Positions 1-64,000 of a DNA stretch of 64,000 nt are shown one piece after another. Each line of letters begins with the position of its first letter. The first letter of the stretch is position 1. Location of the stretch: contig OX597814.1 in the NCBI GenBank assembly GCA_951406725.2, forward strand, positions 135,098,001 to 135,162,000, written 5' to 3'. The notes under the pieces are model-generated. The model made no database searches, was not told the DNA's origin, and was given only the letters and a program-made list of their open reading frames with translations. The translations under genes and the position numbers were made by a program. The stretch comes from Octopus vulgaris. Lineage: Eukaryota.

Positions 1-295
1 ATTCTGCTCAAGATTTTGTGGCCTCAGCCATTATATGTCGGCATGTCAACTCTGGAAATCCTGCAGAGGAAGATGAACAGATTTTCGAGGAGGTGGCTTG
101 GCTTAGCAAGGAGCCTGTATGAGTCAACCAAGATCTTATGACTCCCATTCAGCAAACTTCCAGAGGGCTAACATGCCGTACTGAGATCCAGCATATTAGA
201 TTTTCAGATTTCTAACCAAGGCTGTCTACAACAATTTACCAAGTGCATCCACAAGATGTCTCTTAAAACTGAATATATGTTAATATTTATACGAG

Positions 296-509
296 ACAGT
301 ATTACTGATCTTTTTCAGTTAATTTTACCAATTGATTTCACACACAAGTTAGGAGATAATTCAAGATGGTACTCATCAGAAAGGCTGGCGTAAAGAATAT
401 GGCCATACTTTGCATGCCAGCCCCTCTGATGAGCATTGCCTTAGTTTTCCTTTAATTTGTATGTGAAACCAATTGGTAAAAATCAACTATAATGGATCTA
501 TAATACTGT
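296..509. mobile_element. Fold-back element with a hammerhead motif in each arm
   Basis: Inverted arms centred on TATGGCCATA (398-407); plus arm CTGATGAG(426)..GAAAC CAATTG GTA(478); minus arm core at 326-379. Confidence 0.72.
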
Positions 510-620
510 AAAAGATAAATGATATACTCACTCTATTGATAAATATACGAGTGCCTGTTTTTTTCTGATTAATGGATTCTTACATGACCTATGTGTGTGT
601 GTGTGTGTGTGTTTCATATA

Positions 621-671
<51 letters not shown>

Positions 672-786
672 TCAAAATGGAGATAAATACCATTTCTCCA
701 TGTGATCGGCTTGAAAAACTGCTAAGATATTAAGATACTTTTTCTTAACATGAAACCAATGGTAGCCTTAATATACAAATAAAGAA

Positions 787-864
<78 letters not shown>

Positions 865-1282
865 AGTAAAATGAAGATTATGAAGAAAGGAGGAGAAAAT
901 AAATAAGATGTTAAACACATACTAGAAAAAGTGTAGAAATATGAAATGAAACAGGAAAAAAGGATCTAGATTCTCTGATGAATATAAAAATGAGGATGAT
1001 GATGATAATGATTATTGCTTTTAAGCTCTAAGACAGCCCAGATTAAGCAAACATATATTCAAAGACATTCCATCCATGATCACTCCAGTCTTCCACATAC
1101 TGAAGAATATACTATCCTATGTGTCCTGTTGTCAAGAGATTTGAAGGAGCTTACGCTCCAATTTGTAACAGGCTGAGCAACCATGTAGAGGCTCCTTCAT
1201 TAATGATGATGAAGATGATGTTAGTAATAGAGATGATGACAAAATTCTTTATAATAATAAAAATTAAAGAAAAAAACCTTAC

Positions 1283-1405
1283 TTTATTCATTTCTTTTGT
1301 TGTTTGCTTCAATTGTGAGGAAGTTTTCTTAAAATTTTTTGTAATTTCTTCAACGTTCTGTTCCAGCTGACTTATTGTTTCTTCTTTCTGAGCCAGTAGT
1401 TTTTT
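1283..1405 (-). CDS. EEA1: EEA1 coiled-coil exon (KKLLAQKEET...TTKEMNK)
   Basis: 123 nt phase 0-0, ctctag acceptor, AAA|GTAAGG donor. Confidence 0.87.
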
Positions 1406-4400
1406 CTAGAGAAGTCAGAGAAATACTAAATGAACAAAGCAGTCATCAAAATATTCAAAGATTCAATAATAATTTAGTCATTTGCAATTGTATAAAAGTA
1501 AACACAGAACAAAAAAAAATAGCATTATCAAATTAGAATTAACTGTTAATTGCTTGAACAAATTATTAAAAGAAACAGGAGACAGCCAATCTAATTAGCC
1601 AATATGTGTCTCATAGTAATAAATATTAATGGTTATATGTGATGATTTGGTGAGTCCCATAACACTCTGAAACATAGAGGTCTATCAAACATTTCATCTT
1701 TATGTAGTACACAAAGAACAAGTTAGCTTTGCAGAATCCATTCCTGTCTGAGCTAATCCACAGGAAGAATTCAATGTAAAACTCTGCAATATAAGCTTAT
1801 GATGCACTTAGAAGTTTATAATTCTCACTATTTACACTGTTGTATCTATTTACAGCTAGGCAGTCTTGGCTATTTGAGAGTTAAATGTTTTGGTCACAGA
1901 TACAAAACAGTATTAGTGACAAGATATGTATAAACAACTAATGTCTTGATTACTTATCTGGTATCCTACCAATTTGGCCTAGAAGATTGACAGAGATTAT
2001 ATAGTGTACAATAATTTAATAGAAGAGAGAGTCAGAGAGATTGCATGTGAGACTACTTTCATCTTCAGTTAATTCCTCAGGAGAGACCATTTTGTTTTTG
2101 ATTCTTTAAAGAAATATCAGAGGAAGACAGAAACTGAAGATAGATTTGATATACACTGAAGATAAATTCAATGTTCACAAAACATAGCTGCAATATTCAA
2201 TAAAGAAAAGTTCTAATGATCCATTATGACAACAGCAATGTTCCAATAGTAGTTTCAAATTTTGGCACAAGGCCAGCAATTTTAGTGGAAATGGGTAAAT
2301 CAATTACATTGGCCCCAGTGCACAACTGCTACTTATTTTATAAACCCTGAAAGGATGAAAGGAAAAGTTGATCTTGGCAGCATTGAGCACTGTTCAATAA
2401 TGACGGCTGCAATGTTCAAATAAAGACAACTGCAATATTCAATAAAAATGGCTACAGCTGTCATTATGGCAAAAGCTATAATTGTTATGAAAATACCAGA
2501 CACAAGGAAATCAGCATATATCACAGTGAGATTATATTATTGACAACATACATTTTCATCTAGTTCTCGTTCTATTCCTGAACACTTCAATGTTAACTCA
2601 TTGTTGAAGTTCATCTGTTTCTTCAAGGCATCATCTAATTGATCATTTTTGCTTGTTTTACCTTTGAGTTCTTCTTTTTGCTGTAATATAGATAAAAAAA
2701 ACCCATTTAATTTTGTGATTAACATTTAGTAAAATTCCTAATATAACAACCTTTCATTTACTTGTATATTCCATTGTTCCATTTTCAATGATTAGAACCA
2801 GTTTTGAGCCCCTCATATTTAATGACAGCTGGAAAAGAATTGAGACCATTGTCCAAGGGATCATAGTCTGGTTCAAAACTTTTGGAATAAACCTTATATA
2901 CTAAATTATATTAATGTGTCTTCCTATCACAACTCCTCAAACACTGGTATTTAAGATTGTTTTGAAAAGAAAACTCACAGATATTCTTGCTATTTCATCA
3001 CGTATCATCTACACATTTTATCAGCTGCATTTAAGCCAACATCTACATTTAAGCCAACATGCTGCACAAATCTTTCTACTTTTCAGCATCTTCACTTTGT
3101 GCATTTCCTTAAACCCTAATCTATATTACATGCATAGTTTCATTCTAAAGACTATCCCCACAATTAATTGCAATTTCTTTCTGATGTATATTACACTAGT
3201 TCTCAATCAGAAGTACAACTGTTTTTGTCCACATTTAAAAACCAAATATTAGTTCATGGGCACAGAGTTCATATGGTTATTTTACATACATCATTACCTT
3301 TTAATTCATATCAGGTAAATTTCATTTGTTTTATTCAAATTTAGAAAACTGAAATTAGTTAATGTAGATAAAGATGAAAAAAAAATCCAAACAATGATAA
3401 CCTGTTCTATTTCTTGTTTAAGTCGATTAATTTCAGTGACCTTCTCCTCCACCAAATTGTGACTAGTCTGTAAATGATTTTCCAGATCAACTCGTTCTGT
3501 GGTCCTGGATGTTTCACTAGCTAGAAGAAGTTCACTCTAAATAAGTAGAAGAGAAAAAGAAACATTAAAGTTACACAATATTTCAGATTTTATAACAGCA
3601 TTCCTTAAAACTATTTATACTATGATCAATTAAATGCGAGTGAATTTATCAACAAAAACTACAGAATTTGTTATTTTTATTTATTTATTAATTAGTTGAG
3701 ATTAACATTAATAGGAAAATGGTAGACAAGAAGAGATAAGCTTCATAGCTGAACTAAAAATAAATGAAGCAACACATGCTTAACTTCTGATTTCATGTCA
3801 CAACGAAAGTCATCTTGCCTTACATCCTCCTGCAGTTGATAAAAATTTGTACAATTGACTATATCCACCTCTAAAATTTGTATCTTGTGTCAATGTCAGA
3901 AATCAATATAATTCTCATTGACAGTTCTCTACAAATATGAAACTTTTATAGATTTGCCAAGATCAACTGACTTCTTTTTTAGCCATACTAACACTTTGGA
4001 AGTTATGAAAAAATACATGTCATTTTATTAAATCATGTCTTATAAAATATATATATATCTTATAATATAAATAAAAAATATGAAGTGTCTGGTACGACAT
4101 TGAGGAGTGGAGACAAATCAGAAATTGTGAGAGGAGGTATTGAGTTGGTCAAGATGAAGGTGGCAACTAGTAGGAAGAAAAGTTATTGAATCTATAGAAA
4201 AAGCAGAGCAAAACAGTATCTTTATAAGCCAGTGATTGCAATGTGTTATTGAGCAAATCTTTGTCAATGAGCTAATTGGCCTTCTTTCTTTTTTTCTTTT
4301 AATATGTGGGCTAAGATATCTGTGTGAGTGGCAGCAGTACAGTCCCAGATACTTGAGCAGTACTCCAACATTCAGTGCATTTCATGTTTGTAGATGAACT

Positions 4401-7400
4401 AATTTCTTATTTTGAAGAAGAAGCCTAGTGCAGCATTGCCAGTATAATAAATGTGAGGTTTTCCATGGTATTTTGGAGAAAAATCTTCTAGTATAGCTTT
4501 GGGATGACTAACGCCTTATGAATGAAATGAGTAGAAGGAGACTGAACAAAAGCCTGTTACATGTGTGTGTATTTACTTTCCATGTGTTGTTGTATGCAGC
4601 AGTTTGATGTTACATTTGCATCTTCTGTAAATAGTAAGTCTTGCAGCTTATCAATTTTGACATGTGAAGACCAGTAGAGTAAAAATAGCTTACTTGGAAA
4701 AAGACAGGTGAGTGCTGGTGAGACAGAAGGCAACCAGTTGTAGAATACTGCTATGATAAATCTTGCCCAACTCATGATAGAAAGGAAAAAGCAAACATAA
4801 TGATGGTGATAATGATACAAGGAAATTTTTTTTTTTTTCACTGCTTTCATGGACTCCTGTGACTCTCTGTCACCATCCAATTCCATTATTATGAATTTAA
4901 ATTGGGAGCTTGAGTCATAGAGAATCTTTCATTAGCTGAGTACACAACAATGGACGCTACCCCTATGACTGTGCTGTAGTTACTCTCTTCACAGAGCTTG
5001 GCAATCCTGACCATTGATCTTCTAAGATTTTTCCACTCAGCATCAATATAAGGTGCACCGTTGGCTCAGTTGAGCTCTTCTGCTACCTCTTCACAATCTG
5101 CCATGTTGCAATCCTGTAACACTGAACAGGTGCTATACTTTGCCAAATGGCAGCTCATAACTATGCAGGGTACAGTGGTCACTCTGTGAGGTATTTTCAA
5201 AATACCTGCATAGTGAAATACTCTGCTCAAATTACATTGAAGCAAATAGTGCATCTCATTAATATCTCAACCTGAAACCAGCTCCTACATAATCAATGGT
5301 TTAATTATCAAGACAATTCCCAAGAAATGACAGTCAGTGAAGGAATCTCTACATAGATACTTGACCTGTTCGTACCAGATTTAGTTTAAACCAACTCTCC
5401 CTCAAACCACAATGTAATCCTACGACCCAAATAAGACAGGGTGGTCATGTTATTAAACTCCACACTCAAATGTTATTGGAACAGCTTTAATCATAGTTTT
5501 GTTTAGTTAAAACACAACTGAAGTTAAATAGCAACCAAAATCTAACTAGTTTCAGAAAATAGAATATTTGAAAAAAAGAAGACTTCTAACCTTAGTTTGT
5601 AGTTCACCTTGAAGTTGTTGCAGCTGAAGCTGGATGTTGGCTACTTTTTCATTTTTCTCTTCAAGGTTTGATTCCAACTTTTGAACATGGTCTTTTTTCC
5701 CATCAAGTTGACTTTTTACCTCTTGTAATTGTGTATGCAATGATTCACTTTCTTGCGTAGATTCTGTACATTTTCTATCAAGTTCTTGTTCTAAATTGTT
5801 TACTTTTTCAGTCAGATTATTCTAGAAATACATGAAAACCACAATATGATTTTAAAATTTGCTTCTATATCTTTACTTTCTTTCATCCAATTTCTCTCCC
5901 TCTCTATGTATATGTGTGTGTGTGTGTGTGTGTGTATGTATAGGCGTAGGAGTGGCTGTGTGGTAAGTAGCTTGCCACATGGTTCTGGGTTCGGTCCCAC
6001 TTCGTGGCACCTTGGACAAATGTCTTCTACTATAGCCTCGGGCCGACCGAAGCCTTGTGAGTGGATTTGGTAGAAGGAAACTGAAAGAAGCCCGTCGTAT
6101 ATATGTATATATATATACATGTATGTGCGTGTATATGTTTGTCCCCCTAGCATTGCTTGACAACCGATGCTGGTGTGTTTATGTCCCCGTAACTTAGCAA
6201 TTTGGCAAAAGAGACCGATAGAATAAGTACTGGGCTTACAAAGAATAAGTCCCGGGGTCGATTTGCTCGACTAAAGGTGGTGCTCCAGCATGACTGAAAC
6301 AAGTAAAAGAGTATATAAAATGTTCTTCAGCTTTTTACTTAAACTGTTCCTCAAAGTACCCTTTTTATTCTTATTTTCTCACTTTATTTCCCTTTTTGCC
6401 CTTGCTTTTTCACATATCTCTTGCAAAAATATTTACTTTCCAAACATTATTATGTATGTGTGTGAGTGTGTGTGTGTGCATTTATATGTGAAATTTGAAA
6501 AGAAAAGAAAATTTCCAGAAAAAGTACGTACGTTTTCTTGTTTTAGTTGATTGATGGCAGTTTCAGCGCCTTCTCCAGCTTCAATCTGTAAAAATCGCAA
6601 AAATACAAAATAGGAAAAATACCCCAATAAATTTCTATTATTAGATGAAACTGTGAGTTGAAGTTGATTTAGGATGAATGAAGATGGCATCAGTCAATAA
6701 GTAATGATAATGATGGTAATAGAAAAGATGATGATGATAGTGTGAAAGGTTCACAGTCAAATTACTAGTAGCAGATGATGACAACTGTCATGTATTTCTA
6801 AAGGGTTCCAGATCCTTGTAAATTGCATCATTAATGGAAGAGAGCCTTGCTGCTGAGAACAAAGAAATATGGAGCTGAACCCTGGGCCAATTATACACTG
6901 TTGCAAACATGATATTTATGGCACTCAAAGGAAACACACACACATATTATATACATTTACAACCAAAAGCCATCTGATATCATGAGGCAATTGTGGGAGA
7001 TAGAAGGAAAGTATGAGGTGCCAGCTAAGACTCCATGAACAGCAGCAGCAACCAATGCTGTGGAAGTGGTGAAAGATTAAGGTGATGATGATGATTATTG
7101 TTTTGTTGAGGAAAAGTATCAACTAATTGCCTTATAATATATAGTTTTCTCTCTCAACAGTCTGAGTTCAAAATCTCTTGAAGTCAACTCTGCCTTTCTT
7201 GCTTCTATACTCATAAAATAATCATTAGTTATACACAATCAGTTTAAGCAACTACTTTTCTCACCCTTTCAAATTTGTGGCCTTGAAGACATGGGTTGAA
7301 GTATTGAAGGCCGATCTCAAAATGCTGAACCATACGAAGATGATAGAGGACTGCGATATGTCATGCATTGCTGTATTTGAGAAGACCTGCTCCCCACAAC

Positions 7401-8669
7401 AGAATGGAGATCCTAAAACCAAGGTTCCACATAAAAAGCATTGGTGTGGGTGCTTGTGTCATATAAAAAGGACTGGTGCTAGTGCCATGTAAAAAGCATT
7501 GGTAATGGTGGCATGTGAAAACCATGGGTGTTGGTGCCATGTAAAAAGCACCATAGTATACTCTATTAAGTGGTTGGCATTAGAAAAGGCATTCAGCTGT
7601 AGAAACCAAGTCAAAACAGACTATGAAACCTGTCAAGCCATCCAACCTATGCCAGCATAGAAAATGGATGTTAAATGTTGATGATGATGATATACTGAAG
7701 TAATAAAATCACTGATTGCAATAGCAAATCAATGTTGATAATGACGATGATGGTAATGATGATAATATTTCAAAAGGAATCAGATCAAACCTTGTTAATT
7801 AAATCAGTTCGTTCTACTTCAAGCCGTTGAATATCTTTACGCAAATTTTCTGTTTGTTCTTCCATTTCTTTTAATTTTTCTTCACTGTATAAAAACAAAA
7901 GTAAATTATTTATTCATGTTTCTAAAGATTCCAGTTAACAGAACTGGTTATAATCTCTGTAATTACATACTACTTAACATCATACAGAAATCTTATGAAA
8001 CTCCAAACATAAACCTCTTTAACCTCCACACTTGGATGTCACTAAACTCCACACTCGGATGTCACTAAACTCCACACTCGGATGTCACTAAACTCCACAC
8101 TCAGATGTCACTAAACTCCATATTCAAAAGTCACCAAACCCCACACCCAAATGTCACCAAACTCCACACTTAAATATTACTAAACTCCACACCCAAATTT
8201 TACTAAAACTCTACATTCAAACATTACTAAAACTCCACTCTCAAATGTCTCTACCCAACTACACACTGAAATGTTACTAAACTCCAAACAGGGATATTAC
8301 TATCTCAATAATTGAATATAACTAAACCCCACATTCAAATATTACTAACACTTCACACTGAAATGTTATGAGTTATACTATGTGTGCAAATGCTATGAAA
8401 CTCCATATTCAAGAAATCTCAATGTGTTACTGGGAACATGTAGTAAATATAAAACCACTTACTTCAGGGCAAACTTGCGTAAACTTTCTTGAAGTTGGGT
8501 TGATTTTTCACGTACCTCTGCCTTCAGCTCATCACTGAATTTCTCCTATTGAATAAGAATTATTAGATTTTTACACATGTCCTCAACATTTACAATCAAC
8601 AACCTTAATAAGCCAATAGCAGAACCTCAACATGGTCACTTGACCTGCTTAAGTAGCACCTAATTTTCT

Positions 8670-8751
<82 letters not shown>

Positions 8752-9528
8752 GTTATGAGAGATAATGGTGTCAATAAGACCTAAAGGTGTCAGGTAATGC
8801 TGAGTAAGTGCTATGGATAGACTATAGTTAAGCTCCAGGCTCGGTGATTATGCAAATGATTATGCGTAGGTCATATATCAGCATGTGTATATATAAAAAT
8901 TTTCAGAATGATATAAAAATCCAAAGCTGTGAAAGAGTTTAGAACATTTATAAATAGGTCTTACAACTGTTTCCAAGATATTTTATATATCCCTTCATCG
9001 GATCCCAGAAACAGCTGTGAGACCTTCTATTTATAAATGTTCTAAAATCTTTCACAGCCTTGGATTTTTATCTCATTCTGAAAATTTATATATATATATA
9101 TATATATATATGGTTAAATAAATCAATGGAGTTAAACGCAGGTGTTATTCAAATCTTTATACTTCTGACATATGTTTTGAAGAAAACATTGGTATTATTC
9201 CAGAAGGAATAAAATGATGTAGAACAATGCAATCTTCTCATCTTTTTTTTCCTGATGAGAAGATTGCATTGTTTTACATCATTTTATTCCTTCTGGAATA
9301 ATACCAATGTTTTCTTTGAAACATATGTTGGAAGTATAAAGATTTGAATACCACCTGCGTTTAACTCCGTTTATTTATTTACCTGTTATACAAAAACATT
9401 TCACTAAGCCCTGGAATTTCTACCAGAATAAGAAGGCTGTTGCATCCTTGGTACTTATGTGAATTTTTGCTATCCTGGTATTTATTTTTTCCATGTTATT
9501 TGTACACTTTGAAAAAATACACATACAT

Positions 9529-9563
<35 letters not shown>

Positions 9564-12500
9564 TGAATATGTATGGATTCACACACACATTCACACACAT
9601 ACACACTATGGCCTTTCAAACAGTTTCTATCCTTTACTCACAAGGCATTGGTCAGTAAAAAATAAAAGAAACAAAAACAAAAATCAAAATGGCTCTGTTA
9701 GTTTTACTTACTTTTGCTTCAAACTGCTGATTCATCATTTCCAGTTCTCGTTCTAAATCTTTTACTTGGATTTGGTTGGTTTCTAAGGTATTTTGAAGCT
9801 GAATAAACAAACAAGAACAATTTTGATAATTTCAACTTCAAAAAATGAAGGAGCAAACCGTTATTGTTTTTCATTTTAGCTGTTTATAAGCAATATTTCC
9901 ATGATGCAGCTTTTGAACATTTCTATTTAATAATAACCAATATGTTGGTTGGATGGTTGGTTGATTTCTCCAGCCACACTTTACATTATATAGAGAGAGG
10001 GGGAAAGAGTATGAAAGGGTGATAGAGAGAGAGTTAACATAAGAACTGCAGAATGAATGCACATACTAGGTTTGGTGGAAGGCAATGAATAAAGGAATGC
10101 TCCTCACTACACAATGAATGAAAATGACCAAGATAGAAGAAGAGGAGAGTGAGTAAATGACAGAGTAGTTATGGAAGGAATTATATCAAAGAGAATGATG
10201 GATGTGTACGTACAGTCATGCATGTATGAAATAAAAGAGAGAACTGGTGTGTGATTGACTAACAAATTAAAAAACTAAATAGCACATGTATATAACTTGA
10301 TATACACAGTATTGGGGAAAATACATTTTTGCTTTATTTCATAGTTTATATTCACAAAGTTAAATATAAAAACAAAAATGCAAACAAACTTACTCTCCAT
10401 ACTGATTTTATATTATGGAAGTTCACAAACACACATTCCCTCTTTCTCTCACACAAACACAAGAAATTGATGGCTGCTTTAGCAAAATACAGTGATCTTT
10501 TGCTTTAAGAATATATAACTATGGGATTGTAAAATAAATAAAATATAGCCAAGAATGTACAAGAACTGGAATAAAGCATTTGCATCTCACAGAACATATA
10601 ACAATAATGGTAAACATTATTAATTAAATAACTTAACAATAAATCTCAAACCTTGTCAGTTTGTTGTTTCATCTCATTCAAGGATTGTTCTTTCTTATGC
10701 AGCTGACCCTGCATATCGGTACGCATTTCTGCCAGTTGGGTTTGAAGTGAAGAAATTTCTGAATTCCGTTCGTCAACAGTTTTCTCTAACTGAAAGACAA
10801 GTAAATAAGATAATAATAATGATTTTAAGTTAATCTAGGTAGTAAAAGACTATGCAGTTATTAATTAATATAAGGTAAAACTGAATCTAGGGTGCAGGTA
10901 AAGCTGCGTGGTTAAGAAGTTTGCTTTACAACCACCACATGTGCCTGGGTCCGATTTCATCGAATGCCTGCCTGTTGCTAAGGGGATGCAATGCCCCTCA
11001 CTATTCAATGGTGCACCCTCAGATTTACAAAATACAGTTTACAAATATCTTCCCGCAATACAAATTAGTGATCACCTATAATATTCTGAACCACCCTCAG
11101 ACACCAAAGTCTGGTGACAGGTTTGATCACATGGCACTTTAGGCAGACATTTTAACTGTTTTGGCTTCACTAATAGTTTGTAAGCAAAATCTGCTTGACA
11201 GAAACTGTATGAAAGTTCATTATATATACATCATCATAATTTACATCAACTTTCCAAACTTACATGGGCTGGATAGGTCAACACAGTTTGAGTAATTTAT
11301 TATTTGGAGATATTGCCCTCCTAACTGGGTTGGAGGTTCACATTTTGTGTGTTCATTTGGTTGCCATTATTTCAAAAATTAAAGTTTATCAAAAATTTTT
11401 TAATCTGGCACAGTAATATACTTTTCCAAGCTGAATTGCTGGAGTTATTTCACTTTTGCCAGAAATATGTTTTTAAAAAGTTATAGAGGTTTAAAGTCTG
11501 ATCATTTTCACCCAGTCAGGAAACAGTATTTGGAAGCTGTCATTTTGTGCGTGACTGCACATTTTGTCATAAACATCTGGATCAAAGGTATTCCAGCCTC
11601 AAGAATCTCACCTATGTTTTTCAGACACAGTATATCTAATCAACGTTATCTAATGTGTTCTACTTTTATTAAATCAACAGAGGAAAATTTAGTGAGTTGT
11701 TGTTGTTTAGCCCTAGACCGACCCTAACTGAGCAGACCTTTGATCAAAGCAAAGGCATTTTAGCCATGACCGACCTGGATTTTTCTTCCAGACAAAGTAG
11801 ATCTAGAATTACATTTTCCAATGTTTCCTTCCTTTTTGAACACATTATGGTGCAATTTAAGGTTAACTTGTACAAGATTTGGGAAGTTTTGTTGTAAGGT
11901 GAAAAAAAACAATACATCTGCACTTAACTCGAACTTCTGACAAATTGTCTGTAATTATTTTAAACATATTGTATAACATGGTGTCCAATTTAACATGTTA
12001 AACCTGTTCCTTGTGTGCCCTAAGTAGAGTTCACTCTATTTTAAGTATCCAGACCACACATTTTTGTAAAGACACTGACCTGCAAACATTGTCAAAGATC
12101 AGCTAGATAAGTCTGTGAGAGTCTGCAAATATCATGGATACTGTTGCTTCTCACATGACTTATAAAAATTTATTTACAGCAACAAAAAAAAGTTATTACA
12201 TTTTCTCAAGACAAGTCCCTATGAAAAATAAAGTATAAGACATACATTTTATGATTTATTACAAGCACAAATGATTTACCTTTACAATCCGTTCATTAGT
12301 TTCTGTCAATTTGGTTTCCTTCTCCTCTAATAATTGTTCTAAAGATGATGTTTTTCCTGCTTTACCATCAAGGTGGCTATGTAGTTCATTGATTTTATTG
12401 GAATGCTCCAGAGACATGTCTTGATATTTTTTACAATCTTCTTTTAACTGGAACGATGAAGGGACACAAATGACATTGTTATTTTGGTGAAATACTAATT

Positions 12501-15500
12501 GAAGAAATAACCGTCTTTGTAATAGTTTCTATCTTTGTATTTTTCTTTTATATTTGTGACTGGGTTGCTTTTGAAAATTCTGATATATGAATATGAATTG
12601 TAAGAGTGTTTCAATACCTGTATGCCTTATCTACATTAAAATTTTATTCAATTAACGGTCTTTGAATATAAATGCAAGGAATACAATAACCTCTCAAGTA
12701 TAAATATAAATTTAATTTTAGCAAATGTGCAAATTGAGGGAAGACAACTTACAAACCTTGCTTATATGTACGAAAGAATGACTAGAGTAGTTGGACCCAA
12801 ATTAGTTTAACACTTTAATCCCATCTTGTTTATCATAGTCCTCCAGGCCATAACAGAGGAGTTTAAGACTGGCTGCCCTTGGAAGCTCCTCTATGCTGAT
12901 GACCTTGTTTGTATTGCTGAATCACTACCAGAACTAGAGAAGAAATTTCAGGTGAGGAAGCAAAGTATAGAATTAAAGAGCCTTAGAATTAACTTAGCAA
13001 AGACCAAAGTCCTGGTAAGAAAGCAGACAAATCAGCAATCCCTTCAGGGAGATGGCCCTGCTCAATATGTAGAAAAGGTGTTAGTAGAAGCTCCATATGG
13101 TGTATCCAGTGCAAGCTATGGATACATAAGAAGTGTAGCAATATCAGAAGAAGGTTAAGAGATGTGTACTTCCACATCTGTATGTTGCAGATGTGCAAGT
13201 ACAATAAACATAGGAATGTACAGAAAACAGACATCTTAAAATGTCTAGATTGGAGTGGGGGGATCTTTAGAAGTAATAGATAGTTTCTATTGCCTAGGCT
13301 GCCAAGTTAGCAGTGAGGAATGAAGCTTTGAGAGTGTAGTTGGCAAAAGAAATATTAATATTTTACAAAAACCCACTAAGAGGAACAAGATAGAGTCAGA
13401 AAGGGTTGTGAAGTACTGTTACAACAAAGAACTAATAACAGAAACTAAATTTTTTCTTCCTTATTATTAACAGTTAACATTTTAAAAGATATTAATTTTG
13501 ATTAAATTAATAAATCATTTATATGAAGAAAGTAATTATAATGAAAGAAAGAAAAATTAACTTACTTGTTGATTTTCTACATTTAATTTTGTACAATCAT
13601 CCTCTTTCTCTTCAAGTTTTTGTTGAAGTTCTCCCAATTGATTTTTGTGAGATACTAATTGTGACTCTAGTTGAGACAGACTTTTACTGTGTTCATCATG
13701 TTTCTGCTGGTAGTATTTTAATTCTTCTTCAAACTTAAAAAAAAAAGAAGTATACATATATGTATTAATGTTTGTATTATGTGTGTGTCTGTGTGTGTTT
13801 AACTAATCAATTAAGACTGTAACATGTCCAGCATTGTCACCACACTGCCAAAGATCAGATTCATTCCCACTACATTCTATTTTTAATTAACCTCTTAACA
13901 TATTATCCCATATATTTTTGTTCAGAGATGTCTAGTAAATATATATTTGAACGAAAATATATGTTCACAGTACCCTGAGGTATTTGTCACTTATTTCTAA
14001 CCTCCAAATACTTCATTCATGATGTTATTCCCATTTTCAATCACTAACTATCAGTAACTATCGTTTCTGTCAGTAATTTCATAATAGATCATAACTGATC
14101 CAAAATAATTTGTGTACTTATTCTTCCTTATATACAGATTCAAAATAAATAATAAAAAAAAGGTGATATTTTTGGTATGGAAATTGAAAAAAAATATTCT
14201 TGTTAAGAGGTTAATTTCAAATAATTTAAATACACACATCTCCCCTACCGTTCTTGAATTGAACTGAGAAATCTTATAATCATACCAGCCTGAAATGTAA
14301 AGTGAGTAAACATTCTCGAGCTAGATGTAAGCTTGAAAAGAACAGTCTCTTTTTTAAGCTGAATTGATATTTACTTACATATATGTCCTTTTCTCACAGA
14401 TAGATATCTAAGACAAATAGACAAAACAAGCTTTTATGCCTGCTCAAAAGAACAAGTCAGAAGTGTAGTGTGATACTGTAATACAGTAAAAAACTTTCCA
14501 AAATTTATGACTTATCTCTTTAGGGAATAAATAACTCATAAATTTGCTTGAAAAATAATAGTTTAGTTAATGTTAACATATTTAATGATGGAAGCATGAA
14601 AAAGCTAACTAAAACTAATTATATATTGTCAAAACAGTCAATTATCAATGTTAATTTAATTAGGCCTATAAATATGGGAGACAACTTCAGGCATCGGCTT
14701 CACCGTATTTATTGAACTAGTGATAGAAGAATCACTAATAAAAATTGTACATTGGCTGATGAAGGAAATATTAGTCAATGACTGGTATAATTTTTTTACA
14801 CTGTTATCTCTCAACTGGTTTCCAATACTTTTATTATTATCTTTTTCAATACATTAATTTGCACATACTCTCATGCACATAATTTTACACACACACGCAT
14901 GCACACACGCACACACACACATATGCATGCACGCGCACATACACACACACACACACTATTTCATGTATTATAGGGAACAAATCATTACTTCTATAAAAGT
15001 TACACAGGAAAACACATGCACACATGTGAGCACACTCATTTTAAGTTTAACTTACTTTTGTTTTCTCATTCTTGATTTCTAAAACTGAATTATTTTTCTT
15101 TTCTACTTGTAGTTCTAGTTGATGAATCGTACTCTGTTTTGAATTCAATTCAGAATGAAGACTGGAAATATAAGGAAGTTTACAATTATGTAACATTTAT
15201 TACAAACTGTAACATAATTGTAATATATAACAATAATGTATATATTATATTTCAAGACAAAACACATAGCAGTATCTAATTCTGTCTTGGTTCCCAAATC
15301 CTAATTTTTCTAGAATTGGTTGTCATTTCTCCTTCAAGAATGAAAAAAATAATAATAATAAAAAAAGACAACATAATGGGATTAATTCAGTTGACTACAT
15401 ATACCTGTGTCTAAAAAATTGGCTGCTATGGGCCTCATAAAAAAAAATAAATCAATTATTACATTAAAATGTGAATGGAAAAATTACACAGATGGTTGAC

Positions 15501-15626
15501 AAATGGATCAGATATTTTATAATGACAAATTTCTACAAATTCCAACATTCTATTCTATTTAAATTGTTGAAATAAGTACCTATATTATTCTGAGGTAAAA
15601 TCAACAAACAATATTTTCCCTTTTAA

Positions 15627-15659
<33 letters not shown>

Positions 15660-16017
15660 CGTCGTCGTCGTCGTCATCATCATCATTCTTCTTCTTCTTA
15701 TTATTATTATTGCAGTGAGCTGGCAGAATCGTTAGCATGCTAGATGAAATGCTTAGCGGTTGACTTTGCCTTTCATCCTTTCAGGGTCGGTAAATTAAGT
15801 ACCAGTGAAACACTGGAGTCAATGTAATCAACTAATCCCCTCCCCCAAACTTGCTGGCCTTGTGCCAAAATTTGAAACCATTATTATTATTAGTCAACTT
15901 TGCCTTTCATCCTTTTGAGGTCAATAAATTAAGTACCAGTGAGACACTGGAGTCGATGTAATCGGTTAATCCCCTCCCACCAAATTTCAGGCCTAGTGCC
16001 TATAGTAGAAAGGATTA

Positions 16018-16057
<40 letters not shown>

Positions 16058-19000
16058 AGTTATCTCTTAAAATAAAGATGAAGAATATCATTGTGTAACA
16101 CGATTTTGTTCTTGGGTAGTAACTGTTATTTCCTATTTGGTAACCCCTAGAAAGTATGAAAAATGGCTAATATTTCCTTCAAATTTTGCTTTTGTTATGA
16201 TATTTATTCAAATTCAGAGACTCCCTCTTAACACATGGCTGTAATGTTCCCCCACTACTCCTGCTCATGATCAGAGATGCACATATTATCAACTGCTAAG
16301 GGACATGCTCCAGTAGTTAAGGATAAGCAACTGACAAGAAAATCTGTGGTATTGAGCAGAATATTTGCTATAATGATATTTCTGCTTCAGCAACTCAACA
16401 GTGAATCTGTCTGAAACGAAATGGAAAATAGGTCTATTTCAAAACATTGATGTCCAGGTCACTAACGCAAAGTTTGAAAGGAATAGTAGTCATTTCCATT
16501 AATTTCTAGATAGACAAATAGGAAATTATACTTACTGACCAAAGACAAGAAAAAAAAATTGTTACACAGTATAATGTACATGAAATTATATTTTGTCAAG
16601 CGGAAAAATAACGTCATTCTTTCGATTCCAATTAAATCTAAGTCATTTAGTGATTGCTAGGACTCTCCTTTATTATATTACCTTATTAAGCAACTTTATG
16701 AGCAGCCCTAGATTTATAAGCTCATTTTCAATAATAAATTTCAAGAAATTATCTAAACCATTTCTATTTTTTAAACTTTTTGGTGTAGTTGAAAAGTGAC
16801 AAAATTAGGAGGAAAATAACAAAATAAAGAGAAAAAAATCAAAACTTTGTGACTTACTCAGAAAGATCTGCTGATTTTGGTAAAGTGTTTAATTGAGCTT
16901 CAAGATGTCCTATTTGTTTGAGAGACCTAAAATGGTAAAATGTTGTTGTCCTAGAATTCATTCACATATGAAGACAAATAACAACTCATGCTTAAGTCTG
17001 TTCCAGGTTCAAAAACAAAGATCTCAAAAGCATATTCTAATGGGGATATAACAATTTTGTTTTATTTAACAACATAAGGAAATGCTCACTGACTATATCA
17101 AGAAACAATTTTATACACTAGAGAGCCAAGGACATTAATTAAACTCCTTAAAGTCATGACAATACTAGTCCTCACAATCAGTGAATGCCTCACTGTGACT
17201 AACACCAGAGCCTACAGTTAAACAAGAACAGACTATACAATAAATAAAAAAAACACATACATAAACTGTCAGACTACACACCATCATCAATTAGCATCTG
17301 TTTCGCATGCTGGCATGGGTTAGACAGTTTGATGAGAACTTGTAAACCGGAGAGCTGCACCAGGATCCAGTCTGTTCTGACTTGGTTTCTATGGTTGGAT
17401 GCTCTTCCTAATGCCAACCACCCCACAGAGAATAGTAGATGTCTTTTATGTGTCACTGGCTTGGGTGCCTTTTACATGTCACTGGTACTGGCCACAACTA
17501 TGATTTCACTTAGTTTGATGTGTCTTCTCAAGCATAGCAAATCACCAAGTCTTGGTCACTTATCATCGCCTCCATGAGACTCAACATTCTAAGATCATAT
17601 TTCACCACCTCATTCTACGTTTTCCAGAATGCAATGTGATGCTTAACAGAGGTATGGCATATCCAGAGTATTGGATACCCAGAGATTTAACTAGCTACTA
17701 CTTAGCCATATCCAGAGATTTAACCAGCTACTTAACCATAGGTTTTCTCAGAGTTGAGCAGAGTTGTCCAACAGTAACGACATTAATTAGCTCATTATTA
17801 ATATAGCCCTCTTTATTAATGCATCCATATCAACTCAGCTTCATCATCAACATATCTCTTCAGTGACAACAGCCAGCCAATGCTGGTGTTATGTAATTAT
17901 GAATATAATGCCTTTGGTTTTAGAAGTCAGCTACTATATTTAATATTTGACCAACTATATATAAATTACAGATACTGTCAAATTAAAAAAAAAAAAAAGA
18001 AACCATTAATAGTTCATCCTAATCCTCTTCCTCTTCATTTTTACATTTGCTTTCCATACTGACATAAGTTAGATGGGTCATCCTGGCTTTAACCCTTTAG
18101 TTACCATATTTCTGCAGAGGTGCTCTGTGTTTCTTTCAATTAATTTTAAATAGCCTCGCCTGGCCCTCGTGCCGGTGGCACATAAAAAGCACCATCCGTT
18201 TGTGGCCGTTTGCCAGCTCTGTCTGGCACCTGTGCGGGTGGCACGTAAAAAGCACCCACTACACTCACGGAGTGGTTGGCGTTAGGAAGGGCATCCAGCC
18301 GTAGAAACACTGCCAGATTTGACTGGGCCTGATGAAGCCTTCTGGCTTCACAGACCCCAGTAGAACCGTCCAACCCATGCTAGCATGGAAAATGGACGCT
18401 AAACAATGATGATGATGATGATGATGAAAGGATTTAGTAAAATAACTTAGTTATCATTAAGCTAATGTTAGGAGCATAAATTGACTAAAGTTTGGTGGAA
18501 GATTTTAATTTAGAACTTTTGAAAACAAGACATTTGTACAACAGAGCCAGAGGTGGTTTCAACCAAGTTAGTATCAAAAGGGCTAAGTCAGATCTTATTT
18601 CAAGTTACTGCCCTTCTGAATAGTTTGTGGAGGGGAAACCTCATCTCACTCATACTTCTTATTTTGGTATTGTTAATATAACTTAATGTTCCTTCCTGAT
18701 ACTAACTACTTTATGGAATGTATTGGATGCATTTTATTGAGGCAACCAGAAAGGTTATCATGTCCTTGATAAGACTAAAAGGTCCTGTCACCCCAATGTT
18801 TCCTTTGCTTGTTCAGCAACCACATACTAGGAGGGTAAAAATATACAAAATAATATATAATTAACAAAATACATTTTCAAGTCATGATTGTTGTGAAGGG
18901 AAATCTGTTTGAAGTCAATATTGTTTTACAGTTGGATATCATTCATAGAATACCAGTGGAGTTTACTTTGTATGTTAGGTACACAGACAAACAGGTTAGG

Positions 19001-21974
19001 TGAAATGAAAGAAAAATCTACTTACTGTTCATGTTTTATATGAAGATCATTGTAAAGTTTTTCAAGATCTTCTTTCTCCTTTTCTCGTTCTAAATTTACT
19101 TTGTTCATCAAAGTCTGAACAGAAATTAGTTCTTGTTTTAGGACAGTTGCATCATCTTCTTCGGGTCTAAATACATAATAAAACAACAAATTTTTGTTTT
19201 GTTTCCACTTCATGTGTAAAACAGATATATTCATGGTAATACAGAAATACAGAATGCATCTTAACATGAACACATTTTTTCTGTAGAAAAATACTGAATA
19301 AAATATATTTTCTACTTGCTGCTAGCCACTGAATGTGACCAGCCTAAGAAATAAAAAGAATTGTGTAAATTGTAAAAAAAAAAAGACTTCTATTTCAAAG
19401 TTATGAAATGTTAGTTCTAAGTGAAGTACATAATCTGAAAAGATGGTCCAATATTTATGAATGACTCATAAGCATATCTGATAAAATCAGATGTGTGTGA
19501 GTGTTTCTGAATGCATATACACATATATCATTACTTTTACATATTTTTTTATATGATGGCATGGATTGAACAAGACACCTTGAAGCAGCATTAAATGATT
19601 CAACCAATCTCCCCTAACCCTTCTGTTACTATATTTCCATTGAATATACTGCTTTTTTAATATGATGTTTGACAATAATTAAGAACTTGGTAAACTAATT
19701 TAGTCTGTATTAAATTGGTATTTGAAACATAAATTTATGTGAAATTTAATGGAAGGTTTTAATTTAGATTACTTTAAAATAGGCAATCTATATCATAGAA
19801 CATACATACAGGCTTGTCTTTTACATCAATACAAACAGGCTTGTCCTTTACATCCATACAAACAGGCTTGTCCTCTACAGGTGCTGGTGCCACATAAAAT
19901 GCACTTGTGCCAGTGCTGCATAAATGTACCTGTGCCAGTGACACATAAAAAGCACCCAGCACACTCTGTAAAGTTGTTAGCATTAGGAAGGGCATCCAGC
20001 TGTAGAAACCATGCCACAACAGACAATTTGAAGTCTGGGCAGCTCCTTAGCTGGCCAGTTCCTGTCAAACCAGCCAACCCATGCCAGCATGGAAAATGGA
20101 TGTTAAATGATGATGATGAGAACCAAGAGCAGTTTCAGACAGGTTGGTATCAAAAGGGTTAACAGCAACAATGTTGGTCTATCTCTTAACAGGTAACCCA
20201 TGGAAAGATTTCAAACTAATATAAAAAACATATGACAGCTATTATGTTTGCATTAATTACAGAAGTGAGCTACAACTCACCAGGGAATCTACTGGAAAAC
20301 AAAATGGGTGAATTTAAATAGTAAAGTGACTTTATTGGAGGCATAAGTAATTTTTTTTACCTTAGAGAGAGTTGATTCTCTAATTTCTCAACTTGTTGAG
20401 TTTTATCTTCAAGTTGTTGCTGAAGAAATTAAATTAAAAATATATAAACTTCAATAATAATTTTGAAAAAAATGAATTTTAACTAATTATTATTTTGTTA
20501 TAAATTGGGGTGGATTTGAAACTTTGGACATTTGCATATAGATTGTTACATGGGATATCATCAATGCTATAATGGACTTAAAAGGAAGATGAAGCAAACG
20601 TTTGCTAAAACAGCACATTTTACTAAATTCTTTATTACTTCACATTCTATCTTAAATATGTTTCCAACATGTTACCTGGAGTTAAAGTTTTCAATTTCTG
20701 GCATATTTATGAGTTGAAATCTTACCACAATCTTTATAGTGAGCATATTCTGCTTCCTTTGGTCTACCTAACTAAGAACAGAGTCCACTCTTACATTGCA
20801 AGTGAATGACTAACATTTCAAATGTAAAACCATTTGATCCAATAATGTGTGTGTGTGTGTGTTGTGTGTGTATCTAAGTCATCTTTCCCTTTTTAAGCAA
20901 GTGGGTGTAATTTGAAGATCTGTTTTATTTCTAGTAGGTCAAGTAGCCATTTAGTAGCCCCCACTCACTTGCTCACATTCATATATGAAAATCTGATGAA
21001 CACATGATAGGACCAAATGAGAAAAATTGGTGCACGAGATCAAATCATAAAGAAAGTATATTTAAAACAATTGAAAAGAAAAAAAATAAATCCCAATAAA
21101 GGAATAAAATAATTGCTTCACCTTTAATGTAGTAATGTGATCTTCAAGAGCTGCTTTCTGTCCAAAAACCTCATCTGCTAAAGCTTTGGCTGTTACGATA
21201 TCACCTGCCTGTTAAAGAAATAATAAAGTATTTATAAAAATAATAATAGTGTTAGAAATATTAGTAAAATTAACTGTGCTTCCACCAATGGTGGTAGCTA
21301 AGTGAAATTGTAATTGTGGCCAGTGCCAGTGACACATAAAAGGCACCTGTGCTGGTGACACATGACAGGCACCCATGTTGGTGACACATGACAGGCACCT
21401 GTATTGGTGACATGTGAGAGGCACCTGTGCTGGTGACATGTGAGAGGCACCCATGTGGGTGACATGTAAAGGGCATTTGTGTTGGTGATACATAAAAGAC
21501 ACCCAGTACACTCTGTGGAGTGGCTGGTATTAGGAAGGGCATCCAACTGTAGAAACCAAGCCAAAAAAGACTGGAGTCTGATGCAACTCTCTGGCTTACC
21601 AGATGATCAAGATGATCTTAATTATTTTTAATGCAAGCTGTGATTTGAGGGATTTCACAGTTATATTTTGTAGGTTAAGCCACCATGTAGAGGGGCTCCT
21701 TTGTTGGCTTGAGATGATGAAGATGGCAATGATGATTGTGACAATAACATATGAAAGCTGCAGCTAATGATAAATATTGTTATATGATGGTAACAATAGT
21801 GATTGTTTAATACTTCCAGAGATGCTCTGCCTGGAATGACAAAGTCACCAGTGCCTATCCAGACTAAAATTATAAAATATTAATGATTAAATATAAAATG
21901 TAAATAACTTCCAATTCCTTATGGAAATATATCTGTAATTCAGTAAAAGGCTACTATTTTGATGTTAAGTACAA

Positions 21975-22012
<38 letters not shown>

Positions 22013-25000
22013 CATATGTGTGTATGCAAATGCAAATGTATAAAAAAATACAAGTTTATTTATCATACAATACTGTATGCTTACATGCACACCCTTATGT
22101 GAGCTTACATGCACACATAGAGGCAAATCAGTTGGCTTAGCTTTAATTTATTCCTATAGATGTATATATAGCAAAAACACTGAAAATGTGCAGAAAACAG
22201 TTTCCGTCACATTCCAGGGGAAAAAACTAAAAGTAGTTGATAGTTTCCGTTACCTAGGTGTCCAAGACGATAGCAGTGGTTGATGCTCTGAGAGTGTAAC
22301 TGCTAGAATAATAATAGCTTGGGCAAAGTTCAGAGAGCTGCTACCTCTGCTGGTGACAAAGGGCCTCCCACTCAGAGTAAATGGTAGACTATGATGCATG
22401 TGTGTGAACAGCCATGCTACATGGCAGTGAAACATGGGGTGTGACTGCTGAGGACAAGTGTAAGCTTCCAAGGAATGAAGCTAGTATGCTCTGCTGGATG
22501 TGTAATGTCAGTGTGCATACACGACAGAGTGTAAGCACCCTGAGAGAAAAGTGGGATATAAAAAGCATTAGATCTGGTGTGCAAGAGAGATGACTGTGCT
22601 GGTATGGTCATGTGTTGTGTATGGATGAAGACAGCTGTGTCACACCCTAGCAGTAGAGGGAACCTGTGGAAGAGGTAGACCCAGGGAGGCCTGGGATGAG
22701 GTGGTGAAGCATGACCGAATGTTGGGCCTCATGGAGGTGATGGCAAGTGACCGAGACCTTTGGAGATATGCTGTGCTTGAGAAGATCCAGCAAGCCAAGT
22801 GAGACTGTAACCATGGCCTATGCCAGTGCAGCATAACCAGCCCATTAAAGAGTACCCTTTAATCATTGGGCAATAAACTGTGCTTGCGAAGACTTGTTGA
22901 GGCAAGTGAAGTTGTTGGGGGTGATGCCAGTGCTGCTTGATTGGCACTTGTGCTGGTGGCACGTAAAAAGCACCATTCGAACATGGTCAATGCCAGTGCT
23001 GCTTGACTGGCCCTCATGCCTGTGGCACGTAAAAATTACCCACTACACTCTCAGAGTGGTTGGTGTTAGGAAGGGCATCCAGCTGTAGAAACTTTGCCAG
23101 ATCAGATTGGAGTCCTGTGCAGCCTTCTGGCTTGCCAGCCCCTAGTCAAACTGTCCAACCCATGCCAGCATGGAAAGCAGACCTTAAACGACGATGATGA
23201 TACAGGGTTGGCCAAAAGTCACCTGACAGTAAATCAAAACCATTTAATTCCAAGATTTATTTATTTTTAACAACTGAATGAATTTAATAAAAGCATCTAA
23301 ATATGAAATATCAAGAAAATTGTTCAAACTGAAATCCTTTTTGAGCGATACATTTTTCCATTTGAGTCAGTACAGAATTACAGCTAATGTTTATGGAATT
23401 TTGGTTTACTGTCGGGTGACTTTTGGCCAACCCTGTGTAAGTTAATATTTTTTGCTGTCAATATATTTTTGCATATTATTTCATAGTAATGAAACCTTTT
23501 ATAAACAGTTTATTTTATTAATGCCTATTGCCTACTATGAATACTTAGTCGAAGTATGTGTGTGGATGATACAACTGAACATCAACATTGGCTGTCACAT
23601 TTATACTGCGTCTCAGTAGTACCGATAAGTCATTATTATATATTGGTTTCAAATTTTAGCACAAGGCCAGCAATTTTGGGGGCAGGGTAAGTTGATTACA
23701 TTGATTCCAGTGCTCCACTGGTATTCACTTTATCAACCCCGAAAGGATGCAAAGCAAAGTCGACCTGGGTGGAATTTGAACTCAGAATATAAAGACGGAT
23801 AGAATGTCACTATGCCTTTTGTCTGGTATGCTAATGATTCTGCTAGCTTTCTGCCTTAAGCCATTATTATATATTAAAATTCAAATTGCAAATAATAACT
23901 TACCAGCTTTGCTGCCTTTTGTTCAACACCTGCTTTTATTTGGTTAACTTCTTCAAGTTGTTTTTTGGTTTCAGTTAACTCTGAGGCCATAGCGCGCAAT
24001 TCTTTAGCACCTGTTGGCAGAACAGAAAAAGTATTAAGAACAATAGAGAAAAACAAACATGAAACTGTAAGCCCCTGCTGAAATGCTGAACAAATGTTCT
24101 TGCAGAAATTGAATAATTTCCCACTAGACATCTGTTAAAAGCTAAACTGGGATTTATGAATAGATAAATAAATTTTCCTTTTCTTCTTCTTTCCAGGTAC
24201 GTTCTTCATGAAAACTTAGATACTCACTTAAAAGTTACCACTCACTAAACATTACCACTTTTAAATACAATTGCATGTTAAATTGCCAATTTCTAAATAC
24301 TTACTGACATTTTGATTTTCTTCAAAAGATTTCATCTGAACTCGGTAAAATTCAAATTCTTCTCGCTCCTGTTGGACAGCAAAAACACAGTTAATAGCAT
24401 TTCAGTTTAACTAAACATTTCTCTTTGTGACATATTCTTTATACAAGCACACATGTATAAATTTAGAAAGGTATTGAAATTGAAAGTATGTTATTCATGT
24501 AAATTTGAAGATTATTTCTGACATAAGTGAAGTGAAATGGATATAGACGAGGATGGAAATGAAGTTGTGCAATTAATCCTCATGCACTCACAATACTTTA
24601 GAATGATACAACAACTTAGATTGCCATTTATAACAAAACTAAACAGACATGGAACAAGTAAACAAACTAAAATAGAAGTCAAACCTTGAAAATGAACCCC
24701 TTATATTTGCTCTGTTGTCTAATATGTTACCAGTTCAAAAAAATTTCATGAAACTTATGACCATCTCTGCAATACAAGTACATTCTTACAGAGATACACA
24801 TGTACAACTATATTTCCTTCTCCTTATCTAGAGGTATTGTTACAAATCAACAAGGCTGTTCACCATGACTGTGTCCTTTTATTTACACAATGTATCTTAT
24901 CATGAGGTTTTGCTATCATGAGGCATTGAGAAGGACCGAGAGAGTAATGGTGAGAGAAATATGTGGAGTGAAGCTGTTTGATAAGAGAAAGACTGAAGAC

Positions 25001-28000
25001 TTGATGGGGATGTTGGGATTGGAGGAATCGGCTGGCAAGGGCGAATGGAGTGTGGTGGTATGGGCATGGGTTGAGGATGGATGAGGAGCATGTTCTGAGG
25101 AGGGTGCTTGAGTTTGAGGTAAATGGACCAAGAAAGCAAGGCTGACCAAGGAAAACATGGAGAAGACAGGTGGAAGAGGAGATTGGGAGGGTTGGCTTGA
25201 GAAGGGAGGTTGCCCGAAAGATGGCGAGATGGTGTGAGGGCGGTTGCTATGGCATTGAGGTAGATCTGGCCACCTCTGTTAACGGGGACAAAACCCGGAT
25301 TTAAAATACTGGATGATGATGATCTTAAAGCTAGCCTCTATCCAGGCCAAACTCTTCAATCCCTTCTCCTCCTCCTCTCTCTCTCCAGGGATATAGCTCA
25401 ATCCTTGGAAACCTGCTGCAGAACATCCCATTCTTAAGAAGGACAGCCCTTCTGATCCTATCTACTTCTTCCAACATCTCAAAAGTGATGGGGTCAGCAC
25501 AAATAACAATAACAATACCTGGAATCTCTTTCCCTTCTTAATAGACATTATCAGTACAGAATTTGTAAAACCAAATCTATTGGATATCTACTCATCTGAG
25601 TTACTCACCAGTGATCACTTACACAAGAGAAATTTGGTGAAAACAACACAAGTACATACACAACAGAACATACACATGCAACATAACATACACAACCCAA
25701 GCACACATACACTAAAACTTAGAAATATGTTTAGAAGTGAACATTGCTCTGTTACAAACAATGCAATAGCATTTACCTTCTTTGTGAAAGGTATTGCACC
25801 ATCAGTTCCCTCCTGGTATTTCTCAAGTTCTTTCTTTAGCTCAGTAACATACCATTGCTCATCTTTTAGCTGTTTCTTTAGTTCTTCCATCTGTGATCTG
25901 AGGGAGAGATTAATATCTTATTTTTAAACAAAATGTCTTTCTTCTCGTGAAAAGGAGAGTATAGTCTATAGAATAGGCTCTAATATAATACTAGCATTTC
26001 TTTCTTCATTTCTGTTCAGAAAGTAGAAATAAAATTGACTTCATCTTTTATTGCAGCCACATAAATTGTTTTTGGACAAGATACATAATTCTTTAAACAT
26101 CTAGTGCATCTAGCAGACAGTTAATACAAGGAATAACATTTTTTCTTCATAATATTTGGCAAGATAAGAAGTTTGAATCAGAAATTAAGGAACAAAGAAG
26201 AAGAAGAAGCATGAAATATACATATTTAACCTTCCTTTTGTTGCCTACTTATTATGAAGTTCTTAAAAATTTCTAGTCAGTGGAAATCATGTATAACGTA
26301 TTTCATTCTTTTTAAAACTCATCAGCATGACATAACCCAGGGTATATTAATTAAGCATCTTATGAAAATTGAGACATTTCTTAAAAAGAAAATAATTGCA
26401 GCCTAGAAGAAATTATTTGTCTCAGCTTACTGCAATGAGAAATAGATAACAAATCTTTACAGAAGTTAACAAGCAGTAAAACTAGAAAACTATCCCTCAA
26501 CAAATGATGGGTCAACTCAAACAAAGAACTTGAACTTAAACATACTAAGATATCATAAAACACAACCCAGTTCTATCTGCACCAATAAAAGTACTGAAAA
26601 AAATATTTCTCTCAAAAAAGTTAAGGTATTGCTCATATCCTGGAAAAGCATTCTTTTACTAAAAAGTGATTAAGTGGGGGCAAAACATATATGGTTAATA
26701 CAGAACTTAAAGAATAACCAAAATATATAAAAGCGATGCTGTCATAAGGCCTGGTACACTGAGCAGTTGGTTGGTGGCTCATGAAACTATGAATCCAGTG
26801 CTAACCTATGTATGCTGTAGCTCGTTGTCAGTAAATAACTTTGATAGGCCCTAGAGTATTGCTTTGGTTAGGGCTCTATAATGCTGTATATATGGCTCTG
26901 TACTCAAGAGGATAATCCATAGAAGGAAGGACATGTAATTGTCTTGTGCTTAAGCTGAGAAGCAGTAAGTGAAAGCAAGTGAAGAGATAGGTGAAACAGG
27001 CAGAATCAAAGGGATGTGAGAAGTAGATTGCAAATAATAGTACAAAACAAAAGGAGATGACATAAAGCAATGAAGGGCAAGAGATTCAAGATTTTCATTA
27101 AGAGTGAGTTTAACATAGCATGAAGCAGTTTAATGAAGGGGAGTTGAAAGAAATGTTTTCAAAATATTCAATATCACTTATTTTTCCATGGTTGGATGGG
27201 TTCCAAAGCATCTCATCTCCTGTCATCTGGCAATACATATCAACTTCACAGTCACAGTCTTTACAACTGGACACTCATCTTTTGTCTAACCACCTTATCG
27301 GAAGGATACTGGGAGCATTTTATGGTTCCACCAGCACTAATGAGATTGTTTATGGTAGGACTAAAGTGTCCCTGCCAGCCTACATTAGTTCTTATTTGGT
27401 GTTACTACCTTCCTAACGGGTTGCCTACACCTATGATGTTCAAGTCAATTTTGTTTATCACTTCCTTATTGTCACACATGTGCATATATGTGCTCACTGA
27501 GCATTCTGTTACAACACTTATAGCAAGAAACATATAGCAAGTTATAGTAAGTTCACCAAACATGTTTACACATGCTATCTTTTCGAAGCAAAACTTTCTT
27601 AACATCAATATAATAAATTTTCTCTACACCAATATTCACATCACTTAGTGAGGACTCCCACAAATACTAACAGTATGTACAAGATATATTCACAAACTTT
27701 ATTTTCTACACTATTATCTCAGTACTATAATTGACCACCTGTTTAATATTGGAATTAGGTTTTTTTTTTATATCTGCTTTCCAGACCAGAAACCTGATAC
27801 AGGTTATATTTCAATCCTAAAGAAGACAAGTATCTTAGATTCTCAGAAATACAGAAACTGGACTAGATATATAGAAATTAGATGAAGCCAGTTCTATAAG
27901 ATTATACAGGATAACTGTTAAATGAAGAACCAATTCAAAACCTCTGCTCTTTTGAATTTATTACTTTCACCTAAATACATCATCCTTACTGTATCTCACC

Positions 28001-28219
28001 TACATCCAGACTCAATACTAAACAATTTTCCTAATATTGTTTACCTATCTCACTAGAACCATCAATGTGGTCTCTCTAATTATGAACTTTCACCCCTACT
28101 GCAAATCAAATCAAATGATAATCTCATTCAGACATTTTTATTATTACAGGATCCCCAGTGCTCAACTAATCCTTAATTTATTGACCTTGAAAGGATGAAA
28201 GGCAAAATCAACCTCAGTG

Positions 28220-28257
<38 letters not shown>

Positions 28258-31200
28258 GATTTGGATATATCGAAGAATCCTAACAAACTTACCAACATAA
28301 AGAGATATAGTCTCAAAACATAAAAAATACCAGAAATTGATGATTAAAAAAACATTCAGACAAATACAAAACCAAAACACCGAGACTTACGAATGTATAT
28401 AATACAGAAAATAGCACCACTAAACACTGTGCACATCCTACATAAAGCACTTTCAATACAGTTTTAAAGATAAGAACACCACAATAAACCAAAAATATAC
28501 AACTTACTTTTCTTCCACAGTTGGAATTTTACCATCGTGTACAGACATGTAATGTTTTTCCAAGGCATCTTGAGAGGGTAATGGTTTTTTGCAAAGTGGA
28601 CATAGGAAACCTTCCTAAAAAGATTTAAAAAATAAAAAAAGGATTTTATCCATAAGCATAAACATTTAGATACAGCAGTTAATAACAAAGAGAAATTGTT
28701 CTAATTGTGTATAAAAGATGAGCAATGGTTTATTGACTAAGAACTTACTGTTATAATAGAGATATCAAATGATTTCTCTTGTATACACTTACTGAAGAAT
28801 AATTAATTGTTAAAGCAAATAAGCTTCGCTTTGCTAAAAAGTACAATTTTAATTATTTTTATCAATTAAACATTTTCTCAGTTCAGTACAATAAGTATGT
28901 TAACCTTCACAAAAGTATAAGTTTGTCATGCAGAATGTATCTCTGGGAAATTTCCTATTGTCAATATTTTAAGTTACCAAGTTAGTGAATGTTTTTTTTT
29001 TTCAGTCAAATTTTTATATGACTCAAGCACCAAAAATCTGGTATGCATGAGTAATACTAGGCTTTATTGAGCATTTTCCCTTTCTTTATTGAAAATTGTC
29101 ACAAGCAAGGCCACAGACCGCTTCTAGATGTGACATTAATACCATAAAAGCCCTATATATCTATGCATATATATGAGAAAGCAATAAAATAATTGATAAA
29201 ATATGTAAATAATCATCATCATCATCGTTTAACGTCCGTTTTCCGCGCTAGCACACGGACAGTTCGACCGGGTCTGGGAAGCCAGGGGCTGCACCAGGCT
29301 CCAGTCTGATCTGGCAGTGTTTCTACAGCTGGATGCCCTTCCTAACGCCAACCACTCCGCGAGTGTAGTGAATGCTTTTTACGTGCCACCTGCACAGGTG
29401 CCAGGGGGGTCTGGCATCGGCCACGATCGGAAATACGAAATAATAAATACAGTAAAGGTGTTAATAAAAATAAATAAAATGAGATGATAAATAGAAGATC
29501 TGATAAAAATATCAAAATGAACAAAACTGCCAGCATTAATATGAATGTCTGGAGTAGGCATAGTACTTAACATAAGATCAACTTCACTTCCTGTCACTAC
29601 TCAAGTTATCTCTTGACATTTTGACAAGAATTAATACTTGAAGCTAATGTCTGTTTATTACAGCTGTAATTTTCATTAATTAAACACTTTTTAGGCTCAT
29701 ACATTAAGTATATTAGTCCCCAATTAATAAAGGATGTTTATTTATTGTCTTAGTGTTTGAATTGTCGCTATTTTAGTAATAATAAATTTCTCTTTCTCAG
29801 CAGCAATTTTCTGCCTCTCACCTTCTGTCTTTACCTGCCTATTTGTCTTGGAATTTTGTCTCACATTAGCTATAAATCTAACTGCTTTGCATCCTCTAAT
29901 TCTTTCTTCAGTTACCTGATTCTGACCCCTCCAATGCATTAGCCATTTCTAACATTTATTAGTTCTTTTCTTCCTTCTTGTTCCTGTTCTCCCATGCACA
30001 CTCAGCATCGTATTTGATATCTAAGAACTTTACACAAAAATACTATAATAAAACTAATGACAGCTAAAGAGGATTAAGAACTTCCCGGAATACTTACACC
30101 ACCATCAGCATAATCTCTTTTGACAACATTGTGTTCTTGGAAATGGTTCTGAAGGATTTCTGCTGAATTAAATGTTTTCATGCACTGAGGACAAATGAAA
30201 CCCTGAAAAAATATATCATAAATATATAAATAAAAAAACAAACTTTTAATGAGCTCAATTATCATCATTGACTTAACACTAATCTGTGTCCCAGTTGACC
30301 AGAAATAATGTTGATGAAAAAGAGATTTTATTATGTTCTAGCTACTTATCTGGCTCCAGGTACAATAGCTGCAAGAAGATTACATAACCTCAGTCATTTC
30401 TATTATTATAACAAATGGTTACCACATTTGATAAAAACATTTTTTTTCTATTGAACAATCTATATTATATTTTCATTCAAACCTATATTGCTATATCATG
30501 TTAACCCATTAGTATTCATATTACTCTGTCAAATATAATGTTCGATTATATAAATTGTTTTGAATTTATCAAGCACTATCTTGTAGTTTAGAGGCATTGT
30601 GATTGTTTAATTTTAGAATGACATTGCAGGGTTGAGGTGAAAAGCCAGATCTGACCAGTTTCAACATAAAACAGGTTAAATATTTTGGCCAGATATGGTC
30701 AGTTTGAATGCTAAAGGATTAATCATGCATTACCTTGTAGCTTTGAGATTAACAACAAAGTGACTGTTTATTTGTAGAATGATATTATAGGGTAGGTATG
30801 AGACTGAATCAAGCTGATTTGAACATAACAGAAGTAGAATATTTGGGCCGGATACGGCCAGTTTAAATGCTATTTCTATTTACTGTTGCAGAAGAAGAGA
30901 TAAGAATTTGGTCTGACAGTGTTGCTGCTGTTTAGCCCCAAGCCAACCCTGGTGCTAAACAAGCAAATCCATAGGCTAGAGCATTTCCTTAAATTGTTGC
31001 ATTGTAAAAAATGAGTATAAAACTGCTTCTGTATTCTAGCATCCCCCTAAAGATTCTTTGCAACTCTTTCTGGATATTTTCTCAGTAATGGGTACTAGCT
31101 TATCCAAAAACGTTACTTGTGGGAAAATTACCAGACTATCTGGTGTAATGTTAGATGCAATACCAAGTAGTTAGTAAGTAGAATGTTCTCACACATAAGG

Positions 31201-34200
31201 TTCTTACAATATTACTATCCTCTTTTGCTCGTTAATTTTAGAAATTTCACTTAATGTATACATACATCTCAATATAGATAAAGATTACATCAATCCTGTT
31301 ACTTGACTGGTATTTTATTTATCAACCCCAAAAGGATGAAAGGCAAAATTAACCTCAGCAGAATTTGAACTCAGATGATAAAGAGCTAAAACTAATGATG
31401 CAAAGTATTTTTTTCTGATTTGCAAGGAATTCTGCCTGCTGATCTGATTTTTCTATATTGGTTTAGATTTATGGGTTTACATCTCAGCTGTGTATCATCT
31501 CATTTAAAGTTCAATATTCTGATCTAACAACTTTTTCCATAATCTTTCTAGGTTTACCTCAACTGCAGATATTCTCTAACATCAACACAACACTTTTTCA
31601 CCCAGAATGTTAATATTTGTAAACATGGGAATCCTTAAAATAATATTTTGTGAAAATATTCCTTCTATTTTTCAATATGCACCAGTAATAGAAGTGTGAG
31701 GCAAAAGGACTGTAAGGACCTAAAGAGCAAAAGTTCAACTGCCACCACAATATAATTGCAGAAAGCTATAAGAATCTGTAAAACAGTGTTCAAATGATTC
31801 ACAGAATCAGCTAACCCAACCTAATGTGAACAAATGGATTTAGTAACTGTCAGAGTTTAGTTATATGTATATAAACCAAATGGCAGTATTTCCTTGAATT
31901 TTTACTTTCATAACCATTTAAATAGTGTCCTTCAATGACTCAAAGTCACTGAAAAAATACAGCAAACATCACTGTATGAGGGTGAGCCAGAAAGTAAACG
32001 CAAATAAAAACTGCATTATTTTCTGACTTTGTAACCAAGCTTTTATCATCATCATCATCAACATTTAGCATTTGTTTTCCATGCTGGTATGGTTGGTCAG
32101 CTTCACAGGAACTGGGAAGGTTAGGGGCTGCACCAGGTTCTATAGTCTGTTTTGGTTTCTGTGGCTGGATACTCTTCCTAAAGTCAATCACTCCACAAAG
32201 TGTATTGGGCACTTTTTACGTGGCACCATCACCAGTGCTTTTTACATGGCACTAGCACTAGTGCTTTTTAATTACGTGGCACCATCACCAATGATTTCAT
32301 CATTAGCACATTTGTTTCACTGATGATGGGGTCTTTCAATTTACTTGTGCCACATTCCTGCTCATAAATCTCTTAATTCTTCATTAGGCCTTATAATGTG
32401 AGAACATTTTTTTTATTTAAGAATATGAAGAACACATTGCAAATGAAACTTGTCCAGCATATCTAAGATTCTTGATTTCCTTATTTAACCCATATCTGCA
32501 TGACATTGCAACACTTCTGACAAAAAAATACACACAACATTATATGGAGATGACATCATAGTTACATTTTGCTACTATCCCAAGGCACAGCTACATAACT
32601 TCTCTAAGTCTGCAATCAACCACCTAGAAATCTATCTTGAAAAACAATAAACTTAAAACAACACCTTTCAGACCACCCCCAACTCACTTCTTATTAGCAA
32701 TGCTAGAGAACATCAGCTATAACCAACCATCATATTCAACAGCATGTCATGCACAAACATACAAGGAGTTACATACTATTGAATATAAGCAATGCATCAG
32801 ATTAATCGTGGTGGAGTCTGGTTCGCCAGACCTCAGTCAAATCGTCCAACCCATGCTAGCATGGAAAGCGGACGTTAAACAATGATGATGATGAANNNNN
32901 NNNNNNNNNNNNNNNNNNNNNNNNNNNNNNNNNNNNNNNNNNNNNNNNNNNNNNNNNNNNNNNNNNNNNNNNNNNNNNNNNNNNNNNNNNNNNNNATGAT
33001 GAATGCCAATCCTGTTTGAAAAATTTGTCCAATCTTCCTACAATAAATCATAATAAACTACAAAGAAACCAAAACAGTTTAATTCACATTCTCACAAGCA
33101 ATGCACAAACCACATCTTTAGACTTGTAATCTGTAATTTTAACCACCTTGTAAAATAAAAGGCAGGCTGTTCTGTAACAGGCCATTATGTGTAAGTACAT
33201 GACTCTCATTATCTACTGTAATTCTACTGTTAGTAATTGATACAATTACAGAATATCCAATACTTTGCAGACCCACTGTACAATAAAACAAAAATACTAA
33301 ATATAAAAGGCCAACAGGGTATGTGATAAAGTACAGGTTGTTATTTCAAATGCTTGCTCTCACAATACATACCACTCTATGTACTATCATTCCAAAAAGA
33401 GTACGCTACAATAGCATCCTAAAAATACAATCATACAAAACTAGCAGCAGCATCAATAGCCTCATTATATATATATATACAATGTGCCGAGATGACTAGT
33501 TTTGATTGTAAATGCATAGGAACAGCAACAACTGAATTCAAATCAAATTTACTTTCCAACCTCTGGGTGGCTACTACTAGATTCTAGATCTAGAGAGCCA
33601 ATGCTATTACTTGACTTTTCAAGAAATAGCAGTCACACTTCCATCAAGCTACACCTTATTGTTTTAAAAAAATGGAAGGATTTACTTAAAAATGTAGTCC
33701 TACAAACCCCTAAGAAAATGGGATGGGATGTCTTCACTGATAGATCTGCGTGATTAAGGCTGACCTGGGGCTTAGAGACAACAAGAAGCATTCAGGCAAT
33801 AGTGAAGGTAGATAGTATAATAAACTCAGATTGCCACCATACATCACATGCAGTTAATCAGTGCATGTCAGAAGTGCAATATAGTCTTCAACTTGATGGA
33901 TGTATAACAACAAACCTAAGGATCAAAATAATCATTTGGCCAATGACCTACATGCTATAGGTCTGCCAGATTAGATACGCAACCATCACATAAGGATATA
34001 AATTATCACCCTCAAAAGACTACAAAATAACATAACATTGATTTCTTATATATGATTAAGGCCTTAACACTTAAGCATTTAAGCCAGCCATATCCAGCTT
34101 AAGATATTCCGTTCCATGTTAAAAACTAGCCTTTCACACCTATCTGACAATGTCATTCAAAACATAAACAATCACTTCATTGAAATCTCAGGGCTACAAG

Positions 34201-37200
34201 ATAATGGATGATTAATTTAAAACAATGTGAATAAATAGGCATTACATTTGAGTAATCTGAATGCTAAACGTTAAATGAGTAGAGAGGAAATGAAATGTTA
34301 TGTTGTGACAGTCATGTATTTCCTAATAGAACATTACTTTCTCTAAACAAAAATCAGTGGAGGCACATGGCTTAGTGGTTAGGGTGTTGGACTCATGATC
34401 GTAAGATTGTGGTTTTGATTTCTGGACTGGGCAATGTGTTGTGTTCTTGAGCAAAACACTTCACTTCATGTTGCTCCAGTCCACTCAGCAGAAGAAATGA
34501 GTACCACTAGGCATGTAACTTAGTGGTTAAGGTGTTGGATTCACAACCGTAAGATTGTGATTTTGATCTCTGAACCAGGCGATCTATTGTGTTCTTCAGC
34601 AAAACACTTCGTTTCACATTGCTCCAGTCCACTCAGCTGTAGAAATGAGTTTAGCTTGGAGAGAGATGGGCTCTGTAAGACTTTCGCACCCAAGATATGC
34701 TGCATGGCTGCAGTGCCCCAACGACCCCCAAGGGATTAATCAATGTCAAACAAAAATCTACTTAAATGGTTTCTCCTTAACCCTTTTGTTACCATATTTC
34801 TGGTGAAATACAGTTTTACTTTGAAATAATCTCCCAAAAATGAAGAATACAATAAAATAAATCAGCCATGTCATTATTTACCTGATGTTTGAAACAAATT
34901 AACATGAAAGTTTAATGAGAAATTTTAACTTCAATCACATTAAAACAGGAAATTTGTACCATAGAACCAGGAGCAGTCTTGGACAAGTTAGTATCAAAAG
35001 GGTTAATATGACAGGTATAGAAAATACAATGAGCTGGCAGAATCATTAGCATTATGGGTAAAATGCTTAGCAGCATTTTGTCTGTCTTTACATTCTGAGT
35101 TCAAATTCCACTGAGGTTGACTTTGCTTTTCATTCTTTCAGGGGACGATAAAATAAGTACTAGTTGAGCACTGGGGTTGATTTAAGCAACTTGCCTCCTC
35201 CCACCAGACTTGCTGGCTTTGTGCCCAAATTTTAAAGCAGATATTCAGCAGCTAAGGATAATGCAATTTGTATAGACCACGAAGATCTGAATTAAGATGC
35301 TCTATGAAAACTAGTTTGGTACCTTATATTTCTGAATTTGAATCAAGTTAGGGACAGAAGTTGGATGAAATTAAGGAAGAGACTACTGGAAACAGCTGTA
35401 AGTCTAATTTACTACAATGAAGAAATAAGTAATGAGCATTATTTTTACCTTGTCTTATATATATATATATTATCCGAAAAGTATAGTATTAAATATCCAT
35501 CACAGCTGATCTTACCAATCAGTTTCATGTAAAGAATACAATGTAGTGTTAGGTAACAATCTGATTATATAACTTTACGCTCATCAGAGTTAGCCGATAT
35601 GGAAGGGAATATGGCAACTGCTCTCTATTGTCGGAGGTGGATTAGCACCTGTGAAAGAAGGTGGTGAAAAAAAGAGGCCAGGGGGATTAGGTTAAGAGTT
35701 ATGTATGCTAAGCTGGTTAGGAGTTATGTATGCTAGGAGTTGGGTATGCTAAGCTGTTAAGAGTTATCTTGAAGTGGGGAAGATGTGTATTATTCATGTG
35801 GTGCTTCTGTGAGGATGGCGTGTGTGATATCAGTAGTGGTGTCATATGCATAATTTTGCCAGGCTCGAAGGCATTGGTGGAAAGTTGTTGGCAGAGGGTT
35901 GAGGAGAGGACCTGTGATTGCAGTCATGGTGGAGCATGCAGATACAATAGGATGTACTTCCTTTCATGCAGGCAAGGATTAAACACCTCACTCCTGCTAT
36001 TCAGGTAGACATCCATGTGTTGGATACCTTTTAACATTGCTCACTTCTCAGCCAGGCATAATCTGCACTTCCTGCTGCTATTGAAGTATGGTTTGCATTT
36101 TTCTAGGATCTTCCACTTCATGCTGTACTCTGTGGTGCTTTCTTTCAAAACTCAGATGTGGTTGGCTAGGGTTGTGGTGTAATGTCTCTATGGGATGTTG
36201 AAGGAGGACTTGTGGTCATTAAAGTGGCTTCTGAAGGGGCCTTCTGTTGCCCCCACATATTTTTTCATGCTCGCTTGTCCATTGGGTCCTTTTGCTGTTA
36301 CTTCTGCCTTGTAAACAACTGTTTCCGTATTGTAGTGGCTGTTCAGTGGACAAGTTGTGTTACCCCTGCATGAGCATCCTGCCTCCGCCTCAGGTGTGGG
36401 CCTACATACTAAAACTTTTTTTACACTAGGTGCACAGCTAAAGGATAATCTCAGGGTGTGTCTATTAAATATTACACTGAATCTATTGATATGGGTGAAG
36501 TGTCTATCAACTAAACTAAGGAAGATCTTACCTACTCTGGTCTTAATGTTTAAAGAGAATGGTGGCATGAACCACAGTACTTTTTAGTGGCGCTTCTCTT
36601 GGTGGGGCTAGGGTTCCGGTTGTAGTACAAAGCAGCAGCATTGAAGATCTCTTTGCTTGAAGACAAGCTGGAAATTCTCCTGCTGACACCTTTAACCAGG
36701 TTCCTGAACACTATGGCTGGATGGCAGGAACCTGTGTTAATGTAAGACAACTTCCTATTTGGTTTCCTAAAGGGCCTATAGGTACCAGATTCTAGGTCTA
36801 GGTCAAGGAAATCTACATTTTTCAGGTTGGTCTCTTAGTGACCTTCAGTCTGAAGGAGTTCATGGTGCTTGCGAGGTCCTTTCTGAGCCTATCTAGTGTG
36901 TGGCTGTTGGTGCCTCTTGATATTGCCAGTGTGTCATCCCTGTAGAGGCCAAAGCTAGTTGAAGGGAATTTATTTTTTAGTATATCTAGGATGAAATACC
37001 AACTAGATCACATATGTCTGCACTGTCAAAAGGACCCATAACCAGCTCAAAGAAGCCCTCTAAGTCAGTTTATTTGGCCCAGGCAGACCTCTTACTGAAG
37101 AGTAGAGTTCTTCTGGCATGCATAATGTGTATCACACACACATATATACACGCATCATCTTAGCTATATTTCACAAGTTTCAGTTAGCTGATTATATTGG

Positions 37201-40200
37201 AATTATCTCCCTTGCTTGTTTCTTTTTCAGATATTAAACACACCTGAGAGGAGTTTTTTTGACTAATTGCATGGATAAAATCAGATGAATACTTTCTTCA
37301 ACTCACTCTGTTACATATATGAGATGTATATTTTGTTGCAGAAAGGTTAGTCTCATAGTCACAATGTTTCAAACAAATAAAAATGTTTCTAAATAAAAAA
37401 AGAAGTACTAAGTTCTAACAAGAACCGACAGTGAACTCTCAGTTAAAAATATGTATTGATTTCTTTAAACAATCTTGAATGATTCTGGCATTTACATGAC
37501 ATTTACCCATGCTGCCAAAAAGTTGATACATGGGAAATTTTATAAATTAGAAACTTTATTTCATTTAAGCACTTTTCTATTCAATTAGAACCATTCAAAT
37601 ATCCTGCATCAATACTGAAAAAAAAAAAATTTAAGAAGTAACAAGTAAGTAGAGACTTCTAATAATAAGAGCAGTTATTTCTTTATGAAGTAGAATACAT
37701 TTACAAGTATGAAAAGTGAAATAAAAATAAACACAAAATGCAAAGCATTAAGCAGTTCAAAAATTCAATCAACTATAATTGTTGTTTAGCTGCAAGTCAA
37801 TCATAGACTTATGGTCAATGGCAAGCTACTCATGATCATCCCATCATCTTGTTTCACACAATATATTTAAGATAGAATTGTTTTTACCACTTAGTAAAAG
37901 AGAGAAGAGCAGTATCCATGACTATTTATTTTCAGGGACTCTAAAACTGGTAGGAGAGAAGGAGGTTATCTTTAAACTAGAGACAGTGTTTTAGGAGATT
38001 ACATTATGTGAAATAATGTATTAAGACAATACAGAATACTGTATTAGGACAACATGATGTATGGAGTATTGCATTAAAGACATCACAGCAATAGGAGCTG
38101 GAGCTTACAGTTTGTAGACTACCATGTTAGGGAGAGTTACAGTGCATGAAATACTCCATGATATATTGTGTGGAATATGGTGAGTGGTATGACAAGGTGT
38201 GGAATACTCAGAGAGTAACAACACAATGTGTGAAATCACAGTGTGTGGAATACTCTGTGAATGACATCACAGTGAGTGGAATATTGTGTGATATAGAGTA
38301 CGAAACATCATATTAAGAGAAAGGAATACTTGCAAATTTCTATAATACAAAATTTGTAGTAAGAGCAAGGGTGTGGAAAATTATTGAGGAAATTTTACAA
38401 TTTGATATCATAATGGTAAATCTATTATAATACATTTTGCATCTAGGATATAAACTGACCTCATTATTTGAGTGATATTTTATTTTATGGACTTTGGTTA
38501 GGAAAGTTCACTTTGAAGGGACTTGAATTCAGACTGTAAAAGGGCTGCGACTAAATGCTACTTGATAAGTCTTCTGACGCTGCTTATTTGTCATTATTTG
38601 ATTTAAAAAGTACAGCAAAAATACCACCCTGCCACAAAAAAAGCAAATAGGTGTGGCTGTGTGGTAGAAGTTTGGTTCCCAACCACATGGTTCTGGGCTC
38701 AATACCACTGCATGGAACTTTGGGCAAGTGTCTTCTACCAAAGCCTTGTGAGTGGGTTTGGTAGATGGAAACTGAAAGAAGCCTGTTGTATGTGTGTGTG
38801 TGTGTGTATATATATATGATGCATATATCTATATGTGTGTGTGTGTCTTTGTATCTGTGTTTGTCTCCAAACCACCACTTGACAACTGGTGTTGGGTGTT
38901 TACATCCCTGTAACTTAGCAGTCAGGCAAAAAAGACCAATAGAATAAGTCCAGGGGTTGATTATTTTGACTAATAAAAAAAAAAAACCCTTCAAGTGATG
39001 CCCCCGCATGGCCACAGTCAAATGACTGAAACAAGTAAAAGATAACCGATATTTTCAGTCTTAAAGACAAAATAGATGCACATAAAAATGTCCACAGAAT
39101 ACACATCAGTAACATGCTGAAAGGATAAGCAAATAAACATGAAAAGTAGCCAAGTCATTAGAAAGCAAAGGAAAACATAAAAACCACAGACAAGATCAAT
39201 GTTAAGAGTAGCTATAGTTAAGAAGATTTAGTGATTAATAATAGTTGGCACTAAAAGAGACAGGTTAATAATGCTGCAAAGAGAATGTAACAAAATATCT
39301 TGCCATCATATTTTGACATAATTGGCATTAACTTGCAACCACAAAGCTGGCTATTTTGGCTCTTAAGGTAACTTTGATCATTCATCAATGGACATAATTT
39401 TGTGTCTGTAACTATATTGACTTATTCAATATTTTAGATAATATGGAATATTAAGAGGTCTGAATATATATACATAAATATATATATGGTTGTGGGTGTT
39501 TGCATGCATGTGTTGATATCTATAATAGAAAATATATGTAACACAGGTTGTAGATTTTCATTAATTTATTTAAAATAAAGGCTTTAATATGTTGCTACTC
39601 CAAATTTCTCAGTTACTTTCACTTCAGAACATACAAGAAGTGAAGAAACTTAGAATTACAACAACGTGAAATCTCAACTTAGGTATCAGCTCTGCATTAG
39701 ATGTTGAGTACTTATTCTTTGCACTTATGCACACACACTCTCACACAGTTATATGTATATAAAGAGGTGCTGAAAAGTTCCTGGCTTTAAGGGTATTGTG
39801 AAACCCCTGGTTGGAGGCCTAATCTTCCAAATTCTTTTGCAGGGCTTAGAAAAACCAAAGGACCACTGCAATAAGTGTGTGAACCTGAGAGGGTTGAATA
39901 AAATCATTATCAACTGATCCACCTCTATTTTCTTTTATCCAATGCCAGGAACTTTTTAACACCCTCTTGTGTATATGTATGTATGTGTATGTTTGTTTTT
40001 TTCATGAATTCTCCCTATATGGAGAATATATATATATATATATATATATATATCATCATCATCATCATCATCATTTAGCGTCCGTTTTCCATGCTAGCAT
40101 GGGTTGGACGGTTCTGCTGGGGTCTGTGAAGCCAGAAGGCTTCATCAGGCCCAGTCAAATCTGGCAGTGTTTCTATGGCTGGATGCCCTTCCTAACGCCA

Positions 40201-40467
40201 ACCACTCCGTGAGTGTAGTGGGTGCTTTTTACGTGCCACCCGCACTGGTGCCAGACATATTATATATATATAATATTATACATACTGATAATATAGGATG
40301 AAGTTTTTTTCTCTACAGAAAAGAATTCCATCAAGAAATGTGGCAGCATATTAAAAAATACCTTTACGGTTTGCTTATAAGATGTTTATAATATTATACA
40401 TATATATATAATATATATACATATATATAAAATATATAATATATATATTTATATATTTTTATATATG

Positions 40468-40530
<63 letters not shown>

Positions 40531-43500
40531 CATACACAAATATATATTCCTTAATTGTTTTAAAGTAGCCATGCTACCAGTGTATACGTTAGCGGGTATG
40601 TGTGTGTTGAAACCTGCAAAAAATTTGAAGAGTTTAAATAAAAACTAAGTTAAGAAGTTTGTTCAGTGAGAACAAAACAAGAACTGAATGTTACATTAAC
40701 AGTGCAATCAATAGATTAATTAATAATTAATTGGTAGATATTTAACCAACATACAAATTTTAATCATATATAATAGATGTTTGGGATATAGTCTTTATAT
40801 AAACCAGTTTCCACATTGTGGAGTATAATCATGTAGTTTAAATCCTTGTAATTTGAATGTAGCTTTACACACACACATCCATTATCATAAATCTTACCAA
40901 TTGGTTTCAAACTGGTTATTAAAACTGGATGTTAGATAACAGCACAGTTACATAATACCATGTGTTCATCAGAGCTGTATGGAAAAAAAACAAGGCACCA
41001 TATATTTTTTTCATAGCTGCTAGCTCTGATGAGCATGCAGTATTAATTGTGCTGTTATCTAACATCTGGTTTTAATATCTGGTATGAAATCAATTAATAT
41101 GATCAGCAGTAATATATGATACTGTAGACTTTGATTAATATATATATATATATATAAATACAAGAAAAAATGGATGTAAATAACAAGGAGAAATTTATTG
41201 TTTTCACTGGTATGTCTTTAATTTAATTAATTAACAAAGAAGAAGGTAGCATTTATGATTGTTTCAACTTAGTTTCAGTAAATATCTTCAGAATGCGAAA
41301 AATAAATTGATACATTGGTAATGGTAATATAGTCAAAATTTGTTAGTCTTACATTATATTATGTTCTTAAGTTGATTATTCTGCTGAGGAGTGGATTTCA
41401 TTGTAGTAGATTGGTTAGTTTATGGTTCTGCTGGGTAATTAAAGCAGGGTGTATATTATTTTGGTGTGGAATCCCGAGTTTGACTAAGCACATTTTTTGT
41501 GCACGTGTGTATTAAATTGGTTTTAATCAGCGGTGAGTTTTCGTCACCAGCGGTATAAATTAAGGAGGGTCACTCTAACTTAAGGTGAAAAAGGAGCTAA
41601 CTCAAACTGGATTGTTTACACTAGGGAGAGTGGTTTAAAATTATATTATGGCTAAAGTTTAGGAAGTTCATAGTGATAAAAGGGGCCCTATGTAGGTGTA
41701 AAGTAAACGTTTAAGGTGGTTCTCAGCTAATTAGACTTATATAGATGAATATGCTAGTGTGGGATTTGTAGAGGATCCTACTATTTTACCTATACTTTGA
41801 AAAGACAAAGAAGCCTACATGAAGACAAAACCTGTGGCTCTCAAATTTCCTATTGAGGAGGGGTTGTTTAGCTAGGCATTCTGATAAGCAGAGATCATAG
41901 CATCTGTTGGCGGTGTTGTACAAGGTTGTTTTTGTAAGTATATGCCAGTTTAATCTATAATCTATTTTTTTTATCCTTAAGCCTTTTATCTATTGAGCCC
42001 TGTTGAATTTGCCTTACTCCTATTTCTGAAGTGTGTTATATCTAAGTATCATTTGGATTTTAGTGGTACCTATATATGATTTTTATCTGGCTATTTGTGT
42101 GCACATCACATTAGTAAACTGTGTTATTTGTCTTACATCTATTTGAGAAATGGCACTTCGTTCCTTCCCTGCAGCCACAAATTATTAGGTATATGTGTTC
42201 GTGTTATGTTGTGGGGGCTATTACTGTTCAGATCTATATCTAAGTTATTAGGAGGCACTACGTTAGTGGTGGGCTTAATTCTATTTGTTGGTTGGTTATT
42301 ATTTTTATTGTTCACAATTTTTCTAGTTTCATAGAATTTGTTTAGTTTTTTATTATTTATTGAGGCTATGATTTTAGCTAAGTTATTGGTCAGGTTGTGG
42401 CCTACTCTAATTTTATACCTAAATAATTCTGCGTATTTATTTTTAACGTTTAGGTGTTTATCTATGATTTTCATTAATGAGCGAACTATGTCTGATTTGA
42501 GGTGCATGGTGAAGGGGATTACAAGCCAGATTATATCACTATTTTGTTTATTTTTTGTATTGTTTTTTCTGGTATAGAACCTACCCACCTTGTTTGTGAG
42601 TTGTGTGAAGTTATGGTTATGGCTATCTAGCTTATTTCCCTAGTTGGGTTTTACTTTCCTGTTACTTTTGTCTGTTTTATTGGTATTGCTTGCGTAGGGT
42701 TTATGTGGACTAGATGGCATGGTTTCCTTGTTATTAACAGGGTTCATATTGGTTCTTTGGGGTGCTTTAGTTTTATTCATACTGATGTGTAGGCTTATAT
42801 TATTATTTTTGTAGCTAATGTTATTTTTGGGCTTATTTGTGTACTTGGTGTTATTAGTTGTGTTAATATTGTTCATCTTATTGACTATTACTTTATTGGT
42901 ATTAGTGTTGTAGTTATTTTCGTTATTACTGGTGGTTTGTATATGGGCCTTGGCGTTGTTATTATTGGGGTTACCCATACTGTTCTTATTGTTGGTGTAG
43001 TTTGTGGTGATGTATGGTGTGTGGTTGGTATTAATGGTTTTAGTGAATGGGTATCTGTTATTTGGGCTACTTGTATGGTGATTAGAGTGAAGGTATTTAA
43101 TTTTTTGTTTAAATCTTGCTTTCTGTAGTGCGGAATTATAGAGTTCCTTATGCCTATTAAAGATATTTATGTTGGAAGACAGGCATGATATTCTATTGCT
43201 AATGCTATGTATTAAGCCACTCTTAATAAAGTTTGGGTGGTTACTAGAAGCGTTTATGTATTTGAGGTTCGTGTTGGGTTTTGTATAGGGTTCATGGAGT
43301 CTTGTGGCTAGGATACAGTTTGTGTGTAAGTAGTTAATAGAGGTGTGTTTCTTTTCAATAGAAATAGATAATCCAATTGATTCCTAACTCTCTTTTAGTT
43401 AATTAGTTAGTATATATATATATATACTAATTAGTTAGTATATATATATATATACTACACTCTCGGAGTGGTTGGCGTTAGGAAGGGCATCCAGCTGTAG

Positions 43501-44861
43501 AAACACTGCCACATCTGACTGGCCTGGTGCAGCCTTCGGGCTTCCCAGACCCCAGTTGAACCGTCCAACCCATGCTAGCATGGAAAGCGGACGTTAAACG
43601 ATGATGATGATGATGATGATGATATATATATATATATATATAAACACTAACTAATTAACTAAAAGAGAGGTAGGAATCAATTTACAAAGTCCAGTTGAAT
43701 GTTTGATGCAGTATATGCTGGTTTACAGCATTGAGTTCAAATCCTACAATAGATTAGTGTTTCATCCAGAAAAGAGAGATTCTGTCCATATAACTCAGTG
43801 GTTCACAACCATTTCTTGCCTATGGACCCCTTTGATTACTATTCCAGTGGACCCACATAGTCATTTGATTTTTTAAAACTAGTTTTATAGCTATTTCTCT
43901 CAAAATTCCTAACTTGTGTAGGTTGAACTATGTAAAACGTTAGAGACAGAAACCTAGCCGTTTCTTGTAATAAAAACATCCAAAGTAACACTTTTTCATG
44001 GACCCTTAAAATAATACTGTGGATCTCCAGTTTACTATTTTTGCCTGTGTGGACCCTGGTTGAAAACCACTGATATAACTGATGTTATTAATGGGAACTG
44101 AAACAAACTCCATTTACAAATCCAGTTCACAATACTTCTCAGTTAAATTTAGATCATTTCCTATTGTAATTTAAAAGTCTCATGAACTAATGGTGGGAAG
44201 GATGCCACTAAAACTGACATACTATGTCAAAATAATGTTTAACATTAAATAACAGTTAGTGATAATATTACTCTAATATTTTCAAATTGCTGTCAAAAGT
44301 CTTTCATCTACCACAACATTATAAGTTATTACTTTTTAATCCTCAGCAGAATAATGTGAGTGAGTTTCATTAACTGATACAATGCAGTGGAATTCTGCTT
44401 TAAGCATGCCATATAACTCCTCGTTACATTAAAAAAAAATTTTTAGAAAATGTTTGCAAATTTGTTTTCTACATATGAGATTTCACACAGCTATCAAAGA
44501 AAAAAAACTTTTAAAATTTTTTACAAAATTAAAAAAAAAATTACATTATTTAAATTTGATGGATATTTGTCCTTATCTTGTTTGTTGTGAACACAATGTT
44601 ATACCCTCCAGCCTTCATCAGGTGTATCGGGGAAATTTTGAACCTGGGTTCTCATAACTAAGGTATTTTTCGATGTTGTTGTTGTTGCTCTTCTTTTTCT
44701 TCTTATAATTATTCAGGTCACTGCCTGGAATCAAACTTGGAATCTTAGGGTTAGTAGCCCGTGCTCTTAACCACTATGCCATATACCCATGGGCATATGG
44801 AACAGTGGTTAAGAGCACAGGCTAATAACCCAAAGATTCTGAATTCAATTCCAGGCAGTAA

Positions 44862-44918
<57 letters not shown>

Positions 44919-45883
44919 CAACAACAACAACAACAACAATAATAATAACAACAACATATTGTAAAATACCTTAGGAATGAGAGAGAACCCAGGTTTGAAA
45001 TTTCTCCAAAACACCTGATGAAGGCTGGAGGGTTGTGTTAACAACAAACAAGATGAGGGCAAAATATCCGTCAAATGTAGAAGGAAAATTTTTTTTAGTT
45101 TTTAGAATTTTATTTTTAAATCACAGTTTAAAATATGCACAGTCCAAATTTTGGGCTTTAATCCCAGCAATAGACCATTAAATGTGTTTATGGGGAGAAA
45201 GATATTGAAAAACATAAATACATCAGACTGGCAAATAAACAAGGAGAGTATGAGGTGGTCATGAGATGTGCTAAAAATCCCAGCTAATCATGCACCAAAA
45301 AAATTTTTGGGGGTTTATGCATAATCATATGAATTCCCATATGTATAACACAAATTGCAAAACTTTTATGATGATTCCAAAAATTAAAAAGTTAAGTAGG
45401 GTTATATGGTGTGCTTAGAGCAAAATCCGCCTGCAATTCAATGTTAATAGCAATAGTACAGACAGAGGAAACAGTGAATTTAAAGATTAGGCTTTGAACA
45501 TTGGTTTAGTTGATGTAACAAATTCTACATTTTCTAAATTCCAAAACAACACTGTCTACTGCTTTGATTAAATATCAGTATTAAAAAAACACTAACATCC
45601 AATCAAACAATGATATGTTAACACACTTGCACAGTTTCAGTCACCAGGTGGAAGCATAGAGGGTTGAGATTGAGAATTGTGCAAGAGAGTGACACATGCG
45701 AAGAAAGCAATATCAAATACCAAAAGCTTATAAAACAACAATTAGAACAACCACAAGCAAAACAACACCAGCTAAAAGATGCATGTCAAAGACAAGATTC
45801 CTGAGTGATACCTCAGTTTCACTGCTAACGTCTGAAACTGCTTCAAGAGCTTCATGTTCAGGTGAAGAGACTGGGCTTAAACT
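1283..45883 (-). CDS. EEA1: Early endosome antigen 1 (EEA1) orthologue, 22 traced coding exons (816 codons); start codon unresolved, 3' part with FYVE domain outside window
   Basis: All exons have GT-AG ends and compatible phases. The joined protein resembles human EEA1 (recalled, not aligned): EGFICPQCMK zinc finger, LKDEQWYVTELKKELEKYQ, RPEEDDATVLKQELISVQTLM..LEREKE, and KIEAGEGAETAINQLKQEN. Confidence 0.93.
2552..2680 (-). CDS. EEA1: EEA1 coiled-coil exon (QKEELKGKTS...ERELDEN)
   Basis: 129 nt phase 0-0, ttacag acceptor, AAT|GTATGT donor. Confidence 0.87.
3402..3536 (-). CDS. EEA1: EEA1 coiled-coil exon (SELLLASETSRTTERVDLENH...KQEIEQ)
   Basis: 135 nt phase 0-0, CAG|GTTAT donor. Confidence 0.87.
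4085..4960 (-). mobile_element. Old CR1/Jockey-like LINE relic
   Basis: Minus strand LEYCSSIWD at ~4343-4369 and LQSLAYKR motif downstream. Confidence 0.55.
5591..5821 (-). CDS. EEA1: EEA1 coiled-coil exon (NNLTEKVNNLEQELDRK...LQGELQTK)
   Basis: 231 nt phase 0-0, tttctag acceptor, AAG|GTTAG donor. Confidence 0.88.
5942..6312 (+). mobile_element. Family B tRNA-derived SINE; other copies ~10893-11220, 38648-39043, 46838-47010, 61471-61640, 62546-62975
   Basis: Head GTGGCTGTGTGGTAAG..GGTTCGGTCCC (A/B boxes), internal microsatellite, tail GACTGAAACAAGTAAAAGAG. Confidence 0.85.
6532..6585 (-). CDS. EEA1: EEA1 exon (IEAGEGAETAINQLKQEN)
   Basis: 54 nt phase 0-0; conserved EEA1 coil-break motif AGEG. 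Confidence 0.92.
7791..7884 (-). CDS. EEA1: EEA1 coiled-coil exon (EEKLKEMEEQTENLRKDIQRLEVERTDLINK)
   Basis: 94 nt phase 2-0; resembles EEA1 EREDLYAK preceding IQAGEG. Confidence 0.9.
8024..8412. repeat. 23-bp minisatellite (CTCCACACTCGGATGTCACTAAA), ~16 progressively degenerate units
   Basis: Four near-identical units at 8024-8115, then increasing divergence. Confidence 0.85.
8463..8545 (-). CDS. EEA1: EEA1 coiled-coil exon (EKFSDELKAEVREKSTQLQESLRKFAL)
   Basis: 83 nt phase 0-2, AA|GTAAGT donor. Confidence 0.88.
8890..9093. mobile_element. Fold-back element in (TA)n with decayed hammerhead (GAAACAGCTGT type)
   Basis: ~80 bp inverted arms; minus arm CCGATGAA GGGATAT..ATATCTTG GAAAC AGTT GTA; plus arm truncated GAAAC AGCT GTG. 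Confidence 0.68.
9112..9383. mobile_element. Near-perfect ~130-bp-arm fold-back with hammerhead motif (GAAACATATGT type)
   Basis: Loop of about 10 nt at ~9243-9253; plus arm CTGATGAG(9252)..GAAAC ATAT GTT(9329); minus arm has AAAAC ATAT GTC and is 5'-truncated. Confidence 0.78.
9712..9798 (-). CDS. EEA1: EEA1 coiled-coil exon (LQNTLETNQIQVKDLERELEMMNQQFEAK)
   Basis: 87 nt phase 0-0, AAA|GTAAGT donor. Confidence 0.88.
10652..10789 (-). CDS. EEA1: EEA1 coiled-coil exon (LEKTVDERNS...MKQQTDK)
   Basis: 138 nt phase 0-0, tctttcag acceptor, AAG|GTTTG donor. Confidence 0.9.
12280..12447 (-). CDS. EEA1: EEA1 coiled-coil exon (LKEDCKKYQD...ETNERIVK)
   Basis: 168 nt phase 0-0, ttccag acceptor, AAG|GTAAAT donor. 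Confidence 0.9.
12820..13345 (+). mobile_element. RTE-clade LINE RT fragment
   Basis: FIIVLQAITEEFKTGCPWKLLYADDLV..LRINLAKTKVL. Confidence 0.88.
13566..13733 (-). CDS. EEA1: EEA1 coiled-coil exon (FEEELKYYQQ...KLNVENQQ)
   Basis: 168 nt phase 0-0, within ORF 13557..13757. Confidence 0.9.
15056..15161 (-). CDS. EEA1: EEA1 coiled-coil exon (LHSELNSKQSTIHQLELQVEKKNNSVLEIKNEKTK)
   Basis: 106 nt phase 2-0, AAA|GTAAG donor. Confidence 0.88.
15712..16016 (+). mobile_element. Family C tRNA-derived SINE (tandem core); other copies ~2250-2382-, 23643-23860-, 28150-28222-, 31285-31440-, 35030-35240+, 55050-55250+
   Basis: GAGCTGGCAGAATCGTTAGC head and GCCTTTCATCCTTT..GGGTCG.TAAATTAAGTACCAG core. Confidence 0.8.
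16109..16545. mobile_element. MITE with ~85 bp degenerate TIRs
   Basis: TTTCCTATTTG..CTAGAAA..TTCAAATTTTGC versus GCAAAGTTTGAA..TTTCTAG..CAAATAGGAAA. Confidence 0.6.
16858..16926 (-). CDS. EEA1: EEA1 exon (SLKQIGHLEAQLNTLPKSADLS)
   Basis: 69 nt phase 2-2, attttag acceptor, GA|GTAAG donor. Confidence 0.85.
18152..18426 (+). mobile_element. Family A SINE/LINE-tail repeat; other copies ~7280-7692+, 17283-17615-, 19880-20119+, 21300-21600+, 29213-29430-, 32046-32290-, 32810-32894+, 40052-40256-, 43455-43623+, 47124-47361+
   Basis: Shared GAGTGGTTGGCGTTAGGAAGGGCATCCAG..CCAACCCATGCTAGCATGGAAA..(GAT)n, same as RTE 3' end. Confidence 0.85.
19026..19166 (-). CDS. EEA1: EEA1 exon (PEEDDATVLKQELISVQTLMNKVNLEREKEKEDLEKLYNDLHIKHE)
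   Basis: 141 nt phase 2-2; strong resemblance to human EEA1 RPGIEDVAVLKKELVQVQTLM segment. Confidence 0.93.
20361..20419 (-). CDS. EEA1: EEA1 coiled-coil exon (QQLEDKTQQVEKLENQLSL)
   Basis: 59 nt phase 0-2, AG|GTAAA donor; split codon makes R of RP motif. Confidence 0.88.
21122..21208 (-). CDS. EEA1: EEA1 coiled-coil exon (AGDIVTAKALADEVFGQKAALEDHITTLK)
   Basis: 87 nt phase 0-0, tttaacag acceptor, AAG|GTGAAG donor. Confidence 0.87.
22170..23200 (+). mobile_element. RTE-clade LINE 3' end with (GAT)n tail
   Basis: KLKVVDSFRYLG, AMLHGSETW and WYGHV-like motifs, tail ..AAACGACGATGATGAT. Confidence 0.85.
23203..23435. mobile_element. Tc1/mariner-type MITE
   Basis: TIR CAGGGTTGGCCAAAAGTCACC(T/C)GACAGTAAA; TA on left, TG on right. 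Confidence 0.82.
23904..24010 (-). CDS. EEA1: EEA1 coiled-coil exon (AKELRAMASELTETKKQLEEVNQIKAGVEQKAAKL)
   Basis: 107 nt phase 1-0, CTG|GTAAG donor. Confidence 0.9.
24305..24368 (-). CDS. EEA1: EEA1 exon (EREEFEFYRVQMKSFEENQNV)
   Basis: 64 nt phase 0-1, cag acceptor, A|GTAAG donor. Confidence 0.85.
24910..25323 (+). mobile_element. RTE-like LINE 3' end (second family)
   Basis: LRRTERVMVREICGVKL..WYGH-like motif, (GAT)n tail. Confidence 0.7.
25777..25897 (-). CDS. EEA1: EEA1 exon (SQMEELKKQLKDEQWYVTELKKELEKYQEGTDGAIPFTKK)
   Basis: ctcag acceptor phase 2 fits previous exon; AAG|GTAAA donor; alternative phase-0 acceptor gives an exon end at 25890. Confidence 0.9.
28508..28614 (-). CDS. EEA1: EEA1 exon, C2H2 zinc finger 2 (EGFLCPLCKKPLPSQDALEKHYMSVHDGKIPTVEE)
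   Basis: tttttag acceptor, AA|GTAAGT donor, 107 nt phase 0-2, C-x2-C-x12-H-x4-H; frame not shown in ORF track. Confidence 0.88.
30098..30202 (-). CDS. EEA1: EEA1 exon, C2H2 zinc finger 1 (GFICPQCMKTFNSAEILQNHFQEHNVVKRDYADGG)
   Basis: tttcag acceptor, GGT|GTAAGT donor, 105 nt phase 0-0, C-x2-C-x12-H-x3-H. Confidence 0.93.
32896..32995. other. Assembly gap (100 N) within a (GAT)n SINE tail
   Basis: Run of 100 n flanked by ATGATG on both sides. Confidence 0.99.
34359..34745 (+). mobile_element. Family D tRNA-derived SINE with duplicated head; relatives ~48130-48380+ and 55520-55860-
   Basis: Two tandem copies of GGC..TAGTGGTTA(G/A)GGTGTTGGA..GCTCCAGTCCACTCAGC. Confidence 0.72.
34777..35006. 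mobile_element. piggyBac-type MITE (TTAA ends); relatives at ~18089-18586 (SINE inserted), ~19610-20162, ~51734-51963
   Basis: TTAACCCTTTTG..CAAAAGGGTTAA termini. Confidence 0.78.
35470..37130 (-). mobile_element. Penelope-like retroelement fragment (RT C-half, thumb, GIY-YIG endonuclease, 3' pLTR hammerhead), frameshifted
   Basis: GLYRDDTLA RT motif near 36935; YINTGSCHP; PPFSLNIKTRVGKIFL; CSCRGNTTCPLN..VVYKA..YVGATEGPF; WKILEKC..CRLCLAEK..LNSRSE..CLH; hammerhead core at 35513-35587. Confidence 0.88.
38000..38330. repeat. Degenerate ~28-30 bp tandem repeat (CACAGTGTGTGGAATACT core)
   Basis: Recurring TGTGGAATA(C/T) motif at regular spacing. Confidence 0.5.
39762..39966. mobile_element. Mariner-type MITE
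   Basis: GAGGTGCTGAAAAGTTCCTGGC versus GCCAGGAACTTTTTAACACCCTC. Confidence 0.7.
40890..41108. mobile_element. Fold-back element with hammerhead cores in both arms (GAAACCAATTGGTA type)
   Basis: Minus arm CTGATGAA(40972-40965)..GAAAC CAATTG GTA(40895); plus arm CTGATGAG(41026)..GAAAT CAATTA ATA. Confidence 0.72.
41200..43410 (-). mobile_element. Second, older Penelope-like retroelement fragment with Asn/Thr-rich linker and 3' hammerhead relic
   Basis: YINASSNHP thumb motif near 43250; IIWLVIPF..IIDKH (ORF 42139..42588); IYIGTT and DLCLSE GIY-YIG-region motifs; GCATT CTGAAGA..GAAAC AATC ATA AATGC at 41249-41296. Confidence 0.78.
43796..44072. mobile_element. hAT-type MITE with perfect 8-bp TSD
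   Basis: CAGTGGTTCACAACC..GGTTGAAAACCACTG; TSD ATATAACT at 43788-43795 and 44073-44080. Confidence 0.88.
44554..45076. mobile_element. Palindromic head-to-head dimer of a tRNA-derived SINE with CTGATGA-containing tail
   Basis: Centre CCCATGGG (44786-44793); each arm has A-box-like (T/C)AGTGGTTAAGAGC, B-box-like sequence, AAT/AAC microsatellite, then CACCTGATGAAGGCTGGAGG. Confidence 0.78.
45812..45883 (-). CDS. EEA1: EEA1 exon, acidic N-terminal segment SLSPVSSPEHEALEAVSDVSSETE
   Basis: Acceptor ttttttccag, donor GAG|GTATC, 72 nt phase 0-0; supplies the E preceding GFICP as in EEA1. Confidence 0.75.
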
Positions 45884-46186
45884 CTGGAAAAAAAGCAAAA
45901 AGAGTTTATTTATTTTTATTATATTACTCATACAGAGATGTCTGTGACAACATGGTTTGTAGCTAGCATCCCCCTGAGATACAAGACCTCCAAAGAGTCA
46001 ACATTATAGATATTGACCAACTTAAGAATTCAGAATAAAATCACCTGAAACACTGTAAAGATAACAGAATCAAAATTATATCTAAATTCATTTTATAGTA
46101 AAAAAAAAAAAATGCAGGACAATAAATAGCAACATCATTTAGTGATCAGAATGGGACACCGAATCTAACAAACTATTTAAAGATAG

Positions 46187-46648
46187 AGTGGTTGTATACT
46201 GTCAACATAACGTGACAGTCCCATAAGGGAATTACACCACCGCTGTTTAGCCCTATCGGCTCTGATACATTTCCTGTGTCCTTATATTTGCGAAGGGGAG
46301 GCAAGCACCCCCACCTGCTAGGATTCACACCTGAGGACATGCATGTTTCTGGGTCTTAACCCATCATCAGCCCAGGATAGTGAGACCTGCTGGTTGAGAT
46401 GCCTGCCTAGCCTTCGCAAATATATATATTTACAGTGAAATCTATTCACTGGTTACCGTAATTAGAAATATTAAATTTCTAAATGTCTCAAAGAGACATG
46501 AGCGGTGGTGGAGCGATATAGTGGTTGTATAATGTCAACATAACTTGACAGTCCCGTAAGGGAATTACACCACTGCTGTTTAGCCCTAGGAAGCATCGAC
46601 GCTTCCTGTCGGCTTTGACACATTTCCTGTGTCCTTAGATTTGCGAAG
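46187..46648 (-). mobile_element. Retrozyme-like element: ~333-353 bp unit with ~110-130 bp terminal direct repeat and one hammerhead
   Basis: Direct repeats 46187-46295 and 46520-46648 flank the hammerhead-containing hairpin 46284-46423. Confidence 0.65.
46330..46376 (-). ncRNA. Type I minimal hammerhead ribozyme, apparently intact
   Basis: Minus strand reads CCTGGG CTGATGA TGGGT-TAAG-ACCCA GAAAC-ATGCAT-GTC CTCAGG: stem I 6 bp, full core, stem II 5 bp plus tetraloop, palindromic stem III, GUC cleavage triplet. Confidence 0.85.
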
Positions 46649-47425
46649 CAACATTTCTCAAGCCTTTTGCTCTTGCAAACCCCTTGAAATACATTCCCAT
46701 CCCAGAGTACTCCTATATGAAAATTATATATCTTCATTTTCTTTTTTTCTTTTATGAAGTTAAATTTTGTAAGAGAGTAAACCAATCATAAAACTATCTC
46801 TGAATGGTTTGGCAATCCTATATTTAACAGATGACATGACTGTGACTGAGTGGTAAGAAGTTTGCTTCCCAACCACATGGATCCAGGTTTAGTCCCACAG
46901 TGTAGCACCTTGGGCAAGTGTTTTCTACTATAGCTTCGGGCCAACCAAAGCCTTGTGAGTGGATTTGGTAGATGGAAACAGAATGAGGCCCATTGTATCT
47001 ATGTGTGTGTATTTATATTCTTTAAGTTTGTTTATGGGAAACATTTTTGAGTACACACATAAAAGCTCCTATGTTGTTATGATGGTTACAGCCTAGTGAT
47101 TCCAACTTGCAACAACAGTTTTATGGCATGTAAAAAGCACCATCCGATTGTGGCCATTTGCCAGCCCCGTCTGGCACCTGTGCAGGTGGCATGCAAAAAA
47201 CACCCACTATACTCACGGAGTGGTTGGCATTAGGAAGGGCATCTAGCTGTAGAAACACTGCCAGATCAGACTGGGCCTGGCGCAGCCTTCTGGCTTCCCA
47301 GACCCCAGTTGAACCGTCCAACCCATGCTAGCATGGAAAACAGACGTTAAACAATGATGATACTGAATTGTGCTGATATAACATAGGATAAATATAGTAA
47401 TAATAATAATAACAACAACAATAAC

Positions 47426-47856
47426 AATAATCCATGGATGGAATTTATAAATATTTTAATGCATCGCTGTACGTTTTCACAAATCACATGCTTTTTGTGA
47501 CCACAGTCTGCATTCCTGGGAAAATTACAATACAATTTGTATTACCCATGGACATCAGGTGGGTCTCTGTTCATGCATTCATTTCTTCAGGTGATCTAGC
47601 ATTAAAGTTGGAACTAACAAATGTTCAACTGAAGGATTTTTATAAATATTCACCAACTAAAAGGCTCATTGGGTTATGTGGGCAGTCCTGGTGTATTTGG
47701 ATTAATTGCGAACAAAGATCCACCTGATGTCATAGATATTACAAATTGTATTGTAATTATCCCAGGAATGTGGACTATGGTCACAAAAACGTGTGATTTG
47801 TGGAAACACGCATAGCGATACATTAAAATATTTATAAATTCCATCCATAGATTATT
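47426..47856. mobile_element. Fold-back element (~150 bp arms) with variant hammerhead-like motif
   Basis: Inverted arms flanked by (AAT)n/(ATT)n; CAC CTGATGT(47724)..GAAAC ACGC ATA GCG(47817). Confidence 0.62.
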
Positions 47857-48986
47857 ATTATTATCATTGCTATATATATGTTGTATGTGTGTCCCCTCCT
47901 AACAACTGATGTTAGTGTGTTTACATCCCTGAAATTTAGCAGTTCAGCAAGAAGATTGAACAGTCAAGTGTCAGTTTAGTTGGAAAGAAACAATGCAGTT
48001 ATTAATAACAAGAAGAGTTGAAATTAATGCATGCAAGATTTCACAGCTCCGGCATCATTCCTTCATAGTTAACCTATGAAGTTTACAGCCCACCCTTGTA
48101 TTGTTATGCAGAAGTCTGCAAATATATTTATGAGAACATGTAGTCTTGTGGTTAGGGTACTGCACTTATGATCATGAGATTGAGGGTTCAATTCCCAGAC
48201 CAGGTGGTGTGTGGTATTCTTAAGCAAAAGATTTCATCTCTGCAATCACTTTGACATGTGACACTAAGTACCTGTACATGTAATATTGATTTGGTGGAAG
48301 CAATAAGCTACTGTGCATCAAAAACATTTTATCACTAAACAAATCATCTGTGCAGAATGTTCAACGAAAAAATTTCAGAACTGTTTTTGTTGGACTCAAG
48401 AGACTACCATTATTATTAGATGTCATAAAGGAGACAGGAGTAGCATTAGCAAATCTCATAAACTATTTAAAATTAAAATAGTGAAACTGAAAATAAAATA
48501 TATTGTGTCCAGCAAAAAATATCACACAGGGATTAATTTTCATTTGGTGAGGTTGATTTAGCAAAGGGATTTGAGGAAAATTACATAACACTAAATCTAC
48601 ACTACCAAATGATTTATTTTTGATATTAAATGGAATATAAATTAAATATTTTGACAAAACATAATGCCCCAATCTCACTGAAACTGATGAGACTTAACTA
48701 GGTTGAAACACCAGCCCTTGAGTTGTTAGACTTGCTTGTTTTCTTCAGGGATTAAAAATCCAAAGTTGTTTTTAGATTAAGGTTGGGAAAACTTTCTGAT
48801 ATAAAATTGTTTCCTATGTTTTGTGCATGTTACATTATTTTCTTCAAACACTATTTGTCAAATCTATGTCACTAGAGTATCTGTCCCCATCCTTTTTTTG
48901 TACTCATGTAAAACAATTAATCCAGACTAGGCAATCATGCTTGTAACAAAACACAATAAAGTGCAAAATAGAAAATACATGTTAGC

Positions 48987-49170
48987 GTGGATGTTCTGCT
49001 AGAACAAACTTTACTGTGTGGATGGCATGAGAAAAACTCTCATACAGGCTTTTGGTACAGAATGCATGCTGGTGATATAAACAAACAAGTGTGCATTCTG
49101 CACCAAAAGTCTGTATGAGAGCTTCTCCCATGGTATCTCTGCAGTAAAGTTTGTTCTAACAGAACATCCA
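48987..49170. mobile_element. Fold-back/MITE-like inverted repeat, no hammerhead seen
   Basis: GTGGATGTTCTG..GAATGCA arm versus TGCATTC..CAGAACATCCAC, ~80 bp arms. Confidence 0.65.
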
Positions 49171-49891
49171 CATTTAAGTGGGAATAAATATTAACCTCAA
49201 AGTGCATAATGTATAATTTAATTATTACATATATGATGCAAAAACACCCTGTAGATTGCAATAGTCAATAAATTAGAAATAACATTAAAAAATTAATTTT
49301 TTCTGTATGGCCATGAGCTGTGGATCATGTGGTACCAGGTTGCCATTTGTGTAGTGGCTGGAAACCACTACACTAAATGATGCATTATGAATATAGACTG
49401 ATGTATAGTCTCACTGAGTTTATAACTTCACTAAAGCTGATAAAAGTCAAGCAGATCTAAATTGTGATTCTTTAGTTCACTCTAGGAGTTATTACTCCAG
49501 CATTATTTTAGAGCCGGACTATGATAATTTCTTATATAAAATTTAGATTAATTTGTGCTTCTATTTTCTCCTGCTGAAAAAATACTTAGGATAAGAGGTT
49601 AAAATAACACAAGGTATTATAGAGTTAGAATTTGTTGATAAAAGAAAACCATTTATACTGTGAACAGCCGAAGAATTTATAAACTTCAAGAGAATATGAA
49701 ATAATTCTCTTTTGGAATGGTGAAACTCAAAGAAGATAAAGCTATAAAAAATAAAGTTTCTAAAGTAGAGAAATTCAAAGGATTGCTTTGGACCCATAGT
49801 AGAACACCTGTCAGGTTTACTGAAGATATAAGTTTGAGTTCCACAGGTAACCTTTAACCTTTTCCATCCAAAGGGTTTTCTAACTCAATCA

Positions 49892-51395
49892 GCATCATCA
49901 TCATTTAGCATTTGTTGTTTGTCCATGCCGGCATGGGTTAGATGGTTTAACCAGGGCTGGCAAGCTGAAAGGCTGCACCAGACTCTGATTTGGCATGGTT
50001 TCTATGGCTGGATACTCTTCTTAATGCCAACCACTCCAAGAGTTTAATGGGTGATTTTATGTGCCACTGGCATGGGTGCCATTTGCATGACACTGGTATC
50101 TGCCATGACTGCGATTTTATTTGGCTTGATGGGTCTTCTCAATCATGACATAATACCAAAGGTCTCAGTAATTGCCTCCATGAGGGCCAATACTCAAAAA
50201 GAGCTTTTCACATGCCACTGGCATCAGCCACTTTGCCTCCATGAGACCCAATGCTCAAAAGGTGCTTTTTACATGCCACTGGCACGGGTGCCAGTATGTG
50301 ACACCAGCATCAGCCATGACTATGATTTCACTTGGCTTGATGGGTCTTCTTAAGCACAGTATATTGCCAAACGTCTCTGTGAGGCCCAAAGTTTGAAGAT
50401 CATACTTCACCACCTCATCTCATGTCTTTCTGGGTCTAACTCTACCACAGGTTACCTCCATAGAGATCAGTACTTCTTTACACAGCTGTCCTAGTCCCTA
50501 TGCATCACATGACCATATCAGTGCAGTCATCTCTCTTGCACACCACATCTGATGCCTCTGAAGAATACTGACTTCATTTCTTTCAAGCCTACACATGTCC
50601 TCGGCTGTTACAGCCCATGTTTCACTGCCTTGCAGTGTAGCTGTTTGCACACAGGCATCATAAAATCTGCCTTTCACTCTGCTAGGTTAACTCTAAGGCT
50701 CTTCAATTCTAGACCTTGCTTCCATACCTGAAACTTCTTCTCTAGTTCTGGTAGTGATTCAGCTATAAGAACAAGGTCATCAGGATAGAGGAGCTCCCAG
50801 GCAGCCTGACTTAAATTCCACTGTTATTGCCTGGAGGAATATGATGAACAAGAGAGAGCTGAGGACTGATCTTTGGTGAACCCCTACTTGTACCCTGAAT
50901 TCTTCACTGCACTTGTTTCCAACCCTCACCTCAATGGTAGTGTCTCTGTACATGGCTTGTAAAGCTCTCACCAACCACTCATCTATCCCTAGTTTCCACA
51001 TTAACTGCCAGATAAGGGATCGGGGGACCCTGTCAAAGGCTTTCTCCATGTCAACAAAAGCCAAGTACAGAGGTTTATCTTTGGCTATGTATTTCTCCTA
51101 CAGCTGCCTTACCAGAAATATAGCATCTGTGGTGCTTCTCCCTGGCACAAAACCAAACTGCATCTCATCTAGACTAAATCTTTCCATAATTAGTTGGGTT
51201 ATGACCCTCTCTGTAACTTTCATCACTTGATCCAACAATTTGATACCTCTGTAATTATTTCTATCTCAGGCATCACCTTTACCTTTGTAGCAGTTGACTA
51301 TAGTGCTGCTACACCAGTCACTGGGTATGACTCTTTCAAGAACCACCTGATTTACAATATGGGTGACTAGACCATAACCAACCCTGCCAGATATT
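49892..51395 (-). mobile_element. RTE-clade LINE 3' fragment (RT domain to GAT-repeat tail)
   Basis: AFVDMEKAFDRVPRSLIW, GVHQRSVLSSLLFII, LY.DDLV motifs; ends in (GAT)n tail shared with family A. Confidence 0.88.
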
Positions 51396-52031
51396 TACAA
51401 ATTATTATTTATAACTCTATCTGCTTCAAGTTACACTATTCCAAAAGAGATTTATACTGTGTTTATATAATCATGTTAAATATTGTGATGAAAGAAACTT
51501 TAAGTTGTATTTCTCATGGCAGACAGATGCGGGGTGAGGACAAAGGGATGGCCAATTTGTCATATTTAATAAAAGTAAGCTGGTTTTTAAAATGTTAAAA
51601 TTGCTCAACACCACAATGAAGAAAGAACTGTATAGGTGCACACACTATTAAGAAAGGCGGGATACAGGCAAAAACTTCACTAGTATTTCTGAGAGTGAGT
51701 GGACTGATATTAGTCAGTCTGAGAATCACTGCTTTAACACTTTGGTTACCTTATTCCTGTTGATATACACTGCCTTTGTTTCAATTAATTTTGAAAATAA
51801 TTAAGAGTTTAGCAAAGTAATTTAATCATTATTAAACTGGTGTTTGGAACATAAATTAAGTCAGAAATTTGTTGGAAAATTTTAATTTGGATCACTTTAA
51901 AACAGAAAACTTATATCATAGAACCAGGGTCAGTCTCAGGCAGGTTGATATCAAAACAGTTAAAGCACATTTTCATCTAATGCAAACTTCCATGGTTTTG
52001 AAAAGGAAAAAAATGTAGTAGATTTTTTGCT

Positions 52032-52738
52032 CACAGATTTTAAAATTATTTTTTAAACTAAACAGCTTGAAACTTCTATACTGGTGTAATTTCTTATGCT
52101 GAACATGGTTCACTTTCAACATTTTTGACAAAATTTTGTATTTTAGAAGTTATTTCATGTTAAAGTTGTTGTATTTGGGTAATTTTAACCAATCAACGAC
52201 GTGTATTCAGTCGAAGAAAGCTACTGCTCTAATCAAAGAGCAACGATTTTCCAGGTCATCTCTACTAAAAGTCACCACTCTATTTTCTGTTCTGTTTTAT
52301 TTTTGTTTATTGTCTGTGTGGCATATTTACATGCTTTTTGATCACCACTTTGTACATTTGTATTTTTACCACTCGTACAAAGAGGCGATCGAAAAGCAAA
52401 CAAAAAAAAAACAAAAAAAAAACAAAGCGTGTAATATGCCACACAGGCAATAAACAAGAATAAAATAGAACATAGAAAATAGAAGATAGAGTGGTGACAT
52501 TTTGTAGAGATGACCCGAAAGTTGTTGCTCTTCAATTACAGCAGTAGCTTTCTTCAGCTGAATACACATCGTTGATTGGTTAAAATTACCCAAATACAAC
52601 AACTTTAACATGAAATAACTTCTAAAATACAAAATTTTGTCAAAAATGTTGAAAGTAAACCATGTTCAGCATGAGAAATTACACCAGTATACAATTTTCA
52701 AACTGTTTAGTTAAAAAAAATAATTTTTAAATCTGTGA
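52032..52738. mobile_element. Long-TIR MITE/foldback element (~300 bp arms)
   Basis: TCACAGATTTTAAAATTA.. versus ..TTTAAATCTGTGA; mirrored ORFs 52136+ and 52632- translate near-identically. Confidence 0.8.
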
Positions 52739-52824
52739 ATGAAACTGAAGAGATCTGATTTTTTTTCAAATTGAAGTAAACAATTGAGATTAGGAATTTT
52801 TAAAAACAAAAATCTTTTTAGTAT

Positions 52825-53017
52825 TTAACCCTTTAGCATTTAAACCAGCCACATCTGGCCAAAATATTCTACCTGCTTTATGTTCAAACTTGTCAGAGCT
52901 GGCCTCTCATACCAACCCTACATTATCATTCTAAAAAATTAAGTTACCTCATCGAACACTCAAAATTACAAAATAATGCATTACTTTTGACAAACTAATG
53001 TGAATGCTAAAGGGTTA
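52825..53017. mobile_element. piggyBac-type MITE, second family; relatives at ~30500-30870 and ~34064-34274
   Basis: TTAACCCTTTAGCATT..AATGCTAAAGGGTTAA. Confidence 0.78.
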
Positions 53018-54527
53018 AATCCATACTACATTTTGTCTAGTTTGATCTTTGATTATCATAAAATGCTTTATTCTTGGATGTGCACATAATAACAAACTAA
53101 TTTTGGAAAAAGAATCACAGTAAACCCTCGGTTTAATACATTTCAAATTTAATGGAATAATAATAATACAATACAGTACTACTATGATGGTCACAGCAAA
53201 ATACTTTTCTACTATACAGTCAAAAAGGTAAGTAAAAAGCACATATGCATTATTATGAGTTAATAATTTTATATTGTACAGTTTTGCATATTGTATTAAA
53301 ACAGATTTTCTTTTTACATTAAAAATGATTAGAAAATTAGTTTACCTTTGATTTAACAGAGTTTTGGCAATAATAGAAATACCTGCCTGCCTCTATGAAA
53401 TCAAGGATTTACTCTATAAAATTGAAATTAAGTCCATACTTTGAATATAGCTTGTTTCTACTTGTATGTATACATTTTGAACTGATCAAAACAGCATAGG
53501 TGCAAATATTGCAAAAAATTATCAGTTTCAAAGATAAATTAGCTTGAAAATTTATAATAGAACACATTTCAGACACTTAGATATTTGAATAAATGCTTTA
53601 AATACACCTATTTTCAGTTATGAACCCTGAAAAGAAAAAGGAGAGAAGGGAATTGATTTTTGATTCTGCTCTTGTAAGTATTAGAAGAGAATTAACTAAG
53701 ACAAATGACTATGCCATGGTTTGTGAGTTGTAATTTACTGCACAGAAGCATGTTTTTGTGTCTGGGAAGTGCGTCTAATTTGATTTGCATCAGTTTTTCT
53801 TGTGATGTTCATGGCCTTTTAATGATATTAATGAAAGTAGAATGGGGAAAAAAACAGTCCTGTAACTATTCTCTCTGAAGCAGGGGAAAGAGCATTCACC
53901 TGTCAGTAGTGATTAAATATTATTTAACCAGACAAATTCATAAAGTCAAACCTTGTAACTACATCTATTGTTAATCCCTACTTTTCATAAGCACACCAAC
54001 ATACTTGTAATTCCAATTCATTCAAGAACCTATATATGATATATTTGTATAGCTGAGGTAAATATCAATGGGCTTTATTTGAATTAATTTGCCTGACAAA
54101 TGGTTCTAACACTTCACAGTTGAGTTGTTAGTAACAATAACATCTATTAAAATTACAGTAGTCATAGCCAGTGTTAGCATTCAATTCAGGGTGTAACAAA
54201 AAAGTTACATTGAAAAACAAATGCAGTTTTCATTCTTTTGACAAATATGGAAGACAGTTCTAGACATATTCAGATTTTATGAAACCTCTTCAATGGACAA
54301 CAATGATATATTTTCTGAATATTTCTATTTTTTCTACAGCAATCAATCAATGTATATTTTTGTTCATTTATTTAGTTATTCTCTCAACAATGCTTCAGCA
54401 CATACAGTTAAATATATGCTTAGCTAATGAGATCTAATAAGATTGAAATACATCCAAAGTTGTTTATCATACATGCTCTTTTTTAAAATCTTCCAGTCAT
54501 TAAATATACTTTCATGTATTCATTGTA

Positions 54528-54561
<34 letters not shown>

Positions 54562-55959
54562 CTTTCCTCTATTAATCTCGTAAATATGTGAATAGCTATG
54601 TTTTGCTGAAGAGGTCTAATAAAATTGAAACATGTCCAGAGTTGTCATTTTGTCTGCTAAAGCTCAAACTATTCTTCTCTCACTATGTTGCCTATTTCTT
54701 ATATAAAGACTAGGAAACAAGCCCATTTCAAAGAGCAGTTTTAAAAATTATTTTTGAGTTATTGCACTTATCTTTGCTGGTTGATTTAAGCATAATTCAT
54801 GAATATAATGTTGACTAACGAAAGTTATCATGCTCACCACACTGTATTACTGGTTATTTCACCATCTATAATCTAATGTGTTTACTAAAGAAGCTGCACT
54901 TCTGCCGAAGAGCTTTAACAAAAGCTAAGTTGGTCCAGAGTTCCCTCCCATACTTTCCAAGTAAAAGAAAAAAAAAAAAATGCTGATCGTTAACTAACAT
55001 TATTTAATGTGTAAAAATAATATCATCAAGTAATATTACTTCTTAATGTAAGGTGGTGAGCTGGCATAATCATTACTGTGCCAGGTAAAATGCTTAGCTG
55101 TATTTTGTCTGTCTTTACATTCCGAGTTCAAATGTTACTGAGGTCGACTTTGGGGTTGATAAAATAAGGACCAGTTGAGCATGAGTTGATGTAATCAACT
55201 TACACGCCCACCTCCAAATTGCTGGCCTTGTGCCAAAGATTGAAGCCAATATTACTTCCTAATTTCAATATACTTTTGATTTTTAATGCTCAAATCATTC
55301 AACAAGTGGATGGTCCTTGAGTGCTTTTAGCAACATTCAAACTGTAGACAGCATTAGGATCAACCCTCATGTTTGTAGTAGAGATATTTAAGCTGGACAC
55401 CAACTGCAATCTTATTAGTCTTGGAAGGAACTATAAAGATTATAGGTACTGTCCCCTCCTCTGATGACTAACTTATGTAACTGAAAAAATAAAATAATAT
55501 CTTGGTCATTACAAAACTTAGGTGAGAGCTGTATAAACCATGTTAACTGGCACACTGTCGGTTACAACGATGAGGGTTCCACATGATACCTGTTCGTGAT
55601 TAACAGAACAGCCTGCTCGTGATTAACGTGCATGTGGCTGACCACTCCACAGACACGTGTACCCTTAACGTAGTTCTCAGGGAGATTCTGTGTGACACAG
55701 AGTATGACAAGGCTGGCCCTTTGAAATACAGGTACAACTCATTTTTGCCAGCAGAGTGGACTGGAGCAGCGTGAATTAAAGTGTCTTGCTCAAGGATACA
55801 ATGCCTTGCCGGACATTGAACTTACGACCTTGTGACAGTGAGCTGAATACTCTAACCACCTAATGACCTAGATTTCAAAGCTGAATCTATTGAAGTATTA
55901 GGGGATACATTCTAAATGCAGATGTAAAGAAAAGTAGGAATTCTAGATGATGTATTTAA

Positions 55960-56445
55960 TGTAAACAAAGAGTTCATGATGTATGTGGGATTACAAGTTA
56001 GCTGATAGAGAAGACCTCGTTTGCAACAGATGCACTGAAATCGCTAACACGAAGAGCACCCATAATGTAAATCATTATAAATACCCAGAGGGCTCGCCAG
56101 AAGTAGTTAATAGCTTCCATTATTTAACTGACCTAATTTGCAGGGGAGGAGGGTATCCCAAAAGCATAGAAATCAATATAAGAATGGGTAGGAAAAACTT
56201 AAGGAGTTATATCTCTGGCAACAAGGGGATTTTCTCTCCAAGTGAAAGAAAGATTGTATGACACAAGTAGACAAAGTGCAATGCTGCACAACAGTGAAAC
56301 ACGGGCACTGAATGCAGAGGATGTGTGAAGATTTGAAAGAAATGAAGCAAACATGTTTTCTGGATGTGTAATAAGTATGAATGATGGAGCACTAATGAAG
56401 AGAAAAACAGGGGTATAAAAGGAATCAGGTGTGTACAAAGGAGTA
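55960..56445 (+). mobile_element. Decayed RTE-clade LINE fragment
   Basis: LVCNRC..EVVNSFHYL, similar to 22170 copy. Confidence 0.65.
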
Positions 56446-56807
56446 AAGAAATGTTAAGTGATTTAAATAGAAGTTAATCTGTTCTACTCTGCAAATGACG
56501 AATACTAAAGACATGAAAAGTGGTAAAAGCTAATTTTGGGAGACCTCATGTAGGAGAGGACAAAAAAATTGTGCATGTAAGCATTGAAAACGATGTATGC
56601 TGATGAAGAATAATAGAAACACTTCCTTGACAGAATACAAATAACAAAGTTTTGGGAAAACCATCTATCAACTCATTCTGGTATAGAAAAGAAGTTGGAA
56701 TATATTTTCATAGGATAACCTTTCTTATCACTGAAAATTGATAATGAATTTTTATTTAAATGGGGAACAAAATAAAGGCTAAAATAATGGGCGAAGTTTC
56801 GCATGTC

Positions 56808-57723
56808 GTAGCACAGATTTCCGTCGATTTCCGTAAAAAACTTTTATTTTTTTTTACATAAGTAATGAGAGCGAAAGAGACTAAGAGGAAGCGATTTTAT
56901 GACGAGAAGGTTTCACTTTGAAATCGGCCTGTGTGTGTTTGATGGGGTGTGGGAGACAGACAGTATGTTGTGTAAGTGAAGTGCTTCTGTTAGTGTGTGC
57001 GAAGAGACAGAGAGAGTAATGTGTGAAAGAGAGAGATAACTGATTTTTTACTCGGTGTATGTGTATATGTATGTATGCATGTATGTGTGTGTGTATGTAT
57101 CTATGTATGTGTGTGTGTGTAAGTATGTGTGTGTGTATGTATGTATGTATGGCCGATTCATCGTAATTTTTTACTCGGTGTATGTGTATATGTATGTCTG
57201 CATGTATGTGTGTGTGTGTATGTATCTATGTATGTGTGTATGTGTATGTATGTATGTGTGTATGTATGTATGGTCGATTCAGTGTAATTTTTTACTCGGT
57301 GTATGTGTATATGTATGTCTGCATGTATGTGTGTGTGTGTATGTATCTATGTGTGTGTGTGTGTGTGTAAGTATGTGTGTGTGTATGTATGTATGTATGT
57401 ATGTGTGTATGTATGTATGTATGTATGTGTGTGTATGTATCTATGTATGTGTGTGTGTGTATGTATGTATGTATGGCCGATTCATCGTAATTTTTTACTC
57501 GGTGTATGTGTATATGTATGTCTGTCTCTTCGCACACACTAACAGAAGCACTTCACTTACACAACATACTGTCTGTCTCCCACACCCCATCAAACACACA
57601 CAGGCCGACTTCAAAGTGAAACCTTCTCGTCGTAAAATCGCTTCCTCTTAGTCTCTTTCGCTCTCATTACTTATGTAAAAAAATAAAAGTTTTTTACGGA
57701 AATCGACGGAAATCTGTGCTACT
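56808..57723. mobile_element. Young MITE with ~200 bp TIRs and internal ~120 bp (TG/TATG)-rich tandem array
   Basis: GTAGCACAGATTTCCGTCG.. versus ..CGACGGAAATCTGTGCTAC; four copies of TTTTTACTCGGTGTATGTGTATATG anchor inside. Confidence 0.82.
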
Positions 57724-58249
57724 ACAACCGAAACTATAGGAAATAGGCGATAATGTTATAAATTGAACAGAAACTGTGTAGGTAAAATACATAATGGTAA
57801 AAGTTACAACAGTAAATGTTGTAAAAGATTACGTTTTTTACAGAGGAAAATAATCAGAATTATTAGGGAAAACTGCAATTCTTCCTATAGTTTAGAATCC
57901 TTTTTCTATATAAAAGAGGATTAGCTAATGAAATGAAGTAAAATTACTTCAACTATAAATCACTGAGTTCCTAACATCTCACGATTTAAAGTTGCATATT
58001 GAATTAATTTCATATTGTAGAACTTCATACTAACTGGTAATAATTGCCATGCATACTATGAGAATCCGAGTTTCCTTTCGAAACTATTCTAGCAGTGTAA
58101 TGTAATAATTTGTCTAGTAAAGGAATTTATATTTGAGACTCTAACTAGAATATGCAGCATTTTTCTGGGGAGCATATAAAAAAAAATAAACAAAAAATAT
58201 ATCAGTGGAATCTCAATGCCAAGATTCATTATACCCTACTCTACATAAT

Positions 58250-59200
58250 TACAACAGATTGGAAAATACCTTAAGTAGCACCAAACAGGCTCAAGAGTAA
58301 CGAATGAACGAAAATATATTTTCAGCTCATAAGAGTTTTTAAGAAATGGCTTAAGTTTTATTGCATGTAATCAAATGGAATCGTTATTTAAATTTCATCA
58401 CTTAGTTCTGATATTGAGTAAATACTAAATTGAAGTCCTGTTCAGATCTTGATAAAATTCACACCGGTAATATAGTGTCCGATTCATATCAAATAGAAAT
58501 ATCGCTGGTGGGAGAAGAAAATGAAAGTGTCCACAACGACAATATGGGATCAACAAAAATATTACTTTTTACGAACGAATAGATACCGCTATTTAATTTG
58601 GGTTTTTTTTCCGCTCCTACAAAAAAAAAACAAACAACGAAAAAACCCCAGCAAATCCAGTGCAGCAAAGAACGTAATTTCTTCGGATGTTCTACGCATC
58701 CTAAATTTGTTTTCTTTTTGCAGAGTTATAATTTATGATGCTTAAAGCATACAGAGAAATTACTATTATTTTTTTCCAAACTGGATAATTTTAGACTTTT
58801 GTCTTTATGTACGCCTTTATATATATATATAAAATAAAACCCAGGAGGGAAGGACAGTGCATTCTCATAATGGGGATCTGGCCCTAATGTTTACGAGAGG
58901 GAATCCTGCTAAAAGCACTTAAAACGCCAGTGGGTGGTGTTAAGCCGGGCGATGGTTAAGTACCGCCCAAGTAGACAATGGCGGGATTTGAGCTCAGAAC
59001 GCCAAGAATCAAATCAAATACTACAAGACATCCCATCAGAGGCTTAAACTATTCTACCAGATATTAATATTTAAGCAATATTTTGCAACATTGCCAATAT
59101 TTACTAATAAAGTGACGATCGATGAAACGTGGAAAGCAAGATTTCAAAAAATCGTTTCAGTAGCTTGGTTTCATGTAGTAAGCTTTTTTCATTACACTTA
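58250..59200. promoter_or_regulatory. Relatively CpG-rich non-repetitive region, possible EEA1 (bidirectional) promoter / first non-coding exon
   Basis: CG dinucleotides visibly more frequent than in the introns; minus-strand donor AAG|GTATTT at 58270/58269. Confidence 0.3.
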
Positions 59201-59392
59201 GATCATTAAACCCTTGTGTGGCAGAAGATTCTTTTCATTTCACCCTCCCTATAAAAGGATTTTACCAAGTCAAAGCAACCACTTATTGGATTATAATTTC
59301 GATTCCTACTTGAAATTAATTTCATTTCATTTGCTTTTAGTAAGGACATGGATATTACATTTAATTTCTTTCGACTGGGTGCATTCAAGGCG

Positions 59393-59429
<37 letters not shown>

Positions 59430-59926
59430 ACAGGCGAATTTTTAATATTATACCCGTCTCACAAAACGGGTGTAAACTCTGATTGGAGGATTTTTACAAT
59501 AGCTACCACATCCTCGTGGAGAAGGTTAAAGCAAGAAACTGAGTGGCTGTTTCCTTTTGTGAAAGAATTTTTTGTCCAAAATATTTTTTTTTTCTTTTAC
59601 ATTTTTACTATTACACTCGTCTCACGAGACTGGTGTAATAGTGTAAAAAGATTTTTAAAACCCCTCAACCTCAGGGGTGGAAAAAAATACTATTCTGATA
59701 GCAGGTGCTGCGCAAGGCTCTATTTTCCACGAACTCTGTTTCGATTCCCAATATACTTGGAAAAGGCACCAATATCACAGGTTTCAATTTTCTTACACTC
59801 TGTAAATCAATTAAATTCATATCGATACAAGAAATATTGTTTCGGACTAGGTATCGTGCAAACTTTGGCAGACGAATCAACAAGTTTTTATGTCACCGCC
59901 CCCAACAAAGTACACATATTAAAGCA

Positions 59927-60258
59927 ATGTTCAACACCTTAAAAGAACACAAATTGCTGCAGCTAGCTTATATGATAGAAAATGATAAGTTACAAATCAA
60001 CAGTGTTCGAGATGGTCAATTGTTAACAAACATATTGGAGAATTTTCTTTTGTTGACATTGAATAAAGCACATTACGCCGAAAGAGAAAGTTTTTTTCTA
60101 GAAAATATATTCAGATATAATAATAAAGGAAATCAGGATGTGTCTTTAAAATTACCTTGTCAGAGTCCTTTTTTGTTAGGAATCGACGAAGCATTTTCCA
60201 GTAATTTTGATTATCGTGAATATTTAAAAATTATTTTTAAAGATTTAATTCCTTGGAA
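59927..60258 (+). CDS. Candidate coding exon of an unidentified plus-strand gene (MFNTLKEHKLLQLAY..DLIPW)
   Basis: Part of a 185-codon stop-free non-repetitive frame; ATG at 59927, possible donor AA|GTAAAT after 60258; no homology recognised. Confidence 0.35.
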
Positions 60259-60901
60259 GTAAATTGCTTTCAAACAGAAACACCGCCATAACAGAACGTT
60301 CTTTATTCATATAATAGTGTACAGTCGACAATATAAAGAGACCACTGTCATACAAAGAACTTCAGCCGAACTCGTTTTTATCATATCACATTATAAGGAC
60401 AGGATTGATCAAATTGCTTAATTTTCTTGCATGCAATGTAGGTCAATGTGTTTCTATTTGCTTGCTTCTTTGTGATATATACAAAAAAAGCCTATGTACG
60501 TTTCGATTCTAGCCTATGAATAAATGCATAATTTCAAGAATTGGATTAAACCCAATGGTGAGAATCAATTATCATTTTGAATAATATAGGGTAGAATCTC
60601 TCAAGGGTTTTGGTCTTTTAAAAAAAGGAAGGTTACATGCTTATGGAAACGATTAAATTTAATCCCTTCCATAATCATGTAATTCAAAAATTTATTTGTA
60701 TTCAGATTTTATCTTGGAATGATGTTAACAAATTAATTTACATCCTTACCAACTCTCCATTTTCTCATCTTTTATGAAATAATACTTATAATAATCCCAT
60801 ACATATTGTGGGTTCTTTCTTCGAATATGTTGGTGATTAAACCCGTGAAATTTTTGATATATTAATCCCTTAGGAGGATAAGACATCCTTGACTTGACTG
60901 A

Positions 60902-60944
<43 letters not shown>

Positions 60945-61094
60945 ATATATATATTTGAGTAGAAAAATGAAATATCTTTTTATGGATAATTCATTTAACC
61001 GATACCTGGGTAGCAAATTCACATCAGAAATAACACGGTTGAAGTTACGTGCCTAGGGCAGAGACTACGTGTTTTCGTGTGGAAATTTGTGTGT

Positions 61095-61438
61095 ATTTTT
61101 ATAAAATTTATGAATAAATGAAAGAATGGAGTTGAACGACAAATTAACAAATTTCCTTTATTTTCAACATATGTTTCGAAGGCTGCATATTCCTAATTAT
61201 GAAGGAATAAGGAGTACATTATGCCGCTTTCTCATCAGGAAAAACAAGGAATTTATGTCAGCATCAAGATTCACAAAAACTTTTAGATGACTGCTCTCAC
61301 GGAGAAAGCGGCATAATGTACTCCTTATTCCTTCACAATTAGGAATATGCAGCCTTCGAAACATATGTCGAAAATAAAGGAAATTTGTTAATTTGTCGTT
61401 CAACTCCATTCTTTCATTTATTCTTAAATTTTATAAAA

Positions 61439-61440
<2 letters not shown>
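61095..61440. mobile_element. Young fold-back element with full plus 5'-truncated inverted hammerhead (GAAACATATGT type)
   Basis: ~140 bp near-identical arms; minus arm CCTTGTTTTTC CTGATGAG..GAAAC ATAT GTT GAAAATAAAGG; plus arm begins at GAG and keeps GTC (61367-61369). Confidence 0.8.
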
Positions 61441-61471
<31 letters not shown>

Positions 61472-62034
61472 GGCACAGGCGTAGCTGTGTAGTAAGAAGC
61501 TCGCTTCCCAACCTTATGGTTTCAGCTTCAGTCCCACTGCTTGGCACCTTGGACAAGTGTCTTTTACTATAGCTTCAGGCCGAACCAACACCTTGAGAGT
61601 AGATTTAGTAGACAGAAACTGAAAGAAGCCCATTGTGTCTGTGTGTATGTGTGTGTGTGTGTGTGTGTGTATGCATGTGTATGTGTGTTTTTATATATAT
61701 GATTGAAGAAATTGGAGTCAACATGAAAGAGTACAGTTGGACAGTTATTCTTTAATCACTACAATTGTTTCCACACCACATGGTTCTCCAAAATTATAGG
61801 TATTTGGTTATGCAATTGTTTGCTTGTATAATGAGATCCCGTTGTGTTTCCTCGGTTGATATTCAAGTGTTGTCTCCGTTAGTTTAAAAACTTTGAATTC
61901 AAGTCCATCCCATCCATTCATCTCGGAAAATAATGCTATCAGATAGTATTATCTGGTAGCATCAGGTGGGCGACCTTTATTCTGTATGTTGTCAAGTTCT
62001 TAACAGAATATACCATAACTATTTATATGTATGC

Positions 62035-62074
<40 letters not shown>

Positions 62075-63293
62075 TATATAAAAATGATAAGAAAATGGAG
62101 ATTTATGACTGACATATTTTAATTTATTAACAATACTATACTATTATAATATAATATAATATAAATATAGATATTGGATTATAATATTTATATTAATATT
62201 TATAATTATACTTATATTATAATAATATGTTGTGTTAATAAATTAAAATGTGTTAGTCTTAAATCTCCATTTTCTTTTCATTTTTGTATATTGAATACAT
62301 ACCCATTTGAATTGTGGAAAAGTTTTTCTCTGCTATATTGGGTATTAAACTGCCAAACCAGTGAAAAATTGGATGGTTCCATCCCTATAGAGGAGATTGT
62401 TTCTCCTTGCATTGGATTTTAATATATATATATATATGGGTGGGGCTTAGCCGTGTAGTTACTCTGTTTTAACTGAATCACAAGACTCTACTGAACCTTG
62501 AAACCAGTGCTGCCATCTCATACAGCTTTGGGCTTTTATTATAAGTGCAGGTGTGACAGTGAGGTAAGAAGCTTGCTTCCCAGCCACAGGGTTCTGGGTT
62601 CAGTCCTACTGCATGGCACCTTGGGCGAGTGTCTTCTACTATAACCTCAGGCTGACCAAAGCCTTGTAAATGGACTTGGTAGACAGAAACTGAAAGAAGC
62701 CCATCGTATATCTATATATATATATGTATATACTTATGTGTGTGTGTGTGTGTCTTTTTGTCTGTGTTTGTCTCTCCACTCCCAATTGATTGACAATTGA
62801 TGTTGGTGTGTTTATGTCCCTGTAACTTAGCAGTTTAGCGAAAGAGACCGATAGAATACTTACTAGGCTTACAAAGAATAAGTCTTGGGGTTGATTTCTT
62901 TGACTAAACCCCTTGAGGGCAGTGCTCCAGCATGGCTATAGACAAATAACTGAAGCAAGTAAAAGAGTGAAAGAGAATACACACACACATGCTAGCTACG
63001 TATCCTGTCATTGCTGAGAAATTTTCACTATAAAATGCCTTTATTTCAATTTTTTTTAATTTCATGTCAGACTATGTCTTCTCTGATGGATAGGCTTCTT
63101 GATCGGAACAATTTCTGCATTATTTGGGGCAATTTATAATATATCAATAAACTAAACTTTTCGTTTTTCCATTTGGGGCATAAATGTAAAGATTTTTCTT
63201 AGCTCACTGCTAATACTTTTGAGGGTTTTTCAAATCTGTTACCCTAATGAAATTCCTTATACACATGCATACACACATACACACTCACAAACT

Positions 63294-63325
<32 letters not shown>

Positions 63326-64000
63326 CACATAGCATGAGCAATATATGTACATAGAGAGTGAGAGAGAGAGTGTCATAAAGATATATAAAGATGGGGAAAG
63401 TTTACAATGAGAAATATGTAAATTGTCGTCAAAGTTTTCAAAATTTTAAAATTAAGTGAAAATTTTAAAATTTGGTATATTGATGTACTTTTTCATGCTG
63501 AATCTAATTAAGTGATTTATCTATTCAATGGAAAATTTAGAAAATTGTTACAGAGGTTTAAAGTTTGATTATTTTTACCCACTTGGAAAACAGTATTTGG
63601 AAGCTAGCATTTTCTGCGTGATAGCTGTCTATCATAAAATGAATGTAAACATTACAACAATAATGTTTTAAACAAAATGAAAGTAATTACATGTCATAGC
63701 AAGCGAGAGAGGTGGGGCAGCAGCATGCATGAAATATATGCATATACAGAAAGTGATAAAAAGTACAGTAAATATATAGAGGTGAAAAGTGTAAAAGAGA
63801 GAGACAGATATAGAGTGGTAAATTTGTTGATCTAAAAGATGAGTTATTTCTCATTGCAAATTATATTTTTTGTTTAATTATAACTAAAAACCTTGGAATG
63901 CAGATTTTGAAAATCAAATCCATTTTTCTTGAGAACTCACTGTTTTGGAGCCTTTCTGTGGTATACCCACATACATACATACACTCTCATTTATATATAT

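Follow-up and report, generated by a model that had tools for sequence, protein, structure and literature searches.

Hammerhead-bearing hairpin repeats in an Octopus vulgaris window as probable truncated ends of Penelope-like elements, one family with a tRNA-like head

Hammerhead-bearing insertions in the window

The window, i.e. the whole 64-kb stretch of Octopus vulgaris DNA that was analysed, holds about 14 insertions of hammerhead-bearing families, one per 4.6 kb, which agrees with the density of roughly one per 5 kb given in a preliminary description. All core letters are kept in at least one arm for 8 of these ~14 insertions, as read from motif matches. The features are listed here under the names of the interpretation that we favour below, with Penelope-like elements abbreviated as PLEs and the strand in brackets where one is assigned.

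296..590: pLTR stub of the CCAATTGG family, arms head to head; cores 379 (-) and 426 (+); the family tail, ~510-590, lies only to the right
8772..9090: AGCT-family stub, arms head to head; the window copy has a broken core; family tail on the left, ~8772-8890
9112..9520: stub of the second CATATG family, arms head to head; core at 9252 (+) intact, left arm truncated within its core; right-hand tail, ~9383-9520
26286..26331 (-): solo hammerhead from another repeat family, with 312 genomic candidates
35485..37050 (-): decayed PLE, outer limits approximate; GIY-YIG-like frame 36191-36583; CCAATTGG-family hammerhead at 35587-35513 within its 3' end
40875..41135: head-to-head stub, CCAATTGG family; cores 40972 (-) and 41026 (+), the latter with stem III altered
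41165..43400 (-): remains of a decayed PLE, including an Asn-rich stretch and, near 41790-42140, part of an endonuclease; the element's GATC-family hammerhead lies at 41291 and has itself decayed in the window copy
44532..45096: head-to-head stub of a tRNA-headed PLE; each arm has a tRNA-like head (A and B boxes), an (AAT)n tract and a minimal hammerhead, with the GAAAC box lost from both; apex a short palindrome near 44785
46182..46648 (-): retrozyme-type insertion of ~1.3 tandem units; one intact hammerhead, 46376-46330
47375..47873: head-to-head stub with one-sided tail
48987..49200: fold-back whose relatives vary in apex and are extended on one side
54600..54642 (+): intact hammerhead standing alone, from an old repeat family with 117 genomic candidates
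60955..61450: young head-to-head stub, first CATATG family, copies 98-99% identical; intact core 61238 (-); right arm cut past the CTGA box; ~140-nt tail, left only
61715..61965 (-): CAATTG (AATT) family stub, with part of an inverted tail left near 61930-61965
62074..62380: fold-back truncated on the downstream side of the ribozyme, just beyond the span of the preliminary description; right limit approximate

The recurrence of hammerhead-like motifs, from which the preliminary description set out, was upheld by the shuffle comparison that it had called for. There are 7 strict matches to CTGAnGA..GAAA-palindrome-TH, against a mean of 0.31 and a maximum of 3 in 150 block-wise dinucleotide shuffles, and 5 matches to a second descriptor, against 0.04 (100 shuffles); with stems I and II required, the counts are 4 in the window and 0.01 in shuffles. 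One of the 7 strict matches, at 44346, is without stems and is due to chance. An Rfam scan of the window gave no hammerhead above cut-off, the best being HH9 at 26269-26343 (E 0.091).

Six families had been distinguished by their stem III palindromes, and five of them do exist genome-wide, but the putative CTAG member at 55460 is single-copy, with a broken core that has no GAAA box, its sole genome match being itself. A CTGATGA..GAAAC match at 48684 was also rejected, being without cleavage triplet geometry and having no match among the genomic loci compared. Hammerhead families beyond those already named lie at 26286, 41291, 44532-45096, 54606, 62074 and probably 47409.

At single sites the earlier picture needs some correction. 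The CAATTG sites at 296-509 and 40890-41108 have two cores each, but 35513-35587 has one core in a single arm and forms no hairpin. The ATAT sites, 9112-9383 and 61095-61440, represent two related families and each has one intact core, but the second arm is cut inside or just past CTGATGA. For AGCT (8890-9093), a full hammerhead occurs in 2 of the 6 relatives shown, but the window copy reads CCGATGA; for AATT (61757), the core is intact at 11 of 20 family loci but broken in the window copy, which reads CCGAGGA. Relatives of 62074..62380 have a CAATTG hammerhead at 4 of 12 loci. In the family of 47375..47873 a GCGC hammerhead whose stem II is long seems probable, as judged by eye, and the strict fold descriptor matched 0 of its 10 loci; no hammerhead was recognised at any of 10 loci of the 48987..49200 family. 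The descriptor allows no bulges, so that bulged stems are missed, and the few full hammerheads that it finds in older copies (3/30, 4/30, 0/10) are partly an effect of this. (TA)n surrounds several window copies, which leaves target duplications unreadable there. Hammerhead-family sequence is present in four of the sequencing runs (contigs, none on record as RNA), which show neither an RNA start nor a cleavage end.

The ATGCAT hammerhead at 46330 is intact as described, but it lies in a direct, not an inverted, repeat, and it is the sole protein-less tandem retrozyme in the window. The unit of its family is ~353 nt long (333 nt in the window copy), encodes no protein and carries a type I hammerhead, whose core is intact in 26 of 30 loci (the strict fold descriptor matched 5/30). 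Among these 30 loci we found no ORF link and no common upstream sequence beyond tandem or inverted units, and direct repeats are partial across them. Two consecutive hammerhead-bearing units, the mark of an active element (bioRxiv 10.64898/2026.07.22.740005), are absent from the window copy, which has 1.3 units and one hammerhead. A PLE enzyme acting in trans probably makes the copies of this unit.

Longer relatives and insertion architecture

That the motifs belong to PLEs, as had been proposed, is borne out by longer copies, which in five families enter, or lie behind, a Penelope-type endonuclease remnant (the five exclude the AGCT and AATT families and those at 26.3, 47.4, 54.6 and 62.07 kb). 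The 30 loci (26 insertions) of the 61.1 kb family share a common 3' end and all have the hammerhead, and their reach in the 5' direction varies between 58 and 860 nt or more; four of them (L014, L029, L013, L005) continue into the C-terminus of a PLE endonuclease, as does L223, a relative of the 9.1 kb family. Two of 30 CCAATTGG-family loci match the window's 36.2 kb GIY-YIG frame at 69-70%, ~700 nt upstream of the ribozyme and thus with the same spacing as in the window. The RT domain was reached only in loci of the tRNA-headed family (44.5-45.1 kb), with RVT_1 above cut-off in L153 (E 1.2e-9). Look-alike calls (Atlas) for GIY-YIG scored 0.95 for L168 of this family and 0.94 for the 36.2 kb frame, in calls where the family share is 20-29% of members. 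GIY-YIG motifs were recognised by eye in relatives of the 61.1 kb and 9.1 kb families and in the 41165..43400 family; the Pfam GIY-YIG HMM had no match on the endonuclease fragments, and Pfam gave no relevant match on five window frames. All ORF pieces seen contain stops or frameshifts. The domain order, RT followed by a C-terminal GIY-YIG, fits the Penelope/Poseidon clade, and the endonuclease end presumably resembles that of Poseidon. Most of the window hairpins are truncated ends of coding PLEs, rather than the separate non-autonomous families suggested before.

Insertion layout was read from 90 loci of the tRNA-headed family, chosen by ribozyme pattern alone. An inverted partner is found in 55, and 35 are solo arms; the tail of the 55 inverted loci lies on one side in 50, on neither in 5 and on both in 0. 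Target duplications, of ~10-14 bp and variable sequence, were scored in this one family, where 57 of the 137 loci given qualified: 47 of the 57 have a duplication of at least 8 nt, against 5.4% of mismatched flank pairs. In most of these hairpins the outer end is fixed and the inner junction or apex variable.

Such hairpins would ordinarily pass for MITEs of DNA transposons, e.g. Mutator-like ones, with the hammerhead match incidental, which we consider extremely unlikely. Mutator-like elements have long TIRs and 9-11 bp duplications, and the long inverted arms and 10-14 bp duplications speak for this reading, as do the two longest window hairpins, at 52.0 and 56.8 kb, which are of DNA type, their ends being symmetric and their duplications 8 bp long. 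It is contradicted by the tail at one end only, the variable apex, the solo arms, the continuity of arms with RT and GIY-YIG sequence, and the core kept across families with differing stems and palindromes. The symmetric TIRs and fixed-length duplication that define a MITE were not found in the hammerhead families, and for those linked to ORFs the reading is refuted. Eleven of the 17 distinct local inverted repeats were tested (the others lie at 15627, 16092, 17279, 23202, 43375 and 60633): 8 come from hammerhead families (one by eye only), 2 are the DNA-type elements just named, and one has the same lopsided layout with no recognised hammerhead. The assertion that many MITE-like hairpins are retrotransposon products was thus right for 8 of 11, but not for the two longest.

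Alternatively, the whole fold-back might be transcribed and mobilised as a unit, i.e. as a self-propagating non-autonomous hammerhead hairpin. We regard this as improbable, even though an exact 24-nt perfect apex is common to 227 genomic loci, close to the 268 genomic copies of the exact ORF-linked junction of the tRNA-headed family, two loci (L227, L228) show variants common to both arms, and the 46.3 kb family has no ORF link in its 30 loci. Junctions are widely variable, the arms derive from the ends of coding PLEs, and the predicted pairing, arm against arm, takes up 72-94% of an RNA that reads through the hairpin. In two-armed perfect hairpins with an AC/GT apex, the side of the tail does not follow the orientation of the apex (8 vs 6), and arm identity is nearly equal within a locus (92.3%) and between loci (91.5%), so the hairpin is not unit-copied from one master; for the tRNA-headed family, mobilisation as a unit is already largely refuted. 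The two cores of a pair lie on opposite strands, pointing outward, and many cores have decayed, so that most stubs are likely dead ends. Together with the predicted pairing of the arms, this speaks against the working system of ribozyme hairpins that had been envisaged.

In our preferred explanation, most hairpins are very probably two 5'-truncated pLTR 3' ends of coding PLEs, with predicted hammerheads, set head to head. The element's enzyme would likely cut both target strands and copy RNA from both ends; both strands would be cut and extended, and two nearby RNA start sites would give the one-sided tail, by extension from PMC11167929. The unfinished ends of the two cDNAs may then be linked to each other, most often at the start of the copied RNA or at a short palindrome located at that point. 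MITE-like hairpins in this genome would mostly be retrotransposon stubs, and automatic class I/class II totals may be off; tail, apex and duplication tests separate PLE stubs from MITEs, and thousands of two-armed insertions offer a genomic readout of the unsolved PLE joining step. The window-wide pattern itself is the expected state of a PLE-rich genome. The hairpin-stub layout is known; the less ordinary part is the tRNA-like head behind a coding PLE gene.

A tRNA-like head behind a coding element

The tRNA-headed family is an RT + GIY-YIG element with its tRNA-like A/B-box head directly after the stop codon. All 30 endonuclease-end loci (one being the query's own) continue, by eye, into at least part of the head, and an exact 35-nt core of the family occurs 2193 times in the genome. 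The head therefore belongs to the coding element and is not a separate non-coding SINE. A tblastn search with the ORF pieces of this family gave no match in the window, so the window's two coding remnants belong to other families. The best match is tRNA-Arg(TCG) of G000 for 3 of 4 heads, in a comparison set of only 30 tRNA loci and 6 amino-acid types, and the L102 head scores 62.5 against a shuffle maximum of 43; Rfam and ARAGORN called no tRNA on the head.

Just over half of the insertions (46/90) end at the head. Among the 36 inverted loci that do so, a single arm reaches it in 25, and solo copies start there in 10 of 35. The commonest end position is -7 relative to the head, which we take to fit a tRNA-type leader, and TTTT occurs in the head module of 8 of 41 copies on the sense strand vs 37 of 41 on the opposite strand. 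A short polymerase III transcript that is used as template may begin at the head. Tentatively, it is possible that a coding PLE captured a tRNA-type promoter in its pLTR, and that copies keeping the head make a polymerase III RNA which the element's own enzyme reinserts.

For this family only, the chances are about even that the head is instead a passive old SINE fragment, and that snap-back or annealing of a palindrome sets the ends, not polymerase III. A short palindrome does lie at the head start in ORF-linked copies, palindromes are reported at pLTR 5' ends and inverted junctions (PMC3846280), and the lack of a tRNA call from Rfam or ARAGORN points the same way. The 61.1 kb family, which has no tRNA head, also has 14 of 26 insertions ending inside a 31-nt window. 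The polymerase III step is weak because this headless family clusters its ends, and because several lopsided or solo copies retain perfect-apex remnants. What a passive head accounts for less well is the number of single arms reaching the head and of solo copies starting there (later deletions could explain some), the end at -7 and the strand bias of TTTT.

If promoter capture is the true account, a PLE carries a built-in SINE, the short mode making up about half of many thousand insertions, and one origin route is provided for tRNA-headed hammerhead repeats such as Sm-alpha. The coding element is a direct test case for a PLE spawning polymerase III short copies. The literature search turned up no description of a tRNA-headed or SINE-spawning PLE; Repbase, Dfam and the PMC13282606 repeat library, which lay outside it, may contain one.

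Comparison with known systems

The PLE insertion layout seen here is already published (PMC3846280, PMC8557442, PMC4209133). Endonuclease-positive PLEs (Adineta Pen2a, PMC3846280; PMC8557442 Fig. 2; anole Poseidon PAc, PMC11167929) share with those of the octopus the RT and C-terminal GIY-YIG, the pLTR hammerhead, the inverted 5'-truncated copy with a tail at one end, duplications of variable sequence, palindromes at inverted junctions and Asn-rich inserts. They differ in that ORF-less stubs dominate here, in many families and at about one insertion per 5 kb, in that tails are ~80-140 nt in several families vs 30-40 nt in published PLEs, and in that one family here has a tRNA-like head in its pLTR.

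The minimal hammerheads of metazoan PLEs (PMC4209133) have a short or palindromic helix III and an unpaired letter before helix II, and occur as solo motifs and as opposite-strand pairs, as here; pairs 100-700 bp apart are interpreted there as truncated PLEs. Unlike these, helix II is very long in several families here, at 50-115 nt. Neither the sections of that paper used here nor a literature search yielded an octopus example.

Metazoan non-LTR retrozymes (PMC7229834; bioRxiv 10.64898/2026.07.22.740005) resemble the 46.3 kb family in being protein-less, in the type I hammerhead, in tandem insertions of more than one unit and in unit length (~353 nt, within the 170-400 nt expected of such units, vs 350-390 bp in mussel). 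The copies sampled here, unlike retrozymes, mostly span 1-1.4 units, have inverted arms of the PLE type and end at either of two 3' positions.

The schistosome repeats Sm-alpha and Sj-alpha share with the tRNA-headed family a tRNA-derived head, a hammerhead and the form of a high-copy short repeat; the portions of PMC2770079 and PMC8490949 used here name no coding PLE with the same head, whereas in the octopus the head follows an RT-GIY-YIG stop codon. The TRIMp3 elements Helenus, Ajax and Cassandra (PMC10886601) likewise carry, within a terminal repeat, a polymerase III promoter derived from a small RNA, but are non-autonomous LTR elements, while the tRNA-headed family is a coding PLE. It is argued for them that the repeat with the promoter is probably not shared by a coding partner (PMC10886601); the coding PLE here does share it.

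Hammerhead families and the hairpins that carry them

The window covers 135098001-135162000 of contig C1 in the 2.8 Gb octopus assembly; its GC content is 34%, and microsatellites and short repeats abound. Seven strict hammerhead-core matches lie in it, where 150 shuffles average 0.31, and four remain when stems I and II are demanded (shuffles 0.01); the motif excess is real. Five of the six motif families named in the preliminary description were recovered as genomic families; the sixth, at 55460, was discarded as a hammerhead family since its GAAA box is missing and nothing else in the genome is related to it. The cores at 8890 and 61757 are broken in the window copies and intact in relatives. 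Six further families, absent from that description, lie at 26286, 41291, 44532, 47409 (probable), 54606 and 62074. The window thus holds about 14 insertions of hammerhead families in its 64 kb, with the core intact in at least one arm in eight. Candidate counts per family come from a first-look genome search and are lower bounds.

Candidates in the genome for hammerhead families, named by window position
CCAATTGG family: at least 115
61.1 kb family (CATATG): at least 1974
8.9 and 9.1 kb families, counted together: at least 5137
46.3 kb family: at least 1180
61.76 kb family: at least 1209

The hammerhead hairpins are two truncated copies of the pseudo-LTR (pLTR) of a Penelope-like element (PLE), joined at their 5' ends, because copies have a common 3' end and variable 5' cuts, and the longer ones reach PLE endonuclease sequence. 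In the young 61.1 kb family, 30 loci represent 26 insertions, four locus pairs being the two arms of one insertion; the 3' end is common to all 30, which either finish at (TA)n or add a tail of another 140 nt, the 5' cut points differ, and the four longest loci reach the C-terminus of a Penelope-type endonuclease, as does one locus of the 9.1 kb family, L223. Both in the window and in 2 of 30 other loci, a GIY-YIG-like frame precedes the CCAATTGG ribozyme by about 600-700 nt, and the ribozyme at 41291 is the terminus of the window's second coding remnant.

Seventeen distinct local inverted repeats occur in the window, of which 11 were tested: eight are members of hammerhead families; that at 48987 shares the lopsided layout, though no ribozyme was recognised in it; and those at 52.0 and 56.8 kb resemble DNA transposons in their symmetric ends and 8-bp duplications. 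The earlier view that the hairpins are RNA-mobilised rather than DNA transposons is therefore upheld by the eight and fails for the two. Its non-autonomous ribozyme families are represented by the 46.3 kb family, the sole protein-less one among those described; the hammerhead hairpins are mostly truncated pLTRs, several families running into PLE endonuclease. Overall, the observation is partly confirmed and the interpretation partly supported.

The ribozyme at 46330 lies within a direct repeat. Its relatives have a unit of ~353 nt, occurring as partial tandems and inverted arms with two 3' end points, and have no common upstream sequence beyond that unit; the core is kept in 26 of 30 loci.

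In predicted folds of hairpin transcripts, 72-94% of bases pair, at -81 to -287 kcal/mol. The two cores face outward on opposite strands, and therefore one transcript would carry one ribozyme and its complement. Most of these stubs are presumably dead ends.

A tRNA-headed coding element

The tRNA-like head of another hairpin, absent from the preliminary description, is part of a coding PLE:
44532-45096, each arm in order: tRNA-like head, (AAT)n, minimal hammerhead, 3' end, optional 33-nt tail

Compared with just 30 tRNA loci, the head best matches a tRNA-Arg of the same genome in three of four copies, scoring higher than every shuffle; neither Rfam nor ARAGORN identifies it as a tRNA. An endonuclease end upstream of the head was first seen in one locus, and a genome search with this piece gave 2334 candidates. 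In all 30 endonuclease-end loci fetched, the stop codon is followed within ~30 nt by at least part of the head, and the two longest of them contain reverse transcriptase and GIY-YIG sequence, interrupted by stops and frameshifts. By exact match, the genome holds 2193 ribozyme cores, 268 ORF-to-head junctions and 227 perfect apices (inner junctions). Decay to TG or CA predominates in loci L151-L180 at the CG of the minimal helix III and at the CCG before GAAA, a pattern that CpG methylation would produce.

Insertion anatomy was followed in 90 loci selected by ribozyme pattern alone, the first ones on contig C1, three of which seem to be copies of a single region. In 46 of the 90 the longest arm terminates between -21 and +12 of the head; in 14 it reaches further upstream, in 9 it stops inside the head, and in 21 it stops before the head. 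An inverted partner is present in 55, the tail being one-sided in 50 of these and two-sided in none. Of 57 qualifying loci, 47 have flanking duplications of at least 8 nt, mostly 10-14, compared with 5.4% of controls. Apex orientation does not predict the side of the tail, and arms within one locus are not notably more alike than between loci; both results speak against the hairpin being copied as a unit. Private variants are common to both arms of single hairpins at L227 and L228 (126.7 and 139.4 Mb of C1) and at L185, where the flanks are inverted too; these suggest either conversion of one arm by the other, now and then, or palindromic duplication on a larger scale.

A putative polymerase III start at the head would explain the copy ends there: a single arm reaches the head in 25 of 36 inverted loci, 10 of 35 solo copies begin at it, and the sense strand seldom carries TTTT (8/41, versus 37/41 on the other). 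About equally probable is that a native palindrome, which lies at the same spot as the head start, is behind these ends with no polymerase III start. Perfect-apex remnants are kept in some lopsided copies, such palindromes are reported in PMC3846280, and the 61.1 kb family, although it has no tRNA head, shows similar clustering, with 14 of its 26 insertions ending within 31 nt.

Fold-backs without a hammerhead and other repeats

56790-57741: MITE, terminal inverted repeats of ~215 nt starting GG, 8-bp duplications
52015-52755: fold-back family, 2312 candidates, symmetric GGATC ends, ~8-bp duplications, variable apex
48987-49200: fold-back family, 1703 candidates, extension on one side, variable apex

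The first is a DNA-type MITE; it is young (1242 candidates, copies 98-99% identical) and has a TG-rich tandem array inside. The second has neither tail nor hammerhead, and combines DNA-type ends with a PLE-like variable centre. No hammerhead was recognised in the third, which could stem from a PLE clade that lacks ribozymes, for instance Naiad.

Other repeats of the window, including an abundant SINE-like family ending in (GAT)n
(GAT)n SINE-like family: 18220-18425, 20030, 23004-23212, 29301, 32802, 40052-40257, 43416-43622, 47124-47375
Second recurrent SINE-like family: 5948, 38656, 46846, 61485, 62557
Third recurrent SINE-like family: 2302, 23694, 28142, 31283
Tandem arrays, 23-nt and 26-nt units: 7949-8347; 7450-7559 and 21303-21510

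At 43375-43682, where the 41-43 kb PLE remnant breaks off on its 5' side, a 52-nt inverted repeat with (TA)n encloses a SINE copy. At 59202-60262, two stop-free frames of 246 and 186 aa overlap; they have no match in Pfam and are possibly a decayed transposon gene. An assembly gap of 100 bases occupies 32896-32995.

Relation to known elements

What is seen across the window is a known pattern at high density, and the paired layout of truncated pLTRs is already published. PLE insertions are described as an inverted truncated pLTR, an optional tail and an 8-10 bp duplication (PMC3846280; PMC8557442), and hammerhead pairs on opposite strands, 100-700 bp apart, have been interpreted as truncated PLEs (PMC4209133). 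The anole Poseidon protein, in vitro, both cuts the two strands and extends them, initiating at two nearby RNA sites that delimit the tail; its insertion does not require the ribozyme (PMC11167929). An octopus repeat annotation records active Penelope families and MITEs, and hammerheads are not mentioned in the passages of its text considered here, a point on which its supplement and library may bear (PMC13282606). In giant squid, 235 hammerheads were counted without analysis (PMC6962438).

The 46.3 kb family probably works in the manner of metazoan non-LTR retrozymes (PMC7229834; bioRxiv 10.64898/2026.07.22.740005); its window copy has one ribozyme, where the preprint takes two consecutive hammerhead-bearing units as the sign of an active element. 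The tRNA-headed coding PLE is a variant, and no coding PLE with a tRNA head is described in the papers that the literature searches listed. Its combination of tRNA head and hammerhead is that of schistosome Sm-alpha (PMC2770079, PMC8490949), and its head may be compared with the small-RNA promoters in the terminal repeats of TRIMp3 elements (PMC10886601).

Follow-up and report, generated by a model that had tools for sequence, protein, structure and literature searches.

The window analysed here is a 64,000-nt stretch of the Octopus vulgaris genome (contig OX597814.1, positions 135,098,001 to 135,162,000), and its minus strand carries exons of a gene that we assign to EEA1. In the PDB, the zinc-finger exon matches the EEA1 structure 3mjh_B (E 8.8e-5, with generic C2H2 matches listed beside it); coiled-coil exons follow it, and 36 kb downstream the same strand carries a FYVE exon. 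The assignment is based on these three features. No match came from a homolog search with the 42-aa zinc-finger exon, and a crude motif scan of the 30 kb adjoining the window did not see the FYVE domain because its exon lies further out. Contigs from 4 of 4 presumed-RNA runs (3 studies) cover 45811-45885 and then continue with the letters at the 60156 donor, and the joined exons are in frame (MLRRFLTKKDSDK-SLSPV...-GFICPQC). Since these spliced contigs join the 60156 donor to exon 2, a hammerhead ribozyme motif upstream of that exon lies in sense within the first coding intron (Table 1). A first-pass annotation of this DNA had placed the motif about 450 nt upstream of the first traced EEA1 exon on the same strand, in agreement with the 452 nt measured to the acceptor, and had proposed that the EEA1 pre-mRNA contains it, provided that transcription does not start downstream of 46330. 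The ATG lies to the right of the motif and the spliced contigs cross the intron; the start site must therefore lie beyond 60194, and the pre-mRNA spans the position of the motif.

Table 1. Features of the hammerhead motif, the surrounding insertion and the EEA1 intron that holds them, in window positions
Feature	Position	Strand	Remark
Type I hammerhead ribozyme motif	46330..46376	-	predicted scissile bond 46336/46335
Stem I	5' arm 46376-46371; 3' arm 46335-46330	-	
Hammerhead core CUGAUGA	46370-46364	-	
Stem II	46350..46363	-	5 pairs; 10.1-11.1 is U-A here, C·A in the family
GAAA	46349-46346	-	
Palindromic stem III, 10 nt	46337..46346	-	monomer: 3-bp hairpin; dimer: 10-bp duplex
Cleavage-site C17 of the GUC triplet	46336	-	
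Long imperfect helix extending stem I	46283..46424	-	arms 46283-46318 / 46389-46424, 81% complementary
Whole insertion, 467 nt	46182..46648	-	5'-truncated partial tandem, ~1.4 units; tailless 3' end at 46182
Upstream partial unit (unit positions 166-353)	46461..46648	-	
Optional 55-nt tail (unit 299-353)	46461..46515	-	internal here, at the two-unit junction
Downstream unit (unit 1-299)	46182..46460	-	bears the ribozyme; 20-nt hairpin deletion
EEA1 first exon found, coding part (MLRRFLTKKDSDK)	60156..60194	-	ATG at 60194
EEA1 first coding intron, GT-AG, 14.3 kb	45884..60155	-	holds the insertion in sense
EEA1 exon 2, 72 nt	45812..45883	-	452 nt downstream of the predicted cut

The next EEA1 intron holds two old, broken fragments on the minus strand (36188-36834 and 42139-43383), which we take to be remnants of Penelope-like RT/endonuclease genes; Pfam gave no useful match for these fragments, and at least 150 sequences related to the first were counted genome-wide. 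Long inverted repeats of MITE-like or foldback type occur in the EEA1 introns at 44566-45063, 47409-47873, 48987-49171 and 56800-57700. On the plus strand, stop-free frames of 246 and 186 aa at 59202-60262 run antisense to EEA1 and overlap its exon 1 in a CpG-richer stretch; neither had a Pfam match.

All core elements of a type I hammerhead are present in the window motif (C3-A9, G12-A14, the A15.1-U16.1 pair and an NUH triplet), in an arrangement of three helices with helix I open, and covariation supports the hammerhead stems. Stem I has six pairs, one of them G·U, and in the predicted fold an internal loop follows these 6 bp. A hammerhead descriptor picked out 3 motifs in the window, where 100 Markov controls predict 0.03, or 0.01 at the stringency of this motif. 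An Rfam search, which the first-pass annotation had proposed as a check, gave no hammerhead match over the whole window at the gathering score or over 45500-47500 at E<=10. The minus-strand sequence quoted in that annotation agrees with ours base for base, as do the stem III palindrome and the predicted cut position, and the long outer helix that it drew on stem I is present, with a folding z of -6.9 for 46270-46440. Its description of the ribozyme as intact holds for the core nucleotides and for the pairing of stems I and II, and hides a non-canonical position 10.1-11.1, where the G10.1-C11.1 pair is absent and U-A stands instead. The label "minimal" in the sense of Cervera & De la Pena does not apply, because a real helix III is present. 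These results confirm the hammerhead motif as real. Hammerhead-like folds also occur at 26325 on the minus strand, in sense within a later EEA1 intron (stem I of 6, stem II of 5, near-palindromic stem III), and at 54606 on the plus strand, antisense in intron 1 (CAUG palindrome, decayed stem II). A core-like string at 48684-48708 was rejected as a further hammerhead as it has no stem I.

Direct repeats at 46182-46295 and 46515-46648 place the motif inside a 353-nt unit that is present about 1.4 times, an element that the first-pass annotation had missed. The unit contains one type I hammerhead and has a GC content of 0.45, below the 50% limit set for retrozymes; its truncated repetition in the window leaves the insertion with a single hammerhead. 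It is non-coding, with no continuous PLE frame across 87 loci, and a 104-aa frame that overlaps it had no Pfam match. The 3' end of the window copy is authentic, since the copy ends at the tailless one of two sites at which family copies stop. No target-site duplication longer than 4 bp was seen by eye at this copy, and many family ends sit in microsatellites. The copy diverges by 2.5% from its subfamily, and comparison with the 12 nearest relatives assigns it 9 private changes in 353 nt, none of which falls in the core; stems I and III are also unmutated. Judged by its sequence, the insertion is an old member of a dispersed repeat family.

The genome searched comprises 2.8 Gb in 227 contigs. 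A search with the unit returned 2647 first-look candidates, and among the 40 that were scored the best non-self matches were 82-92% identical and spread over many contigs. A 34-35-nt core pattern has at least 234 exact copies and a 33-nt 3' motif has 402, each with 0 in reversed controls, while a looser hammerhead pattern gave 1950 matches and 0 in controls. Units join head to tail, the last positions of one being followed directly by the first of another, in tandems that reach about 2.1 units; two loci (L003 and L006) hold two complete hammerheads 353-354 nt apart. Sister families with the canonical G-C pair at 10.1-11.1 account for 584 further matches and form arrays of 351-360-nt units, with 34 head-to-tail neighbours in the first 100 of these matches; neighbouring units are 98-99.7% identical, which indicates that the arrays are young. 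The sister families share the multi-hairpin fold of the unit, with a double change in 35 of 80 pairs across five related sequences. Young canonical arrays of 353-nt and 359-nt units at this level of identity, with inverted arms, were observed at L223-L242 (e.g. G000 C1 20002278-20004542), and they are the most promising putative source of live circular RNAs in the genome. With at least 1950 plus 584 related motifs in the genome, an intact intronic hammerhead is unremarkable, and the window copy reads as an ordinary retrozyme insertion.

Conservation of the ribozyme was assessed in 71 family arms that had not been picked by their core. Mismatches occur at 10 of 781 core positions (1.3%) against 1448 of 15484 elsewhere (9.4%), a gap that may be due in part to the core being free of CpG, and the core is intact in 62 of the 71 arms. 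Compensatory G-C/A-U changes were found across 101 arms at stem I pairs 2.1, 2.3 and 2.6 and at stem II pair 10.3, at a level reached in 0 of 500 shuffles, which did not control for relatedness. Additionally, stem III is a perfect palindrome in 17 of 27 matches of the looser pattern, in six different sequences. The conserved core and the covarying stems support maintenance of the ribozyme by selection at the level of the family.

Position 10.1-11.1 is C·A in 54 of the 71 arms and U-A in 11, and the U-A pair of the window copy is a private C>T change. The stems of the G-C sister families are equal in length to those of the C·A family, so that C·A is a substitution and not an insertion. According to the sections of Perreault 2011 (PMC3088659) that treat this pair, 10.1-11.1 is the most conserved pair after 15.1-16.1; G10.1-C11.1 is highly conserved there but not obligatory, U·U is known, and U·U outperforms the other mismatches. 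The axolotl HHR_Amex2 has U·U at this position and still cleaves, as described in PMC7229834. Since the pair is strongly conserved and U·U is the best of the mismatches, C·A hammerheads may by analogy be slow or of low activity; a literature search for published 10.1/11.1 variants found none. The multi-family C·A clade, beside its young G-C sisters, offers a natural test pair for the role of 10.1-11.1 in dimer hammerheads.

PLE dimer hammerheads have reportedly been worked on by Lunse et al. In the predicted minimum free energy structure of the window monomer the core pairs with the palindrome instead of adopting the hammerhead fold, which lies 3.7 kcal/mol above the free ensemble in a prediction without tertiary or Mg2+ terms. 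When two copies are cofolded, the minimum-energy structure is a double hammerhead whose stem III forms between the molecules over 10 bp; it lies about 9 kcal/mol lower than two separate monomers. The circular 353-nt unit folds at -134.9 kcal/mol (z -8.0, 60 shuffles). Together with the six other perfect palindromes kept in related families, the cofolding result supports a hammerhead predicted to be competent as a dimer, in line with the tendency to dimer cleavage raised by the first-pass annotation.

To examine how copies are inserted, 84 loci were chosen by the 3' motif (87 fetched, 3 overlapping duplicates dropped), and the set is therefore not biased for the ribozyme. Two fixed 3' ends, separated by 55 nt, account for 120 of the 146 arms; 64 of these arms are tailless and 56 tailed. 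An inverted 5' arm is present in 43 of the 84 loci, and 33 of the 34 classifiable inverted pairs combine a tailed with a tailless partner (binomial p 4e-9; 45 pairs in all, 11 with another end left out). Short microsatellites adjoin 61 of 122 ends, (TA)n tracts flank copies, and 5' truncation and partial tandems occur. The part of PMC8557442 that describes PLE insertions lists 5' truncation, partial tandems, inverted 5' copies, a tail at one end and a microsatellite bias; the family shows this same list, with a tail of 55 nt against 30-40 nt. By their anatomy, family copies thus qualify as PLE-type insertions. A third recurring end was observed near unit 75-83, just 5' of stem I (L141, L144, L160, L192, L199 and L202); these loci often share similar flank sequence and may reflect a second target preference or a nested insertion.

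The genome also contains a young PLE-like element with an open frame of 657 aa and the same two-end, (TA)n anatomy, labelled as a PLE from that anatomy, from RT motifs read by eye and from a sub-threshold GIY-YIG match (E 0.013). Its terminal sequence has no match to the unit, and the mobilising partner can therefore be named as a candidate class of elements, not as one particular element. The copies of this element (L091-L105) are near-identical and apparently young, with frames of up to 657 aa, a tail of about 65 nt and (TA)n targets. Their 3' UTR holds a hammerhead variant in which U4 is replaced by C, stem II is long and G12 is preceded by an additional U.

The tail, inverted-arm and (TA)n anatomy that the units share with this young element would also be expected if they were 5'-truncated pLTR ends of an autonomous Penelope-like element, and not an independent non-autonomous unit. 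We consider this very unlikely. Wherever a copy extends past unit position 1 on its upstream side, it continues into the 3' end of the unit itself, with the single exception of L035, where the flank is unrelated, and tblastn with three PLE-like proteins matched 5 of 87 hammerhead loci, none of them continuous with the unit. Among 45 PLE-region loci (30 of 150 matches to the PLE fragment of the window, plus 15 fetched regions of which 14 were PLE-like and one, L103, was a family copy fetched on purpose), no autonomous PLE with a matching pLTR was found and no extended unit match was seen except in L103 itself. Upstream of the family copy, L103 carries a different tandem unit of about 300 nt with scattered GAAA and CUGANGA-like pieces and a possible kink-turn. 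The link to Penelope elements and retrozymes drawn in the first-pass annotation is borne out by copy number and insertion anatomy, with the family read as an independent unit that probably uses PLE machinery.

The same arms bear on the RNA template. A linear monomer starting at the cut would make 5' truncations pile up at unit position 126. Such a pile-up was sought as a mark of cleavage in vivo; 0 of 120 starts lie within 5 nt of the site (121-131), and 44 of the 120 arms cross it. In 24 of 31 cases the two halves of a tandem within an insertion resemble each other more than they resemble copies at other loci, with a median divergence of 7.2% against 9.8%. This anatomy would fit copying round a ligated circle or, equally, an uncut multimeric template. 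Presumed-RNA contigs over 45300-56800 from four runs are swamped by repeats and give no information on strand, ends or circles.

An uncut template would be the rule if the C·A families were catalytically crippled and had spread, with no circle, by way of read-through multimers that a few source arrays yield and that stay uncleaved. The empty cut site would then be expected, and so would the scarcity of head-to-tail neighbours, of which 2 were counted by eye in the first 100 of the 1950 matches, against 34 in 100 for the G-C sisters. However, core conservation and stem covariation persist across diverging subfamilies, different C·A families keep different perfect palindromes, and no upstream-versus-downstream marker variant, as a fixed linear dimer template would leave, recurs in 36 tandem pairs. 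Loss of catalysis on this scale is accordingly most improbable in our view, and we hold the chances about even that the C·A hammerheads are active and that their RNAs are copied from circles by PLE machinery. The tailed/tailless asymmetry, together with read-through of the cleavage site, provides direct genomic support for the mobilisation of animal retrozymes by PLE machinery, a proposal made earlier and little tested; circles are a possible template.

The mechanism that we propose would begin with transcription of head-to-tail family copies, after which hammerheads of neighbouring units would join by their palindromic stem III and release the 353-nt monomer by cleavage, to be ligated into a circle. 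A Penelope-like RT/GIY-YIG protein would then prime at AT-rich DNA from one of two fixed RNA sites and copy straight through the ligated cleavage site, yielding 5'-truncated partial tandems, frequently with an inverted second arm ending at the other fixed site. The window copy would be an older product of this process (~2.5% diverged) with a single ribozyme. That ribozyme would have two routes to cleavage, a weak one as a monomer and one that needs a partner in trans. With only these two routes, cleavage of the EEA1 pre-mRNA would be slow relative to splicing and of little effect.

What, then, does the copy mean for EEA1? It lies in sense, in an intron and 452 nt from an acceptor, its core and stems I and III are unmutated, and it could have been exapted: the U-A pair would let the hammerhead cut nascent EEA1 pre-mRNA, as a monomer or in trans, and tune output in the manner of the CPEB3 intronic ribozyme. 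The helix III of 3 pairs would suit such a role, given that invertebrate retrozyme monomers cleave at 0.1-0.8 per min in the assays described in PMC7229834, and family sequence is found in presumed-RNA contigs. However, an intact core is normal for the family, 11 of 71 copies have acquired the U-A pair by CpG transition, the hammerhead fold of the monomer is energetically disfavoured, no partner exists in cis and spliced contigs exist. A sense motif of this type is expected by chance in about 1 in 200 (0.5%) introns of this length, so many introns hold one by chance alone. Exaptation of the copy is on these grounds highly unlikely, and a regulatory role of the hammerhead in EEA1 is scarcely to be expected. 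Cuts by intronic hammerheads are reported not to block splicing, unlike those of the fast HDV ribozyme (Dye 2006 and Fong 2009, as cited in PMC2995048).

A further possibility is that the C·A lineage cuts only in pairs and that abundant family RNAs, pairing by way of the common palindrome, trigger cleavage in trans at lone intronic copies, setting the output of EEA1 or other genes. If true, this would be a new route for a mobile RNA to regulate genes; the evidence points elsewhere, and we regard it as extremely improbable. The window holds no partner hammerhead with the same palindrome. The special relevance to EEA1 suggested by the first-pass annotation is not supported, as the copy is old and dispersed, has no same-family partner in the transcript and occupies a position that chance can account for. 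Because the motif is one of hundreds of repeat copies, it is probably a harmless passenger and not a gene switch. We thus consider it very likely that the insertion is a 467-nt copy of a 353-nt non-coding retrozyme repeat present in hundreds of copies, pasted into EEA1 intron 1 by what was likely a Penelope-type process and probably inert for the gene; that it is a passenger in EEA1 we hold with the same high confidence.

The known intronic ribozymes differ from the window copy in kind. The hammerheads of RECK and C10orf118 (as described in PMC3088659) and the HDV-like ribozyme of CPEB3 (as described in PMC10919898) also lie on the sense strand of an intron, but they are single-copy and conserved across species, whereas the window copy is a diverged, multicopy mobile repeat with at least 234 exact core copies. 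The PLE hammerheads, or min-HHRs, are likewise of type I, with a palindromic helix III and predicted dimer cleavage, in the account that Cervera & De la Pena 2014 (PMC4209133) give of them. Set against that account, the window motif has a real 3-bp helix III and a 6-bp helix I, has no extra nucleotide after A9, lacks the conserved G10.1-C11.1 pair and does not adjoin an RT-EN frame. No family hammerhead was found in a pLTR flanking an RT-GIY-YIG frame, and the min-HHR signature of no helix III, an extra nucleotide after A9 and G10.1-C11.1 is absent.

Li, Clavereau and Pollet (bioRxiv 10.64898/2026.07.22.740005) treat non-LTR retrozymes as non-autonomous PLE derivatives and thus arrive at the same mobilising partner; their case concerns vertebrates and pLTR homology, whereas the octopus case concerns insertion anatomy, with no homologous pLTR. 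Their definition asks for two complete hammerheads in tandem, and under it the window copy counts as an inactive monomer. They give 42-44% of Xenopus retrozyme copies as intronic, so an intronic position is ordinary, and 8 of 9 predicted Xenopus retrozyme dimers that they report did not cleave in vitro.

The closest system is that of the metazoan non-LTR retrozymes (Cervera & de la Pena 2020, PMC7229834), notably the mussel retrozymes of 350-390 bp and axolotl Rtz_353 with HHR_Amex2. As presented in the main text of that work, these share with the octopus family a short non-coding unit, one type I hammerhead, a GC content below 50%, a self-paired predicted circle, tandem copies, a short palindromic helix III and co-existence with PLEs, and in axolotl Amex2 the pair at the foot of stem II is likewise mismatched, as U·U. 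They differ in forming long arrays, whereas the octopus family consists mostly of dispersed insertions of 0.3-2 units; in having G-C or U·U at 10.1-11.1 in place of C·A; and in that the octopus family displays an explicit PLE tail and inverted-arm anatomy, its circles being only predicted. A cephalopod host is not covered in that main text, and no account of octopus or cephalopod retrozymes was found in the literature searched, although published supplementary lists may hold some, or C·A variants. Non-LTR retrozymes are defined by a unit of 150-450 bp, one type I hammerhead and a GC content below 50%. The octopus family has a unit of this size and GC content, occurs in head-to-tail tandems, is non-coding and has a self-paired predicted circle, and by these sequence features we judge it to be a new cephalopod addition to the non-LTR retrozymes.
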